Shown: positions 1-64,000, numbered from the stretch's first letter. The stretch is 64,000 nucleotides of DNA from an uncultured Rhodobacterales bacterium (GCA_964603315.1 CAZRUV010000001.1:592-64591); one strand, 5' to 3'. Translations and numbers: made by a program. Notes: generated by a model from the sequence alone, not told the origin.

Positions 1-103
1 CACCGCCATCAAGGGCCCGACCGTCACCGAATACGGCATGCGAGAGGTCGAGGTCGCAGACCCGGACGGAAACGTCCTGTGCCTGGGCGGGGACGCGGGA
101 TGA
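1..103 (+). CDS. VOC/glyoxalase-family protein, 3' end (partial)
   Basis: Frame 2 reads ...GPTVTEYGMREVEVADPDGNVLCLGGDAG*. YGMRE...DPDGN is the VOC C-terminal motif. Its TGA overlaps the next ATG (ATGA). Confidence 0.75.
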   Translation, partial: TAIKGPTVTEYGMREVEVADPDGNVLCLGGDAG

Positions 104-624
104 ACGGCAAAATCATCGGGGGCATCCTCCTGCTCAGTTCCATGCTTGTGGGCGGCACGGTGTATTACCTGCAAGTCTATGGGTTCTATACCGAAATTTC
201 CGACAGCGACGGCGCGGGCGTCAAACTGGTGTCGGTTGTCTCCGACATGCCCGAACCGATCCCCTATACCGACTTTCAGGCGATTGACGCAGACAGCTCT
301 CCCATCCGCTACCGCGCCTGTTTCCGCACCGATCTGAGCCTCGAACGTCTGACCGAAACCTATGTCGGCCTCGATGCGCTCAGCCCCCGCAACGCGCCGG
401 GCTGGTTCGACTGCTTTGACGCCGAAGCCATCGGGGCCGAGATCACATCCGGCACTGCGCGCACCTTTCTGGCGCAGAAGAACATCCATTTCGGCGTCGA
501 CCGCGTCGTCGCCATCACCCAGGACGGGCGCGGCTATGTCTGGCACGAGCTCAACGACTGCGGTGAAAAAGCCTATGACGGCACCATTGTGGGCGAGGAA
601 TGCCCAAGACGGGACAGCGAATAA
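100..624 (+). CDS. Conserved Rhodobacterales membrane-anchored hypothetical protein (DUF6446-like)
   Basis: N-terminal TM helix, IDADSSPIRYRACF and APGWFDCFDA motifs; translationally coupled on both sides. Confidence 0.7.
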   Translation: MNGKIIGGILLLSSMLVGGTVYYLQVYGFYTEISDSDGAGVKLVSVVSDMPEPIPYTDFQAIDADSSPIRYRACFRTDLSLERLTETYVGLDALSPRNAPGWFDCFDAEAIGAEITSGTARTFLAQKNIHFGVDRVVAITQDGRGYVWHELNDCGEKAYDGTIVGEECPRRDSE

Positions 625-2894
625 TGCCTGATCTGCTGATCGAACTCTTTTCCGAGGAAATCCCCGCGCGCATGCAGATGCGGGCGGGCGAAGACCTGAA
701 GAAACTGGTGACAAACGGGCTGGTCGAGGCCGGGCTGACCTATGCCTCCGCCGCCGCGTTCTCCACGCCGCGCCGTCTGTGCCTCACGGTCGAAGGCCTG
801 CTGGACCAAAGCCCCACGACACGGGAAGAGCGCAAGGGCCCGCGCGCCGACGCCCCCGACAAGGCCATCGAAGGGTTTCTGCGCGGAGCGGGTCTCACCC
901 GCGATCAGGTCGAGGAACGCGAGACGGCGAAAGGCGCCGTGCTCTTTGCCGTGATCGAAAAGCCGGGCCGCCCGGCGGGTGACATCATCGCCGAGGTGCT
1001 GGAGGCCACGATCCGCCAGTTCCCCTGGCCCAAATCCATGCGGTGGGGGGCAGGCAGCCTCAAATGGGTGCGTCCGCTGCAATCGATCCTGTGCATCCTG
1101 ACAGACGAGGCGGGGCACAGTGTGGTGCCTCTGGACGTGGACGGCATCCAATCCGGCGACACGACCGAAGGCCACCGGTTCATGGCCCCGGGACGCTTTG
1201 CGGTGACGGGTTTTGATGACTACAGCGCGAAACTCAAGCGCGCCCACGTAGTGCTAGACCCGGCAGAACGGGCCAAGGCGATCTGGCACGACGCCACCAA
1301 CGCCGCCTTTGCCAGCGGTCTTGAGGTCGTCGAGGACAAGGGGCTTCTGGCCGAGGTCGCGGGCCTCGTCGAATGGCCCGTGGTTCTGATGGGCCGCATT
1401 GGTGACGACTTTCTGGAATTGCCGCCCGAGGTGCTGCAAACCTCGATGAAGGAGCACCAGAAGTTCTTCTCCGTCCGCAACCCCAAGACGGGCCGGATCG
1501 AGCGTTTCATCACCGTCGCCAACCGCGAGACGGCCGATGACGGTGCGACGATCCTCGCCGGCAACGAAAAGGTGCTGAGCGCGCGTCTGGCAGATGCCAA
1601 ATTCTTTTGGGAAAACGATCTGCGTGTGGCCAAGTCCGACATGAGCGTCTGGACCGACGCCCTGAAAAACGTGACCTTCCACAACAAGTTGGGAAGCCAG
1701 GCCGACCGCATCGCGCGCGTCGCCGCTCTGGCCCGCGAACTCGCCCCTGTCGTCGGTGCCGACCCCGATCAGGCCGAAGACGCCGCCCGCCTCGCCAAGG
1801 CCGACCTCAGCAGCGAGATGGTCTATGAATTCCCCGAATTGCAGGGCCTCATGGGCCGCTACTACATCGCGGCAGCGGGCAAGGACGACGCGGTGGCTGC
1901 CGCCGCTCAAGAACACTATTCCCCGCTGGGGCCGTCGGATGATGTGCCGACAGCGCCAGTTTCGGTTGCTGTGGCTTTGGCCGACAAAATGTATACACTG
2001 GCAGCCTTCTGGGCGCGTGATGAGAAACCAACGGGGTCTAAGGACCCGTTTGCGTTAAGGCGCGCAGCGCTCGGCGCAATTCGCTTAACTTCCAAGGATT
2101 TGGCTGGACTAAATTTGAGAGCTGTCATTGCACAAATTCTAATTGGGTTTTCCACTAGCGAGACCCTTGCACGTTGGGCCGACCAGCATAATGCGAATGA
2201 AGAAGCTACAAAAAATCTGCTATACGACGCCTACAAAGATGGCTCGTTGGACGAGGCAGAGTGGCAGTTGCGATGGGAGGAGGCAGAATTGGTCGCCTCG
2301 TATTTCGACGAAGAAAAGCAACGGGTTCCTGCAAACCAAGATATCTTGGACAAGTATTCTGCAATTGCAGATGACTTGTTAAGCTTCTTCCACGACCGCC
2401 TAAAAGTCTACCTCCGCGATCAAGGCATCCGCCACGACATCATTGACGCCTGCATCGCGATGCCCCAAAACGACGACCTCACCCTCCTCGTCAAACGCGC
2501 CACGGCGCTCAACGACACCCTCAAAACCGACGACGGCGAAAACCTCATCCAGGGGTTCAAACGCGCCAACAACATCCTTACTCAGGCCGAGGAGACGGAC
2601 GGCGTCGAATACTCCTATGGCGCCGACGAAAAATTCGCCGAAACGGACGAAGAGCGCACGCTCTTCGCCGCCCTCGACCAGGCAGAGGCCAAAATCGCCC
2701 CGGCAATGGAAGCACAGGACTTCGCCACCGCCATGCACGCCATGGCAAATCTCCGCACCCCTATCGACGCCTTCTTCGAAGCCGTCCAGATCAACGCGGA
2801 CAACCAGACCATCCGGCGCAACCGCCTCAACCTGCTCAGCCGCATCCGCACCCTTTGCCTCTCCGTCGCCGATCTCACCAAACTCGAAGGCTGA
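624..2894 (+). CDS. glyS: Glycine--tRNA ligase beta subunit, with a low-GC in-frame segment
   Basis: MPDLLIELFSEEIPARMQ, WPKSMRWG, EFPELQGLMG, PTGSKDPFALRRAA, RRNRLNLL. ATG overlaps the upstream TAA. Confidence 0.97.
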   Translation: MPDLLIELFSEEIPARMQMRAGEDLKKLVTNGLVEAGLTYASAAAFSTPRRLCLTVEGLLDQSPTTREERKGPRADAPDKAIEGFLRGAGLTRDQVEERETAKGAVLFAVIEKPGRPAGDIIAEVLEATIRQFPWPKSMRWGAGSLKWVRPLQSILCILTDEAGHSVVPLDVDGIQSGDTTEGHRFMAPGRFAVTGFDDYSAKLKRAHVVLDPAERAKAIWHDATNAAFASGLEVVEDKGLLAEVAGLVEWPVVLMGRIGDDFLELPPEVLQTSMKEHQKFFSVRNPKTGRIERFITVANRETADDGATILAGNEKVLSARLADAKFFWENDLRVAKSDMSVWTDALKNVTFHNKLGSQADRIARVAALARELAPVVGADPDQAEDAARLAKADLSSEMVYEFPELQGLMGRYYIAAAGKDDAVAAAAQEHYSPLGPSDDVPTAPVSVAVALADKMYTLAAFWARDEKPTGSKDPFALRRAALGAIRLTSKDLAGLNLRAVIAQILIGFSTSETLARWADQHNANEEATKNLLYDAYKDGSLDEAEWQLRWEEAELVASYFDEEKQRVPANQDILDKYSAIADDLLSFFHDRLKVYLRDQGIRHDIIDACIAMPQNDDLTLLVKRATALNDTLKTDDGENLIQGFKRANNILTQAEETDGVEYSYGADEKFAETDEERTLFAALDQAEAKIAPAMEAQDFATAMHAMANLRTPIDAFFEAVQINADNQTIRRNRLNLLSRIRTLCLSVADLTKLEG

Positions 2895-2900
2895 TCCGTC

Positions 2901-2960
2901 CTTCATCTTGCCAAATAAACTCCGGGGGGAGGCGCGGAGCGCCGGGGGGCAGCGCCCCCA
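2901..2960 (+). repeat. Dispersed repeat, copy 1 (CTTCATCTTG head, A-tract, G-tracts, terminal GGGGGCAGCGCCCCC hairpin)
   Basis: CTTCATCTTGCCAAATAAACTCCGGGGGG...GGGGGGCAGCGCCCCC. Both ends are nearly identical to 40866-40911(-) and it resembles 12894-12938(-) and 13050-13101(+). Confidence 0.85.
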
Positions 2961-2973
2961 AAAAACCGCCTGA

Positions 2974-3016
2974 CCTGTGCACAGCCTGTGCACAGGTTGT
3001 GTACAGCTTGTGACAG
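2974..3016. repeat. Tandem 11-bp-period palindromic units (TGTGCACA-like) x4
   Basis: CCTGTGCACAG CCTGTGCACAG GTTGTGTACAG CTTGTG-ACAG. Confidence 0.75.
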
Positions 3017-3094
3017 GCAAAACAGCACTGACGTAACCCCTTGTAAGGTCAAGCCGACTGTCTATGCTGCGCTCCGAACAGGAGACGTGCCGCA

Positions 3095-5632
3095 GTGCAG
3101 AATAACCCGCATACGACACTGGTGACCCCAAGCGCGCCGATCGCCGCCGAAACCCATGGCGGGCGCGCTAAGTGCTTGCAAAGACTGGCGCGTCTCGACC
3201 TGCCGGTGCCCACGACCGTGGCCCTTTCCTTCGACGCCGTGCTGGACATCGCCAAGGGGCATTTCCCGGATATCGACGCCATTCTCAGCCAGTTTCCGTC
3301 CGACGCGCTGCTTTGCGTCCGCCCCTCGTCCGAAGACCCCGATTGGGGCGGCCCGTCTGCCGTCCTCAACATCGGCATGAACGACCAACGCTATGAAACG
3401 CTCTGCGGCACGCTGGGCGTGGAGGCGGCAACGGCCCTTTTCTGCCGCTTTGTCCAAAGCTACGCGATCCATGTGGATCGCCTCGATCCGGATATGTTCG
3501 ACGGCATCGAAGGCGAGGGGGCCGAAGCCCTGCGGCGCGCGCTCGAGGCCTACGAGATCGAAACGGAAACCGCCTTTCCCGCCACCCGGGCGGCGCAACT
3601 CACAGGTGTGCTCAAATCCATGGCCCGCGCGTGGGAAGGCACCTCTGCCCGCCTGCTGCGGCAGGCCAAGGGCGCGCCTGCGGATGCGGGCCTCGGCCTC
3701 GTCATTCAGCAGATGGCCTTTGGCATGGGGCAGGGCGAAAGCGGGTCGGGCGTGCTGCAACTTGTGTCCTCGAAAACCGGCAAGCCTCAGATAACAGGGC
3801 GCTATCTGCGTCAAAGCCAGGGCCGTGATGCGCTGATGGGCGATGCACGCAGCCTCTATATCACCCGCGATCCGCGTGGTCCATCGCTCGAAGAACATGT
3901 GCCCGAAGCCTTTGCCCAACTGGTCAGCCATGCGCGCGAGATGCGCGACAAGCTGCGCGAGGAAATGCAGGTCGAATTCACCATCGAAAACGGTCAATTG
4001 CACATTCTGGACGGCGTACGCGTGTCCCGGTCGTCGCGCGCGGCGGTCCGGATCGCGGTGGAGCTTGCGCGCGACGGGATCATCCCGCCGCAAGAGGCGC
4101 TGATGCGGGTCGAGCCGCGCACGCTCAATGAATTGTTGCACCGTCAGGTCGACCGGCACGCCAAGCGAGATGTGATCGGCACCGGCATCGCCGCCAGCCC
4201 GGGCGCTGCGACGGGCCGTGTCGTGTTTTCCGCCACCGAGGCGCAGGCCAGCGCCGCCCGGCGCGAGGATTGCATCCTCGTGCGCCGGGAAACCGCGCCC
4301 GAAGATATCCGGGGCATGCACGCTGCCAGTGCGGTGATCACCGAACGTGGCGGTGTGACAAGCCATGCGGCCGTGATCGGCCGGGGCATTGGCCTGCCTT
4401 GCGTCGTCGGGGTCGGTGACATGCGGTTTGAACCCTCCAAGGGCAAGCTGATCGCCGAGGACGGGCGCGAGATCTGTGCGGGCGACGTGATCACCGTGGA
4501 TGGCACCAACGGCACGATCCTGCACGGCGCACCGGCCATGCTCGAAGCGGCGCTGGATGACGCATTCACCGCGCTGATGGAATGGGCGGATGCGGAGCGT
4601 GACATCGACATCCGCGCCAATGCCGACACGCCCGCCGACGCGCAGACAGCCCGCAATTTCGAGGCGCAGGGCATCGGCCTCTGCCGGACGGAACACATGT
4701 TTTTCGAGCCCGGTCGCCTGACCGTCATGCGCGAAATGATCTTTGCCGAGACAAGCGATGACAGGCGCGCGGTTCTCGAACGCCTGCTGCCGATGCAGCG
4801 CGATGATTTCACACAGCTCTTTCGCATCATGCAGGGCAAGCCCGTGTGCATCCGCCTGTTTGACCCGCCTCTGCACGAGTTTTTGCCAAGCGACCGCAAC
4901 GGCCAGCGCGAACTTGCAGACGCGCTTGATCTGCCGCTTTCGGATGTGACCCGGCGGGTCGAAGAGATGGCCGAGTACAACCCCATGCTGGGGATGCGTG
5001 GCGTGCGCATGGGGATCACGGTGCCCGAGATTTACGACATGCAGGCCCGTGCCATTTTCGAGGCCACGATCGAGGCCAGCCGTGAGGGCGACCCGGTTGT
5101 GCCGGAAATCATGATCCCTCTGGTCAGCGCCAAACGCGAAGTGGAACTGGTGCGGGCGCGCATCGACGGCGTGGCGGCTGCCGTGACGGCCGAAAAGGGC
5201 GCGCGCTTTGACTACCGCCTTGGGGTGATGGTCGAAACACCGCGCGCGGCGCTGCGGGCAGGCGAGATTGCGCAGTATTGCAGTTTCCTGAGTTTCGGGA
5301 CCAATGACCTGACACAGATGACCTACGGGCTGAGCCGTGATGACGCCGGTCGGTTCATGTCGGATTACGTACGTCAGGAGGTCTTTGCCGAGGATCCGTT
5401 CCATTCGCTCGATGTGGAGGGCGTGGGCGAACTGCTGCAGCTTGGCTCAGAACGGGGCCGCGCGGCGCGGCCCGATCTGACGCTGTCCATCTGTGGCGAA
5501 CATGGCGGCAACCCCGAATCAATCGCCTTCTGTCGACAGGCCGGTTTCGACTATGTGTCCTGTTCTCCGTTCCGGGTGCCCGTGGCGCGGCTAGCGGCCG
5601 CACAACTGGCCATATCCCACAAGATCGGGTAG
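3095..5632 (+). CDS. ppdK: Pyruvate phosphate dikinase-like PEP-utilising protein with divergent N-terminal domain
   Basis: GGVTSHAAV phospho-His motif, GIGLCRTEHMF, FLSFGTNDLTQ, ICGEHGG. GTG start after AGGAGA. Confidence 0.85.
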   Translation: MQNNPHTTLVTPSAPIAAETHGGRAKCLQRLARLDLPVPTTVALSFDAVLDIAKGHFPDIDAILSQFPSDALLCVRPSSEDPDWGGPSAVLNIGMNDQRYETLCGTLGVEAATALFCRFVQSYAIHVDRLDPDMFDGIEGEGAEALRRALEAYEIETETAFPATRAAQLTGVLKSMARAWEGTSARLLRQAKGAPADAGLGLVIQQMAFGMGQGESGSGVLQLVSSKTGKPQITGRYLRQSQGRDALMGDARSLYITRDPRGPSLEEHVPEAFAQLVSHAREMRDKLREEMQVEFTIENGQLHILDGVRVSRSSRAAVRIAVELARDGIIPPQEALMRVEPRTLNELLHRQVDRHAKRDVIGTGIAASPGAATGRVVFSATEAQASAARREDCILVRRETAPEDIRGMHAASAVITERGGVTSHAAVIGRGIGLPCVVGVGDMRFEPSKGKLIAEDGREICAGDVITVDGTNGTILHGAPAMLEAALDDAFTALMEWADAERDIDIRANADTPADAQTARNFEAQGIGLCRTEHMFFEPGRLTVMREMIFAETSDDRRAVLERLLPMQRDDFTQLFRIMQGKPVCIRLFDPPLHEFLPSDRNGQRELADALDLPLSDVTRRVEEMAEYNPMLGMRGVRMGITVPEIYDMQARAIFEATIEASREGDPVVPEIMIPLVSAKREVELVRARIDGVAAAVTAEKGARFDYRLGVMVETPRAALRAGEIAQYCSFLSFGTNDLTQMTYGLSRDDAGRFMSDYVRQEVFAEDPFHSLDVEGVGELLQLGSERGRAARPDLTLSICGEHGGNPESIAFCRQAGFDYVSCSPFRVPVARLAAAQLAISHKIG

Positions 5633-5784
5633 CAGGCTCCGAGCACGCCACTGAATGTACCGCGCGGCACAATGATCTCCCTTGCGCGCAGACCGGCTAT
5701 GCACGCCCGTTGCAGCCCGAAAACTGGACGAACGTAAATATTTTCTTTAAATGCGCCGAGTTTGTACTTGACTGGGGGGTTGTC

Positions 5785-6435
5785 ATGCGTGGGACATTTT
5801 TGCGGCTTGGTTTGGCCGCAGCCTGCATTGCTGCGTCTGTAACGGCTGCGATTTCCGATACATCGCAATCTGCCGGAAACACTTTGCGTGCAGCGGAAGA
5901 GCGTGGGCTGCGCGCAGTGCCGTCCGACCGATTGCAGGCGATGCTGACCGAGCCCAAGGTCGCCGCGGACAGCCCGGTGAAGATGTCGCGCAGCTGGGTT
6001 GATGCACAGCCCGCCGCCTCCGGCAACGCGCATTGGCGGTGCCTGAGCGAGGCGCTCTATTTCGAGGCCCGTGGCGAAACGGTCAAAGGACAGTTTGCTG
6101 TTGCCGAAGTGATCATGAACCGTGTGAAAAGCGCGCGGTTTCCCGACAATGTCTGCGGCGTGATCAACCAGGGAACGGGGCGCAAGTATCAGTGCCAGTT
6201 CACATATACCTGCGACGGCAATCCTGAGCGGATCAGCGAGCCGCAAGCCTGGGATCGTGTGTCGAAGATCGCGCGCGCCGTTCTGGACGGGCGTGCGCCT
6301 GAACTGACGCAGGGCGCCACGCACTACCACACGACCGCTGTGCGGCCCCGCTGGAGCCGGGTCTATACCCACACGGCCTCGATCGGGGTGCACCGGTTTT
6401 ACCGCCACACCTCCCGCACGGCATCCAACAACTAG
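5785..6435 (+). CDS. Cell wall hydrolase (SleB/Hydrolase_2 family)
   Basis: Signal peptide; CLSEALYFEARGE, VIMNRV, CQFTYTCDG, GATHYH, IGVHRFY. Confidence 0.92.
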   Translation: MRGTFLRLGLAAACIAASVTAAISDTSQSAGNTLRAAEERGLRAVPSDRLQAMLTEPKVAADSPVKMSRSWVDAQPAASGNAHWRCLSEALYFEARGETVKGQFAVAEVIMNRVKSARFPDNVCGVINQGTGRKYQCQFTYTCDGNPERISEPQAWDRVSKIARAVLDGRAPELTQGATHYHTTAVRPRWSRVYTHTASIGVHRFYRHTSRTASNN

Positions 6436-6536
6436 GCGATATGCCGCAATCACGCGTCACAGGGCCGCCTTTGGCCCTGTTGCCTGCGGGGTCAGAGCGC
6501 TAGAAGGGCGCTGTCACGACAACCAGGACGCCGTCA

Positions 6537-7462
6537 ATGCCCTCTGAAATCCACCTTGCCTTTGCCCACCCGTCCGAGCGGGCGGCCGCCACGGCGGATG
6601 CCACGCCGCTGGATCGCATTTCGGTGCGCGATCATATTGTCGAGGTCGAAATCGGTGCCTTTCAGGCCGAGCGGGGGGTCACGCAGCGCATCTGTTTCAA
6701 CATCGTGGTCGAGGTGCGCCCGCAGGGGCAGGCGCTGGACGATGATGTGGACCGCATCCTGAGCTATGACAAGGTAACCGAGGCGATCACGTTCGAGCTT
6801 GCGGCAGAACGGCTCAACCTTCTGGAAACGTTGGCGGAACGGGTCGCGGACCGTATCCTGATCGAACCACAGGCGATGCGTGTCTTTGTCCGCATCGAAA
6901 AGCTGGACCGCGGCCCCGGTGCCCTTGGTGTCGAGATCGTGCGCGCCCGCATCGCGGCAGGGCCGTTGCCGGACGATGTGGATCAGGATACGCCTCATCC
7001 CGAATTGGTGTATCTGTCAAACGACGCCATCGCGTCAGATCACCTCGGGGGGTGGATTGATCAACTGCAAGCGATGGGCCGTCCGCTCATCTTTTGCGTC
7101 GGACCTGCGGATAGGGATGCGCCAGAGGCCAGCCACCCGCTGGCACAACGGCGCATAGATCTCCTGGCCATCGAACAAAACGCATGGGTGCTCGCGGCGC
7201 GCGATGCGCGCTGCAAGGTCGTCGACACGCGGACCGAGCTGGATTGGGCCATGCGCAATGGGCAAATCTGCGTCTGGGCACCGTCGAAGGTCGTGCTTGA
7301 CGCGGTCGACGGGCCGTCTGCAAAGGGGGCAGACGCGGTGGCGCTCGCCTCGTGGTTTGCAGCCACCTTTGACGCGCGCGAGATGCTGGTGATCGGCGAT
7401 GACGGACCTGTCGCGGCACCGGTGGCGCTGCGCCACATGCCGGTCAGCCAAGCCGCGATCTG

Positions 7463-7463
<1 letters not shown>
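6537..7463 (+). CDS. folB: Dihydroneopterin aldolase with extra C-terminal domain
   Basis: EIGAFQAERG..QRICFN, SYD, LNLLETLAERVA, VRIEK..GVEIVR; directly upstream of folP. Confidence 0.85.
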
Positions 7464-8442
<979 letters not shown>

Positions 8443-8446
<4 letters not shown>

Positions 8447-9789
8447 CAAAGCTCTTTGGCACCGACGGGGTGCGTGGCACGGCCAACATCGCCCCGATGA
8501 CTGTGGAAATGGCGCTTCGGATTGGCGCAGCTGTGGGACGGTATTTCCGCAGGGACGCGCAAGGCGTCCACCGCGTTGTGATCGGCAAGGACACGCGCCT
8601 GTCCGGCTACATGTTTGAAAACGCCCTGACGGCCGGACTGACCAGCACGGGCATGAACGTGCTGCTGCTTGGCCCCGTGCCGACGCCCGCAGTCGGTTTG
8701 CTGACGCGGTCGATGCGCGCTGATCTTGGCGTGATGATCTCGGCCAGTCACAACCCCGCAGAAGACAACGGGATCAAGTTTTTCGGCCCGGACGGGTTCA
8801 AGCTGAGCGATGCGGCAGAGGCCGAGATCGAGCGGCTGGTGGCGGACGGGGTCGACCCCGTCCCGTCCGGCGAGATCGGGCGGGCCAAGCGCATCGATGA
8901 CGGACGCTTTCGCTATATCGAGCGGGTGAAGTCGTCGTTTCCGCGCGCCATGCGTCTGGATGGGCTCAAGGTTGTGGTCGACTGCGCCAACGGCGCTGCG
9001 TACAAGGTCGCGCCCGAAGCTCTTTGGGAACTCGGCGCCACCGTGATCCCCATCGGCGTTGCCCCCAACGGATACAACATCAACGAAGGCTGCGGGTCGA
9101 CGCATCCGCAAACGGCCGCCGAGGCGGTTGTCGCGCACGGTGCGGATGTGGGCATCTGCCTTGATGGCGACGCGGACCGCGTGATCCTGCTGGACGAAAC
9201 CGGCGCCGTTGCCAATGGCGATCAGTTCATGGGCCTCATGGCGGCGCGTTGGGCCGAAGAGGGTGCGCTGAAAGGCAACGCACTTGTGGCAACGGTCATG
9301 TCCAACCTCGGCCTTGAGCGGTTTCTGGAAGGGCGTGGCCTGCGGCTGGAACGCACCGCTGTGGGCGACCGCTATGTTGTGGAACGCATGCGCACGGGTG
9401 GGTTCAACCTTGGCGGCGAGCAATCCGGGCACATCGTGATGACGGATTATGCCACGACAGGCGACGGGCTGCTGGCCAGCCTGCAGTTCCTCGCCGAACT
9501 GGTACGCACCGGCAAACGCGCCAGCGAAGTCTTGCATGTGTTTGAGCCGGTGCCGCAGCTATTGAAAAACGTCCGCTTTTCGGCGGGGCAGACCCCGCTG
9601 GAGATGGAGGCTGTCAAATCCGCCATTTCAGATGCCGAAGGGCAGTTGACTGGCAATGGCCGCCTGCTCATCCGCAAATCCGGGACAGAACCGCTGATCC
9701 GCGTCATGGCCGAGAGCGAAGATGCGGCGGTGCTCGAGGCCAGCGTCGACCGCGTCGTGCAGGCCGTTCAGGACGCGGTGTCCGCCTGA
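8443..9789 (+). CDS. glmM: Phosphoglucosamine mutase
   Basis: [36 protein letters not shown]. Confidence 0.97.
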
Positions 9790-10703
9790 CGGGAAAACAG
9801 CCGCCGGAACGCGCCGTACTGGCTGAGGCCGACGCCTGCCAGAATCAGGACGAGCGCCCAGAGCAGGCTGCCGGGCAGGGGCTCCGAGAGGATCCACGCG
9901 CCCAGCACGACCGACCAGATCGGCACCTGATAGTTGGTCAGTGACATGAATACCGGCCCCGCGCTGCGGATCACAAGCACGCGCAGAAAGTTTGCAGCCG
10001 CCGTGGGGATCAGCCCAAGAAAGGCGATGATGACGAGTGTGCGCGTGTCCGGCAGCGGCGGCGGTCCCTCGACGATCCAGGCGGCGGGCAGCACGATGAG
10101 CGCCGCGATGATCAACAGGATGGTCGCGAGGCCAATCGGGTCGATTGCCGGCAGCCGCCGCATCAGGATGGACGAGACCCCGTAGCACGCGGCCGCCCCG
10201 ATGCAGGCGGCGCGGCCATAGGGCTCCATCGTGCTGCCCGTCGTCTCGAAGGCTTGCCCGCCCAGCAGGACGCAGACACCGGCAAAGCCAATGAGAAAGC
10301 CGAGCCCCTTGCGCCACGTGATCTGCTCACCCGGCACGAGGAAATGCGCAAGCGGAAGCACGATCAGGGCCACGGACGCCATGGACACACCCGCAAAGCC
10401 CGAGGTGACGAATTGCTGACCCCAGGCCAGCAGCATGAACGGCACCGCCGAGCTGAGCGCACCGATGGTGGTCAGCGCCATCAACGTGCCGCGTGTGGGC
10501 CTGCGCGAGAACAGGCGAAAGCCCAGGGCGCCCCAGATGACGATCATCAGAATAGCGGCAAAACCGATCCGACCCGTCGCCAGCCAGAAGGGCGTGAGCC
10601 CCTCCAGAGCCAATTCCGTGACAAGGAAGGTGCCACCCCATGTCAGCCCGAGCGTGGCGACCATGAGCCAGCTCCAGGAGGTGATGTGCGGACCGGTTGT
10701 CAT
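9768..10703 (-). CDS. DMT/EamA family transporter
   Basis: About 10 TM helices in two EamA repeats ([18 protein letters not shown]). Confidence 0.9.
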
Positions 10704-10868
10704 GGCCGGACACTCGCGGATCGACCCGGGGATGTCCATGGCACGCGCCCGCTGATCTGACGGCGATCAGGGAAAAATCAACAGGTTACTGACACTCGCT
10801 CGGATCACCCGAGGACATGCGACCGGCTTGCGCAACGCACCTTGAACGCAGGAAACGTCGTTCGGCGC

Positions 10869-12380
10869 TCAATCCCCCTCGGCCACACCCGCTGCACGTG
10901 CCCTGGCGCGGCGGGCCCGATAGCTTGGCAACACGACGAGGATCGCGGCGATGACCAGCAGCCCGAGGGTCATGGGCCGCTCCCAGATGAAGGCGACACC
11001 GTCATACAGTTGCATGGAGCGGGCAAAGTTGTCCTCCATCATACCGCCAAGAATGAAGCCGATCAGCAGCGGCGCCAGCGGATAGTCGGCAAATTTCAGG
11101 GCCGTGGCGCAGATGCCGAAGCCCACAAGCAAAAGCAGTTCGGTTGCGTTGTTCTGCCCGATATACGCACCCATCAGGGTGAAAAAGAGGATGAACGGGA
11201 TCAGGTAGTTGCGCGGGACCGCGAGCACTTTGGCAATGTAGGGGATCAGGGGCAGGTTGAGGATCAGGAGCACCAGATTGCCGATGAACATCGACATGAT
11301 GACCGCCCAGAACACCTGTGGCGCGTCGATCATCAGCCGTGGCCCGGGCGTCACGTTCAGCGCGATCAGCGCGCCCAGCAGGATGGCCGTGGTGCCGGAG
11401 CCGGGAATGCCAAGCGTCAGGAGCGGCACAAAGGACCCGGTACAGGCCGCGTTGTTGGCGGTTTCGGGTGCGGCGAGGCCCTTGATTGAGCCTTTGCCAA
11501 ACTCGTCCTGTTCGCTTTTCGGCGCGATGTTGCGCTCAACCGCGTAGCCGAGGAAGCTGGCAATGGTCGCGCCTGCGCCGGGCAGAACTCCGATGAAAAA
11601 GCCCTGCAGCGATTGGCGGCCGACGACCGGCGCGATGGCACGTGCTTCGGCTCCGGTGATGCGCAGATCCTTGATCTCGCCGTCGTCGCCCTTGAGGTCT
11701 TTTGGCTTCAGGACGAGAAACAGCGCCTCGGGCAGGGCGAACATCGCCATGGCCAACGTGATAAAGCCAAAGCCGGATTGCAGGTCCATGATCCCCATGG
11801 TGAACCGGGGCAGGTTGAACAGCGCACCTTCGCCCACGGTCGCCATGATCAGGCCGAGGATCGTCATGATCATGGCCTTTGCGACCTGGCCGGTTCCGGC
11901 AAAGGCGGCGATGGCCGACAATCCCACGACCATCAGCGCGAAATACTCCGCCGAATGGAAAAGCAGGGCAACCGATGACAGCGCAGGGGCAAAGATCATC
12001 AGCAGAATGGCTCCGATCGTGCCGCCTGCAAAGCTGGCGATGGCCGCGATGGTCAGCGCCTTGCCGGCCTTGCCCTGTCGCGCCATGGGGTATCCATCGA
12101 AACTGGAGGCAACGGTGCCGGCGACACCGGGGGCGTTCAGCAGGATCGACGAGGTCGAGCCGCCGAAAATTGCGCCGTAATAGACGCCCGCCAACAGAAT
12201 GAGCGCCGCCGACGGGTCCCCCATGGAGATGGCCACCGGGATCATGATGGCGATGATCGACATCGGGCCCAGGCCCGGCAGCATTCCGATGAATGTCCCG
12301 ATCAGGCAGCCTGCGACAACCATCGCGAGGTTTTGAAACGACAGGGCCGTGGTCAGGCCGATCAGCAGTCCTTCGAGCAT
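10869..12380 (-). CDS. tctA: Tripartite tricarboxylate transporter large permease
   Basis: GMLPGLG, YYGAIFGGS, SFDGYPMA, APETANNA, PLLTLGIPGS. Confidence 0.95.
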   Translation of the reverse strand: MLEGLLIGLTTALSFQNLAMVVAGCLIGTFIGMLPGLGPMSIIAIMIPVAISMGDPSAALILLAGVYYGAIFGGSTSSILLNAPGVAGTVASSFDGYPMARQGKAGKALTIAAIASFAGGTIGAILLMIFAPALSSVALLFHSAEYFALMVVGLSAIAAFAGTGQVAKAMIMTILGLIMATVGEGALFNLPRFTMGIMDLQSGFGFITLAMAMFALPEALFLVLKPKDLKGDDGEIKDLRITGAEARAIAPVVGRQSLQGFFIGVLPGAGATIASFLGYAVERNIAPKSEQDEFGKGSIKGLAAPETANNAACTGSFVPLLTLGIPGSGTTAILLGALIALNVTPGPRLMIDAPQVFWAVIMSMFIGNLVLLILNLPLIPYIAKVLAVPRNYLIPFILFFTLMGAYIGQNNATELLLLVGFGICATALKFADYPLAPLLIGFILGGMMEDNFARSMQLYDGVAFIWERPMTLGLLVIAAILVVLPSYRARRARARAAGVAEGD

Positions 12381-12381
12381 G

Positions 12382-12864
12382 TCAGCCTCCCAAGAAGCCC
12401 GGAAGCGGGCGCATGTAGATCCCGAGTACTTCCTGCACCAGATACCAGACGGCGACCGTGGCGATCAGCGACACGGGCAGCATGATGAGCCATTTGCGCT
12501 CACCCAGGATTAAGGAGCCCAGGATCAGGAAGGCCGAGGTGGAGATCAGGAAGCCCACGGGACGCAGGCAAAGCGCGTAGACCACCATCAGGCCCAGCAA
12601 CAGCAGCGCTTGCCCAAGGTGGTATTCGGTGAGGCGACGGTAGTCGATGTCCGCCTCTTTCGGTTCGCTCTTCTCGACGCCCAGCAGGATGGCCAGCGTC
12701 GCGAGTATGCCGAGGATGGACAGGACCTTGGGAAAGGTGCTGGGCCAGATCGGGTTGCGGCGCATGAACGGCGCGAGGCTGCCGTCCATCGTAAACCAGG
12801 CGGCATAGCCATAGGCCAGGCATATGCCCAGCAAGACCAGCGCAATCCAGCGATCCAGTGCCAT
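12382..12864 (-). CDS. tctB: Tripartite tricarboxylate transporter small permease
   Basis: 4-5 TM helices, P.TFP and LG....P motifs; lies between tctC and tctA. Confidence 0.9.
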   Translation of the reverse strand: MALDRWIALVLLGICLAYGYAAWFTMDGSLAPFMRRNPIWPSTFPKVLSILGILATLAILLGVEKSEPKEADIDYRRLTEYHLGQALLLLGLMVVYALCLRPVGFLISTSAFLILGSLILGERKWLIMLPVSLIATVAVWYLVQEVLGIYMRPLPGFLGG

Positions 12865-12893
12865 CGTGGTGTCCTTTGTTGTTCGGTCGGACC

Positions 12894-12938
12894 GGGGGCC
12901 AGCCCCCGGACCCCCGGGATGTTTTCAGCAAGAGGAAA
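12894..12938 (-). repeat. Dispersed repeat, copy 2
   Basis: Reverse complement: TTTCCTCTTGCTGAAAACATCCCGGGGGTCCGGGGGCTGGCCCCC. Confidence 0.85.
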
Positions 12939-13049
12939 GACAATTTTAACCAATTTGTCTGCTTCTGGTCGTGCGGTACAGGCTGGGAAGCCGATGACCG
13001 CGCAAGGGGAAGGTTTGTCTTCCTAGGGAAGGGGGGATTTCAGTCTCCC

Positions 13050-13101
13050 CTTCCTCTTGCTGAAAATATCCTGGGGAGCGCGAGGGGGTGAAACCCCTCG
13101 C
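13050..13101 (+). repeat. Dispersed repeat, copy 3 (inverted relative to copy 2)
   Basis: CTTCCTCTTGCTGAAAATATCCTGGGGAGCGCGAGGGGGTGAAACCCCTCGC; shares TTCCTCTTGCTGAAAA(C/T)ATCC with copy 2. Confidence 0.8.
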
Positions 13102-13113
13102 ACCAAGCTTTGC

Positions 13114-14097
13114 TCAGAGGAAGCCCAGCTTCTTCATCAGGTCGCCGATGACCTGTTCCTGCGCTTCCAGGAAGGTCAGGAAATCGTCGCCGGAATTGTG
13201 GATGTTGACCCAGCCGTTGCGCGCGCGCACGGCTTCCCATTCGTCGGTCTCATACATCTTGGCAATGGCGTCCTGATATTTTGCCAGCATGTCCTCTGGC
13301 AGACCCGGAGCGGCAAAGAACCCGCGCCAGTTGACAAAGGTCGTGTCGATGCCTTGCTCTTTCATGGTCATGGCATCAGGGGCCGCATCGACGCGCGCGT
13401 CGGATGTGACGCCGATGATCTTGACCTCGCCCGCATTGGACAGATCGACCGCTTCGGAGAAGCCGGTGGACAGGGCTGCGATTTCGCCGGACAGAAGGGC
13501 CGCCATCGCTTTGCCGCCCGCGTCATAGGGGATGTACTTGACGCCAAGCGCATCCTTGCCGGCAGCTTCCATGACCATGGCCGCAACGAGGTGGTCCATG
13601 CCGCCGGGCACGGAGCCGCCGCCGATGGCTGTGGCGCCGGGATCCGCGTCAAAGGCCGCGATCAGGTCGGCCATCGAGTTGAGCGGGCTGTCCTTGCCCA
13701 CAACGATCGCCGCGTAATCGCCAATCGTGCCCGACACCAGCGTCAGGTCGCGGAAGTTGTGCGGGAACACACCGGTGAGCGAACGGATCACGATGGGGGT
13801 CGAATTGACCATCAGCGTGCCGTAGTTGCTGTCGGCGTTCTCGATCAGAAAGCCGATGGCCTTGCCGCCGCCGCCACCGGACATGTTTTCGTAGGATGCA
13901 GTGCCCACCAGACCGGCGCCTGTCAGGGCCTCGCCCGTGCCACGGGCGGTCCCGTCCCAGCCACCGCCGGCACCGCCGGGGATCAGAAAGTGGATGCTGT
14001 CCAGAACCTGATGGCCATCAGCGGCCACCGGGCCTGCAAGACCAAACGCGGCCACGGCCGCAAGCAGGGCGCGACGGCCCAGTTTGAAATTCGACAT
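13114..14097 (-). CDS. tctC: Tripartite tricarboxylate transporter substrate-binding protein
   Basis: Tat-like signal (GRRALL), PGGAGGGWDGTAR, NMSGGGGG, NWRGFFAAPG. Confidence 0.93.
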   Translation of the reverse strand: MSNFKLGRRALLAAVAAFGLAGPVAADGHQVLDSIHFLIPGGAGGGWDGTARGTGEALTGAGLVGTASYENMSGGGGGKAIGFLIENADSNYGTLMVNSTPIVIRSLTGVFPHNFRDLTLVSGTIGDYAAIVVGKDSPLNSMADLIAAFDADPGATAIGGGSVPGGMDHLVAAMVMEAAGKDALGVKYIPYDAGGKAMAALLSGEIAALSTGFSEAVDLSNAGEVKIIGVTSDARVDAAPDAMTMKEQGIDTTFVNWRGFFAAPGLPEDMLAKYQDAIAKMYETDEWEAVRARNGWVNIHNSGDDFLTFLEAQEQVIGDLMKKLGFL

Positions 14098-14154
14098 TTT
14101 GTCCTCCCATTTGACAACTGTCCGCTTGGCGGCTCAGTTGATGTGGTTGAAAGC

Positions 14155-14179
14155 ATGTCAACCTGACACAAACCTGTCA
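14155..14179. promoter_or_regulatory. Putative OmpR-family (TctD) binding site in the divergent tctC/tctD promoter
   Basis: Direct repeats AACCTGACA (14160) and AACCTGTCA (14171) at 11-bp spacing, plus an overlapping TGTCA..TGACA inverted pair. Confidence 0.55.
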
Positions 14180-14206
14180 CCCCAGAACTCACATCGCAGA
14201 AACCTG

Positions 14207-14875
14207 ATGAAATTCCTGCTGGTCGAAGACAACAAAGAGCTTGCCAATGCGATTGCCTCGCGCATGCGACTGGACGGGCATGTCATTGATCATGCAGAGA
14301 AATTGGCGGATGCCTCCGCCTTTGTCGCGACCGGAGAATATGACCTGATCCTGCTCGACATCATGCTGCCGGATGGTGACGGGCGGGCCTTTCTCAAGAC
14401 GCATCGTGCCAGCAATCTGGACACACCTGTGATTGTACTGACCGCCCGAAGCCAGGTGTCGGATCGAATCGGTTCGCTGGACCTCGGCGCGGATGACTAC
14501 GTAACCAAGCCCTTTGACCACGCCGAACTGGAGGCGCGGTGCCGGGCCGTGCTGCGGCGAAAATCCGGGAATGCGCGCACCAAGATCGAGATCGGCGGCG
14601 TCGTGTTCGACCCGGTTGCCGGCAATCTGTCGGTCGAGGGCGAGGCCGTCACCCTGCGCAACCGCGAATTGCGCCTGCTCGAGGTGTTCCTGAATGCGCC
14701 GGGTCAGGTGTTTTCCAAGCAAAAGCTGGCGGATCGGCTGTTTTCCTATGACGACGACGTCTCGGAAAACGCGATAGAAGTCTATGTCGGTCGGCTGCGC
14801 AAACATCTGGAAAACTCGGACCTCAAGATCATGACATTGCGCGGTCTTGGCTATCGGTTGGATCATGTCGGATAG
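14207..14875 (+). CDS. tctD: OmpR-family response regulator (TctD-like)
   Basis: LLVEDN, ILLDIMLPDGDG, GADDYVTKPF, NAIEVYVGRLRK, TLRGLGY. Confidence 0.9.
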   Translation: MKFLLVEDNKELANAIASRMRLDGHVIDHAEKLADASAFVATGEYDLILLDIMLPDGDGRAFLKTHRASNLDTPVIVLTARSQVSDRIGSLDLGADDYVTKPFDHAELEARCRAVLRRKSGNARTKIEIGGVVFDPVAGNLSVEGEAVTLRNRELRLLEVFLNAPGQVFSKQKLADRLFSYDDDVSENAIEVYVGRLRKHLENSDLKIMTLRGLGYRLDHVG

Positions 14876-16232
14876 CGCGGCCGTCTCCGGGTCGCTCAGA
14901 AACCGTCTTGTGCTGACATTGATCGGCGGGGCCGCTCTTTTGGCTGTCATGCTGTTTTTCGTGGTGCGCAATTATGCCGTTCAGGTGGCCCAGCAGGGGC
15001 AGGATAAAATTCTTGCGGCGTCCGTCACCTCGATGCTGGACGCAGCGGCGTTCCGCGATGGGGTGGTCGAGGTCGACATTCCCTACGCCGCCTTTTCGAT
15101 GCTGAGCACACGGGCGGATGATCGTGTGTTCTATGCGATTTTCCAGGACGGTGATTTTCTGTCCGGATATGACGATTTGCCGATCACCGAGATGTCGGGG
15201 GATGCCGAGCCGGTGTTTCGATCCGCTGAAATGCGCGGTGCGCGGGTGCGCCAGGTGGGGGCCAACCGGACCCTGATCGGGGCGAACAGCCGGACCGAGG
15301 TTCAGATCGTACTGGCGCAGACGCAGGATGCGATGTCGGACACGCTGGATCAGATTTCGCGCAATGCGGCCTTTCTGGGCATCGGTTTCTTTGCCCTTGC
15401 GGCGGCTCTGTCGTTTTGGGCCACCTCGGCCACGATCGGGCAACTCAACAACCTGACGGACTCGGTCACGCGCCGCGGGCCACAGGACCTCAGCCCGTTC
15501 AAAACGCCGGTGCCACGCGAAATGGCGCCTCTTGTAAGGTCCCTGAACTCGCTCATGGGTCGGCTTGATCATTCGCTGAGCCAGTCCGAGGATTTCATCG
15601 CTGAAGCGGCCCATCGGGTGCGGACCCCGCTTGCCACGGTGCGCTCCTATGCCGAAGCCACGTTGCAGCGGGTCGACAAGGAGGAGAACCGCGAAGCGAT
15701 GCGGTCGATGGTCAAGGCGATCGACGAAAGCTCTCGCGCGGCAGGGCAATTGCTGGATCACGCGATGACCACGTTTCGGGCCGACCATCTTCAGCGAGAG
15801 GAGATTGATCTGGTTGAACTGGTGGGCGAACTGGTCCTGCGGATGAAACCCATTGCCGAGATGAAGGACCTGTCGCTGGATCTGCGGGGCGATGCGGCGG
15901 TGCCCTATGCTGGGGATCCGATCCTCATACAGAACGCGCTGCGCAATCTGATCGACAACGCCATGAAATACGGGCCTGCGGACAGCACCATCGACATTGT
16001 CGTAACGGGCAAGAGCGGCGCCTGCATCACGGTGTGCGATCAGGGGCCGGGGTTCATGGACGACGAGGTTGAGACCCTGACCGCGCGGTTCAAGCGCGGA
16101 CAGAATGCGGACGGGACCATCGGCTCGGGCCTTGGGCTCACCATCGCGCAGGATGTTGCAACGGCGCATGGGGGCGGGATCGCGCTGACAAACCGGGAGG
16201 GAGGCGGCGCGTGCGTTACTTTATCGCTGTAG
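14865..16232 (+). CDS. tctE: Sensor histidine kinase (TctE-like)
   Basis: Two TM helices, AAHRVRTPL H-box, NLIDNAMKY, DQGPG, GSGLGL. Confidence 0.9.
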   Translation: MSDSAAVSGSLRNRLVLTLIGGAALLAVMLFFVVRNYAVQVAQQGQDKILAASVTSMLDAAAFRDGVVEVDIPYAAFSMLSTRADDRVFYAIFQDGDFLSGYDDLPITEMSGDAEPVFRSAEMRGARVRQVGANRTLIGANSRTEVQIVLAQTQDAMSDTLDQISRNAAFLGIGFFALAAALSFWATSATIGQLNNLTDSVTRRGPQDLSPFKTPVPREMAPLVRSLNSLMGRLDHSLSQSEDFIAEAAHRVRTPLATVRSYAEATLQRVDKEENREAMRSMVKAIDESSRAAGQLLDHAMTTFRADHLQREEIDLVELVGELVLRMKPIAEMKDLSLDLRGDAAVPYAGDPILIQNALRNLIDNAMKYGPADSTIDIVVTGKSGACITVCDQGPGFMDDEVETLTARFKRGQNADGTIGSGLGLTIAQDVATAHGGGIALTNREGGGACVTLSL

Positions 16233-17218
16233 TCTGGATCGTGTTTGCGCAAGCGGCGTGGGCGCAGGCGTTCGAGGACCGTCAGGTCTTCAACCAGGTG
16301 CCGGGCACGACGACGCTGCGCGTGATCTCGAGCACGGACACGCATTTGTTCGCCCCGATGATCGAGGCGTTTACCGCCGCAAATGCGGATGTCACGGTGG
16401 AATATCTGGTGACCGGCACGGCCGATATCGACCGGCGGTTTCGCCAGACGCCGGAGGCCTATGACATCGCCATATCAAGCGCGATGGATCTGCAACTGAA
16501 GCTGACCAATGACGGGTTCGCCGCTACGCTCGAAACCGTGGCGCATCCCGACTGGGCCACGTGGCGGCAGAGCCTTTTTGCGTTCACGTCGGAGCCTGCG
16601 TCGATTGTGATCAATCGCGCTGCGTTCGACGGCATGCCAATTCCGCAATCCCGGCAGGACCTGATCGAGGCGCTGCGCGCGCGGCCAGAGGTGTTCCGCA
16701 ACCGCGTCGGTACCTATGACGTGCGTCAGTCCGGGCTTGGCTATCTGTTCGCAACACAGGACGCGCGCGCGTCCGAAACCTTCTGGCGGTTGATGGAGGT
16801 GATGGGCAGCCTTGATGTGCGGCTTTATTGCTGTTCCGGCGACATGATCGACGATTTGACCGATGGAACCATTGCGGTCGCCTACAACGTGCTGGGCAGC
16901 TATGCGCAGGCGCGGGCTGGCGATGAAAGCATGCTCGAGATCGTGCAGCCTTCCGATTTTCCGACCACAATGATGCGGACGGCCTTTGTGTCGCGCGCCA
17001 CCGCCGAGCCCGAAGTGGCGGAGCGGTTCATACGGTTTCTGGTGGCGTATCAGTCGGATCCCAATGCCGGGACAGGGTCCTTGCCGCCGCTTCTGGGGCG
17101 GGCCGACGGGCGGGACCGGGCGACGATTGCGCTGGAACCTGCGCTGTTGACCTTTCTCGATACGCTGAAGCGGAACAAGTTTCTGTCGGAATGGGAAAAC
17201 GCCCTGATCCAGAATTGA
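16211..17218 (+). CDS. Periplasmic substrate-binding protein associated with tctDE
   Basis: Signal peptide; ISSAMDLQLKL, YDVRQSGLGYL, AYNVLGSYA. Confidence 0.85.
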   Translation: MRYFIAVVWIVFAQAAWAQAFEDRQVFNQVPGTTTLRVISSTDTHLFAPMIEAFTAANADVTVEYLVTGTADIDRRFRQTPEAYDIAISSAMDLQLKLTNDGFAATLETVAHPDWATWRQSLFAFTSEPASIVINRAAFDGMPIPQSRQDLIEALRARPEVFRNRVGTYDVRQSGLGYLFATQDARASETFWRLMEVMGSLDVRLYCCSGDMIDDLTDGTIAVAYNVLGSYAQARAGDESMLEIVQPSDFPTTMMRTAFVSRATAEPEVAERFIRFLVAYQSDPNAGTGSLPPLLGRADGRDRATIALEPALLTFLDTLKRNKFLSEWENALIQN

Positions 17219-17295
17219 AGCCGCCCAAATGCATAAAGCCTGAAGCGTCGCCCCCGGTGGCCGGGCGGGTGCCCCCCCGTTTCAAATCCGGCAGA

Positions 17296-17328
17296 GAAAG
17301 AAAAACGCCCCGAGCGGGCCGGGGCGTT
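17296..17328 (-). terminator. Rho-independent terminator of ilvC
   Basis: 9-bp stem AACGCCCCG/CGGGGCGTT followed on the minus strand by a T-rich tail. Confidence 0.75.
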
Positions 17329-17361
17329 GATCACAGACTGTTTTTTGCGGAGCCTGGCCGA

Positions 17362-18400
<1,039 letters not shown>

Positions 18401-18500
18401 TTATATGTGTGTATTGTGCTCTGGTCAGCGTTGTATTTTGAGTTTATTTGGCAAGATGAAGATTGGATCATGCGCCAAACAGTAATATCCGGAAGAAATC

Positions 18501-18956
18501 ATGCTTGATGATATGGATCGACGCATCCTGCGTCAGTGGCAGGCGGACCCGTCACTGGCCCCGGCGGAGTTGGCCGAGCGCGCGCGGGTGACGGCCGGGC
18601 AGTTGGTGCGCCGACAGGCCAAGCTGCGCGCGGCGGGTCTGGTGCAGGGGGTCCAGGCCGTGATTGACTGGGGTGTGTTGGGATATGCGGTCGAAGTGTC
18701 ATTGCGGGTCACATTGGACAAGACGCAAGCCAACGCCTTTGACGATTTTATCGGCGCTGCACGGCAAGTGCCGGAAGTGATCGAGATCCAGACCTTTCTG
18801 GGGCGGGTCGATGTGCGGCTCTCCGTGATCGCGCGGGACATGCCGCATTATCAGCACCTCTATCGTGCCCATATCCTCACGTTGCCGCACATAGCGGATA
18901 TCGAGGCGTTGATGCACGTCGCCCGGATCAAGAGCGACGAGGCGCTGCCGCTTTGA
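18501..18956 (+). CDS. Lrp/AsnC family regulator
   Basis: LDDMDRRIL HTH start and AsnC ligand domain; divergent from ilvC. Confidence 0.9.
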   Translation: MLDDMDRRILRQWQADPSLAPAELAERARVTAGQLVRRQAKLRAAGLVQGVQAVIDWGVLGYAVEVSLRVTLDKTQANAFDDFIGAARQVPEVIEIQTFLGRVDVRLSVIARDMPHYQHLYRAHILTLPHIADIEALMHVARIKSDEALPL

Positions 18957-19420
18957 TCGACATAGACGATATCGACCGCGCGATTCTGGCCCTTTTGGCG
19001 CGGGATGCGGGGCAGGGGGCGGGTGCCGTTGGCCGTGCTTGCGGTTTGTCGCAACCGGCGGCCTGGCGTCGGATCAGGAGGTTGCGCGAGGCGGGTGTGA
19101 CCAAGGGGCAGCGGCTGGTGCTGGACGCGCAGGCCCTCGGGTTTGGCGTGACCGTGTTTCTGGGTGTCAAGCTGGCCACGAAGGGCCGCGTCAGCCTGGA
19201 AGACTTCGAACGCGCCGTCAGCGCCATTCCGGAGGTGCAGACGGTGGAACATGTCCTTGGTCTCTATGACTACCGCTTGCGCGTCGTGGCGCGTGACCTG
19301 TCGGATTTCGAGAGGGTTTTGCGGCGCCGGATCATGACATTGCCGGGCGCGGGTGAGGTTGAGGCCAATGTGCTTTTGAGCGAGGAGCGCCGCCCCGGCC
19401 CGTTGAGCCGCTCAAATTAA
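18953..19420 (+). CDS. Lrp/AsnC family regulator
   Basis: IDDIDRAIL, GLSQPAAWRRIRRL, GLYDYRLRV; TTGA overlap with the previous gene. Confidence 0.9.
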   Translation: MIDIDDIDRAILALLARDAGQGAGAVGRACGLSQPAAWRRIRRLREAGVTKGQRLVLDAQALGFGVTVFLGVKLATKGRVSLEDFERAVSAIPEVQTVEHVLGLYDYRLRVVARDLSDFERVLRRRIMTLPGAGEVEANVLLSEERRPGPLSRSN

Positions 19421-19474
19421 CCTTTGAGTTGTTCCCTTGCTGTATGTGTGGTGTCATTCGGCGAGGGGTTTCAT

Positions 19475-20212
19475 GTGAAAATCGAAAGCAAATTTGACGT
19501 TATCCTGTTTTCACTGGTGGTGACTGTGACGTCCATGGTGCTCGCGGTTTTGCTGAACTACGTGATTTTCCCGTCTGCATTCGTGCCGCGAACGGTGCCG
19601 GGCACGATGCTGATTGTGACGCTTGTCACGATCCCGACATGCCTGTTTGTCGGGACAAAGATCCGCGAAAACGTGCACCTGTCCGAAGAGTTGCGCCGCC
19701 TGGTGGAGCGTGACAGGCTCACGGACGTGGCCACGCGCGACTTTTTCTTTGAGCGGATGGCGCAGCAACCGCGCGCCTACGGCATATCCCTGATGGTCGA
19801 CATCGACTTCTTCAAGCGCGTCAACGACACCTATGGGCACCTCACCGGGGACCGGGTGATCTCGCATGTCGCGAAGGTGCTGCAGGATGCGGTGGAGCCG
19901 GGCGATATCGTCTGCCGTTTTGGCGGCGAAGAGTTCGTTGTCTTTCTGGCGGAAGCTGATGCAGAAACTGGCGCTATCATGGCCGAGCGGTTGCGCGCAA
20001 CCGTCGCGGACAGCCCGATCGACGATGCGGGCACGACGCTGAATGTCACGGTCTCGATCGGTGGTTCCCTGAAGGAAGCCGCTGACAATATCGAAACCGC
20101 AATCCACCGTGCCGATGCAGCGCTTTATTCAGCAAAAAATGGCGGGCGCAACCAGGTGCGCATGTTCCCGGTCGACGTAGAGCCGCAGATTTCAGCTGTG
20201 GGCCGATCCTGA
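19475..20212 (+). CDS. Membrane-anchored diguanylate cyclase (GGDEF domain)
   Basis: Two TM helices, DIDFFKRVNDTYGHLTGD, RFGGEEF, ADAALYSAK. GTG start after GAGGGG (start uncertain). Confidence 0.9.
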   Translation: MKIESKFDVILFSLVVTVTSMVLAVLLNYVIFPSAFVPRTVPGTMLIVTLVTIPTCLFVGTKIRENVHLSEELRRLVERDRLTDVATRDFFFERMAQQPRAYGISLMVDIDFFKRVNDTYGHLTGDRVISHVAKVLQDAVEPGDIVCRFGGEEFVVFLAEADAETGAIMAERLRATVADSPIDDAGTTLNVTVSIGGSLKEAADNIETAIHRADAALYSAKNGGRNQVRMFPVDVEPQISAVGRS

Positions 20213-20365
20213 GCGGCGCGCGAAACGGCCGCTTTGCTCGCAAGACCACAAAGGGCTGATCGCGGTTGCGCCTGTTGGCCCTGCAAATGCCGTTCGTATA
20301 CCCACAAAGACTTTGCTGTCTCCTGCGTCGCGGGGTAAGCCACGCTGCAAAGAGGAGTACGCTGC

Positions 20366-21493
20366 ATGCCTGCATTGCTAGACACGGTCGACCCGCAAGG
20401 GCTCGAGGAATTTTCGGTCGTTTTCACGGACCGGTCGCTGAACCACATGAGCGCGGTGTTTCAGGGGGTGATGAACGACATCTCCGCAATGCTGAAACAG
20501 GTCTACAAGGCCGATGCCGTTGTGGTGGTGCCCGGAGGCGGCACGTTCGGGATGGAGGCCGTTGCCCGCCAGTTCGGTCGGGACGCGGACGTGCTGGTTG
20601 TGCGCAACGGATGGTTTTCCTATCGCTGGAGCCAGATTTTCGAAACCGGCGGCCTGACAGCGAACACGACCGTGCTCAAGGCGCGGCAGACCGGCAACGA
20701 CACGCCGTCGCCCTTCGCGCCGGCCCCGATCGAAGATGTGGTCGCAACCATCAAAGAGCAAAAGCCCAACGTCGTCTTCGCACCCCATGTCGAAACGAGC
20801 GCGGGTGTCATCCTGCCGGATGCGTATATCGCGGCCATGGCCGCTGCGGCGCATGAGGTGGGTGCGCTCATGGTGCTGGATTGCATTGCCTCGGGCTGCG
20901 CCTGGATCGACATGCGGGGTCTCGGCGTCGATGTCCTGATCTCGGCACCGCAGAAGGGTTGGAGTGCGTCGCCCTGTGCGGGTCTTGTGATGCTGTCGGA
21001 ACGCGCCGTTGCCCGGATGGAAACCACGTCATCGGACAGTTTCGCCATCGATCTGAAGAAGTGGCATGAGATCATGGCGGCCTATGAGGGGGGCGGTCAC
21101 GCCTATCACGCGACGATGCCGACGGACGCGCTGCGCGATTTCCGTGACACGATGCAAGAAACGCAAGCCTACGGGTTCGACAAGCTCAAGGACGCCCAGT
21201 GGGCGTTGGGCAATGCGGTGCGCGCGATGTTGGCCGGGAAGGGCGTCGTTTCTGTCGCAGCGGACGGATTCGGCGCGCCGGGGGTTGTTGTCAGTTACAC
21301 CGCAGACCCTGAGATCCAGACCGGCAAGCGATTTGCGGCGCAGGGGATGCAGATTGCGGCCGGTGTACCGCTGCAATGTGACGAGCCTGCGGATTTCCGG
21401 ACCTTTCGTCTGGGGCTCTTTGGTCTCGACAAGCTTTATGATGTCGACGGCACGCTGGCGCGCTTGAAGCGGGTGGTTGACGAGGTGCTCTAG
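20366..21493 (+). CDS. Class V PLP-dependent aminotransferase
   Basis: EFSVVFTDRSLNHMS, HVETSAG, LDCIASG, ISAPQKGW. Confidence 0.9.
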   Translation: MPALLDTVDPQGLEEFSVVFTDRSLNHMSAVFQGVMNDISAMLKQVYKADAVVVVPGGGTFGMEAVARQFGRDADVLVVRNGWFSYRWSQIFETGGLTANTTVLKARQTGNDTPSPFAPAPIEDVVATIKEQKPNVVFAPHVETSAGVILPDAYIAAMAAAAHEVGALMVLDCIASGCAWIDMRGLGVDVLISAPQKGWSASPCAGLVMLSERAVARMETTSSDSFAIDLKKWHEIMAAYEGGGHAYHATMPTDALRDFRDTMQETQAYGFDKLKDAQWALGNAVRAMLAGKGVVSVAADGFGAPGVVVSYTADPEIQTGKRFAAQGMQIAAGVPLQCDEPADFRTFRLGLFGLDKLYDVDGTLARLKRVVDEVL

Positions 21494-21550
21494 ACGCTGC
21501 CGATGTTGGGCGCTAGGTGTGCGCGCGACTGATTTCCTGCGAGGCCAAAC

Positions 21551-22903
21551 ATGTCTAGTCACGGTGCGCCGATCCCCATGACCTCTTCCGCTTGCGGGCC
21601 ACTGACCGGCGTGGCGGAGGTGCCGGGCGACAAGTCGATTTCGCACCGGTCGCTGATCCTTGGCGCGCTGAGCGTGGGCGAGACGACAATTTCGGGCCTG
21701 CTCGAAGGGCAGGACGTGCTGGACACGGGCCGCGCCATGCAGGCCTTTGGCGCAGAGGTGATCAACCACGGCGGCAGTGACTGGTCTGTCCATGGCGTTG
21801 GCGTCGGCGGATTTGCAGAACCGGAGCAGGTGATTGACTGCGGCAATTCCGGCACCGGTGTGCGGCTGATCATGGGGGCGATGGCAACATCGCCCATCAC
21901 GGCCACCTTTACGGGGGATGCGAGCCTGAACAAACGGCCCATGGCGCGGGTCACGGATCCGCTGGCCCTTTTTGGGGCGCAGGCGGTTGGGCGCGCCGAG
22001 GGGCGTTTGCCCATGACAATCGTCGGGGCGGCGGATCCGGTGCCGGCGCGCTATTCCGTTCCGGTGCCCTCGGCGCAGGTCAAATCCGCGGTTCTCTTTG
22101 CCGGGCTGAACGCGCCGGGCGAGACTGTGGTGACCGAAGCGGAAGCGACCCGCGACCACACCGAGCGCATGATGGCCGGGTTCGGCGCCGATATCCGGAC
22201 CGAAGACACCGACGCAGGCCGCGTGATCACGCTCAAGGGTCAGCCCGAGTTGAAACCGCAGCATATCGTGGTGCCGCGTGACCCGTCATCGGCCGCCTTT
22301 CCGGTATGTGCGGCGTTGATCGTGCCGGGGTCTGACGTGCTGGTTCCCAATATCGGGCTCAACCCGACGCGGGCCGGACTCTTTACCACATTGCGCGAGA
22401 TGGGGGCTGATCTGGAATATGAGAACATGCGCGAAGAAGGCGGCGAGCCGGTGGCCGATCTGCGCGCCCGGTTTTCGCCTGATCTGAAGGGGATTGAGGT
22501 GCCCGCAGAGCGCGCGGCCAGCATGATCGATGAATACCCCGTGTTGTCGGTCGTGGCCTGCTTTGCGACCGGAGAGACGCATATGCCGGGTGTCCGCGAA
22601 TTGCGGGTCAAGGAAAGCGACCGGATCGATGCGATGGCTGCAGGCTTGCGGGCGGCCGGTATCGGCGTCGAGGACGGGCCTGATTGGTGGACTGTTCTTG
22701 GGCGGGGTCACGGGAATGTGCCGGGTGGCGCGGTGGCGGCAAGCCATCTGGATCACCGCATCGCGATGTCCTTCCTCGTCATGGGGATGGCCACGCAAAA
22801 GCCGATGTCGGTGGATGATGGCGGGCCAATCGCGACGTCCTTCCCGATTTTTGAGTCGTTGATGCAGGGCCTTGGCGCACAGGTGCGCCGGGACAATGGC
22901 TAG
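21551..22903 (+). CDS. aroA: EPSP synthase (class II)
   Basis: [43 protein letters not shown]. Confidence 0.97.
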
Positions 22904-22906
22904 GCC

Positions 22907-23533
22907 ATGACAACTGCGCCCTTTACCGTTGCGATCGACGGGCCTGCGGCGGCTGGCAAGGGCACAGTGTCCCGCGCGCTCGCGGCGCGCTTTGGTTTGG
23001 CGCATCTTGATACCGGACTGCTCTATCGCGCGGTCGGCGCGCGGATGCTGGACGGCGTTGACCCGATCGCGGCGGCGCAGTCGCTGGTTCCGGACTCGCT
23101 GGAGCGGGCCGATCTGCGCACGGCTGAGGTCGCGCAGGCTGCAAGCCGGGTGGCTGTCATGCCCGAGGTGCGGGCGGCCCTGCTGGATTTTCAGCGTGCC
23201 TTTGCCAGACGTGCCGGGGGGGCTGTATTGGACGGACGTGACATCGGTACGGTGATATGCCCGCAAGCCGAAGCCAAGTTGTTTGTCACTGCATCCGACA
23301 CCGTACGCGCGGCGCGGCGGCATGCCGAACTGGTTGCGCGCGGTGATGATGTGACGCTCGCGCAGGTGTTGGACGATGTGCGCGCTCGGGATGCGCGCGA
23401 TGCGGAGCGGGCAACGGCGCCGATGCGGCCCGCGGACACGGCCCATGTCCTCGACACGTCGGAGATGCGCATTGAGGACGCGGTTGCGGCGGCCATTTCG
23501 ATCGTGGAGCAGGCGCGCGCTCGACTGCCCTAG
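22907..23533 (+). CDS. cmk: (d)CMP kinase
   Basis: [30 protein letters not shown]. Confidence 0.95.
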
Positions 23534-23551
23534 GATTGGCGGGCCTTTACC

Positions 23552-23986
23552 CTAGTTGCTCAGCGCGCTCCGATAGATCGAGTCGGCTGGTACGTCGTAG
23601 GACGACGCGCGGATTTTCCAGTCGCCGTCTGCGCCCCGCACCAGAACAGACAGCGTCGGAAACGGGTCCTCGATCAAAAGGCCGTCGCTGATCAGCCGTG
23701 TTTCATGCGTGGCGATGACTTCGTCAGGTGTTCGAAATTCGGCGGCTACGCAGTGGCGCGCAAGAATGGTCACGCGCATCTGCTTGAGATGATCGTGAAC
23801 CGCATGAAAGACATCCTCGATCTCGTCGGCCGCGTGGTACAGGCGCTTGCCGCTTTCGGTTTCCAGTTCGTACGGGAATGACAACGCATCGAGAAACGTG
23901 CGCATGTCGCCGCTCATGAGCGCGTGACCGGTGAGGTCAAGCAAGTGCTCGGACACTTCCTGTGCGGTTGGGTGCTGCGATAACAT
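23552..23986 (-). CDS. Hypothetical protein (possible NTF2/SnoaL-like fold)
   Basis: The last 144 aa of the long minus ORF look protein-like and end ...DGDWKIRAS; the upstream part is a trpA-overlapping shadow. Confidence 0.65.
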   Translation of the reverse strand: MLSQHPTAQEVSEHLLDLTGHALMSGDMRTFLDALSFPYELETESGKRLYHAADEIEDVFHAVHDHLKQMRVTILARHCVAAEFRTPDEVIATHETRLISDGLLIEDPFPTLSVLVRGADGDWKIRASSYDVPADSIYRSALSN

Positions 23987-24105
23987 GCGTGTTGAAATCG
24001 TGCGACGTGAGTTGGCGTCGAATGTGACACAATTTCGAGAAAACTCAACAGATTCAGATATTTCCCGCATGGCGGGAAGTCTGGGAGTGTCGGCCTGTCC
24101 GCCGT

Positions 24106-24900
24106 TCAGGCGCTGTGCGCACCCTCCGCAAGACCAGCAACGAAGGCCAGGACATCGTCCACGGGTTCGCCCGCACCGATCTTGCTGACGATGGCCGAGC
24201 CGACCACAGCGCCATCCGCAATGCTGGCAATGCCGCGGGCCTTGTCCGGTGTGTTGATGCCAAAGCCCACGATGACCGGCAGATCGGTCGCGGCCTTGAT
24301 CCGTGCAACCTCGGGGCCTACGTCGCCGGCCTGGGCTTCGGCGGCGCCGGTGATGCCCGTGATCGAGACATAGTAGACGAAGCCGGATGTGTTCTGCAGC
24401 ACACGGGGCAGGCGGACATCGTCGGTGGTGGGTGTCGCCAGACGAATGAAGTTCAGACCCGCAGCCTGGGCAGGCAGGCACAATTCGGCGTCTTCTTCGG
24501 GCGGCAGATCGACGACAATCAGGCCGTCGATACCGGCGGCCTTTGCGTCAGACAGAAATTGATCGACGCCGCGCGAGTAGATCGGGTTGTAGTAGCCCAT
24601 CAGCACAATCGGTGTCGTGTCGTCGGTCTCGCGGAAGGCGCGGGCCAGATCCAGCGTACGCTCGAGTGTCATGCCATTGCCAAGCGCGCGCTGACCGGCC
24701 AGCTGGATTGTCGGCCCGTCGGCCATCGGATCGGTAAAGGGCAGACCCAGTTCGATGACGTCAACGCCGGCGCCGGGCAGCCCCTTGACCACCTCAAGCG
24801 AGGTGTCGAAATCCGGGTCGCCGGCCATGACATAGGCGACGAAGGCCTTGCGCCCCTCGCTTTTGAGCGCTGCAAATTTTGCGTCGATCCGGGTGTCCAT
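24106..24900 (-). CDS. trpA: Tryptophan synthase alpha subunit
   Basis: [44 protein letters not shown]. Confidence 0.97.
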
Positions 24901-25023
24901 GAGCGCTGCTCCCTCTGTTCGGTTTCCATTGGCCCAGTGACCGCGGAAAGGCAAGGGGCTTGCGTCTTGCGCTTGTGCCCGGGCCTGCTAGAAGCAAGCG
25001 GATCGCGACATGAGGGGCGCAAG

Positions 25024-26121
25024 ATGGGTTTCAAGATGGGCATTGTGGGCCTGCCGAATGTGGGCAAGTCCACGCTTTTCAACGCGCTGACAAAAACGGC
25101 TGCGGCGCAGGCGGCGAATTTTCCGTTCTGCACCATCGAACCCAATGTGGGCGAAGTGGCGGTCCCGGACGATCGGCTGGACAAACTGGCCGCGATTGCC
25201 GCGTCCAAGTCCATTATCCCAACGCGGATGACCTTTGTAGACATTGCCGGGCTGGTGAAAGGCGCGTCCCAGGGCGAAGGCCTCGGCAACCAGTTCCTGG
25301 CCAACATTCGCGAAGTGGACGCCATCGCCCACGTGCTGCGCTGCTTTGAAGACGGTGACGTGACCCACGTGGAGGGTCGCGTTGACCCCGTGGCAGACGC
25401 CGAAACGATTGAAACCGAACTGATGCTGGCCGACATCGAGAGCATCGAGAAACGTCTGCAGAATATCGTGCGCAAGGTGCGTGGTGGCGACAAGGAGGCG
25501 GTGCAGCAGGAACGCCTGATGAAAGACGCGCTCGCCGCCCTCGAAGATGGCAAGCCTGCGCGCGTTGTCGAGGTGGACGCCGAAGACGCCAAAGCCTGGG
25601 CCATGCTGCAACTGCTGACAACCAAGCCGGTCTTGTACGTGTGCAATGTGGGCGAAGCGGAGGCCGCCAGCGGCAATGCGCATTCCGAGGCGGTGGCGGC
25701 CATGGCAGCGGCACAGGGCAACAGCCACGTGGTGATCTCGGCCCAGATCGAGGAAGAAATCAGCCAGTTGGAACCTGAGGAAGCTGTGATGTTTCTGGAA
25801 GAGATGGGCCTGTCCGAGGCGGGCCTCGACCGCCTGATCCGCGCCGGTTACGACCTGCTGCATCTCGAGACCTATTTCACGGTCGGCCCCAAGGAAGCAC
25901 GTGCCTGGACCATTCGGACAGGCACAACCGCGCCCCGGGCCGCTGGCGTGATCCACGGCGACTTTGAAAAAGGGTTCATCCGCGCGGAGACCATTGCCTA
26001 TGACGATTTCGTCGGGCTTGGCGGTGAACAGGCGGCCAAGGACGCCGGAAAAATGCGCGCAGAAGGAAAGGGTTACGTCGTCAAGGACGGTGACGTGATG
26101 CACTTTTTGTTCAACACCTGA
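25024..26121 (+). CDS. ychF: Redox-regulated ATPase YchF
   Basis: GIVGLPNVGKSTLFN, ANFPFCTIEPN, DIAGLVKGAS.GEGLGN, YVVKDGDV. Confidence 0.97.
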   Translation: MGFKMGIVGLPNVGKSTLFNALTKTAAAQAANFPFCTIEPNVGEVAVPDDRLDKLAAIAASKSIIPTRMTFVDIAGLVKGASQGEGLGNQFLANIREVDAIAHVLRCFEDGDVTHVEGRVDPVADAETIETELMLADIESIEKRLQNIVRKVRGGDKEAVQQERLMKDALAALEDGKPARVVEVDAEDAKAWAMLQLLTTKPVLYVCNVGEAEAASGNAHSEAVAAMAAAQGNSHVVISAQIEEEISQLEPEEAVMFLEEMGLSEAGLDRLIRAGYDLLHLETYFTVGPKEARAWTIRTGTTAPRAAGVIHGDFEKGFIRAETIAYDDFVGLGGEQAAKDAGKMRAEGKGYVVKDGDVMHFLFNT

Positions 26122-26166
26122 GCTGTCCACCTTGCGTGTGTCACGGCGCTGACCACCGTACTGTCG

Positions 26167-26182
26167 GTTAAAAACCCGTTAA
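26167..26182. promoter_or_regulatory. CtrA-type binding site
   Basis: GTTAA-AAACCCG-TTAA, which is TTAA-N7-TTAAC on the minus strand. Confidence 0.65.
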
Positions 26183-26351
26183 ATCTCCCACAATAATGGA
26201 TTGCCCCGCACATGCGGCGCAGTTGTGTGGGGTGGCCATGGCTCATTTGGGCACGGGGTGTGTGTCACCCGCAATCCTGCAGATCTGAACTTGCCGCGCA
26301 TTTTTCATCGCGCCGTCCGGGAGGCGGCGCTAGGGATCGCAAGGGACATCC

Positions 26352-27506
26352 ATGGCACGTATTGCATTTCTCGGTGACAGCTTGACAGCGACCGGATTGA
26401 ACGAACCACTGCGCACTTTCAATTCGTGGCTGTCCGGGCCACTCGCGTCTTTGCTGGGGCCGCAATTTGACAGCTATCTGAATCACGGCGTGGGCGGCGA
26501 AACGATTTCGCAATGCCTGGCGCGCGTTCCGTCCGTTCTGGCGGATACGCCCGACATTGTCGTCGTCAATTGCGGGATCAATGACCTGTCGCGGCCAGAC
26601 ACGACATTTGCCGGCATTCAGGCCGATTACCTCGAGATCATTTCGCAGCTTGTGCGCGCCGATGTTCGCGTTGTCTGCTGCACGATCCTCGACCGGCTTC
26701 TGGTTGCCGATGGCGGTGTCGTCACACCGGAGCAGGCAGAAGTGCGGTTCGTGTTCAACGCCTGGCTGCGCAGCCTGCGCGACGGTGTCATGATCGAGGC
26801 CGTGGCAGATCTTGATGAAGTGTTTTTTGATCCCAAGACCCAGTCTGGAGACGGAACCCATCCGGACACGTCGCGGTGCTGGGATCTTGCTGCGCAGATT
26901 GCCGAAGCTGTCCGCGTCGCGGCAAAGGGACTGCCGCAGCCGGTCGTCGGCGCCAATCTGCTTGGGAACGGTGATATGCTGGGCACGGCTGGCCTGACTT
27001 CCGCATCGTACTGCTCGGGGACGTTGCCGACCGGTTGGCGGGTCATCGGCGGTGCATCCGGAACGGAGACGTGGACCTGCACCCCGGTCCACAAGGACAA
27101 GGCAGGTGCGACGCGCATCACGCTGGGCGGAACGCCATCTGGTGCGGGGCGCAACGGTTTCCTGCGCCGCACCGAGGGTCTGGATCTGGCCGCGGGTCAA
27201 CGCATCATCCTCGGTTTCGACGTGGCGCTGGAAGAGGTTTCGGGGGTCGTTGGCGTGATGGCACAACTGGCGCTGCCGCTTGGGTCCGGTACGCAGTACC
27301 TTTCTGCGATGCAGCACCGCAGTGACACAGATCAGCCGTATCGCCAGGTGCCAGCCAACTATGCCGAGCGCTTCTGGAGCCTGCCATACACTGTGCCTGA
27401 GGCGTTGACGGGATGCGAGTTGCGGTTCGGTGTCTACTACCTTGATGACGCGCCGATTTCCGGGTCGATTACGATTGGTAACCCTGTGGTTTGCCCGCTC
27501 AACTGA
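26352..27506 (+). CDS. SGNH/GDSL hydrolase with beta-rich C-terminal domain
   Basis: FLGDSLT (block I), NHGVGG (II), GIND (III), DGTHP (V); RBS AAGGGA. Confidence 0.85.
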   Translation: MARIAFLGDSLTATGLNEPLRTFNSWLSGPLASLLGPQFDSYLNHGVGGETISQCLARVPSVLADTPDIVVVNCGINDLSRPDTTFAGIQADYLEIISQLVRADVRVVCCTILDRLLVADGGVVTPEQAEVRFVFNAWLRSLRDGVMIEAVADLDEVFFDPKTQSGDGTHPDTSRCWDLAAQIAEAVRVAAKGLPQPVVGANLLGNGDMLGTAGLTSASYCSGTLPTGWRVIGGASGTETWTCTPVHKDKAGATRITLGGTPSGAGRNGFLRRTEGLDLAAGQRIILGFDVALEEVSGVVGVMAQLALPLGSGTQYLSAMQHRSDTDQPYRQVPANYAERFWSLPYTVPEALTGCELRFGVYYLDDAPISGSITIGNPVVCPLN

Positions 27507-27613
27507 CCGTTGACCCTGGCATAGCGGGATCGGAAGCTGACAGGCCTTTTGGTCGCGTCAGCTCCGCATTATTGGACTTGTGCTTGGATGGCACGTTGCT
27601 TATGCACGGCTGC

Positions 27614-27703
27614 GGAGACGTGGCCGAGTGGTCGAAGGCGCTCCCCTGCTAAGGGAGTAGGCGGGAAACCGTCTCGAGGGTTCGAATCCCTTCGTCTCCG
27701 CCA
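27614..27703 (+). tRNA. tRNA-Ser(GCT)
   Basis: Acceptor GGAGACG/CGTCTCC, anticodon arm CTCCC-CTGCTAA-GGGAG, long variable arm, GGTTCGAATCC, encoded CCA. Confidence 0.97.
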
Positions 27704-28080
27704 TATTGCAATCAGGCACTAAGTCGCCCCCTACCGCTCTGAACGGAAATGATAATTCCGGGGTTCGAAACCCCAAATTCCGGTCATAGTGCAACCTCTC
27801 CGAAAAAAGTCAGTTTGAGCACGAGTCGTTGCAGCTCAAAGCGGCCTGTTTCCCAGAATTTACAAAGGCTTGCGGGAAACTGCATGGCGAGTTCAAACAT
27901 TTGCTCGAAGGGGGCACGGGGCTGTCCGACACGGGCCGCTTTTTTGTTGAGGATCAGTCTCTCCTCATCAAGATCAGCAATCCGTTTTTCATAGGCTTTG
28001 ATGATCGAAGCGTTGTCCGTTTCGACCAGACGGTCGAGCAGCTTGGCGTTTTGCTTCTCCAGCTCTTTTATCTTGGCGCC
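27704..28080 (-). pseudogene. C-terminal remnant of a large serine recombinase reading into tRNA-Ser
   Basis: Coiled coil KLLDRLVETDNASIIKAYEKRIADL, then LVLKLTF. Removing one base from the A6 run (27803-27808) continues SERLHYDRNLGFRTP..FPF into the tRNA. Family recognised from memory. Confidence 0.65.
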
Positions 28081-28090
28081 GTAGGGCGGC

Positions 28091-28426
28091 GCAAAGGCGC
28101 TGAAAGCTGCGCTGGACCGAGCTAAGGGCGATCTAGGCTTCTGCCCACATCCATCGCGGCACATTCTCGCACGCTCAGACGGTTCGGCAATGAGCTATCA
28201 CACCATGGCTCGAGTCATGGTGAAAGAGTGTAAGCGTTTGAGGTTGATGGCTTTTGACCAGCATGCGTTACGTTACCGACGCGTGATGGAGCTTGCCTGG
28301 GCCGGGTGTACGGACGACGAGATTGCCAGCTACAGCGGCCACACATCCAAGAAGATGATCATCAAATACGCAGGCGAAGCGCGTCAGGCAATGCGGGCGC
28401 GTCAGGCCGCGGCCAAAAGGAAATAG
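28091..28426 (+). pseudogene. C-terminal fragment of a tyrosine recombinase/integrase
   Basis: Open frame with HALRY (HxxR), SGH and terminal Tyr (MIIKY); ends ~90 bp before the 3' end of tRNA-Cys; N-terminal domains absent. Confidence 0.8.
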
Positions 28427-28513
28427 CCGAGAACAGAACCGGCACAGAACGAGGAGCTGATACCCGAGGTGATACCCCAATGAGCAGAGCAGACTATAAG
28501 TCATTGAAAATAT

Positions 28514-28587
28514 TGGAGGCGAGTACCGGAATCGAACCGGTGTACACGGATTTGCAATCCGCTGCGTCACCACTCCGCCAACTCGCC
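28514..28587 (-). tRNA. tRNA-Cys(GCA)
   Basis: GGCGAGT...GCGGA-TTGCAAA-TCCGT...GGTTCGATTCC..ACTCGCC-T-CCA. Confidence 0.97.
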
Positions 28588-28725
28588 TCACGTGGTGTGA
28601 AAACGCGATAGCTCATCCCTGTGCCCCGCGCAAGACCGCGCCGCATTGGTTTTGCTGCGTTGCCCCCATCGGGAATGTATGGCACACCTTCCGCAGCAGA
28701 GTCTGAACGAATGAGTTTAGTTGGA

Positions 28726-29379
28726 ATGACAGATTTCGCCGCCCGACGCATTATGATGGTCGATACGCAGGTGCGCCCGTCCGACGTGACCAAGTTTCCC
28801 ATCATTGATGCCATGCTCTCGGTTCCGCGAGAAGACTTTGTGCCCAATGGCTTGCGTGAAGCAGCTTACATGGGTGAGAACCTTGAGCTGGCCCCGGGGC
28901 GCGTCATGCTGGAGCCGCGCACGCTGGCCAAAATGCTGGATGCGCTGGAGTTCTCGGGCGATGAACTCGTGCTGGATGTCGGGGCAGGGTACGGATATTC
29001 GTCTGCGGTCATTGCCCGTATGGCGGAAGCCGTTGTTGCGCTCGAAGAAGACGAGGGCCTTGCGCAAGATGCACAGGATGCGCTGATGGAAGTTGGCGCC
29101 GACAACGTCGTCACACATGCCGGACCGCTGAGTGAAGGCGCGGCAGACCATGGCCCGTATGACGTGATCGCGATCCAGGGTGGGGTCAGCGAGGTGCCGG
29201 ACACATTGCTGGCGCAACTCAAGGATGGCGGTCGTATCGCGGCGCTCTTTGTCGAAGGGGCGCTTGGCGAGGTACGGATCGGATACAAACGTGATGGCCA
29301 GATCGCATGGCGACGGGCGTTCAACGCGGGCGCGCCGTTGCTCGACGGATTTGAACGCGCAGTCGCGTTTGAGCTGTAG
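28726..29379 (+). CDS. pcm: Protein-L-isoaspartate O-methyltransferase family protein
   Basis: MVDTQVRPSDV, VPREDFVP, VLDVGAGYGYSSAVIA, GPYDVI, QLKDGGR. Confidence 0.88.
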   Translation: MTDFAARRIMMVDTQVRPSDVTKFPIIDAMLSVPREDFVPNGLREAAYMGENLELAPGRVMLEPRTLAKMLDALEFSGDELVLDVGAGYGYSSAVIARMAEAVVALEEDEGLAQDAQDALMEVGADNVVTHAGPLSEGAADHGPYDVIAIQGGVSEVPDTLLAQLKDGGRIAALFVEGALGEVRIGYKRDGQIAWRRAFNAGAPLLDGFERAVAFEL

Positions 29380-29392
29380 TGACGACGAGCGG

Positions 29393-30844
29393 ATGCAAAG
29401 ATCGGGGACATATCACATGTGGCACAAGCGAACCCGCGCAACGGCGCGGCACTGGATGTCCGGGCTTGCGGTGACGGCGGCCCTTGTCGCGACAAGCGCC
29501 CAGTCCACCACGCTCGCCGATGCGCTTGTTGGCGCATACAACCACAGCGGCCTTATCGACCAGAACCGGGCCTTGTTGCGGGCAGCGGACGAGGATGTCG
29601 CGATTGCGGCCGCGTCGCTGAAGCCGATCATCAACTGGAGTGCGGACGTCACGCGCCAACTGGGGTCTTCGGCCTCGGCGCAGACCGGGGGGAGGTCATC
29701 CCGCCTTGCGCAGACAACTGTTTCGGCAGCGATCACCGCGTCCTTGCAGCTGTTTGACGGAGGCGCAGACAAGTCCCGGATTGAGGCCACCAAGGAAACC
29801 GTTCTGGCCACACGCGCGGCCTTGCTGAATGTCGAACAGCTTTTGCTGTTTCGTGCCGCGACCGCGTATTTCAACGTGATCCGGCAGCAGGAATTTGTGT
29901 CGCTCACGCGAAACAACCTGCGCCTGTTGCAGGAGGAGTTTCGCGCGGCACAGGACCGGTTCGATGTGGGTGAGGTCACACGCACGGACGTGTCGCTGGC
30001 CGAAGCCGCCGTGGCGCAGGCGCGCAGCAATCTGGCCGATGCAGAGCGGAACCTGATCCAGGCGCAGGCGGAATACACGAATGTCGTGGGCCGTCAGCCC
30101 GGGCGATTGGTCAGCCTGCCGCGATTGCCGCGGGTCGAAACATCGGTTCCGCGGGCGCAGGCGGTGGCGGTGCGCACGCATCCGGATCTCATTCAGGCGC
30201 AACGCCAGGTGGCGGCCAGCGAATTGCTGGCCCTCGCGGCGGGTCAGGACCTGAACCCGACTGTATCGCTTGAGGGCCGTTTGTCCCTGTCCGAAGAGTT
30301 CGGTTCCGACGATTCCTCCACAGTCGGGACCGTCGGTGTGAACGTGACCGGTCCGATCTATCGCGGCGGTCAACTGTCGGCCACGGAACGCCGTGCATTT
30401 GCGAGCCGTGATGCGGCGCGTGGAAACCTTCACACGGTGCGGCACGATGTTCAGCAAGACGTGGTGGACGCCATTGCGAACCTCCAGGCGGCGCGTGCAA
30501 GCCTTGTGGCGTCCGAACGGCAGATCAGGGCGGCGCGTGTGGCATTCCAGGGCGTGCGCGAGGAAGCCACGCTGGGCGCCCGGACCACACTTGATGTGCT
30601 CGACGCGGAGCAGGATTTGCTGGATGCGGAAACCAACCGGATTTCTGCGCAAGCCGATCAATACATCGCGGCGTATTCCGTGCTCGAATCGATGGGGCTT
30701 CTGACGGCCGAACGGTTGCGTTTGCCGGTGCAGCTTTACGATCCCACGTCCTACTACAATCTGGTGAAGGACGGTCCGGCCAAACTGTCCAAGCAGGGAA
30801 AGCAGCTGGACAGGATCATTCGGACGCTCACACCGAACGATTAA
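29393..30844 (+). CDS. TolC family outer membrane protein
   Basis: TLADALVGAY, DRFDVGEVTRTDV, LGARTTLDVLDAEQ; start uncertain (29393 or 29417). Confidence 0.92.
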   Translation: MQRSGTYHMWHKRTRATARHWMSGLAVTAALVATSAQSTTLADALVGAYNHSGLIDQNRALLRAADEDVAIAAASLKPIINWSADVTRQLGSSASAQTGGRSSRLAQTTVSAAITASLQLFDGGADKSRIEATKETVLATRAALLNVEQLLLFRAATAYFNVIRQQEFVSLTRNNLRLLQEEFRAAQDRFDVGEVTRTDVSLAEAAVAQARSNLADAERNLIQAQAEYTNVVGRQPGRLVSLPRLPRVETSVPRAQAVAVRTHPDLIQAQRQVAASELLALAAGQDLNPTVSLEGRLSLSEEFGSDDSSTVGTVGVNVTGPIYRGGQLSATERRAFASRDAARGNLHTVRHDVQQDVVDAIANLQAARASLVASERQIRAARVAFQGVREEATLGARTTLDVLDAEQDLLDAETNRISAQADQYIAAYSVLESMGLLTAERLRLPVQLYDPTSYYNLVKDGPAKLSKQGKQLDRIIRTLTPND

Positions 30845-30916
30845 GGTTTTCAGCATCCTGTTGTGCGACTCTCACGCAGCATGTAGACTTTTCGCCGAGG
30901 TGAGAGTGGTAGAGAT

Positions 30917-31993
30917 ATGTCCGACCCCATGACAAATGCGGAGGTGGAAGACGTGTTGTCGTCGATCCGCCGACTGGTTTCAGATGACAAGCCGGAAGAG
31001 TCCGCGCCCGAACCGTCCGAGACGCCGGACCGTTTGGTCCTGACCCCGTCCTTGCGTGTGCAAGACGAGGAAGAAGACGATCATCCGACCGAGACGGATG
31101 CGCATGAGGAGGCGTTTGACGATGACGCCGAAGACATGCCGGACCCGGATCCGACGGCGCTGACCGAATTCATCACGGAAAGTCGGGACCTGTCGGAAGA
31201 ACACGTCGAGCCCGAGCACGAAGACGACGACGGGGTGGAAAGCATGAAAGCAACGTCTTTCGATGCAGGGCCAGAGACGTTTTTGTCTTACGTCCAGCGG
31301 GGCGAATCCTTCCATTTCAACCCGTCCCCGCACGCGGAAGACGCTCCGAACGAAGATGCCGAAGACAACGATCAGCAAGTCGAGGCGGCGAACGAGGACG
31401 CGCTGCAAACAGACGTACCCGACCGGGTGGTCGAGGGAGATACGCAAGCCTCTGAATATGTGGGGGAAAACGCCACCGAGCAGGCAGAAGATCCGGCGCC
31501 GGAAATGCTATCGGATGCCGGTCAGGAACAGACCGACAGCACGCAATCCGGCGCTGAGGCGGCTCCGTCGTTGAGCGACAAGATTGCCGCACTTGAAACG
31601 CTGGTGGCGGGGCGCACCGACGAATGGGAGCCCGACGACACCGGCACAGACGCCTATGCCGGGACAGAAGCGCCGACGCTCGCCTGGGAAGACGCGGAAA
31701 CGGCGGATGCGCCACCTTTCTCGCATTTTGTGCATACGCCGTCCGAACCGGACGAAGACATGGTCGAGCAAGCCCCTGTCGGTGCCGCCGCGCCAGAGCC
31801 CGATGCCCACGATGTGTTCGACGAAGTCGAAGCGGACGAAAACGTGCTGGACGAGGAAGCGTTGCGCGACCTCGTGGCGGACATCGTGCGTCAGGAATTG
31901 CAGGGCGCGTTGGGCGAACGGATCACGCGCAACGTCCGTAAGCTGGTGCGGCGCGAAATTCACAGGGCCTTGTCCGCGCAAGAGCTTGAATAG
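30917..31993 (+). CDS. PopZ-like acidic intrinsically disordered protein
   Basis: N-terminal helix VEDVLSSIRRLVSDD, long D/E/P-rich linker, C-terminal helices ...RKLVRREIHRAL; downstream of tolC. Confidence 0.65.
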   Translation: MSDPMTNAEVEDVLSSIRRLVSDDKPEESAPEPSETPDRLVLTPSLRVQDEEEDDHPTETDAHEEAFDDDAEDMPDPDPTALTEFITESRDLSEEHVEPEHEDDDGVESMKATSFDAGPETFLSYVQRGESFHFNPSPHAEDAPNEDAEDNDQQVEAANEDALQTDVPDRVVEGDTQASEYVGENATEQAEDPAPEMLSDAGQEQTDSTQSGAEAAPSLSDKIAALETLVAGRTDEWEPDDTGTDAYAGTEAPTLAWEDAETADAPPFSHFVHTPSEPDEDMVEQAPVGAAAPEPDAHDVFDEVEADENVLDEEALRDLVADIVRQELQGALGERITRNVRKLVRREIHRALSAQELE

Positions 31994-32032
31994 GCGCGTG
32001 AACCACCCGTACCTCACCCTTGGTTCGGGTCG

Positions 32033-32611
32033 GTGAACACACCCGCGCATCTTTTGCTTGGGGCGGCGGTGTTTGCGCGGCCCGGAACAACAAAAATTGT
32101 CTGGGCGGCGTTTCTGGGTGGTTTGGCGCCTGACCTGTCGTTGTACCTGCTTGCTGGAACGGCGCTGTTCGTCCTCGGCATTTCGCCGCAGCGCGTCTTC
32201 AACGAGCTATATTTTTCAAACGCATGGCAAACGGTGTTTGCCGTCGACAATTCATTTCTGGTCTGGGGCGCCCTGTGCGGGCTGGCGATCTGGCGACGCA
32301 TACCGTGGGCCGTGGCGCTGACAGGGGCGGCGCTGTTGCACCTGCTGTTCGATTTGGCGTTGCACCATGATGACGGGCGGCCGCATTTCTGGCCGCTGTC
32401 ATCTTGGGTGTTTGAAAGCCCGTTCAGCTATTGGGACCGCGCGCATGGGGCGATGTGGATTGCGCCGCTCGAGGCGGCGGCAGCGATCGCCGCGGTGGTG
32501 GTGCTGTGGTGGCGCGGGGTCCCGATTTGGGCGCGGCTGGTCGCGCTTGCGCTCCTGGCGATGGAGCTATGGGTTGTGCGCCAGTGGCTCTTTTTCTTTG
32601 TAGACAGTTAG
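32033..32611 (+). CDS. Membrane-bound putative metal-dependent hydrolase
   Basis: MNTPAH, GGLAPDL, LHLLFDLALHHDDGRPHFWP (His/Asp motifs) and TM segments. Confidence 0.75.
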   Translation: MNTPAHLLLGAAVFARPGTTKIVWAAFLGGLAPDLSLYLLAGTALFVLGISPQRVFNELYFSNAWQTVFAVDNSFLVWGALCGLAIWRRIPWAVALTGAALLHLLFDLALHHDDGRPHFWPLSSWVFESPFSYWDRAHGAMWIAPLEAAAAIAAVVVLWWRGVPIWARLVALALLAMELWVVRQWLFFFVDS

Positions 32612-32617
32612 CGCAAC

Positions 32618-32647
32618 AAAAAACGCGCCCCGAAGAGCGCGTTCTTT
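32618..32647. terminator. Bidirectional intrinsic terminator
   Basis: A-run, AACGCGC..CGAA..GCGCGTT stem-loop and T-rich tail between convergent genes. Confidence 0.75.
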
Positions 32648-32668
32648 GACAGTCGAAGCGGATGCGGA

Positions 32669-32989
32669 TTACGCGGCTTCGGCTTGCTGTGCGGCGTTGC
32701 GACGCTCGGATTCTTCGCGGCTCAGCGCCACGGATGTCCGGACACCCTTGCCGACAAATTCCATCAGGCCTTCGACAACCCGCTCGTTGGGGTCGATGCC
32801 TGCGCAGCTCAAAACCTCGCGCCCGTCGCGCGACCGTGCCCAGCGGGCAATCTGCTCGGGCCCATTGCCGTATTTCTTGTCATCGGCGATGGCATCATCG
32901 AGCGCAGCCAACACAACGGCTGCAAACAGTTTACGTGCACGGTTGCCTTGTTCGTTGTTAAAGGCTGTGCCGTCAACGAAGTCTTTCAT
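32669..32989 (-). CDS. Conserved Rhodobacterales protein (DUF6280-like)
   Basis: [37 protein letters not shown]; RBS GGAAGGA. Confidence 0.8.
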
Positions 32990-33208
32990 TCGTCGTCCTT
33001 CCTTTATTCTTGCTCTTGTGATTTCGGCGTGGCGTTCCTTATGGCGCATTCACACCGATTCGGATACCCCGAAAACGCATGGCTCCATTGCGTTGATTGC
33101 ATAGCTTGCTGCATGTGCAGCACTGCATATCGTTGTCTTGCCGGGCCGCCATCCCCGAGATATAGGGAGCGTCAACTTCTGATCAACCTTTTGCCATGGT
33201 TTTGCCAC

Positions 33209-33772
33209 ATGCCTAAAATCAACGGAAACGAGATACGCCCCGGTAACGTGCTGGAGCACAATGACGGTCTTTGGGCCGCAGTCAAGGTTGACCACGTGAA
33301 GCCCGGAAAGGGCGGCGCCTTTGCGCAGGTGGAACTGCGCAACCTGCGCAACGGCTCCAAACTGAACGAGCGTTTCCGCAGTGCCGACAAGGTCGAGCGG
33401 GTGCGCCTTGAGCAGAAAGACCAGCAATTCCTCTACGAAGATGACGGGATGCTGATGTTCATGGATTCCGAGACATACGAGCAGATCAGCCTGCCCGCGG
33501 AACTCCTGGGTGATCGCCGCCCGTTCCTGCAAGACGGCATGACCATCGTCGTGGAATTCTACGAGGAAGAGGCGCTGAACGCGACAGTCCCGCAAAAGGT
33601 CGTGTGCAAGATTGTCGAGACCGAGCCGGTGGTCAAAGGACAAACGGCGGCCAATTCGTTCAAGCCCGCGATCCTCGACAATGGCGTCAAGGTCATGGTG
33701 CCGCCCTTTGTCGGGCCCGACGAAGACATCGTCGTGAACACCGAGACCATGGAATATTCCGAACGCGCCTAG
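33209..33772 (+). CDS. efp: Elongation factor P
   Basis: [28 protein letters not shown]; 187 aa. Confidence 0.97.
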
Positions 33773-33802
33773 GCGCACTGCGTATCTGGCAGTGACTGCG
33801 GT

Positions 33803-34549
33803 TCAGCTTGCGGGCGGGTCCCACGTGACCCGCGCCGATCCGGCCCGCATCACGGGTTGCGCGCGGTCAAACCGCAGATAGGCGATGGCGCTGTCGCCGG
33901 ATTGCGAGTGCAGTGTGCCGACCACCTTGTCATTCGCGACAATGTCGGTGCCCGGTTCTGCGGCGCCGTCGATCCCGACCTTTGCTAGGCCTTTGCGCAG
34001 CGTGGTCTTGTGCTTCATGCGGGCGGTCACTTCCTGCCCGACATAGCACCCTTTGCGAAAATCGACGCCGTGCAACGCCTCAAAACCGGCTTCGAGGATG
34101 TAGCTGTCCGGGGTCAGTTCCACCCCCGTTTCCGGCACCACATGCGCCACGCGCAGCGCGGTCCAGTCCACATCCGTCTCCGGTGCGGCATCGGACCGGT
34201 AGGCGCGCCATCCGAGGGACGGGTGTCGGGGGTCTGCAAACCCGTCCGAAGGCGCGTCGCCGACGCCGCGGTGCACCTGCAATCCGCTGTCGGCAATCGC
34301 CACGTCCGCGCGCAGTTTGTACATGCCGAGCCGTTGCATCAGCCCCGGCGCCAGTTCGGCCGAAACATCCAGAAGGATGTCCGGCCCGTCGGCCAGCAGA
34401 AAGAAATCTGCAAGATATTTCCCTTGCGGCGTCAGCAACGCGGCGTAAACGAGGCCAGTGTCGACTTTGTTTACGTCGTTTGTGACGAGCCCTTGCAAAA
34501 ACGGACGGACATCGGCACCCGAGAGGCGAAACACGTGGCGGTCTGACAT
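33803..34549 (-). CDS. ygfZ: Folate-binding Fe/S repair protein YgfZ
   Basis: FLQGLVTND, LLTPQGK, KGCYVGQE signature. Confidence 0.92.
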   Translation of the reverse strand: MSDRHVFRLSGADVRPFLQGLVTNDVNKVDTGLVYAALLTPQGKYLADFFLLADGPDILLDVSAELAPGLMQRLGMYKLRADVAIADSGLQVHRGVGDAPSDGFADPRHPSLGWRAYRSDAAPETDVDWTALRVAHVVPETGVELTPDSYILEAGFEALHGVDFRKGCYVGQEVTARMKHKTTLRKGLAKVGIDGAAEPGTDIVANDKVVGTLHSQSGDSAIAYLRFDRAQPVMRAGSARVTWDPPAS

Positions 34550-34616
34550 CGCGGAATTCCTTTTTCGTCGCTGATGGTGATATAGCAGTCACTGCCCAAA
34601 GCAAAAGAGGCTGCCC

Positions 34617-35279
34617 TTGCGCGCTCCGATTTCTGTCGTGATCCCAACGCTGAACGCCGCGCCGTCGCTGACCGCGACGCTGGATGCGCTGGTCGAGGGG
34701 CTGGATGCGGGGTTGGTCACCGAATTGATCATCAGCGACGGCGGGTCGTCAGACGACACGCTCAGACTGGCCGATGCGTGGGGCGCGAATATCGTGAAAG
34801 GGCCCGCGTCGCGCGGCGGACAACTCGGGCGCGGATGCGCGGCGGCCCGCGGTCAGTGGCTGTTGGTGTTGCATGCGGACACGGTTCTGGCGCCGGGCTG
34901 GTCCGACACGGTGCGTGCGCATCTGGGCACCGCCGAAGCCGGTCACTTTCGGTTGCGGTTCGATCAGGGCGGGCGATGGGTCGCCGCCTGGGCCAATCTG
35001 CGGTCCCGCTTGTTCGGGCTGCCCTATGGCGATCAGGGCCTGCTGTTGCCGCGCACGCTCTATGATCGCGTGGGCGGATACAGGGACATTCCGTTGATGG
35101 AGGATGTGTCGCTGGCCCGGGCGCTGCGCGGACATCTGCGCCCTATGGATGCGGTGGCGACGACAAGTGCGGCACGCTACAGGCAGCAAGGCTGGGTCCG
35201 GCGGGGCGCAAGAAACCTGTGGTTGCTCACGCGCTTCATGGCGGGGGCGAGCCCTGAACGGCTTGCCAGACGCTACTGA
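34617..35279 (+). CDS. GT2 glycosyltransferase (TIGR04283-like)
   Basis: ISVVIPTLN, SDGGSSD, LHADT, YGDQGL, PLMEDV, TSAARY. Confidence 0.88.
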   Translation: MRAPISVVIPTLNAAPSLTATLDALVEGLDAGLVTELIISDGGSSDDTLRLADAWGANIVKGPASRGGQLGRGCAAARGQWLLVLHADTVLAPGWSDTVRAHLGTAEAGHFRLRFDQGGRWVAAWANLRSRLFGLPYGDQGLLLPRTLYDRVGGYRDIPLMEDVSLARALRGHLRPMDAVATTSAARYRQQGWVRRGARNLWLLTRFMAGASPERLARRY

Positions 35280-35281
35280 GC

Positions 35282-37162
35282 CTAGACGTTCCCGAACAGG
35301 CGCGCGCGGATGCGTGCGATCAGGCCCGGTGTCATCTCGCGCGAGAAGTCTCCGCCCGGTCCCAGTGCCTGCGCCACCTTGCTGTCGACAACGGTTTTGC
35401 CGTCGCGGAACTGCAGGCGATAGAGGTCCGCATAGATGCCACCACGCTCCAAAAGGTCCTCGTGCGTGCCGGAATCCGTCACTTCGCCCCGGTCCATCAC
35501 CACGATCTTGTCGGCTTCGCGTATCGTGGAGAGCCGATGCGCGATCACCAATGTCGTACGCCCAGCCGACAAACGGTCGAGCGCGGTCTGCACCACCTTT
35601 TCAGATTGCGCGTCGAGCGCCGACGTCGCCTCGTCCAGCAGCAGAATGGGCGTGTCGCGCAGCAAAGCGCGTGCAATCACCACGCGCTGGCGTTGTCCGC
35701 CTGACAGGGCCGATCCCCTCGGGCCGACGCGCGTTTCCAGCCCGTCGGGCAGCGCGTCGATGAAGTCCGACACATGTGCGGCGTCCATCACTTCGCGCAA
35801 GCGGTCCTCGGGCACGTCAGTGCGGCCCAGAAGGATGTTTTCGCGCAAGGTCTCATCGAACAGGAGCGCCTCTTGTGTCACCACCGAATACAGGCTGCGC
35901 AAATCTGCGAGGTCCAGTTCGGTGGTTTCGACCTGTCCCACCCGCACGGATCCCTCCTGCGGGTCCACGAGACGCGTCAGCAGGTTGAAAATGGTGGATT
36001 TGCCAGCCCCTGACGCCCCGACAAGGGCCGTGGTCTTGCCCGCTTCGGCCACGACGCTGAGATTGCGCAGCACCTGTGTGTCGCCATAGGTCAGCGACAC
36101 GTTGTCGAGCACGATGTCGTAGTTGCCCTCGGGTGGCTTGGCCGGGCTGGCCGGTGATGTGAGCATCAGCGGCGCATCGAGCAGTTCCTTGACCCGCTCG
36201 ATCGCGGCGGCTGCGGTCTGCCACAGGCCCGCAATCCCGCCCAATCGGCGCAATGGGTCAAAGGCAAAGCCCATGGCGGTAAAGAACGTCATGAACTCGC
36301 CGATGGTCTTTTCGCCGGAAATGATCTCGGACCCGCCATAAAGGATGACGGCCATGAACCCGACGCCCGAGATGATGTCGATCATCGCCGGGATTGCCGC
36401 GCCACCAAAGGCCGCGCGCGTTTCGGTCCGGATAAACCGGTGCGTCAGATTGCGGTACTGGTTCGACTGATAGTCCTCAAGCGCGTTGAGCTTGATCTGC
36501 ACGATGCCGTGGAACACCTCGTCGAGGCGCGTCGACAGATAGGCGCCAAGGTCACGCGCGGTGCGGGCGTAGCGCCGCACATAGCGCTGCGCTGCCGATG
36601 CAGGCAGGACGAGCGCGGGGATGCCGATACAGGCCAGCAGCGCCCAGATCGGGTCCACGCTGATGGCAACGCCAAAGAGGACAAACAGGCCAATAAGGTC
36701 GCGCCCGGCCCCGGTGATGATTGCGCGCCAGACCTCGCCCACGGCGCCCACATCCGCCTGCACCCGCTGGATCAGGAAACCGGGGGGGTGCTGCTGGTGG
36801 AACGCGCCATCCTGCAGCATCATGCGATCCAGCAGGTCAAAGCGCAGCGCCGCCGAGGTGCGCAGCGCCACTTGGGTCAGGATGACCTTCTGCACAACGG
36901 ACGAAAACGCGCGGACCACAAAAATCACGATGACCATGAGGCCAACCCAGATCAGCATCTGCCCGTCACCGGCCACGAACACATCGTCAAACATGGGCTG
37001 CATCAGGTAGCTGAGCGCGCCCAGCATCGACCCTTCGAGAATCATGAAGCATACCGCGATGCCCATGAGCCCGGTGTGGCGCTTGAGGTACGCGCGCCAC
37101 AGCCACCGCAGCAGCGGGCCTGAGGCGGCCATGGGGGTATCTGGCGTGTTGGGAGTGCTCAC
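35282..37162 (-). CDS. ABC exporter, fused permease/ATPase (MsbA-like)
   Basis: TM domain, GASGAGKST, LSGGQRQR, LLLDEATSALD, IAHRLST; start uncertain. Confidence 0.92.
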   Translation of the reverse strand: MSTPNTPDTPMAASGPLLRWLWRAYLKRHTGLMGIAVCFMILEGSMLGALSYLMQPMFDDVFVAGDGQMLIWVGLMVIVIFVVRAFSSVVQKVILTQVALRTSAALRFDLLDRMMLQDGAFHQQHPPGFLIQRVQADVGAVGEVWRAIITGAGRDLIGLFVLFGVAISVDPIWALLACIGIPALVLPASAAQRYVRRYARTARDLGAYLSTRLDEVFHGIVQIKLNALEDYQSNQYRNLTHRFIRTETRAAFGGAAIPAMIDIISGVGFMAVILYGGSEIISGEKTIGEFMTFFTAMGFAFDPLRRLGGIAGLWQTAAAAIERVKELLDAPLMLTSPASPAKPPEGNYDIVLDNVSLTYGDTQVLRNLSVVAEAGKTTALVGASGAGKSTIFNLLTRLVDPQEGSVRVGQVETTELDLADLRSLYSVVTQEALLFDETLRENILLGRTDVPEDRLREVMDAAHVSDFIDALPDGLETRVGPRGSALSGGQRQRVVIARALLRDTPILLLDEATSALDAQSEKVVQTALDRLSAGRTTLVIAHRLSTIREADKIVVMDRGEVTDSGTHEDLLERGGIYADLYRLQFRDGKTVVDSKVAQALGPGGDFSREMTPGLIARIRARLFGNV

Positions 37163-37320
37163 GGGGTGGGACAAGGGCGCGGGGGCCATGCTCCGATAAA
37201 TGACATGAGCGCCAGTACTACCGCGTGTGACCTTTTGGGGCAAGCGGCGGTCGGTGCCGATTGACCTCGCGCTTGGGCGCGCTAGGGTGCCGCGCGACAG
37301 ATCAGTTCGGAACCTCCCCC

Positions 37321-38529
37321 ATGTCCCAAACCCCGATCGCCCGGCACGGGCGCGAATATCTTGCCATTCCGGGCCCTTCGGTGATGCCCGATGCCGTCTT
37401 GCGTGCGATGCACCGCGCCGCGCCCAACATCTACGAGGGTGAACTGGTCGACATGGCGGCGGGCATCGTTCCGGATTTGCGGGCTGTGGCGCGCACGGAC
37501 GGGCATGTGGCCATGTATATCGGCAACGGCCATGCGGTCTGGGAGGCTGCGCTGGCCAATACCGTGGCGCCCGGTGATCTCGTTCTGGTGCCAGCCACAG
37601 GCCGGTTCGGGCATGGCTGGGCAGATATGGCGCAAGGGCTGGGGGCGGAAACGCAGATCATCGACTTTGGCAAATCCGCTCCGGTGGATCCTGCGCGCGT
37701 GGCAGAGGCGCTGCGTGCCGATACAAGCCACCGCATCAAGGCGGTTCTGGCCGTGCACGTCGATACCTCAACGTCGATCCGGAACGATATCAAGGCGTTA
37801 CGCGACGCTCTGGATGAAACGGATCACCCTGCGCTCCTGATGGCGGATTGCATCGCCTCGCTCGGATGCGACCGGTTCGAAATGGACGCCTGGGGCGTCG
37901 ATGTCATGGTCGCAGGCTGTCAAAAGGGCCTGATGGTGCCCCCGGGCATGGGTTTTGTCTTTTTCAGTGACAAGGCCGCCGCTGTGCGTGCGGCGATGCC
38001 GCGTGTCAGCCGGTACTGGGACTGGAGCCCGCGGGCCAACCCGCAGGAGTTCTACCAGTATTGGAACGGCACCGCGCCCACGCATCACCTGCACGGGCTG
38101 CGCGTCGCGCTTGATATGATCCACGATGAGGGGATCGAAGCGGTCTGGCACCGCCATGCGGTGCTGGCGCGCGCCATTTGGGCTGCCTGTGATCGCTGGG
38201 CGGACGGGGGCGCCTTTGCGATGAACGTGTCGGATCCCGCGCATCGCAGCAACGCGGTAACAGCCCTCCGCCTGCCAAGCCCGCTGGGGACCGGACTGCG
38301 CCGGTGGGTCGAAGGGCATCTGGGCCTGACGCTTGGCATCGGGCTGGGCATGGCGACGCCGGGCGACCCGGCGGCGGACGCGTTCTTTCGTCTCGGGCAT
38401 ATGGGACATGTGAACGGACAGATGGTGCTGGGCCTGCTTGGCGGGATCGAAGCGGGTCTGACGGCCCTCGATGTGCCCAGAGGTGCGGGTGCCGTTGAAG
38501 CTGCTGCGGGGGTGATCGCCGCAGGCTAG
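37321..38529 (+). CDS. Class V aminotransferase (serine/alanine-glyoxylate type)
   Basis: YLAIPGPS, HVDTST, DCIASLG, GCQKGLMVPPG, FRLGHMG. Confidence 0.9.
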   Translation: MSQTPIARHGREYLAIPGPSVMPDAVLRAMHRAAPNIYEGELVDMAAGIVPDLRAVARTDGHVAMYIGNGHAVWEAALANTVAPGDLVLVPATGRFGHGWADMAQGLGAETQIIDFGKSAPVDPARVAEALRADTSHRIKAVLAVHVDTSTSIRNDIKALRDALDETDHPALLMADCIASLGCDRFEMDAWGVDVMVAGCQKGLMVPPGMGFVFFSDKAAAVRAAMPRVSRYWDWSPRANPQEFYQYWNGTAPTHHLHGLRVALDMIHDEGIEAVWHRHAVLARAIWAACDRWADGGAFAMNVSDPAHRSNAVTALRLPSPLGTGLRRWVEGHLGLTLGIGLGMATPGDPAADAFFRLGHMGHVNGQMVLGLLGGIEAGLTALDVPRGAGAVEAAAGVIAAG

Positions 38530-38744
38530 ACCTGCTTGCCGCGCCGGATCGACGCCGCTTGCCGGGCAGCGGCCCACGCGCGCATGCGGTCCAACAGGTG
38601 GTTGACGCCAAGCGCCAGCAGCATCGCCGCGATCAACCCCCAGATGGCCCAGATGGCCACCAGAATCCAGGTGATGTTCACCCCGAACATGACGATACAT
38701 GCGTTGGTATAGTTGGGTGCCTGTCCCTGGGGATGCTGATCCAT
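38526..38744 (-). CDS. Small membrane protein
   Basis: 72 aa with two hydrophobic helices; fills the gap downstream of the aminotransferase. Confidence 0.65.
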   Translation of the reverse strand: MDQHPQGQAPNYTNACIVMFGVNITWILVAIWAIWGLIAAMLLALGVNHLLDRMRAWAAARQAASIRRGKQV

Positions 38745-38799
38745 GCTGGCCTCACGGGGGTTGCCTGTCGGTCAGACTATAGTGCGACATTCTGTCCTG

Positions 38800-39915
38800 T
38801 CATCTCGATTCTGTGTGATCGCGCGCCTCGGCCAGGGCGGGGGGCAGCGCGGCTGCAAATGCATCGAGATCCGCGTCCGTGCCGCAGCTGATGCGGATGC
38901 ACCTGTTTTGCGGTGCGGCAAAGGGCATGCGCACGAAGATGTCGCGTGCAATCAGCCCGTCGAGTACGGCCTTGGCAAAGGTTCCATCGCCACCGCAGTC
39001 GATGGCAACAAAGTTCGCCGCAGAGGGCAGCGCGGTCAGGCCGTTTTCGCCCGCGATATCTGAAATACGTCTGCGCGCCACTTCGATTTTGGCGAGAACA
39101 TCGCGCAGGTGGGCCTGATCCCGCAACGCTGCGAGGGCGCCGTTTTGCGCCGCACGGTTGACCCCGAAATGATTGCGCACCTTGTTGAATGCGGATGCCA
39201 GCTCTGCCGGGGCCAGCGCATAGCCGACCCGCGCGCCTGCCATGCCGTAGGCCTTGGAAAAGGTGCGCATGCGGATCACTCTGGGGTCCTCGATGGCAAT
39301 GTGCGGGATCGCGTCGTCGGGCGCGCAGTCTGCGTAAGCCTCGTCGAGGACAAGAAGCGTGCCGCCGGGCAGTTCGTCCAGCGCGGCGACAATGTCCGTC
39401 CCCTTGTGCCAACTGCCCATCGGGTTGTCGGGATTTGCGAGGTAGACCAGCTTGGCCTCGACCTCCGCAGCCCTGGCAAAAAGGGCGGCCATGTCTTCGC
39501 GGTCGTCCGCGTAAGCGACCTTGTGTATCTGGCCGCCGAACCCGGCCACATGGTAGTTGAACGTCGGATAGGCCCCGTCGGACGTGACCACCGCATCGCC
39601 GGGCGCGACAAAGAGCCGGACCACGTAGCCCAGCAGGCCGTCTATCCCCTCGCCAACCACGATGTTGTCGGGCGACACGCCGTGATGCGCGGCCAAAGCG
39701 ACGCGCAGGTCATGGTTTTCCGGATCGCCATAGTTCTGATGATCGGTCCGGGCCATCGCGGCCAATACATCGGGGGAGGGGCCAAAAACGCTCTCGTTTG
39801 CGCCGATGCGGGCCTGAAAAGGACGGCGCCGCGCCCGTTCCTGCGCTTCGGGGCCGACAAAAGGCACGGTGGAGGGCAGGCTGGCGGCGAGCGGGGTCAG
39901 GCGGTAGGTCGTCAT
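38800..39915 (-). CDS. PLP-dependent aminotransferase class I/II (HisC-like)
   Basis: IGANES, ANPDNPMG, LDEAY, RTFSKAYGMAGARVGY. Confidence 0.9.
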   Translation of the reverse strand: MTTYRLTPLAASLPSTVPFVGPEAQERARRRPFQARIGANESVFGPSPDVLAAMARTDHQNYGDPENHDLRVALAAHHGVSPDNIVVGEGIDGLLGYVVRLFVAPGDAVVTSDGAYPTFNYHVAGFGGQIHKVAYADDREDMAALFARAAEVEAKLVYLANPDNPMGSWHKGTDIVAALDELPGGTLLVLDEAYADCAPDDAIPHIAIEDPRVIRMRTFSKAYGMAGARVGYALAPAELASAFNKVRNHFGVNRAAQNGALAALRDQAHLRDVLAKIEVARRRISDIAGENGLTALPSAANFVAIDCGGDGTFAKAVLDGLIARDIFVRMPFAAPQNRCIRISCGTDADLDAFAAALPPALAEARDHTESR

Positions 39916-40026
39916 GTGGCAAGGGCTAACCTGGCACGCGGATCACGGCAAGTGGCAGGCGCCGTGACGTTCCGCTGGCGCGCAAGCGCGTTTTGGGCTT
40001 GTCTGTGCGCCAAAGAGGAGCCCCCC

Positions 40027-40821
40027 ATGACAGACGCGCGCGTGACCGTGACCTATGCCAATCACATAGCCCATGTCGAATTGACCCGACCGGACAAGAT
40101 GAATGCCGTGGATCAGGCCATGATCGATGCGGTGATTGCCGCGGGACAGGAAGTGGCTGCCTCCGATGCGCGGGTGTGTGTGATTTCGGGGCAGGGCAAG
40201 GGGTTCTGTGCCGGGATCGATATTGGCGGTCTGGGTGCAATGATCGGCAAGGACCCGAATGACCTGCTGATGCCGCGCACGCATGGGGACGGCACGACGA
40301 ACCAGTGGCAGGAAGTCGCGATGGTCTGGGCGCGCCTGCCACAACCCGTGATCGCCGCAGTACATGGGGTGTGTTTCGGGGCGGGGATGCAACTGGCCCT
40401 TGGCGCGGACATCCGCATTGCCGCGCGCGATGCGAAGCTGGCCGTGATGGAGATGAAATGGGGGATCGTGCCGGATATGGGCGGGATGGTCCTGCTGCCG
40501 CGTCTGGTGCGGTCTGACGTGTTGCGCTGGTTGACCTACACGGCTGATCCGGTTTCTGCGCAGCAGGCGGAGGCGTGGGGGCTGGTCACGGAACTGGCGG
40601 ATGATCCGCTGGCGGCAGCGATGGCGTTGGCGGACGCGCTGACGCTGAAGTCGCCAAATGCACTGCGCGCGGCCAAGGCCCTGATCGGCTTTGCCGAGAC
40701 GCGGGGTGCCGAAGAGGTTCTGGTCGAGGAAAGCCGGGTACAGGCAGGGCTCATGGGCACGCCGGAGCAAATGGAGGTCGTGGCCGCGACATTTGCCAAG
40801 CGCGCGCCTGTGTTCGACTGA
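40027..40821 (+). CDS. Enoyl-CoA hydratase/crotonase family protein
   Basis: LTRPDKMNA, FCAGID, HGVCFGAG, MEMKWGIVPDMGG; RBS GAGGAG. Confidence 0.92.
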   Translation: MTDARVTVTYANHIAHVELTRPDKMNAVDQAMIDAVIAAGQEVAASDARVCVISGQGKGFCAGIDIGGLGAMIGKDPNDLLMPRTHGDGTTNQWQEVAMVWARLPQPVIAAVHGVCFGAGMQLALGADIRIAARDAKLAVMEMKWGIVPDMGGMVLLPRLVRSDVLRWLTYTADPVSAQQAEAWGLVTELADDPLAAAMALADALTLKSPNALRAAKALIGFAETRGAEEVLVEESRVQAGLMGTPEQMEVVAATFAKRAPVFD

Positions 40822-40865
40822 TCCAACGGACGCGCTGACGCGCGACGCGATTCATTTTTGTGATT

Positions 40866-40911
40866 GGGGGCGCTGCCCCCAAACCCCCGGAGTTTTTTGG
40901 GCAAGATGAAG
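40866..40911 (-). repeat. Dispersed repeat, copy 4
   Basis: Reverse complement CTTCATCTTGCCCAAAAAACTCCGGGGGTTTGGGGGCAGCGCCCCC, starting a few nt after the valS stop. Confidence 0.85.
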
Positions 40912-40914
40912 GGG

Positions 40915-43900
40915 TCAGAGTTCCCTGAGGCGCGTGAGCGCGTCCTGGAGCTTGGTTTCTTCTTCTTCGCGCAGGGCGAGGTTGGCTTTGGTTTCTTCGA
41001 CCACTTCGGGCGGCGCGCTGGTCGCGAATTTCGGGTTCTTGAGCCGTCCGCGCAGGCCGCCGAGTTCCTTGGCGAGTTTGCCGAGCGTTTTTTCGAGCCG
41101 TGCGACTTCTTCTTCGACGTCGATCACGTCCGCGAGGGGCAGGCCGAAGGTGCCGCCGGAGATGGCGAGCGCCACCGTGCCTTTGGGGAAGTCGTCCGCT
41201 TCGGTCAGGCTTTCCAGGCGGGCGAAGCGATGGATCAGCGCCTTGTTCCGGTCGTAGGCGCCTTTGGCTTGGGGCTCGAACCCTTTGACGACGCAAGGAA
41301 TGTAGGCGCCTGCGGGCACGTGCATCTGGGCGCGGGCAGAGCGGATGGCCTCGATCAACCTGATGACCCAGTTGAGTTCTGTATCGGCGTCGGTGTCGAT
41401 GAGTTCGTCGCCATATGTCGGCCAGTCTGCGTGGATCAGGCGCTTGGGGCGGGCTTTCTGGCCCCAAAGCTCTTCGGTGATGAAGGGCATGATCGGGTGC
41501 AGCAGGATCAGGCACTGGTCGAGCGCCCAGGCGTAGGTCGCCTTGGTTTCTTCGATGTCTTCGGGTGTGCCTTCGTCGAAGATGGGTTTGGTGAACTCGA
41601 GGTACCAATCGCAGAAGGTGTTCCAAGTGAAGGCGTAGAGGGCGCTGGCCGCGTCGTTGAAGCGGTATTCGGTGAGGGCTGTGTCGACGGCGGCGCGGGT
41701 TTTGGCGATCTCGCCTTTGATCCAGCGGTTGAGTGGGTGTTTGGTGTCGGGGATGGCAGCTGAGTGCGGCAGGTCGAAGACGCCGCGCATCTCGCCGTAG
41801 CTGGCGGCGTTCCACAGCTTGGTGCCGAAGTTGCGGTAGCCTGCGATGCGTTGGGTGTCGAGTTTGAGCGTGCCGCCCAAGCTGGCCATCGCGGCGGAGG
41901 AGAAGCGCAGGGCGTCGGCGCCGTATTCCTCGATCAGGTCGAGCGGGTCCATGACGTTGCCGGTGGATTTCGACATCTTCTTGCCCTTGGCGTCGCGGAC
42001 GAGGCCGTGCAGGTAGACGGTGTCGAAGGGGATTTTGTCGGTGATCGCCAGTTGCATCATCATCATGCGGGCGACCCAGAAGAACAGGATGTCCTGGCCT
42101 GTGACGAGGTCACTCGTTGGGAAGTATTTGGCAAGCTCGGGAGTGTCCTCGGGCCAGCCGAGGGTGCCGATGGGCCAGAGGCCGGAGGAGAACCAGGTGT
42201 CTAGGACGTCGGGGTCTTGGAAAAACGGCGTAATGTCGTTTTCGCCATCTTCTTCTGTGTAGTTTTCGTAGGCGTCCTGCTCATCGCTGAATAGTTTTGC
42301 AGTAAGCGGTTCAAATTCAGATCCGTAGTACAACCGTGCTTCGGCAACTGCTTCATCGAATGAAGATCCGCAGAACGGTTTCCACGCTTGAATGCGGTCT
42401 TTCGCGCGGGCGCCCGCGCCGCCCCAAGCGACGCTGCCGTCCTCGGTCTTGGCAGGCCCATACCAAACCGGGATCTGATGGCCCCACCACAGCTGGCGCG
42501 AGATGCACCATGGCTCGATGTTTTCGAGCCAGTGATAGTAGACCTTCTCGCCGCGCTCGGGCAGGATTTTGACATCGCCGTTTTTGACCGCGTCGAGCGC
42601 GGGGCCTACGATTTTGTCCGTATCAACAAACCATTGGTCGGTGAGCAAGGGTTCGATGACGACTTTGGAGCGGTCGCCGAAGGGTTGCATGATGGATTTG
42701 TTTTCGACGTGAGGGATGGTGGGTTGCAAACCCACCCTACCGTCGGCGTCGGCTTCTTCCCATTCCGGGTTCAGGATCATGACCGCGTTGCCCTCGGCCG
42801 TGATGTCGGCGACGACGCGTGCGCGCGCCTCTTCGCGGGTCAGACCGCGGTATTCCTCGGGCACCAGGTTCATCGCAGCGATCATCGCCTCATCGAACTC
42901 TTGTTCGCCGTTGGCGATAGCTTGGGCCACGGCGGCCTCTTCGGCGTAGGATTCGCCGTCGGCGCGCATGTTCGCCTTGGTGTCCATCAGGTTGTACATC
43001 GGGATGCCGCCGCGTTTGGCGACCTGATAGTCGTTGAAATCATGCGCCCCGGTGATCTTGACCGCGCCCGAGCCGAAATCCGGGTCGGGGTATTCGTCGG
43101 TGATGATCGGGATCAGGCGGCGGTGCTCTTTCGGCCCGACCGGGATTTCGCAGAGTTTTCCAATGATTGGGGCATAGCGTTCATCTGATGGGTGAACCGC
43201 GACAGCGCCGTCGCCCAGCATGGTTTCGGGGCGCGTGGTGGCAATGGAGATGTAGTCACGCTCTTCTTCCAGCGTGACGTTTCCGTCTTCGTCCTTCTCG
43301 ACGTAGGTGTAGGTTTCGCCGCCCGCGAGCGGGTATTTGAAGTGCCACATGTGGCCAGGGACTTCGATGTTTTCGACCTCAAGATCGGAAATCGCCGTCT
43401 CGAAATGCGGGTCCCAGTTCACCAGCCGCTTGCCGCGGTAGATCAGCCCCTGATTGTACATCTCCACGAAGACCTTGATCACCGCGTCGTGGAAATTGCC
43501 CTCGTTCCCTGCAGGCGCGCCGGGAGCGCCGGACATAGTGAAGGCCTCGCGCGACCAGTCGCAGGAGGCGCCGAGGCGCTTGAGCTGGTCGCGGATGGTG
43601 CCGCCGCTTGTCGCCTTCCACTCCCAGATTTTCTGGGTGAATGCCTCGCGCCCCAATTCGGTGCGTGAGGGTTGCTGGGTTTCGGCCAGACGCCGTTCGA
43701 CGACCATCTGCGTGGCGATGCCTGCATGGTCCGTGCCCGGCTGCCAAAGCGTGTCAAAGCCGCGCATGCGGTGCCAGCGCGTCAGGATATCCTGCAACGT
43801 GTTGTTGAACGCATGGCCCATGTGCAGCACGCCCGTGACGTTGGGTGGCGGGATCATCACGCAATAGCTGTCCTCACGCGACGCGTTTGCGCCCGCCTTG

Positions 43901-43974
43901 AAACAGCCTTCGGCCTCCCAATCCGCGTAAATGCGCGCTTCGGCCTCTTTTGCGTTGAATTTTCCCAGAGCCAT
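40915..43974 (-). CDS. valS: Valine--tRNA ligase, with a low-GC in-frame segment
   Basis: [39 protein letters not shown]-terminal coiled coil. Confidence 0.98.
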
Positions 43975-44141
43975 CGGCCTGATCCCTTCTCATTGCTGAG
44001 CCGTCAGATAGCGAAGGGGCGCGGGCGGGGCAATATGGCGTTTTTCAAGCGTCGCGTGCCGGAGATGTGGTCTGGACACGGGGGCCACAGCCGCTAGGTT
44101 CGCAGCAAGCAAAAGCGTCCCCTGCGCCCGAGGAGTCTCCC

Positions 44142-46439
44142 ATGGAAAAATTCGGCAAATCCCAACCCGTCGCCCGCCGCGAAGACATTCGGTTTCTGAC
44201 CGGCGAAGGGCGCTATGTGGACGATATTGCACCTGCGAACGCCTACCAGACCTTTGTGTTTCGTTCGCCGGTGGCGCATGGGGTGATCACGTCGCTGGAC
44301 GTGGCCGATGCCCGCACGGCCGAAGGCGTCAAAGCCGTTTACACCTGCGCCGATCTCGAGGCGGCGGGTGTGGACACGCTGATTTCGGCCACGCTGATCA
44401 AGAACCAGGACGGCAGCGATGGGGCCAAGACGGACCGGCACGTGCTGGCCCGGGACCGCGTGCGTTTTGTCGGCGAACCGGTCGCGCTCATTGTGGCCGA
44501 GACACTGGCGCAGGCGCGCGATGCGGCGGAGTTGATCGCGTTCGACTATGACGAATTGCCCGCCAAGCTGGATCTGGCGCCGGGGGGGGAGACGCTGCAT
44601 GACAGTGCCCCGGACAACGTGGCCTACGACTGGGGGATGGGCGACAAGGCCGCAACGGACGCGGCCTTTGACGCGGCGGCGCATGTGGTGCGCTTGGATG
44701 TCGGGGACAACCGGGTCATCGTGAATTCGATGGAGCCGCGCGGATGCTACGCCGAAATGGAAGGTGAGCGGTTGCACGTGGCCGTGAACGGGCAGGGCGT
44801 CTGGGGGCCCAAGGGCAACATCTCGTCGGCGCTGGGCATGGATGCGGATGATGTGCGCGTGACCAACCCCGACACGGGCGGCGGATTTGGGATGAAGGCG
44901 TTCATCTACCCGGAAAACATCCTCGTGCCCTTTGCCGCGCGTGCGCTGCGCCACCCGGTGCGGTGGATGTCGGAACGGACCGAGGCGATGCTGTCCGACA
45001 ATGCCGGGCGCGATCTGACAACGCTGGCGGAACTGGCCTTTGACGCCGATGGTCGCATCACGGCCTATCGCAGCCATATCAAGGCGAATATGGGCGCGTA
45101 CAATTCGCAATATGCTCAGGCCATTCAGACGCAGCTTTATTCCCGTGTTCTGACAGGGGTTTACGACATCCAGACGATTTTCATGCGGTCGGAAGGGTTC
45201 TTTACCAACACCACGCAGGTGGACGCATATCGCGGGGCCGGACGGCCCGAGGCGATCTACACGCTGGAACGTGTGATGGACCGCGCTGCGCGTGAGTTGG
45301 GCATTGATCCGCTGGACCTGCGGCGACGCAATTTCGTGAAACCCGACCAGTTCCCGTATGACACGCCTGTGGGCGAAACCTATGACGTGGGCGACTTTGA
45401 CAAGGTTTTGCGCCGCGCAGAGGTAGAGGCGGATATTGCCGGATTTGCCGCGCGCAAGGCTGCGGATGCAGCGGCCGGCCGGATGCGCGGGCTGGGCCTG
45501 TGTTACTATATCGAAAGCATTCTGGGTGATCCTGCGGAGACCACGAAGGTCGAATTTGCCGAGGATGGGCGCGTGCTGATCTATGTCGGGACACAATCGA
45601 ACGGGCAGGGGCACGAGACGGTTTATGCCCAGTTCCTGAGCGATCAGACCGGTGTGCCAGTGGACATGATCGATGTGATTCAGGGTGACAGCGACAAGAT
45701 CAAGCAGGGTGGAGGCACCGGTGGCTCCCGCTCGGTCACCGTGCAGAACAATGCGACGCTGGCCACGGTGGGTGCGATGATCGAAGGCTTTGCCGCATTT
45801 CTAAGCGATGAAACAGGAGTGCCTGCCTCCGAGATCAGCTTTGATGACGAACGGTTTCGCGTCGAAGGGTCGAACCTGACGCCCACGATGATCGAAGTTG
45901 CTGAATTGGCGCGCGAGGCGGGGCGGGATGACCTGATGGTGCATGAACGCCGCGTCAAACTGGAGGCGCGCAGTTTCCCCAACGGGTGCCATGTTTCAGA
46001 AGTTGTGATCGATCCGGAGACCGGTGTCGTTACCGCAGACCGCTACACGGTCGTTGACGATTTCGGCAATCTTATCAACCCGATGCTGGCCGAAGGTCAG
46101 GTGCATGGTGGCGTTGTACAGGGCATTGGTCAGGCGCTGACAGAGCATGTCCAGTTTGACGAGGACGGCCAACTGCTCACGGCAACGTTCATGGATTATG
46201 CCTTGCCGCGTGCGGGGGACGTTCCCATGATTGGGTTTACGTCCGAGCCCGTGCCCTCCACGGCCAATATCATGGGAATGAAAGGTTGCGGCGAAGCGGG
46301 GACGGTCGGTGCATTGGCGGCGGTGTCCAATGCGGTGCAGGATGCGCTCTGGGAGCGCGGCGTGCGTCAGGCGGATATGCCCTTCACACCGCGGCGCGTT
46401 TGGGAATTGCTCAAGGATGGTGCTATCGCGGCTGAATAA
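44142..46439 (+). CDS. Xanthine dehydrogenase-family molybdopterin subunit (form II CoxL-like)
   Basis: RREDIRFLTGEGRY, GGGFGMK, AYRGAGRPE, GQVHGG, KGCGEAG; RBS AGGAG. Confidence 0.92.
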   Translation: MEKFGKSQPVARREDIRFLTGEGRYVDDIAPANAYQTFVFRSPVAHGVITSLDVADARTAEGVKAVYTCADLEAAGVDTLISATLIKNQDGSDGAKTDRHVLARDRVRFVGEPVALIVAETLAQARDAAELIAFDYDELPAKLDLAPGGETLHDSAPDNVAYDWGMGDKAATDAAFDAAAHVVRLDVGDNRVIVNSMEPRGCYAEMEGERLHVAVNGQGVWGPKGNISSALGMDADDVRVTNPDTGGGFGMKAFIYPENILVPFAARALRHPVRWMSERTEAMLSDNAGRDLTTLAELAFDADGRITAYRSHIKANMGAYNSQYAQAIQTQLYSRVLTGVYDIQTIFMRSEGFFTNTTQVDAYRGAGRPEAIYTLERVMDRAARELGIDPLDLRRRNFVKPDQFPYDTPVGETYDVGDFDKVLRRAEVEADIAGFAARKAADAAAGRMRGLGLCYYIESILGDPAETTKVEFAEDGRVLIYVGTQSNGQGHETVYAQFLSDQTGVPVDMIDVIQGDSDKIKQGGGTGGSRSVTVQNNATLATVGAMIEGFAAFLSDETGVPASEISFDDERFRVEGSNLTPTMIEVAELAREAGRDDLMVHERRVKLEARSFPNGCHVSEVVIDPETGVVTADRYTVVDDFGNLINPMLAEGQVHGGVVQGIGQALTEHVQFDEDGQLLTATFMDYALPRAGDVPMIGFTSEPVPSTANIMGMKGCGEAGTVGALAAVSNAVQDALWERGVRQADMPFTPRRVWELLKDGAIAAE

Positions 46440-47505
46440 ACGCATTGCCCACTGGCTGCAGGGGCACTTTGGCAAGGGGTTGCCGGAGACGGATCCGCCT
46501 GCGCGCGGCCAGACCATCCACGTGATCATCATCGATGGCACCATGGCAACACTGGAGCCGGGTCAGGAAACAAATGCGGGCCTGACCGCCAGGCTGCTGC
46601 ACGAAATGGGCGCTGCCGTGTCGGTTTATTATGAGCCCGGATTGCAGTGGTCGCATTGGCGCCGGGCCGGGGACGTGATCTTTGGCCGGGGTATCAATCG
46701 GCAGATACGGCGGGCGTATGGCTATCTGGCCTCGCGGTACCGGCCCGGTGACCAGATTTACCTCTTTGGCTATTCACGCGGAGCTTATGCGATCCGGTCG
46801 TTGGCGGGTGTGATCGACCGGGTTGGTCTGCTGCGCGCCGAGCACGCGACTGTGCGGAATATCCGGACGATCTACCGGCATTACGAATGCACGCCCGACA
46901 GTGCCGCTGCCACAGCCTTTGCCGGCGCCACATGCCATGAGACGGTGAATATCGAGATGATTGGCGTCTGGGACACTGTCAAATCGCTGGGGCTGAACAT
47001 GCCGGTGCTCTGGCGTTTGAGCGCGCCGCGCCACGCATTTCACAACCACCACCTTGGCAAGTCGGTCAAGCGCGGGTTTCATGCGCTGGCGCGGAATGAA
47101 ACGCGTGTCGCCTATGCGCCTGTGATGTGGGACACGACCGAGGATTGGGACGGGCACCTGGTGCAGATGTGGTTCCGCGGCACCCATGGTGACATTGGCG
47201 GGCAATTGAACCACCATGACTACGCGCGCCCGCTGTCGAACATTCCGCTTGTCTGGATGCTGGAACAGGCTGAAGCATGCGGTCTGCCGTTGCCGCAGGG
47301 CTGGTCGTTGCGTTTCCCGCAAGACCCGGCCGCACCATCGATCGGAACTTTCGCGGGGTTCGGACGCTGGTTCATCACGCGCCGCGCGCGCAAGATCGGG
47401 CTTGATCCATCCGAACGTGTGCATCCTTCGGTGGCGCAGGCACCGCCACCGCGCTCCTTGGGTGACCGATTGGCCAGGTTACGCGGCGGTGTCGATGTGG
47501 CCTGA
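46417..47505 (+). CDS. DUF2235 alpha/beta hydrolase
   Basis: IIDGT, FGYSRGAY, IGVWDTV, WFRGTHGDIGG. Confidence 0.88.
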   Translation: MVLSRLNKRIAHWLQGHFGKGLPETDPPARGQTIHVIIIDGTMATLEPGQETNAGLTARLLHEMGAAVSVYYEPGLQWSHWRRAGDVIFGRGINRQIRRAYGYLASRYRPGDQIYLFGYSRGAYAIRSLAGVIDRVGLLRAEHATVRNIRTIYRHYECTPDSAAATAFAGATCHETVNIEMIGVWDTVKSLGLNMPVLWRLSAPRHAFHNHHLGKSVKRGFHALARNETRVAYAPVMWDTTEDWDGHLVQMWFRGTHGDIGGQLNHHDYARPLSNIPLVWMLEQAEACGLPLPQGWSLRFPQDPAAPSIGTFAGFGRWFITRRARKIGLDPSERVHPSVAQAPPPRSLGDRLARLRGGVDVA

Positions 47506-47514
47506 CCCGTCGGG

Positions 47515-48033
47515 TCAGTAGATATAGCGGATCTGGTCGGTCCAGTAACGCTCGACCCGTTTGAGCGAGCCGGTGATGTCCGTGATACCTTCGGGACCAA
47601 GCACGCCTTTGGATTGCAGGCCTTCGGCATGGCGTTCGAACAGGTCGGCGACCACGGACCGGATATGCCGCCCCTTTTCGGTCAGGCGCACGCGGACCGA
47701 CCGACGGTCAATCTCGCAACGCTGATGATGCATATAGCCCATCTCGACCAGCTTCTTGAGATTGTAGCTGACATTTGAGCCCTGGTAGTAGCCGCGGCTT
47801 TTCAATTCACCTGCTGTCACCTCGTTGTCGCCGATGTTGAACAACAGCAGCGCCTGCACCGCGTTGATGTCCAGCACGCCCACCCGCTCAAATTCGTCCT
47901 TGATCACATCCAGCAACAGGCGGTGCAGGCGTTCAACCAGCGACAGCGCCTCCAGGTAGGCCACCATGAAGCTGCGATCACCGTTCGCATCTGCCGTGGC
48001 GTGGTGTGTCTTTATCGGGTCTTGAATGCTCAT
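47515..48033 (-). CDS. MarR family regulator (LdtR-like)
   Basis: VERLHRLLLDVIKDEF, RGYYQGSNVSYNLKKL, DRRSVRVRLT. Confidence 0.9.
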   Translation of the reverse strand: MSIQDPIKTHHATADANGDRSFMVAYLEALSLVERLHRLLLDVIKDEFERVGVLDINAVQALLLFNIGDNEVTAGELKSRGYYQGSNVSYNLKKLVEMGYMHHQRCEIDRRSVRVRLTEKGRHIRSVVADLFERHAEGLQSKGVLGPEGITDITGSLKRVERYWTDQIRYIY

Positions 48034-48114
48034 CCGATGGCTCCGATTACTCTGCTCGGATGCCAAAATGGGGATGATTCGGAAATTTTCGGTTAAAGAC
48101 GCAAGGCTTTGAAT

Positions 48115-50063
<1,949 letters not shown>

Positions 50064-50156
50064 GGCGCAGGCGGACCGCTGTGACGACAAAGGCTTGTTT
50101 TCTTGTGGCCTTTTGACCGATAAGGTCAGAAAATCAGCGGACGACAAGCGGGACAC

Positions 50157-50561
50157 ATGGCGGGCCAACTCCCAGACTATTATTTTCGGGTGCGTGAAAA
50201 CGGCGCCGCCGTGTTTCGTGTGGACACCGAGAACCGGCAGCGCCGGATCGAAATGGATCAGATCGCGGTGGTCAATATCCGCAATGGCGAGATCAAGCCC
50301 CATGGTGACCGCACGCTGAGCACCGAGGATCTGGCGCGGATCGAGGCGTGGATGCAGGAGCGCAGCGAAGTGCTGGCGCATCGTGACATCGACGATATCC
50401 ACCGGGCAGTCGACTATCTGAACCTGACAACACACTGGGCTCAGTCGCGGGCCACGGATGATCAGCTGGAGGCCGTGACGGATGACCTTTTGCTGGCCAT
50501 GCACGACCTGCGCTCGGTTCTGGTGCGCAAGAAGGCGGACCGGCTGGTCAAGTCGCGCTGA
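50157..50561 (+). CDS. Conserved hypothetical protein
   Basis: 134-aa ORF with typical codon usage (YYFRVRENGAAVFRVDTENRQRR). Confidence 0.75.
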   Translation: MAGQLPDYYFRVRENGAAVFRVDTENRQRRIEMDQIAVVNIRNGEIKPHGDRTLSTEDLARIEAWMQERSEVLAHRDIDDIHRAVDYLNLTTHWAQSRATDDQLEAVTDDLLLAMHDLRSVLVRKKADRLVKSR

Positions 50562-51933
50562 CTGCGGACCGCGCCGCCTCTGATTTTGCGAGACGCGGCA
50601 TCGACGAGCCCCAGAACCGCAGCATCAGGGCGACCCCGGCACAAGCCAGTCCGACGACCAGCCCCAGCCAGACCCCAACGCCGCCCCATCCCAGCACAAA
50701 GCCGAAGAGGTACGAGCAAGGCATGCCGATCACCCAATAGGACACGGCGGCGAGGATCATCGGCACCCGTGTGTCCTGCACCCCGCGCAAGAGCCCAAGC
50801 GCAATGACCTGCGCGCCGTCCACCAGTTGGAAGATGGCGGCCATGGCCAGCAGGAAGATACCGATGGCCATGATCTCGTCTCGGCCCGCGACGTCGCGCC
50901 CCAGAAACAGGCTGATCAGCGGCTCGGGCATCGCGACGAACAGAACGATGGTGGCCAGTGCCATGGCGACACTCAGCGCCGTGACCGTGTAGGCCCCGCG
51001 CCGCATATGCGGCAGGTCATGGCGCCCCATCGCGTTGCCTGCGCGGATCGTGGCCACATTGCTGAGGCCCAGATGCACCATGAAGGTGATCGAGGCGAGT
51101 TGCAGTGCAATCCCGTGGGCCGCCTGCGGCACCTCGCCCAACCAGCCCATCATGAACGCGGATGCGGCAAAGAGGCCAACCTCGCTCAGGTTCGTGAGCC
51201 CGATGGGCCAGCCGAGGCGAAAGACGCGTCCCAGCATGTCCCAGTCCGGGCGCCAGAACCGCGCGAATATCGTGTGTTGCGGCAGACGCAGGAGGACATA
51301 GGAGACGACGCCGATCAACATGACCACTTGTGTGGCCAGCGACGCGAAGGCAGCGCCGGCGATCCCAAGCTCCGGCGCGCCCCAATGGCCGAAAATCAGC
51401 GCGTAGTTCGCCAGCGCATTGGTGATTGCGGCGACGGCCGTGATCCAGAACACGATTTGCGTGCGCTCCAGCGCGGCGAGGTAGCTTTTGAGCGTCATGA
51501 CGATCAGCGCCGGGAAGATGCCCCAGCCCGCGATGCGCAGGTATTCCGATCCGAGGCGGGCGACATCCTCGGTCTGCCCGAGCGCGCGCAGGACGGGCTG
51601 CGACCAGATCATCAGCGGCATGGCCAGGGTGGCAAAGGCGAGGCTGAGCCACAGGCCCTTGCGGGTGGCGCGGCGGATGGCGGTGTCGTCCTCTTCGGCA
51701 TGTGAGGCAGCGACCATGGGCATCACGGCCCAGGCAAAGCCGGACCCCATGAGAAAGAGCACAAAGAACCACGAGCCTGCAGCCGTCAGTGCCGCCAGTT
51801 CGGTCACCCCGTACCAACCCAGCATCATGGTGTCGGTCACCCCGATGGCGACCTGTCCAAGATGCCCCCCGATCAGGGGCAGACCCAGCACCATGATGGC
51901 GCGTGTGTGGGCAGGGTAGGACATGTGTTGCAT
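50548..51933 (-). CDS. MATE family efflux transporter
   Basis: DTMMLG, ELGIAGAA, LGWPIG, AHGIAL, FQLVDGAQ, LRGVQDTR; ~12 TM helices. Confidence 0.92.
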   Translation of the reverse strand: MQHMSYPAHTRAIMVLGLPLIGGHLGQVAIGVTDTMMLGWYGVTELAALTAAGSWFFVLFLMGSGFAWAVMPMVAASHAEEDDTAIRRATRKGLWLSLAFATLAMPLMIWSQPVLRALGQTEDVARLGSEYLRIAGWGIFPALIVMTLKSYLAALERTQIVFWITAVAAITNALANYALIFGHWGAPELGIAGAAFASLATQVVMLIGVVSYVLLRLPQHTIFARFWRPDWDMLGRVFRLGWPIGLTNLSEVGLFAASAFMMGWLGEVPQAAHGIALQLASITFMVHLGLSNVATIRAGNAMGRHDLPHMRRGAYTVTALSVAMALATIVLFVAMPEPLISLFLGRDVAGRDEIMAIGIFLLAMAAIFQLVDGAQVIALGLLRGVQDTRVPMILAAVSYWVIGMPCSYLFGFVLGWGGVGVWLGLVVGLACAGVALMLRFWGSSMPRLAKSEAARSAVSAT

Positions 51934-52029
51934 AGTCCGGCCATACGCCTGTCGGACTGCCAAGAAAAGGGGGCTGTGTGTTCCGTTCAGCGGATTGCGG
52001 GGTCTCGCGGGCGCGGGGCCGCCCGCACC

Positions 52030-52536
52030 CTATGCTGGCGGGTTCTGACTTTGGGACTGCATCTTCATGATGATGCAGGTGGTGGAGCCGGTTGCGTAGA
52101 GCCTGTTGTCCTCGACGCCGCGAATCTCGCCGTGGGCGACGCATGTCGAACGGCCCGCGTGGTCGGTGATGCCGACACATTCGATCAACGTGCCCAGCGG
52201 GATCGCGCAGGTGATGTTGATCTTGTATTCGAGCGTTGTGTAGACGCTGCCGCGCGGGACGTGGGTCATCACTGCGCAGGCCATGGCGCTGTCGAGCAGA
52301 GTGCCGTACCAGCCGCCGTGCACCGTACCCATCGGGTTGGTTGTCTTGAATTCAGGCGTGCCCCGGAAAACGGCTTTGCCCGTGTCGACCGCGTGCAAGG
52401 CATAGCCCATCGTGTTGCCGATGGGCGGACCCGGCACGGTGCCGTCCAGAATGCCCTGCATGAATTCGAGCCCGGACATGGACAGCAATTCGGCCATGTC
52501 CGGCAGGTCGGTAGGCGAGGTGGCGATACGGGGCAT
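52030..52536 (-). CDS. PaaI family thioesterase
   Basis: NPMGTVHGG..GTLLDSAM, TTLEYKIN. Confidence 0.9.
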   Translation of the reverse strand: MPRIATSPTDLPDMAELLSMSGLEFMQGILDGTVPGPPIGNTMGYALHAVDTGKAVFRGTPEFKTTNPMGTVHGGWYGTLLDSAMACAVMTHVPRGSVYTTLEYKINITCAIPLGTLIECVGITDHAGRSTCVAHGEIRGVEDNRLYATGSTTCIIMKMQSQSQNPPA

Positions 52537-52603
52537 GGGATCGATCCGGATGTTGCGTCTGCCGCGACGCTACGGATGTTAGACCGATCAGTCTAGTCCC
52601 ATT

Positions 52604-53461
52604 TCAGGCGACGTGCAGCGCGTTTGTCGGCGTTGCAAACCCGAGCGCGCGACAGGTCTTCAACGTCAGGTCGGGCCGGTTGAGCGTGTAGAAGTGCAGT
52701 GTCTCCACGCCTTCCTCCAGCAACGTATCGCACAGGTCGGCGCAGTGGGTGAGGGCGTAAAGCTCGGCCCGGTCCTCGCGCTCTGCCCGGTCAAAGGATG
52801 TTGCGATATGCGTGGGCACCGGCGTGCCGCAGCGCACGGCAAAGGCCTTGGCCCGCGTCCAGTTCGCGATGGGAAGAATGCCGGGCGTGATGGGCGCGGT
52901 GATGCCCGCATCGGCACAGGCGTCCCGGAACCGCAGGAACGTGTCTGCCTCAAAGAAAAACTGCGTGATCGCCTCGCAGGCGCCAGCGTCGAACTTGGCC
53001 TTGAGCCAGTCGATGTTTTGCTGGGTCGATGTGGCTTCGGGGTGGCTGTCGGGATAGGCACCGACACGGATGTTGAAGGGGCCCGCGCGTGACAGGGCGG
53101 TGACCAGATCGACCGAATTGGCAAACCCGTCCGGGTCTGCCGCAAACGCGCCGCCGCCCGTGCCGTCGCCGCGCAATGCGACAATGTCCGAGATGCCGGC
53201 GGCGAGGTAGCGTTTGGCGGTGGCAAGGACGTCGTCCCGGGTCTGACCCGTGCAGGTCAGGTGTGCTGCTACAGGCAGGCCGGAGGTCTTGCGCAGGGTT
53301 TGCGCCGCTTCCTGCGTGAGCTTTTGCGTGGTGCCACCTGCGCCGTAGGTCACCGAGACAAACCGCGGGTTGAGTGGGGTCAGCGCACGCACCGTTTCCC
53401 AAAGATGAAAGGACGCATCGAGCGATTTCGGCGGAAAGGTCTCGAAGGAAAGGGCGGGCAT
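52604..53461 (-). CDS. metF: 5,10-methylenetetrahydrofolate reductase
   Basis: SFETFPPK, SVTYGAGG, AHLTC, ALRGD, AITQFFF, HFYTLN. Confidence 0.95.
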   Translation of the reverse strand: MPALSFETFPPKSLDASFHLWETVRALTPLNPRFVSVTYGAGGTTQKLTQEAAQTLRKTSGLPVAAHLTCTGQTRDDVLATAKRYLAAGISDIVALRGDGTGGGAFAADPDGFANSVDLVTALSRAGPFNIRVGAYPDSHPEATSTQQNIDWLKAKFDAGACEAITQFFFEADTFLRFRDACADAGITAPITPGILPIANWTRAKAFAVRCGTPVPTHIATSFDRAEREDRAELYALTHCADLCDTLLEEGVETLHFYTLNRPDLTLKTCRALGFATPTNALHVA

Positions 53462-53506
53462 GATCAACTCCTGATGGGTTGCGTTGGTTATGACGCACCG
53501 CGTATC

Positions 53507-53521
53507 ATGAGGCAATTTCAT
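53507..53521. promoter_or_regulatory. MetR/LysR-type operator
   Basis: ATGA-GGCAATT-TCAT palindrome (T-N11-A, close to TGAA-N5-TTCA) between divergent metF and metR. Confidence 0.65.
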
Positions 53522-53548
53522 AACTCTCAAGATAAACATGAGGTGTGT

Positions 53549-54454
53549 ATGCATATCGAGTTTCGGCACCTGCGGTCGATCAAGGCCATTCACGAGGCGG
53601 GTGGACTGGCCAGGGCGGCAGATCAGCTGCACATCACCCAGTCGGCGCTGAGCCACCAGATCAAGGGCCTGGAAGATCAGGCGGGGGTCGAGCTGTTTGT
53701 CCGGCGGTCAAAACCGTTGCGCCTGTCGGCAGCGGGGTTCCGGCTTTTGCGTCTTGCCGAACAGGTGCTGCCGCAAATCGAGAGCCTGCAGGCGGAATTC
53801 ACTGCGTTGCGGGATGGATCGTCGGGTCGGCTGCACATCGCCATCGAGTGCCACGCCTGTTTCGAGTGGTTGTTCCCCGTGTTGGAAATGTTCCGCCGCA
53901 GTTGGCCGGACGTGGATGTGGATATTCGCCCAGGGTTGGCCTTTGACGCGTTGCCTGCGCTGATGAAGGAGGACGTGGATCTGGTGGTGTCGTCCGATCC
54001 CGAGGAACTGCCGGGCATCGAGTTCATCGAACTGTTTGACTACGCGCCGGTCTTTGTCGCGGCAAGCAGCCATCCGCTGGCACAGAAGGACTATGTCGAC
54101 GCGCGGGATTTTCGGGATCAGACGCTGATCACCTATCCGGTCGAGCGGACCCGGCTGGACGTGTTCAGCCAGCTCCTGATCCCGGCAAAGGTTGAGCCCG
54201 CCGCCGTGCGGCAGGCCGAGCTGACGGCCGTCATTCTGTTGCTGGTGGCCTCGAACCGGGGCGTTTCCGTTCTGCCGGACTGGGTGGTGCGCGAGGTGAA
54301 ATATTCCAGCGATTATGTCACGCGGCCACTGACGCGGTCAGGCCTGACACGTCGGCTTTTTGCGGCGGTGCGCAGCGAAGACCGCGACAAACCCTACATG
54401 CAGAAACTGATCGAACTGGCCCGGGTCGAGGCGCGCAAGCTGCAGGCGGTGTGA
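53549..54454 (+). CDS. metR: LysR-family regulator MetR
   Basis: LHITQSALSHQIK, GRLHIAIECHACFEWL, LITYPV; divergent from metF. Confidence 0.92.
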   Translation: MHIEFRHLRSIKAIHEAGGLARAADQLHITQSALSHQIKGLEDQAGVELFVRRSKPLRLSAAGFRLLRLAEQVLPQIESLQAEFTALRDGSSGRLHIAIECHACFEWLFPVLEMFRRSWPDVDVDIRPGLAFDALPALMKEDVDLVVSSDPEELPGIEFIELFDYAPVFVAASSHPLAQKDYVDARDFRDQTLITYPVERTRLDVFSQLLIPAKVEPAAVRQAELTAVILLLVASNRGVSVLPDWVVREVKYSSDYVTRPLTRSGLTRRLFAAVRSEDRDKPYMQKLIELARVEARKLQAV

Positions 54455-54605
54455 GCGCCGCCGGGCGGGACTGTTTGCCCGGCTGCGCCGGCAAAGGCGC
54501 CCGCCCGCCGACCCTTCTGCTGGTGCGTTGGCTTGCGGGCCTTGGCAAGGGGGGGCGGGGCGCGTATAGCGCGAGTTTGATCCCACGTCGCACGGAGCCA
54601 CAGCC

Positions 54606-55391
54606 ATGCAAGGCAGCGCCAATCTCAACCTCATGATGAAGGCCGCGCGCAAGGCGGGCCGGTCGCTGTCCAAGGATTTTCGCGAGGTGGAAAACCTGCA
54701 AGTGTCCATGAAGGGCGCCGGGGATTTTGTCTCGAAGGCGGATATTGCCGCCGAAGAGATCCTGCGGGACGAGTTGCGCACGGCGCGCCCGACCTATGGT
54801 TGGCTGGCCGAAGAGAGCAGTGCGGAAGAGGGTGAGGATCCAACCCGGCGCTGGATCGTGGATCCGCTGGACGGGACAACGAATTTCCTGCACGGATTGC
54901 CACATTGGGCGGTGTCGATTGCGCTGGAGCACAAGGGGCAGATCGTCGCCGGTGTGATCTATGATCCCAGCAAGGACGAGATGTTCTTTGCCGAAAAGGG
55001 TGCAGGCGCCTGGATGAATGACAGCCGCTTGCGGGTCTCGGGGCGCAACAAGATGATCGAAGCGGTGTTTGCCACGGGCCTGCCATTTGGCGGGCGCGCG
55101 GATCTGCCCGAGACATTGCAGGAATTGGCCCGGGTGTTGCCCACCTGTGCCGGTGTGCGGCGTTTCGGGGCGGCGGCGCTGGATCTGGCTTATGTGGCAG
55201 CAGGGCGATATGACGGCTATTGGGAACGGCGCGTGAATGCGTGGGACGTTGCCGCAGGTCTGGTGATTGCGCGTGAAGCGGGCGCCCTTGTCGAGCCGAT
55301 TGCTGACGGCGCCGACCCGCTGGAGGATGGCGAGGTCATCTGCGCCAATGAAGGCCTGTTTGCGCCTCTGGCAAAGGCCGTTCGCGGCTGA
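54606..55391 (+). CDS. suhB: Inositol monophosphatase family protein SuhB
   Basis: WIVDPLDGTTNFLHG, RRFGAAALDLAYVA, WDVAAG. Confidence 0.9.
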   Translation: MQGSANLNLMMKAARKAGRSLSKDFREVENLQVSMKGAGDFVSKADIAAEEILRDELRTARPTYGWLAEESSAEEGEDPTRRWIVDPLDGTTNFLHGLPHWAVSIALEHKGQIVAGVIYDPSKDEMFFAEKGAGAWMNDSRLRVSGRNKMIEAVFATGLPFGGRADLPETLQELARVLPTCAGVRRFGAAALDLAYVAAGRYDGYWERRVNAWDVAAGLVIAREAGALVEPIADGADPLEDGEVICANEGLFAPLAKAVRG

Positions 55392-55398
55392 TTGCCTT

Positions 55399-56133
55399 TC
55401 AGCGCGAGATTTTCGGGATGCGCGACCGGGAATAGGTCGCTTCGGGGTGTGGCGGGTGGCCATGGGTCCGCTGCCAGAAACCCGGTCCGCCGCGCTTGAG
55501 CCACAGGGGCAGCGTGAGGACGGCGCCAGCGACAAATCCACCCGCATGCGCCCAATAGGCGACGCCGCCTTCGTCGGGATTGGCGCTGAGCCCGCCGAAG
55601 AACTGAAGCGCGAACCAGACACCCAGCATGATCCAGGCCGGTATCGGAAAGATGCGGAAGATCACGATGAGGATCAGCAGGATATCGACGCGCGCCTTGG
55701 GAAAGAGCAACAGGTAGCCCCCCATGACACCCGCGATGGCGCCGGAAGCGCCAACCGTCGGTACGGTCGAATAGGGTGCTGATGCCACATGGATCAGTCC
55801 CGCGATCACGCCAGTGCCGACATAGAAGCCAAGATAGGGCAGGTGGCCCATCTCGTCCTCGACATTGTCACCGAAGATGAACAAAAACAGCATGTTGCCG
55901 ATTAGGTGCATCCAGCCGCCATGCAGGAACATGGAACTGAAGAGGGTGGTAAATCCTTCTCCGCTGGTGATGCGGGCGGGGATCGCGGCGTATTCGAAAA
56001 AGAAGCCGTTGAGGGCACGCGGGTCGTCAAAAAGGGGCACGTAGCTGAGGAAAACGGCGACGTTGATGCCGATGAGCACCCATGTGACATAAGGCGTGCG
56101 GCCTGACGGATTGTGATCACGGATCGGAAACAT
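55399..56133 (-). CDS. Rhomboid intramembrane serine protease
   Basis: FLHGGWMHLIGNM, GASG, AHAGG. Confidence 0.92.
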   Translation of the reverse strand: MFPIRDHNPSGRTPYVTWVLIGINVAVFLSYVPLFDDPRALNGFFFEYAAIPARITSGEGFTTLFSSMFLHGGWMHLIGNMLFLFIFGDNVEDEMGHLPYLGFYVGTGVIAGLIHVASAPYSTVPTVGASGAIAGVMGGYLLLFPKARVDILLILIVIFRIFPIPAWIMLGVWFALQFFGGLSANPDEGGVAYWAHAGGFVAGAVLTLPLWLKRGGPGFWQRTHGHPPHPEATYSRSRIPKISR

Positions 56134-56196
56134 AGGCGCACATAGTGAAGCACTGCCGCGCCCGGTCAAGGGGTTCGGCCCGTCTGCCGAACCGTC

Positions 56197-59100
56197 CTAG
56201 CCGAATTGGCCCAGAAGGGCCGCATTGCCACCCGCTGCTGTCGTGTCGACGCAGAGGTGCCATTCGCACAGCACGTCGGAACGTCTGGGTGCGCCGGTCA
56301 GCACGGGAACGATCGGACCATCCCGGTCTGCGAGCACTCCTTCGAACCTGCGCGCCGTTTCGGCGTCGCCCCACCACAGGACGCCGCCGATATCCGGAAG
56401 GGAACGCAGATGTTCCGGGGTGACGGGATCCGATGCGGGTGACGCGTGCCCCCCGAGGGTGCGGACTGCGTCGGCCTGTGCCGCGATGTTGTCCGGGCCG
56501 GGGCCTGCGCAAAGGATGGGCAACTTGGGGCGGTGGTGCAATGTGTTCGCCTCTCCGGTCGGGCCGGGCAAATGCGTGACATGCGGGGCAGGCGCCGCGT
56601 CACTCGCCTGAAAACGCGATACGTAGTCCGGCCCACCGGCCTTGGGCCCGGTGCCCGACAGGCCCATCCCGCCGAAGGGCTGACTGCCCACCACGGCACC
56701 GATCTGGTTGCGGTTGACATAGATGTTGCCGGCGCGGATGCGCTGCGTCACCGCCTCGACCCTGTCGTCGATGCGGGTGTGCAGCCCAAAGGTGAGCCCG
56801 TAGCCGGTGCCGTTTATGTCGTCGATCACCCGGTCAAGGTCGTCCGACGCAAACGTCGCGATGTGCAGGACCGGGCCAAAGATCTCGGATTTGAGATCGC
56901 GGATCCCGCGCACGCGGATCAGGGTCGGCGAAACGAAAGTACCATGCTCGGGTGCTGAGAGCTGGTGCAGGACACGACCGTCGGCGGCTGCGGCACTGAT
57001 ATGTGCCGCGATCCCGTCACGGGCGTGGGCGTCAATCACCGGGCCCACATCCGTGGCGCGGTCCCAGGGGTGACCAATGACGAGTGCGTCCATCGCCCCG
57101 GTCAGCATGTCGATGAAATCCGGCGCGATGTCTTCCTGAACATAAAGGCAGCGCAGCGCCGAACAGCGCTGCCCGGCGGATTGGAAGGCGCTTTCGATCA
57201 CGCTGCGCACCGCTTGTTCCGGCAGGGCCGTGCTGTCGACGATCATGGCGTTGAGCCCGCCCGTCTCGGCGATGAAGGGCGTGCCGGGGGCGGCGTGCGT
57301 GGCAAGGCTTGCGCGGATGCGGAGGGCGGTCGCGGTCGAGCCGGTAAACGCCACGGCGTCCGGGGCCGATGCGGTCAGGGCTGCGCCAAGTGCGCCGTCG
57401 CCGGGCAACAGTTGCAGTGCTGCGCGGGGCACGCCCGCCTCGTGCAGCAGGCGGATGGCAAGGTCGGCGATCAGCGGTGTCTGTTCCGCAGGCTTTGCGA
57501 TGACGGCGTTGCCGGCGGCCAGGGCGGCCGTCAGCTGGCCGGTGAAGATGGCCAACGGGAAATTCCACGGGGAAATGCACAGCACTGTACCAACCGGGTC
57601 GCGGTCGCTTGCAGCCAGCGCGTAATAGCGCAGGAAATCCACGGCCTCGCGCAACTCGGCCACGGCGTCGGGCAGCGACTTGCCCGCCTCGCGGGCAAGC
57701 AGGGCAAAGATCTCGCCAAAACGCGCTTCGTAGAGATCGGCCGCGGTTTCGAGGATGCGCCGCCGTTCGGATGCCGGTGCCGCCCATGGTGCGGCATCCG
57801 CAAAGGCTTGTGGCGCGGCGTCCGGGCCCGCTTCGATCACCGTCCCGACCTGATCGGCGGGATCAGCGGGGTTGAGAATTGGGCGTGTGGCCCCGGCAAC
57901 GGGTTGCAGCGTGAGAGGGGTCGCGGACCACTGGTGGTCGGCAAAGGGTGCGCGGGCGCTGTCGATCCGCGCCAGGGTCGGCAAATGCGCAAGGTCAAAC
58001 CCGGCTGAATTGCGTCGTTCCGGGCCAAAAAGAGCAGGGCCATCCGCCAGTTCCGGCTGTTCTGCGTCCAGCGCGCCGAAGGGGTCAGCGACGACTTCTG
58101 CCGCAGGCAAATCCGTGTCCACGATCTGATTGACAAAGCTGGAATTCGCTCCGTTTTCGAGCAGGCGGCGGACAAGGTAGGCCAGCAGGTCCTTATGCGC
58201 CCCTACGGGTGCGTATATTCTGCACCGGTGCCCGTGGGCCTTCCGCACGATCTCGTGCAGTGTCTCACCCATCCCGTGCAGGCGCTGAAACTCGAATGGC
58301 CTCTCTTCGGCCATGTGCAGGATCGCGGCGACCGTGTGGGCGTTGTGCGTTGCAAACTGGGGATAGAGCCGGTCTGACATGTCCAGCAGTTTGCGCGCGT
58401 TGGCGATGTAGGAGACATCCGTAGCCGCCTTTTGCGTGAACACCGGAAAGCCCGGTACACCCGCGATCTGGGCCCGCTTGATCTCGGTGTCCCAATACGC
58501 GCCCTTGACCAGCCGCACCATGAGGCGGCGGTCGTGGCGGTGCGCCATGTCGTAGAGCGCGTCGATCACATGTGGCGCGCGCTGTCCGTAGGCCTGTACG
58601 ACAACACCAAAACCGTCCCAACCCGCCAGCGCGTGATTGGCGAGCGTGGCCTCGATCACCTGCAAGGACAGCGACAGGCGGTCCGCCTCTTCGGCATCGA
58701 CGTTGAGCCCCATGCCAGCCGATTTGGCCAGGAGCGCCAGAGCCGTGAGGCGCGGGACAAGCTGATCCATGACCTGTCCGTCCTGCGCCCGTTCATAGCG
58801 CGGAAACAGCGCCGACAGCTTGACCGAGATCCCCGGATTGTCGCGAACATGCGCGTGGGTACATGCGGAGGCGATGGCCGAAATCGCACTGGAATAGCTC
58901 AGGTGATATTGGCGCGCATCCGCTTCGGTCAGCGCAGCCTCCCCCAGCATGTCATAGGAATAGGTGTACCCCTTGGCCTCCATCCCGGCGGCGCGTGTCA
59001 TGGCCGTGTCGATGCGCTCGCCCAAGACGAACTGGCGACCCATCTCTTTCATCGCGGCAGAGACGGCGGTGCGGATCACAGGCTCACCCAGCCGCTTTAT

Positions 59101-59532
59101 GGCGGCCCGCAAGTGGCCAACGGGCCCCGTGGGCGCATCGTCAAGCACGCGCCCCGTCAACATCAGCGCCCAGGTCGAGGCGTTGACGAGGCTGGACGTC
59201 GACTGGCCAAGATGCTTGCCCCAGTCGGATGGGGCGATCTTGTCCTCGATCAGGGCGTCGATCGTATCGGCATCCGGGACGCGCAGCAGCGCTTCGGCGA
59301 GGCACATCAGCGCGACGCCTTCATCCGTGGACAGGCCGTATTCGGCGAGAAACACTTCCATCACGCCGGGGGCGGTGGCGGAACGCACATCTTCGACCAT
59401 GCGGGTCGCGGTGCTGTGGATCCTAGCCCGGTCATCGGGTGTCAGCTGCGCAAGGCGGATCAGATGCGGCAGACATGACGACGGGTCGTCATAAGTGTGC
59501 TGGTCAATTGCGAATGCACTGTCTTGCGTCAT
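56197..59532 (-). CDS. putA: Bifunctional proline dehydrogenase/P5C dehydrogenase
   Basis: SYDMLGEAA, RLVKGAYWD, FQRLHGMG, LLENGANSSF, ISPWNFP, SAGQRCSALR. Confidence 0.96.
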   Translation of the reverse strand: MTQDSAFAIDQHTYDDPSSCLPHLIRLAQLTPDDRARIHSTATRMVEDVRSATAPGVMEVFLAEYGLSTDEGVALMCLAEALLRVPDADTIDALIEDKIAPSDWGKHLGQSTSSLVNASTWALMLTGRVLDDAPTGPVGHLRAAIKRLGEPVIRTAVSAAMKEMGRQFVLGERIDTAMTRAAGMEAKGYTYSYDMLGEAALTEADARQYHLSYSSAISAIASACTHAHVRDNPGISVKLSALFPRYERAQDGQVMDQLVPRLTALALLAKSAGMGLNVDAEEADRLSLSLQVIEATLANHALAGWDGFGVVVQAYGQRAPHVIDALYDMAHRHDRRLMVRLVKGAYWDTEIKRAQIAGVPGFPVFTQKAATDVSYIANARKLLDMSDRLYPQFATHNAHTVAAILHMAEERPFEFQRLHGMGETLHEIVRKAHGHRCRIYAPVGAHKDLLAYLVRRLLENGANSSFVNQIVDTDLPAAEVVADPFGALDAEQPELADGPALFGPERRNSAGFDLAHLPTLARIDSARAPFADHQWSATPLTLQPVAGATRPILNPADPADQVGTVIEAGPDAAPQAFADAAPWAAPASERRRILETAADLYEARFGEIFALLAREAGKSLPDAVAELREAVDFLRYYALAASDRDPVGTVLCISPWNFPLAIFTGQLTAALAAGNAVIAKPAEQTPLIADLAIRLLHEAGVPRAALQLLPGDGALGAALTASAPDAVAFTGSTATALRIRASLATHAAPGTPFIAETGGLNAMIVDSTALPEQAVRSVIESAFQSAGQRCSALRCLYVQEDIAPDFIDMLTGAMDALVIGHPWDRATDVGPVIDAHARDGIAAHISAAAADGRVLHQLSAPEHGTFVSPTLIRVRGIRDLKSEIFGPVLHIATFASDDLDRVIDDINGTGYGLTFGLHTRIDDRVEAVTQRIRAGNIYVNRNQIGAVVGSQPFGGMGLSGTGPKAGGPDYVSRFQASDAAPAPHVTHLPGPTGEANTLHHRPKLPILCAGPGPDNIAAQADAVRTLGGHASPASDPVTPEHLRSLPDIGGVLWWGDAETARRFEGVLADRDGPIVPVLTGAPRRSDVLCEWHLCVDTTAAGGNAALLGQFG

Positions 59533-59602
59533 TGGCTCTTCCCTGGTCGTTATGGGAAGCGTATCACAGCATTCAAAGTGTATTTTCCTGAAAGGCAGAC
59601 TC

Positions 59603-60130
59603 ATGGCCAGAAATTCCACTGAAAAACCCCCGAAAGACGGTGAAAGTGGCAAGCCAAGGCTTGACCGGCTGGACCATGCGATTCTGGTTGCCCTGGCGCA
59701 GGATGCACGGATCAGCATCACCGATCTTGCGGTGCGCATCGGGCTTTCGAAATCGCCCACCCAAGCCCGATTGCGGCGGCTGGAGACCCAAGGCGTGATC
59801 AAAGGGTACCGGGCCTTGCTCGACCCGATCCAGTTGGGCCTTGATCACGTTGCCTTCGTCGAGGTGCGGCTGACCGAGACGCGCGAGGCCGCGTTGGCGG
59901 CGTTCAACGCGGCTGTGCGCGCCGTTCCGCAGGTGGAACAGGCGCACATGATTGCAAGCCGCTATGACTACCTTCTGAAGGTGCGCACACGCGACATGGC
60001 CGACTATCGCCACGTGCTGGGCGAGGTGATTTCGAACCTTCCATATGTCGACGCAACCTCGACCTTTGTGGCGATGGAGGCGGTCAAGGAAGTGATGCTG
60101 CCCGACATCGGAACGGATGGCTTGACCTGA
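59603..60130 (+). CDS. putR: Lrp-family regulator, PutR-like
   Basis: LDRLDHAIL, GLSKSPTQARLRRLE; divergent from putA. Confidence 0.8.
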   Translation: MARNSTEKPPKDGESGKPRLDRLDHAILVALAQDARISITDLAVRIGLSKSPTQARLRRLETQGVIKGYRALLDPIQLGLDHVAFVEVRLTETREAALAAFNAAVRAVPQVEQAHMIASRYDYLLKVRTRDMADYRHVLGEVISNLPYVDATSTFVAMEAVKEVMLPDIGTDGLT

Positions 60131-60155
60131 GCGCATTCTGCGTCACGTTTGGGCC

Positions 60156-60710
60156 ATGCGATGGATCATGCTTTTCACCCTCTTTGCCGCGCCTTTGGCG
60201 GCGGAAACCTGTCCCGATGTCCCGGACCATTCCGGGGAACTGGCCACACTGTTCGAAGAGGCGCGGGCCGCGCCGGACGAGGCAACGGGCCGTGTGCTGT
60301 CCGGCAAGATGTGGGAATTGTGGCTGGATGCACCCGATGCCGCTGCGCAGGAGGTGCTGGATCGCGGCATGCGCCAGCGTGCTGAGTTTGATTTTCTGGG
60401 CGCATTGTCCAGTTTTGACACGCTGGTCGCCTATTGCCCGGACTATGCGGAAGGCTACAACCAACGCGCCTTTGTGCATTTTCTGAACGCGGACTACCCG
60501 GCAGCGCTTGCCGATCTCGATATCGCTCTTGGTCTGGTGCCGGATCATGTGGGCGCGCAATCGGGTCGGGCGCTGACCCTGATGAACCTTGGCCAGACGC
60601 GCGCGGCGCGCGCGCAGATGCTCGAAGCGCTTGAAAACAACCCGTGGCTGTCCGAGCGTGCCCTGCTGGCGGATGGGGCACCTTTGGGGCCGCAGGGGCA
60701 GGATCTGTAA
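60156..60710 (+). CDS. Secreted TPR-repeat protein
   Basis: Signal peptide; PDYAEGYNQRAF..., PDHVGAQSGRAL. Confidence 0.85.
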   Translation: MRWIMLFTLFAAPLAAETCPDVPDHSGELATLFEEARAAPDEATGRVLSGKMWELWLDAPDAAAQEVLDRGMRQRAEFDFLGALSSFDTLVAYCPDYAEGYNQRAFVHFLNADYPAALADLDIALGLVPDHVGAQSGRALTLMNLGQTRAARAQMLEALENNPWLSERALLADGAPLGPQGQDL

Positions 60711-60758
60711 ACAAGCCGTCTTGTGAGCCTGCGTTGCATTGCCTAACAAGGGGGCGTT

Positions 60759-60844
60759 GCGGGCGTGATGGAATGGTAGACATATCGGACTTAAAATCCG
60801 AAGGGCTGACGCCCGTGTGGGTTCGAGTCCCACCGCCCGTACCA
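60759..60844 (+). tRNA. tRNA-Leu(TAA)
   Basis: Acceptor GCGGGCG/CGCCCGT, TCGGA-CTTAAAA-TCCGA, variable arm, GGTTCGAGTCC, ACCA. Confidence 0.96.
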
Positions 60845-60986
60845 TTCTGGACTGACACGCACTGTGCTCGCTGGACGCAATGTCGAAACGACGCATTCGC
60901 GCGGCCGCGATCCGCCCTGCCGCAGCGGTCGCAATAGATGCCCGGCCATTGCGAAATCTGACTGTGCTTCATAGGTTTGACCGGCA

Positions 60987-61874
60987 ATGAGTGACACGCC
61001 AACCCCCTTGACATCGCCACGGACGCGGGCCCTGTGGTGGCGCATCATCCGCCACGTGATCAAGCTGGACGAGGAAAAGCGGCTGGGTTTGATCGCTGCC
61101 GGTGTCGCGTTCTACGCCATACTTGCGGTTTTCCCGGGCATTGCTGCCACCATCGCCCTGTGGGGGATCGTTGGCGACCCCGGGCTGGCTTTGACGCAGA
61201 TGGAGGAGTTTCAGGCCCTGATCCCGGCGGATGTCTACGCGTTGCTGGCCGCCCAGTTGATCGCACTCGAGACGGCAGACGGGTTGACGCTGGGGTGGGC
61301 CTCGCTGTTGTCCTTCGGATTTGCGCTGTGGTCGGCGCGGGCGGGTGTGGCGGCACTGATGCAGGGCCTCAATGCCATTTATGACGCGCCCAACCGCTCG
61401 GGCCTCGCGCATTACGTCCGGGCGCTGATGCTGACGCTGAGCCTGATGGGCGTATTGCTGGTGGCGATGGCCTGCATTGTCGTCCTGCCGGTGATCCTGG
61501 CGTTCCTGCCGTTGGGGCCCTGGGCCAATCTGGGGGTCGAAATCCTGCGCTGGGGTATCGGCATTGCGGTCCTCGTGTTCGGCTTTGCGGTGATCTACCG
61601 GCTGGGTCCAAACCTGCAGGGCGCGCGACCGCGCCTGATCACGCCCGGCGCGTTGTTTGCGGTGGTGGGGTGGCTCGTGGCGTCGAGTGGCTTTTCCGTC
61701 TACCTTCAGAATTTCGGGCGGTATAACGAGATCTACGGCTCGCTCGGCGCGGTCATCGTGATGCTGATGTGGCTCTTTTTCAGCGCCTATCTCGTGCTGC
61801 TCGGTGGTGCGCTGAATGCCGAGCTTGCCCGCGCGCGGTCTACCCCAGAAGAACCAGCCACATCCACGCCGTAA
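60987..61874 (+). CDS. YihY/BrkB family membrane protein
   Basis: AAGVAFY..LAVFP, LNAIY, YRLGPN, YNEIYGSLGAVIV.LMW. Confidence 0.92.
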   Translation: MSDTPTPLTSPRTRALWWRIIRHVIKLDEEKRLGLIAAGVAFYAILAVFPGIAATIALWGIVGDPGLALTQMEEFQALIPADVYALLAAQLIALETADGLTLGWASLLSFGFALWSARAGVAALMQGLNAIYDAPNRSGLAHYVRALMLTLSLMGVLLVAMACIVVLPVILAFLPLGPWANLGVEILRWGIGIAVLVFGFAVIYRLGPNLQGARPRLITPGALFAVVGWLVASSGFSVYLQNFGRYNEIYGSLGAVIVMLMWLFFSAYLVLLGGALNAELARARSTPEEPATSTP

Positions 61875-62769
61875 ACACCGACGCCCCCGTGGCCACAAGC
61901 ACCGAAGACGCGGCCACACGTTTGGCGCGGCCGTACATGTTGGCAAAGATATAGGCGTTGACGCCCGGCGCCATGGCCGCCGTCAGAACACCCGGCTTGA
62001 AGGTTTCGGCCGGTACGGACAGCGCGGTGCCAAGGGCAAAGGTGATCGCGGGATGGACCAGCAGTGAAATGCCGCAGATCATCGCAATCACCCGCGCATC
62101 GCCTTCGGGCCGATAGGCGACCAGCACGCCGCCAAGGGCAAAGAGCGCTGTGGGCAGTGCGGCGCGGATGACGAGGTTGAGCCCGTCCTCGATGACATTC
62201 GGCAGAGCGATTCCGGTGAGGTTGACCACAAATCCCGCCATGATCGCCAGCACCAGCACATTGCGAAACATGGCGCGGATCACGCGGCTTGACGTGTCCA
62301 CCGGGGAGCCGCCGCGATTGCGCGCGATCTCCATCGCCGTGATGCCAAGCCCGTAGCAAAAGGGCGAGTGGAAGGCGATGATGGCGTATGCGCCCGCCAA
62401 TGCTTCGGCGCCGTAAGCGCGTTCGTTGATGGCGAGGCCCAGCAGGACGGAATTCGAAAAGAGGCAGGCAAAACCGATGGCCACGCTGTCCTCCACATCG
62501 CGACCAAAGAGGTGGCGCGCGCCAAGAAACCCAAGCGCAAACCCCGATGCGGCGCCCGCATAGAAGCTGCCCAGCAGGGCGAGGTCCAACCCGTCCGAGA
62601 GGTCGATGGTCGCGATGGCCATGAACAGCAGGCAGGGGATCGCAAAGTGCTGCGAGAATTTCATCAGCGCGTCGACGCCGGCTTCGGAAAAATACCGCCG
62701 CCAGACGGCCACATAGCCGAAACCGATCACGAGAAAGACCGGCAGAATGACGTCAAGGAGGGCCTGCAT
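61840..62769 (-). CDS. AEC family transporter
   Basis: ILPVFLVIGFGY, FAIPCLLF, FSNSVLLG, MAPGVNAYIFA. Confidence 0.9.
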   Translation of the reverse strand: MQALLDVILPVFLVIGFGYVAVWRRYFSEAGVDALMKFSQHFAIPCLLFMAIATIDLSDGLDLALLGSFYAGAASGFALGFLGARHLFGRDVEDSVAIGFACLFSNSVLLGLAINERAYGAEALAGAYAIIAFHSPFCYGLGITAMEIARNRGGSPVDTSSRVIRAMFRNVLVLAIMAGFVVNLTGIALPNVIEDGLNLVIRAALPTALFALGGVLVAYRPEGDARVIAMICGISLLVHPAITFALGTALSVPAETFKPGVLTAAMAPGVNAYIFANMYGRAKRVAASSVLVATGASVFTAWMWLVLLG

Positions 62770-62836
62770 GTTCGGGCCTTTGCGTGTGTGCGCCGGGCAG
62801 GTGCCTGCGGCGGGCGTCGTCAAAAAGAGAAGACGT

Positions 62837-63640
62837 TCAGGCGGCTGGGAACGTCAACGTCAGCCCGTCAAAGGCGGGTTCGATGTGGTCGGGGGTTTCG
62901 GCCATGACCGTGTCATAGTCGAGGTCGATATGCATGTTGGTCAGGATCGCGCGTTTCGGGGCGGCGCGGTTGATCCACTCCAGGGTCTGTGCCAGGTGAC
63001 TGTGTGTCGGGTGTGGATCGCGGCGCAGGGCATCCACAATCCAGCAGTCCAGATTTGCGAGGCTGTCCCAGGCGGGCGCAGGAATGTCGGCCACGTCCGG
63101 CAGGTACGCAAGATCGCCAATGCGAAAGCCAAGCGCATCGATGCTCCCATGACCAACTTCAAACGGGGTGAAGGTGATGCGGCCGCCGGGACCATCAATC
63201 ACCGTGTCCCCATCAATCGTGTGAAGGTCGAGGATCGGCGGGTAAGGCGAGCCTTGCGGCTGGTGGAACACATAGCCGAACCGCCCGAGCAGGTCGTGCT
63301 GCGTGGGCCCGTCTGCCCAGACCTTGAGCCGTTCGCGCATGTTGAACACCACCATGCGCAGATCGTCGATCCCGTGCACGTGATCGGCATGCGCGTGGGT
63401 GTAAATGACACCGTCCAGCCGCCCGACGCCTGCGGTCAGGAGTTGATTGCGCAGATCGGGGGAGGTGTCGACGAGCACGGTTGTCGTGCCATCCGGTCCA
63501 TCCCGCTCGACCAGCAGCGAGCATCGCTGCCTGCGGTTCTTCGGGTTGTCGGGGTCGCAGGCCCCCCAATGCCCGCCCAGCCGGGGCACGCCACCGGACG
63601 AGCCGCAGCCAAGGATGGTAAAGCGCATCTGATCGCTCAT
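62837..63640 (-). CDS. MBL-fold hydrolase (PhnP-like)
   Basis: ILGCGSSGGVP, DTSPDLR, THAHADHVHGIDD. Confidence 0.92.
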   Translation of the reverse strand: MSDQMRFTILGCGSSGGVPRLGGHWGACDPDNPKNRRQRCSLLVERDGPDGTTTVLVDTSPDLRNQLLTAGVGRLDGVIYTHAHADHVHGIDDLRMVVFNMRERLKVWADGPTQHDLLGRFGYVFHQPQGSPYPPILDLHTIDGDTVIDGPGGRITFTPFEVGHGSIDALGFRIGDLAYLPDVADIPAPAWDSLANLDCWIVDALRRDPHPTHSHLAQTLEWINRAAPKRAILTNMHIDLDYDTVMAETPDHIEPAFDGLTLTFPAA

Positions 63641-64000
63641 GCGGCGGCCTTGTAATGCGCGACCTTGGAAAAGAGGCGGTCGAAATTGGCCTGGGTCTGT
63701 GCGGCGAAAGCCGGATAGTCGAGGCCGTAGACCTCTGCGCCGACGCGCGCCGTATGAGCCGTGTAGGCCGGTTCGTTTCGCTTGCCGCGATGGGGCGGGG
63801 GCGCGAGATAAGGCGCGTCTGTTTCGACCAGAACGCGGTCGACCGGGGCGGCGGCAAAGATATCGCGCAGCGCCTGGCTTTTGGGAAAGGCCGCGATGCC
63901 GGACATGCTGAGGTAAAAACCCAGATCAAGTGCGGCGCGCGCAAGGTCCGCGCCGGACGAAAAGCAATGCATGACGCATGTGTAGGCGCCTTGACGGTAT
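63637..64000 (-). CDS. tatD: TatD family hydrolase, 3' part (partial)
   Basis: VMHCFSS, LVETDAPYLAP.PHRGKRNEP. Confidence 0.9.
   Translation of the reverse strand, partial: YRQGAYTCVMHCFSSGADLARAALDLGFYLSMSGIAAFPKSQALRDIFAAAPVDRVLVETDAPYLAPPPHRGKRNEPAYTAHTARVGAEVYGLDYPAFAAQTQANFDRLFSKVAHYKAAA

What the first reader, a model, noticed from the sequence alone, without database searches (positions are those of the whole stretch)
1900..42460. Candidate targeted-variation system: an oriented repeat points at low-GC in-frame cassettes in two aminoacyl-tRNA synthetases
Seen: glyS and valS are unrelated genes 38 kb apart on opposite strands but share one architecture. Each has a low-GC in-frame segment (glyS ~2085-2375, valS ~42220-42450), then a coding-strand C/A-skewed tail, then within ~7 nt of the stop the same element CTTCATCTTGCC-A-tract-CTCCGGGGG...GGGGGCAGCGCCCCC. 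Two related copies flank a ~110-bp spacer in the tct operon. In all three loci the CTTC(A/C)TCTTG head faces the atypical DNA: + copies lie to its right and - copies to its left. Inference: the element may be a cis signal (nicking, priming or ssDNA site) that marks hotspots where segments of essential genes are repeatedly swapped, possibly to escape phage factors or toxins aimed at translation. I know of no described mechanism for this, and no cognate enzyme is encoded in the window. Only three loci support it.
Basis: partly seen in the sequence, partly recalled or inferred. Interest (0 to 1): 0.82.

Follow-up and report, generated by a model that had tools for sequence, protein, structure and literature searches.

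The report
Small RNA specifying genome-wide DNA repeats
The repeat beside these two synthetase genes is one of about 60 copies whose variable 11-base core matches, genome by genome, an 11-base stretch of a small structured RNA gene (one copy lies in this window), so the repeats are likely targets of an undescribed RNA-guided process; the swappable synthetase cassettes are real but appear to be a largely separate phenomenon.

Summary
The window has five copies (one was missed) of a repeat with 63 copies in the genome. The glyS and valS segments are real, swapped, in-frame cassettes. The proposed link is weak: low-GC DNA is not enriched on the head side, and cassettes occur equally in genomes that lack the repeat. 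The main result lies in the tct 'spacer'. It encodes a 29-nt conserved hairpin, an 11-nt variable segment and a terminator-like hairpin. Across 149 loci (123 different segments) the segment matches the flanking repeats, including the upstream one outside the predicted transcript (96 of 149, against 8 when segments are swapped). Mismatches are RNA-G against DNA-A 116 times and the reverse 4 times. Four segment-derived patterns were each found only in the genome that carries that segment. A homologue is an expressed R. capsulatus sRNA. Each repeat is the centre of a strand-skew peak whose polarity fits an R-loop. No partner protein was found. Separately, cassette junctions show a sign-reversing skew like that of break repair. 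This scan saw such cassettes and repeat-centred skew before on other DNA; my look-ups did not return the RNA-repeat code.

The parts
12973..13001 (+). Conserved 29-nt hairpin (scaffold) of the predicted small RNA: two stems around an ACA/GAUG internal loop
   Evidence: not in Rfam
13002..13012 (+). 11-nt variable segment (putative guide) GCAAGGGGAAG, matching the CTTCCTCTTG repeat subfamily with G against A at position 6
13013..13048 (+). Terminator-like hairpin, the predicted 3' end of the RNA
   Evidence: hairpin within 6 nt of the segment in 143 of 149 loci; fold; the expressed homologue ends after it
12944..12972 (+). Predicted promoter: TTAAC-type boxes near -38 and -27, with A at -11 and T at -7
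   Evidence: position counts over 149 loci; the reading as a CtrA box is recalled, not tested
12890..12938 (-). Upstream repeat: GC hairpin, fixed block (12917-12923), 4 free bases, 11-mer (12928-12938); lies outside the predicted transcript
13050..13101 (+). Downstream repeat: 11-mer (13050-13060), 4 free bases, fixed block, GC hairpin
2901..2959 (+). Dispersed repeat after glyS: 11-mer 2901-2911, free bases 2912-2915, fixed block 2916-2922, hairpins. Its matching RNA gene is outside the window (G000:C47:10762-10903, minus strand)
40866..40911 (-). Dispersed repeat after valS (11-mer 40901-40911, fixed block 40890-40896)
18440..18461 (-).
2085..2375 (+). Swappable low-GC helical cassette in GlyS, just after helix H19 of the HD domain; recoded flank from about 1950
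2376..2894 (+). C-rich glyS tail; the skew is highest next to the cassette
42220..42450 (-). Variable segment of ValS between WGHQIP and [11 protein letters not shown]; low-GC core 42220-42380
40915..42215 (-). C-rich valS tail

Best explanation
Each genome's repeat variant matches an 11-base segment of a small hairpin RNA gene, and this RNA likely guides an unidentified host protein to those DNA repeats. A target is a GC hairpin, a fixed block GRRTWTW, four free bases and the 11-mer (shown). The RNA would pair with the CTTC strand and displace the GAAG strand (inferred from sequence sense and wobble polarity). The displaced strand would then be unwound or replaced over roughly 1-2 kb on both sides, which would leave the observed G/T enrichment on that strand (footprint shown, cause inferred). 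The same activity likely spreads or maintains the repeats, with the RNA gene bracketed by its own targets as a RAYT gene is by its REPs (inferred). The synthetase cassettes are a second, largely independent process. Old cassette families are exchanged by recombination between short conserved flanks (shown by discordant relationships). The strand that runs 5'->3' into the cassette is G/T-shifted on each side (shown), as expected if breaks at the cassette are resected or if donor DNA stays single-stranded there (inferred).
For: Covariation between the segment and the downstream repeat: 10 of 11 pairs show compensatory changes, 98% of cells pair, and G-U sits at position 6 in 21 of 28 sequences. 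In 149 loci with 123 distinct segments, the upstream repeat matches in 96 (8 when swapped) and the downstream repeat in 88 (7 when swapped). 17 loci match upstream with no complement within 187 nt downstream. Wobble polarity, with targets chosen by identity only, is 116:4 upstream and 124:4 downstream. The four free bases are identical between the two flanks in only 5 of 71 loci. Segment-derived patterns gave 21, 8, 2 and 50 hits in the genome that carries the segment and 0 in each of the four others. G000 has two RNA loci and two repeat subfamilies; G041 likewise. The RNA is found in 47 of 57 repeat-rich and 28 of 63 repeat-poor family genomes (p=2.5e-5). R. capsulatus sRNA00507 is a homologue on the predicted strand that ends after the hairpin, with 16 reads in wild type and 2 in the ctrA mutant (PMC5546546 Table S1). 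Skew at fourfold sites peaks at the repeats: +0.35 and +0.31 in same-sense genes, -0.22 and -0.27 in opposite-sense genes, baseline -0.02. It has the same sign on the head side in 51 of 56 and on the tail side in 45 of 55 copies, on both replichore orientations, with a deamination-type spectrum. Cassettes: the junction skew step is 1.17 in 35 low-GC against 0.05 in 54 native glyS alleles, and 0.76 in 23 against 0.14 in 45 for valS. The polarity is the same as at resected human meiotic breaks (PMC7615360).
Against: No partner protein was found, and no binding, R-loop or cleavage was observed. G-U preference is at least as typical of RNA-RNA pairing, and in 88 of 149 loci the segment can pair in cis with the downstream repeat if transcription reads through. 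36 of 149 loci match neither flank under my fixed spacing. 10 repeat-rich genomes lack the strict RNA pattern and 28 RNA-bearing genomes have fewer than 5 hits to the repeat pattern; both patterns are strict and miss variants. An 11-bp R-loop alone cannot explain a 1-2 kb footprint on both sides. Repeats could instead have been inserted into zones that were already skewed: four valS alleles carry a repeat with no tail skew. The expression evidence is one low-count RNA in another species, below that paper's fold-change cut-off. Related genomes are not independent, so the p-values overstate.
Confidence: 0.5

Rival explanations
1. The RNA is a trans-acting sRNA that pairs with transcripts carrying the CTTC strand of the repeat, controlling decay or termination, or it is a cis switch that pairs with its own downstream repeat. 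The skew then has another cause.
For: Strong G-U polarity. The segment and downstream head form a stable RNA helix. Repeats are intergenic, 40 of 41 for the main subfamily, mostly between tandem genes.
Against: Repeats sit in both orientations to transcription in similar numbers. The skew follows repeat orientation, not gene strand. 17 loci have no downstream complement. The expressed homologue ends before any downstream repeat. A fixed block at a constant 4-nt distance from the match looks like a protein-read DNA motif.
Confidence: 0.22
2. The RNA is a ready-made primer, and the repeat is a single-strand initiation or restart site. The RNA anneals, is trimmed, and primes strand-displacing synthesis, as in ColE1-type priming (recalled).
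For: An 11-nt match is primer-sized. Outside Rhodobacterales the unit lies next to Rep3 initiators in 2 loci and a MobA/MobL relaxase in 1, among 11 outlier loci examined. The displaced strand would be the G/T-rich one.
Against: One-way synthesis predicts a one-sided footprint, but the footprint is nearly symmetric. The segment is followed by a hairpin that would have to be removed. Most chromosomal loci have ordinary metabolic neighbours.
Confidence: 0.15
3. One reading: the oriented repeat is the cis signal that drives cassette swapping in essential genes.
For: A same-sense repeat follows glyS in 18 of 20 genus loci. Among family alleles with a repeat after the stop, orientation is 12:0 in low-GC and 5:4 in native alleles (p=0.02, post hoc cut-off). 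A reversed repeat precedes ileS, which has a short variable insert, in 9 of 20 genus loci at score 15 or more. Three synthetase genes lie on the head side of 63 repeats (p about 0.006 if 20 such genes are assumed).
Against: No genome-wide head-side enrichment. No association with genome-wide repeat presence, and independent-pair counts of 1.4:0.1. No association in valS. The junction skew is the same without a repeat. The uvrD insert has no repeat within 14 kb.
Confidence: 0.08
4. The unit is a protein-less mobile element with inverted ends. Solo repeats are its scars, and the match between segment and ends reflects folding of the mobile single strand, not guiding.
For: The unit is present in 5 of 28 tct loci as one insertion and sits at many unrelated loci. 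One genome has only the two flanking copies of a variant.
Against: The free bases differ between the two ends in 66 of 71 loci. The upstream copy has the same sense as the segment and cannot pair with it in cis. A conserved promoter-like pattern precedes the motif and a homologue is transcribed. No RAYT, IS110 or TnpB match was found in G000.
Confidence: 0.05

Closest known systems
REP / REPIN elements with RAYT (TnpA-REP)
   Same: Short intergenic hairpin repeats in tens of copies, mostly between tandem genes, often overlapping a stop codon (PMC3733652 passages). The specificity factor is flanked by its own repeats in inverted orientation (recalled).
   Different: No GTAG or CGTC tag. Y1_Tnp was not found in G000 and passed the cut-off in 1 of 18 genus genomes. 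What the repeats flank is a predicted RNA gene, and the variant follows its 11-nt segment.
IS110 bridge RNA (IS621)
   Same: A non-coding RNA carries base-pairing specificity for a DNA target, and IS621 targets REP sequences (PMC11208158 passages).
   Different: One contiguous segment after a 29-nt hairpin, instead of target and donor loops with left and right guides. No recombinase beside any recurrent locus, and PF02371 was not found in G000.
TnpB/Cas12f and nuclease-dead derivatives (TldR) (recalled)
   Same: A scaffold 5' of a short guide, and a T-rich motif 5' of the match on the guide-sense strand.
   Different: The scaffold is only 29 nt, four free bases separate the motif from the match, and PF07282 was not found in 3 of 5 RNA-bearing genomes including G000.
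CIR intergenic repeats of Caulobacter and other alphaproteobacteria (recalled; paper not held)
   Same: Long inverted-repeat intergenic units in alphaproteobacteria tied to cell-cycle regulation.
   Different: Could not be compared. I recall no RNA-repeat sequence code for them.
Hypervariable in-frame inserts in aminoacyl-tRNA synthetases
   Same: A low-GC, helical, swappable module at one site next to a tRNA-reading motif.
   Different: Here a sign-reversing strand skew and near-invariant junction sequences across 35 genera were measured. The listings I saw do not mention these.

Membership tests
REP/RAYT | Short intergenic hairpin repeat in many copies | tested here: met
   63 copies, nearly all intergenic
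REP/RAYT | GTAG or CGTC terminal tag | tested here: not met
   the consensus is hairpin + GRRTWTW + N4 + 11-mer
REP/RAYT | Cognate Y1 HUH transposase gene flanked by the repeats | tested here: not met
   none found in G000 (85% complete); 1 of 18 genus genomes over the cut-off; the flanked unit is non-coding
IS110/IS1111 bridge RNA systems | RNA segment that covaries with a DNA target | tested here: met
IS110/IS1111 bridge RNA systems | IS110 recombinase encoded with the RNA | tested here: not met
   no recurrent recombinase neighbour in 121 loci (40 of them held only 300 bases of flank or less); PF02371 not found in G000, present elsewhere in 4 of 4 relatives
IS110/IS1111 bridge RNA systems | Bipartite target-binding and donor-binding loops | tested here: not met
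   a single contiguous 11-nt segment
TnpB/Cas12f/TldR | TnpB-family protein in genomes that carry the RNA | tested here: not met
   over the cut-off in 1 of 5 genomes, none found in G000
TIGR-Tas / box C/D systems | Nop-domain protein | tested here: inconclusive
   PF01798 found in 0 of 5 genomes, but that model may miss distant bacterial Nop domains
Retron, DGR or other RT-templated systems | Reverse transcriptase, and targets that are exact copies of the RNA | tested here: not met
   RVT_1 not found in G000, G054 or G158; targets differ from the segment by G-to-A
Known Rfam RNA family | Match to a covariance model | tested here: not met
   no match at the locus by gathering score; in six other loci only two weak matches to unrelated families, far below their gathering scores
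RNA-guided DNA-binding system (function) | Reprogrammable protein binding or R-loop at the target | not testable with these tools
   needs experiment
Intein or homing-endonuclease insert (cassettes) | Nuclease or splicing domain in the cassette | tested here: not met
   no Pfam match over the cut-off in 87 cassettes and no PHROG match in 48; no DUF559 found in G000

The most novel reading that the evidence does not exclude
Rhodobacterales carry a domesticated RNA-guided DNA-opening system with a 29-nt scaffold and a freely reprogrammable 11-nt guide. It is switched on by the cell-cycle and gene-transfer regulator CtrA, works with a host protein of no known guide-RNA family, and licenses local strand replacement or recombination at tens of chosen chromosomal sites, including the ends of synthetase genes whose surface cassettes are swapped.
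Probability: 0.3. Interest if true: 0.97.

Novelty: categorically new. Interest (0 to 1): 0.86.

Why it matters
A very compact natural guide RNA (about 75 nt) with at least 123 natural specificities would be a new class of programmable system, and it occurs in genetically tractable models (Rhodobacter, Paracoccus, Ruegeria). It would also make an old question testable, namely what specifies and maintains species-specific REP-like repeats where no RAYT exists: change 11 bases and see whether binding and the mutational footprint move. Separately, the sign-reversing skew at the synthetase cassettes is a first physical clue to how essential genes exchange surface modules, and it can be tested on the other synthetase cassettes this scan has noted.

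Tried and rejected
Head-side enrichment of low-GC DNA or of contig ends: none. Base-pairing between the G-rich and C-rich cassette flanks: own pairs are no stronger than cross-genome or synonymously shuffled pairs. A general effect of AT-rich DNA on its neighbours, such as selection for terminating spurious transcripts: ordinary low-GC segments in G000 show skews of 0.06 or less. Cassettes as random or de novo DNA: the amino-acid make-up is protein-like and the other frames are closed. Cassette homologues outside GlyS: none among 1.84 billion representatives, and only a weak Atlas hit. uvrD as a third hotspot: the 33-aa insert is absent from 29 of 29 relatives fetched and shows no skew. ileS: a short variable insert with no clear step. 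Phage carriage: the 10 viral hits to the repeat pattern are chance matches with no hairpin, mostly inside genes, and the 1 hit to the RNA pattern lacks the context. Candidate enzymes not found in G000: Y1_Tnp, DUF559, RVT_1, IS110, TnpB and Nop; the single GIY-YIG hit lies in a 630-aa frame, probably UvrC. Laying assemblies on glyS showed the same cassette in one other sample and no alternative allele, but contigs cannot show absence. The single-sequence fold was poor. The alignment fold gives the cassette as helices at pLDDT about 50-70. Ten literature searches returned no description of this repeat, this RNA or the cassettes; subscription journals and bioRxiv supplements were not covered.


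Full report
Setting. The window is G000:C1:592-64591 of an 85%-complete assembly. Several of the named GlyS hits are Tateyamaria and the rest are mostly other Rhodobacterales. The most surprising part is the tct 'spacer'.

The repeat. The head motif occurs 4 times exactly in the window against 0.12 expected. A matrix trained on the genome finds 63 copies and none in a simulated genome, five of them in the window. Copies are intergenic, mostly between tandem genes, and lie in both orientations to transcription. A pattern search finds it in all 34 genus genomes searched and in a bimodal fashion across 120 genera of the family. Each genome has its own variants. The anatomy, read on the GAAG strand, is a GC hairpin, a fixed block GRRTWTW, four free bases and an 11-mer.

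The skew at the repeat. At fourfold sites, for the 57 best copies, (C-G)/(C+G) on the coding strand is +0.35 and +0.31 within 250 bases on either side for genes in the CTTC sense. It is -0.22 and -0.27 for opposite genes, against a baseline of -0.02, and fades over 2-3 kb. The sign is the same on the head side in 51 of 56 copies and on the tail side in 45 of 55. It holds on both replichore orientations (0.12 and 0.35), and twofold sites shift as in replication skew, so the GAAG strand is G/T-rich. By established knowledge that is the footprint of a strand that is often single-stranded.

The tct spacer. The pair of repeats with its spacer is one unit, present in 5 of 28 genus tct loci with a conserved spacer. 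Spacers of such pairs from other genera share a motif: a 29-nt hairpin with an ACA/GAUG internal loop, at window 12973-13001. A strict pattern finds it 1-4 times in 75 of 120 family genomes and in an estimated 3,300 stretches of the genome collection. Of 121 loci read (120 from that scan, one viral), 98 are named Rhodobacterales. Rfam has no match. Upstream lie TTAAC-type boxes and A-11/T-7. A hairpin follows within 6 nt of the next 11 bases in 143 of 149 loci.

The 11-base code. Those 11 bases vary, with 123 versions in 149 loci, and mirror the flanking repeats. Against the downstream repeat, 10 of 11 pairs show compensatory changes and 98% of cells pair (28 sequences chosen for having a downstream repeat). 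That alone could be a cis RNA helix. But the upstream repeat, which lies before the promoter and has the same sense as the segment, matches in 96 of 149 loci against 8 when segments are swapped. In 17 loci it matches with no complement within 187 nt downstream. With targets chosen by identity only, mismatches are segment-G against target-A 116 times and the reverse 4 times upstream, and 124 against 4 downstream. This is the asymmetry of an RNA pairing to the CTTC strand with G wobble. The four free bases agree between the two flanks in only 5 of 71 loci, so the flanks are not simple duplicates. Genome-wide, patterns built from four segments gave 21, 8, 2 and 50 hits in the genome that carries the segment and none in the four others (a fifth planned pattern was not run). 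G000 has two RNA loci, at tct and on C47, matching its two repeat subfamilies; the copies after glyS, valS and ilvC belong to the C47 segment. RNA and repeats co-occur: 47 of 57 repeat-rich against 28 of 63 repeat-poor genomes. Against this, 36 of 149 loci match neither flank at my fixed spacing, and both patterns miss variants.

Expression and context. In Table S1 of PMC5546546 (supplement rows read), R. capsulatus sRNA00507 is a 74-nt intergenic RNA with the 3' half of the scaffold, a segment and the hairpin, on the predicted strand. It has 16 reads in wild type and 2 in the ctrA mutant, below that paper's cut-off, and the main text does not mention it. That the TTAAC boxes are CtrA sites is recalled, not tested. 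Among 11 outlier loci examined, the unit lies next to Rep3 initiators twice and a MobA/MobL relaxase once. No partner protein was found: Y1_Tnp, DUF559, RVT_1, IS110, TnpB and Nop were not found in G000, and recurrent neighbours are mostly metabolic genes at shared insertion sites.

How it likely works. Shown: the sequence code, its polarity, and the footprint on the strand that has the RNA's sense. Inferred: the RNA pairs with the CTTC strand, a protein reads the hairpin and fixed block, and the GAAG strand is displaced and exposed over 1-2 kb by unwinding or strand replacement. I put this at 0.5. An RNA-RNA reading (0.22) fits the G-U bias but not the orientation-dependent, transcription-independent skew. 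A primer reading (0.15) fits the plasmid contexts but not the two-sided footprint. Whether the repeat causes the skew or is placed into skewed zones is open. Native glyS alleles with a repeat show skew rising toward it, while four valS alleles with a repeat have no tail skew.

The cassettes. In glyS the segment between ALRRAALG and FHDRLKV differs in the 21 of 22 genus loci that covered it (23-129 aa). 79 cassettes of 45 aa or more form 52 clusters, and the one large cluster (23) has native codon use. Among the top protein hits, 117 cassettes form 72 clusters. The window's cassette is 33-43% identical to cassettes in GlyS proteins whose flanks are only 71-80% identical, while pairs with 96-100% identical flanks carry unrelated cassettes. 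So old families are exchanged. They are protein-like, helical and without known domains. The site follows helix H19 of the HD domain, which reads the tRNA acceptor stem (alignment; PMC9908026 passages). The valS segment varies around a shared core motif, with vertically kept native families beside low-GC ones.

Skew at the cassettes. In the first 25 codons after low-GC glyS cassettes, fourfold C is 0.79-0.85 and G 0.07-0.11, against 0.47 and 0.40 in native alleles, and the 25 codons before shift toward G. The step across the cassette has median 1.17 in 35 low-GC and 0.05 in 54 native alleles, with 22 state changes on the tree and independent pairs 5.7:0 (median p 0.03). It is the same in genomes with fewer than five repeats. 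These 89 loci are 29 best-scoring hits plus 60 further hits taken largely in rank order; truncated and lower-ranked ones were left out. valS repeats the result, 0.76 against 0.14 in 68 of 69 loci fetched. Junction sequences are nearly invariant across genera and do not pair with each other, and ordinary AT-rich segments show no such step. The polarity equals that at resected meiotic breaks (PMC7615360 passages). A single-stranded donor that pairs on one flank first would give the same pattern, so the cause is not settled.

Genome-wide it fails: 12 low-GC segments on the head side, 10 on the tail side, 22 +/- 5 at random; no tie to repeat presence; none in valS. A local tie at glyS remains (p=0.055 strict, 0.005 loose and post hoc; orientation 12:0 against 5:4). 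Repeat orientation there agrees with the local skew sign, so the repeat may assist exchange or may be drawn to the exposed strand.

Novelty and verdict. The system works most like RAYT-REP with an RNA in place of the protein gene, and resembles bridge RNA and TnpB guides in logic. It fails the membership tests for each. Ten literature searches and six answered look-ups in this scan's notes found no description of the RNA-repeat code; cassettes and repeat-centred skew were noted before on other DNA. I rate it categorically new as a candidate, interest 0.86, with the guiding function still to be shown.

Noticed in passing
G000:C47:10762-10903 (minus strand; L495): Second RNA locus with a divergent scaffold; its segment matches the main repeat subfamily (41 sites with the fixed block). 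The site between an acyl-CoA dehydrogenase and a GST gene is the commonest RNA site in the family.
   Followed up: yes
G000:C49:5294-7819 (L157), codons about 135-225: uvrD/pcrA carries a low-GC recoded segment with a 33-aa insert absent from 29 relatives; no repeat nearby and no skew.
   Followed up: yes
L188-L207, ileS near residue 240; G000:C61:1878: ileS has a variable insert of 0-26 extra residues, low-GC in a few alleles, and a reversed repeat before its start in about half of the genus loci.
   Followed up: partly
L118 and L119 (glyS loci of G147 and G101): Other hairpin repeat types follow glyS here. The whole region is skewed the opposite way, yet the local step at the cassette keeps its polarity.
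   Followed up: partly
G000:C27:16957: A repeat sits between genes that look like the gene transfer agent terminase and portal (recognised by eye), with strong skew on both sides (0.47, 0.47).
   Followed up: no
window 17663-18367 (minus strand): The ilvC-like frame is only 234 aa, shorter than the roughly 340 aa I recall for this enzyme; it may be broken or an assembly error.
   Followed up: no
G000:C46:1-126: The contig with the ileS C-terminal half begins with about 40 codons that resemble a histidine-kinase fragment, probably an assembly mis-join.
   Followed up: partly
L394, L407, L415: Outside Rhodobacterales the RNA unit lies beside Rep3 initiator genes (one with iteron-like repeats) or a MobA/MobL relaxase gene.
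   Followed up: partly
L211, L213-L221, L227 (tctC-tctB gap): Genus loci without the RNA unit carry a TTAA-N7-TTAA box and a short palindrome in the same gap, and tctB is strongly C-skewed in most of them.
   Followed up: no
window about 42700-42800 (valS): A second, shorter variable segment lies 50-150 codons before the main valS cassette.
   Followed up: no
window 11218-11345: Rfam Cis8 sRNA match antisense to tctA.
   Followed up: no
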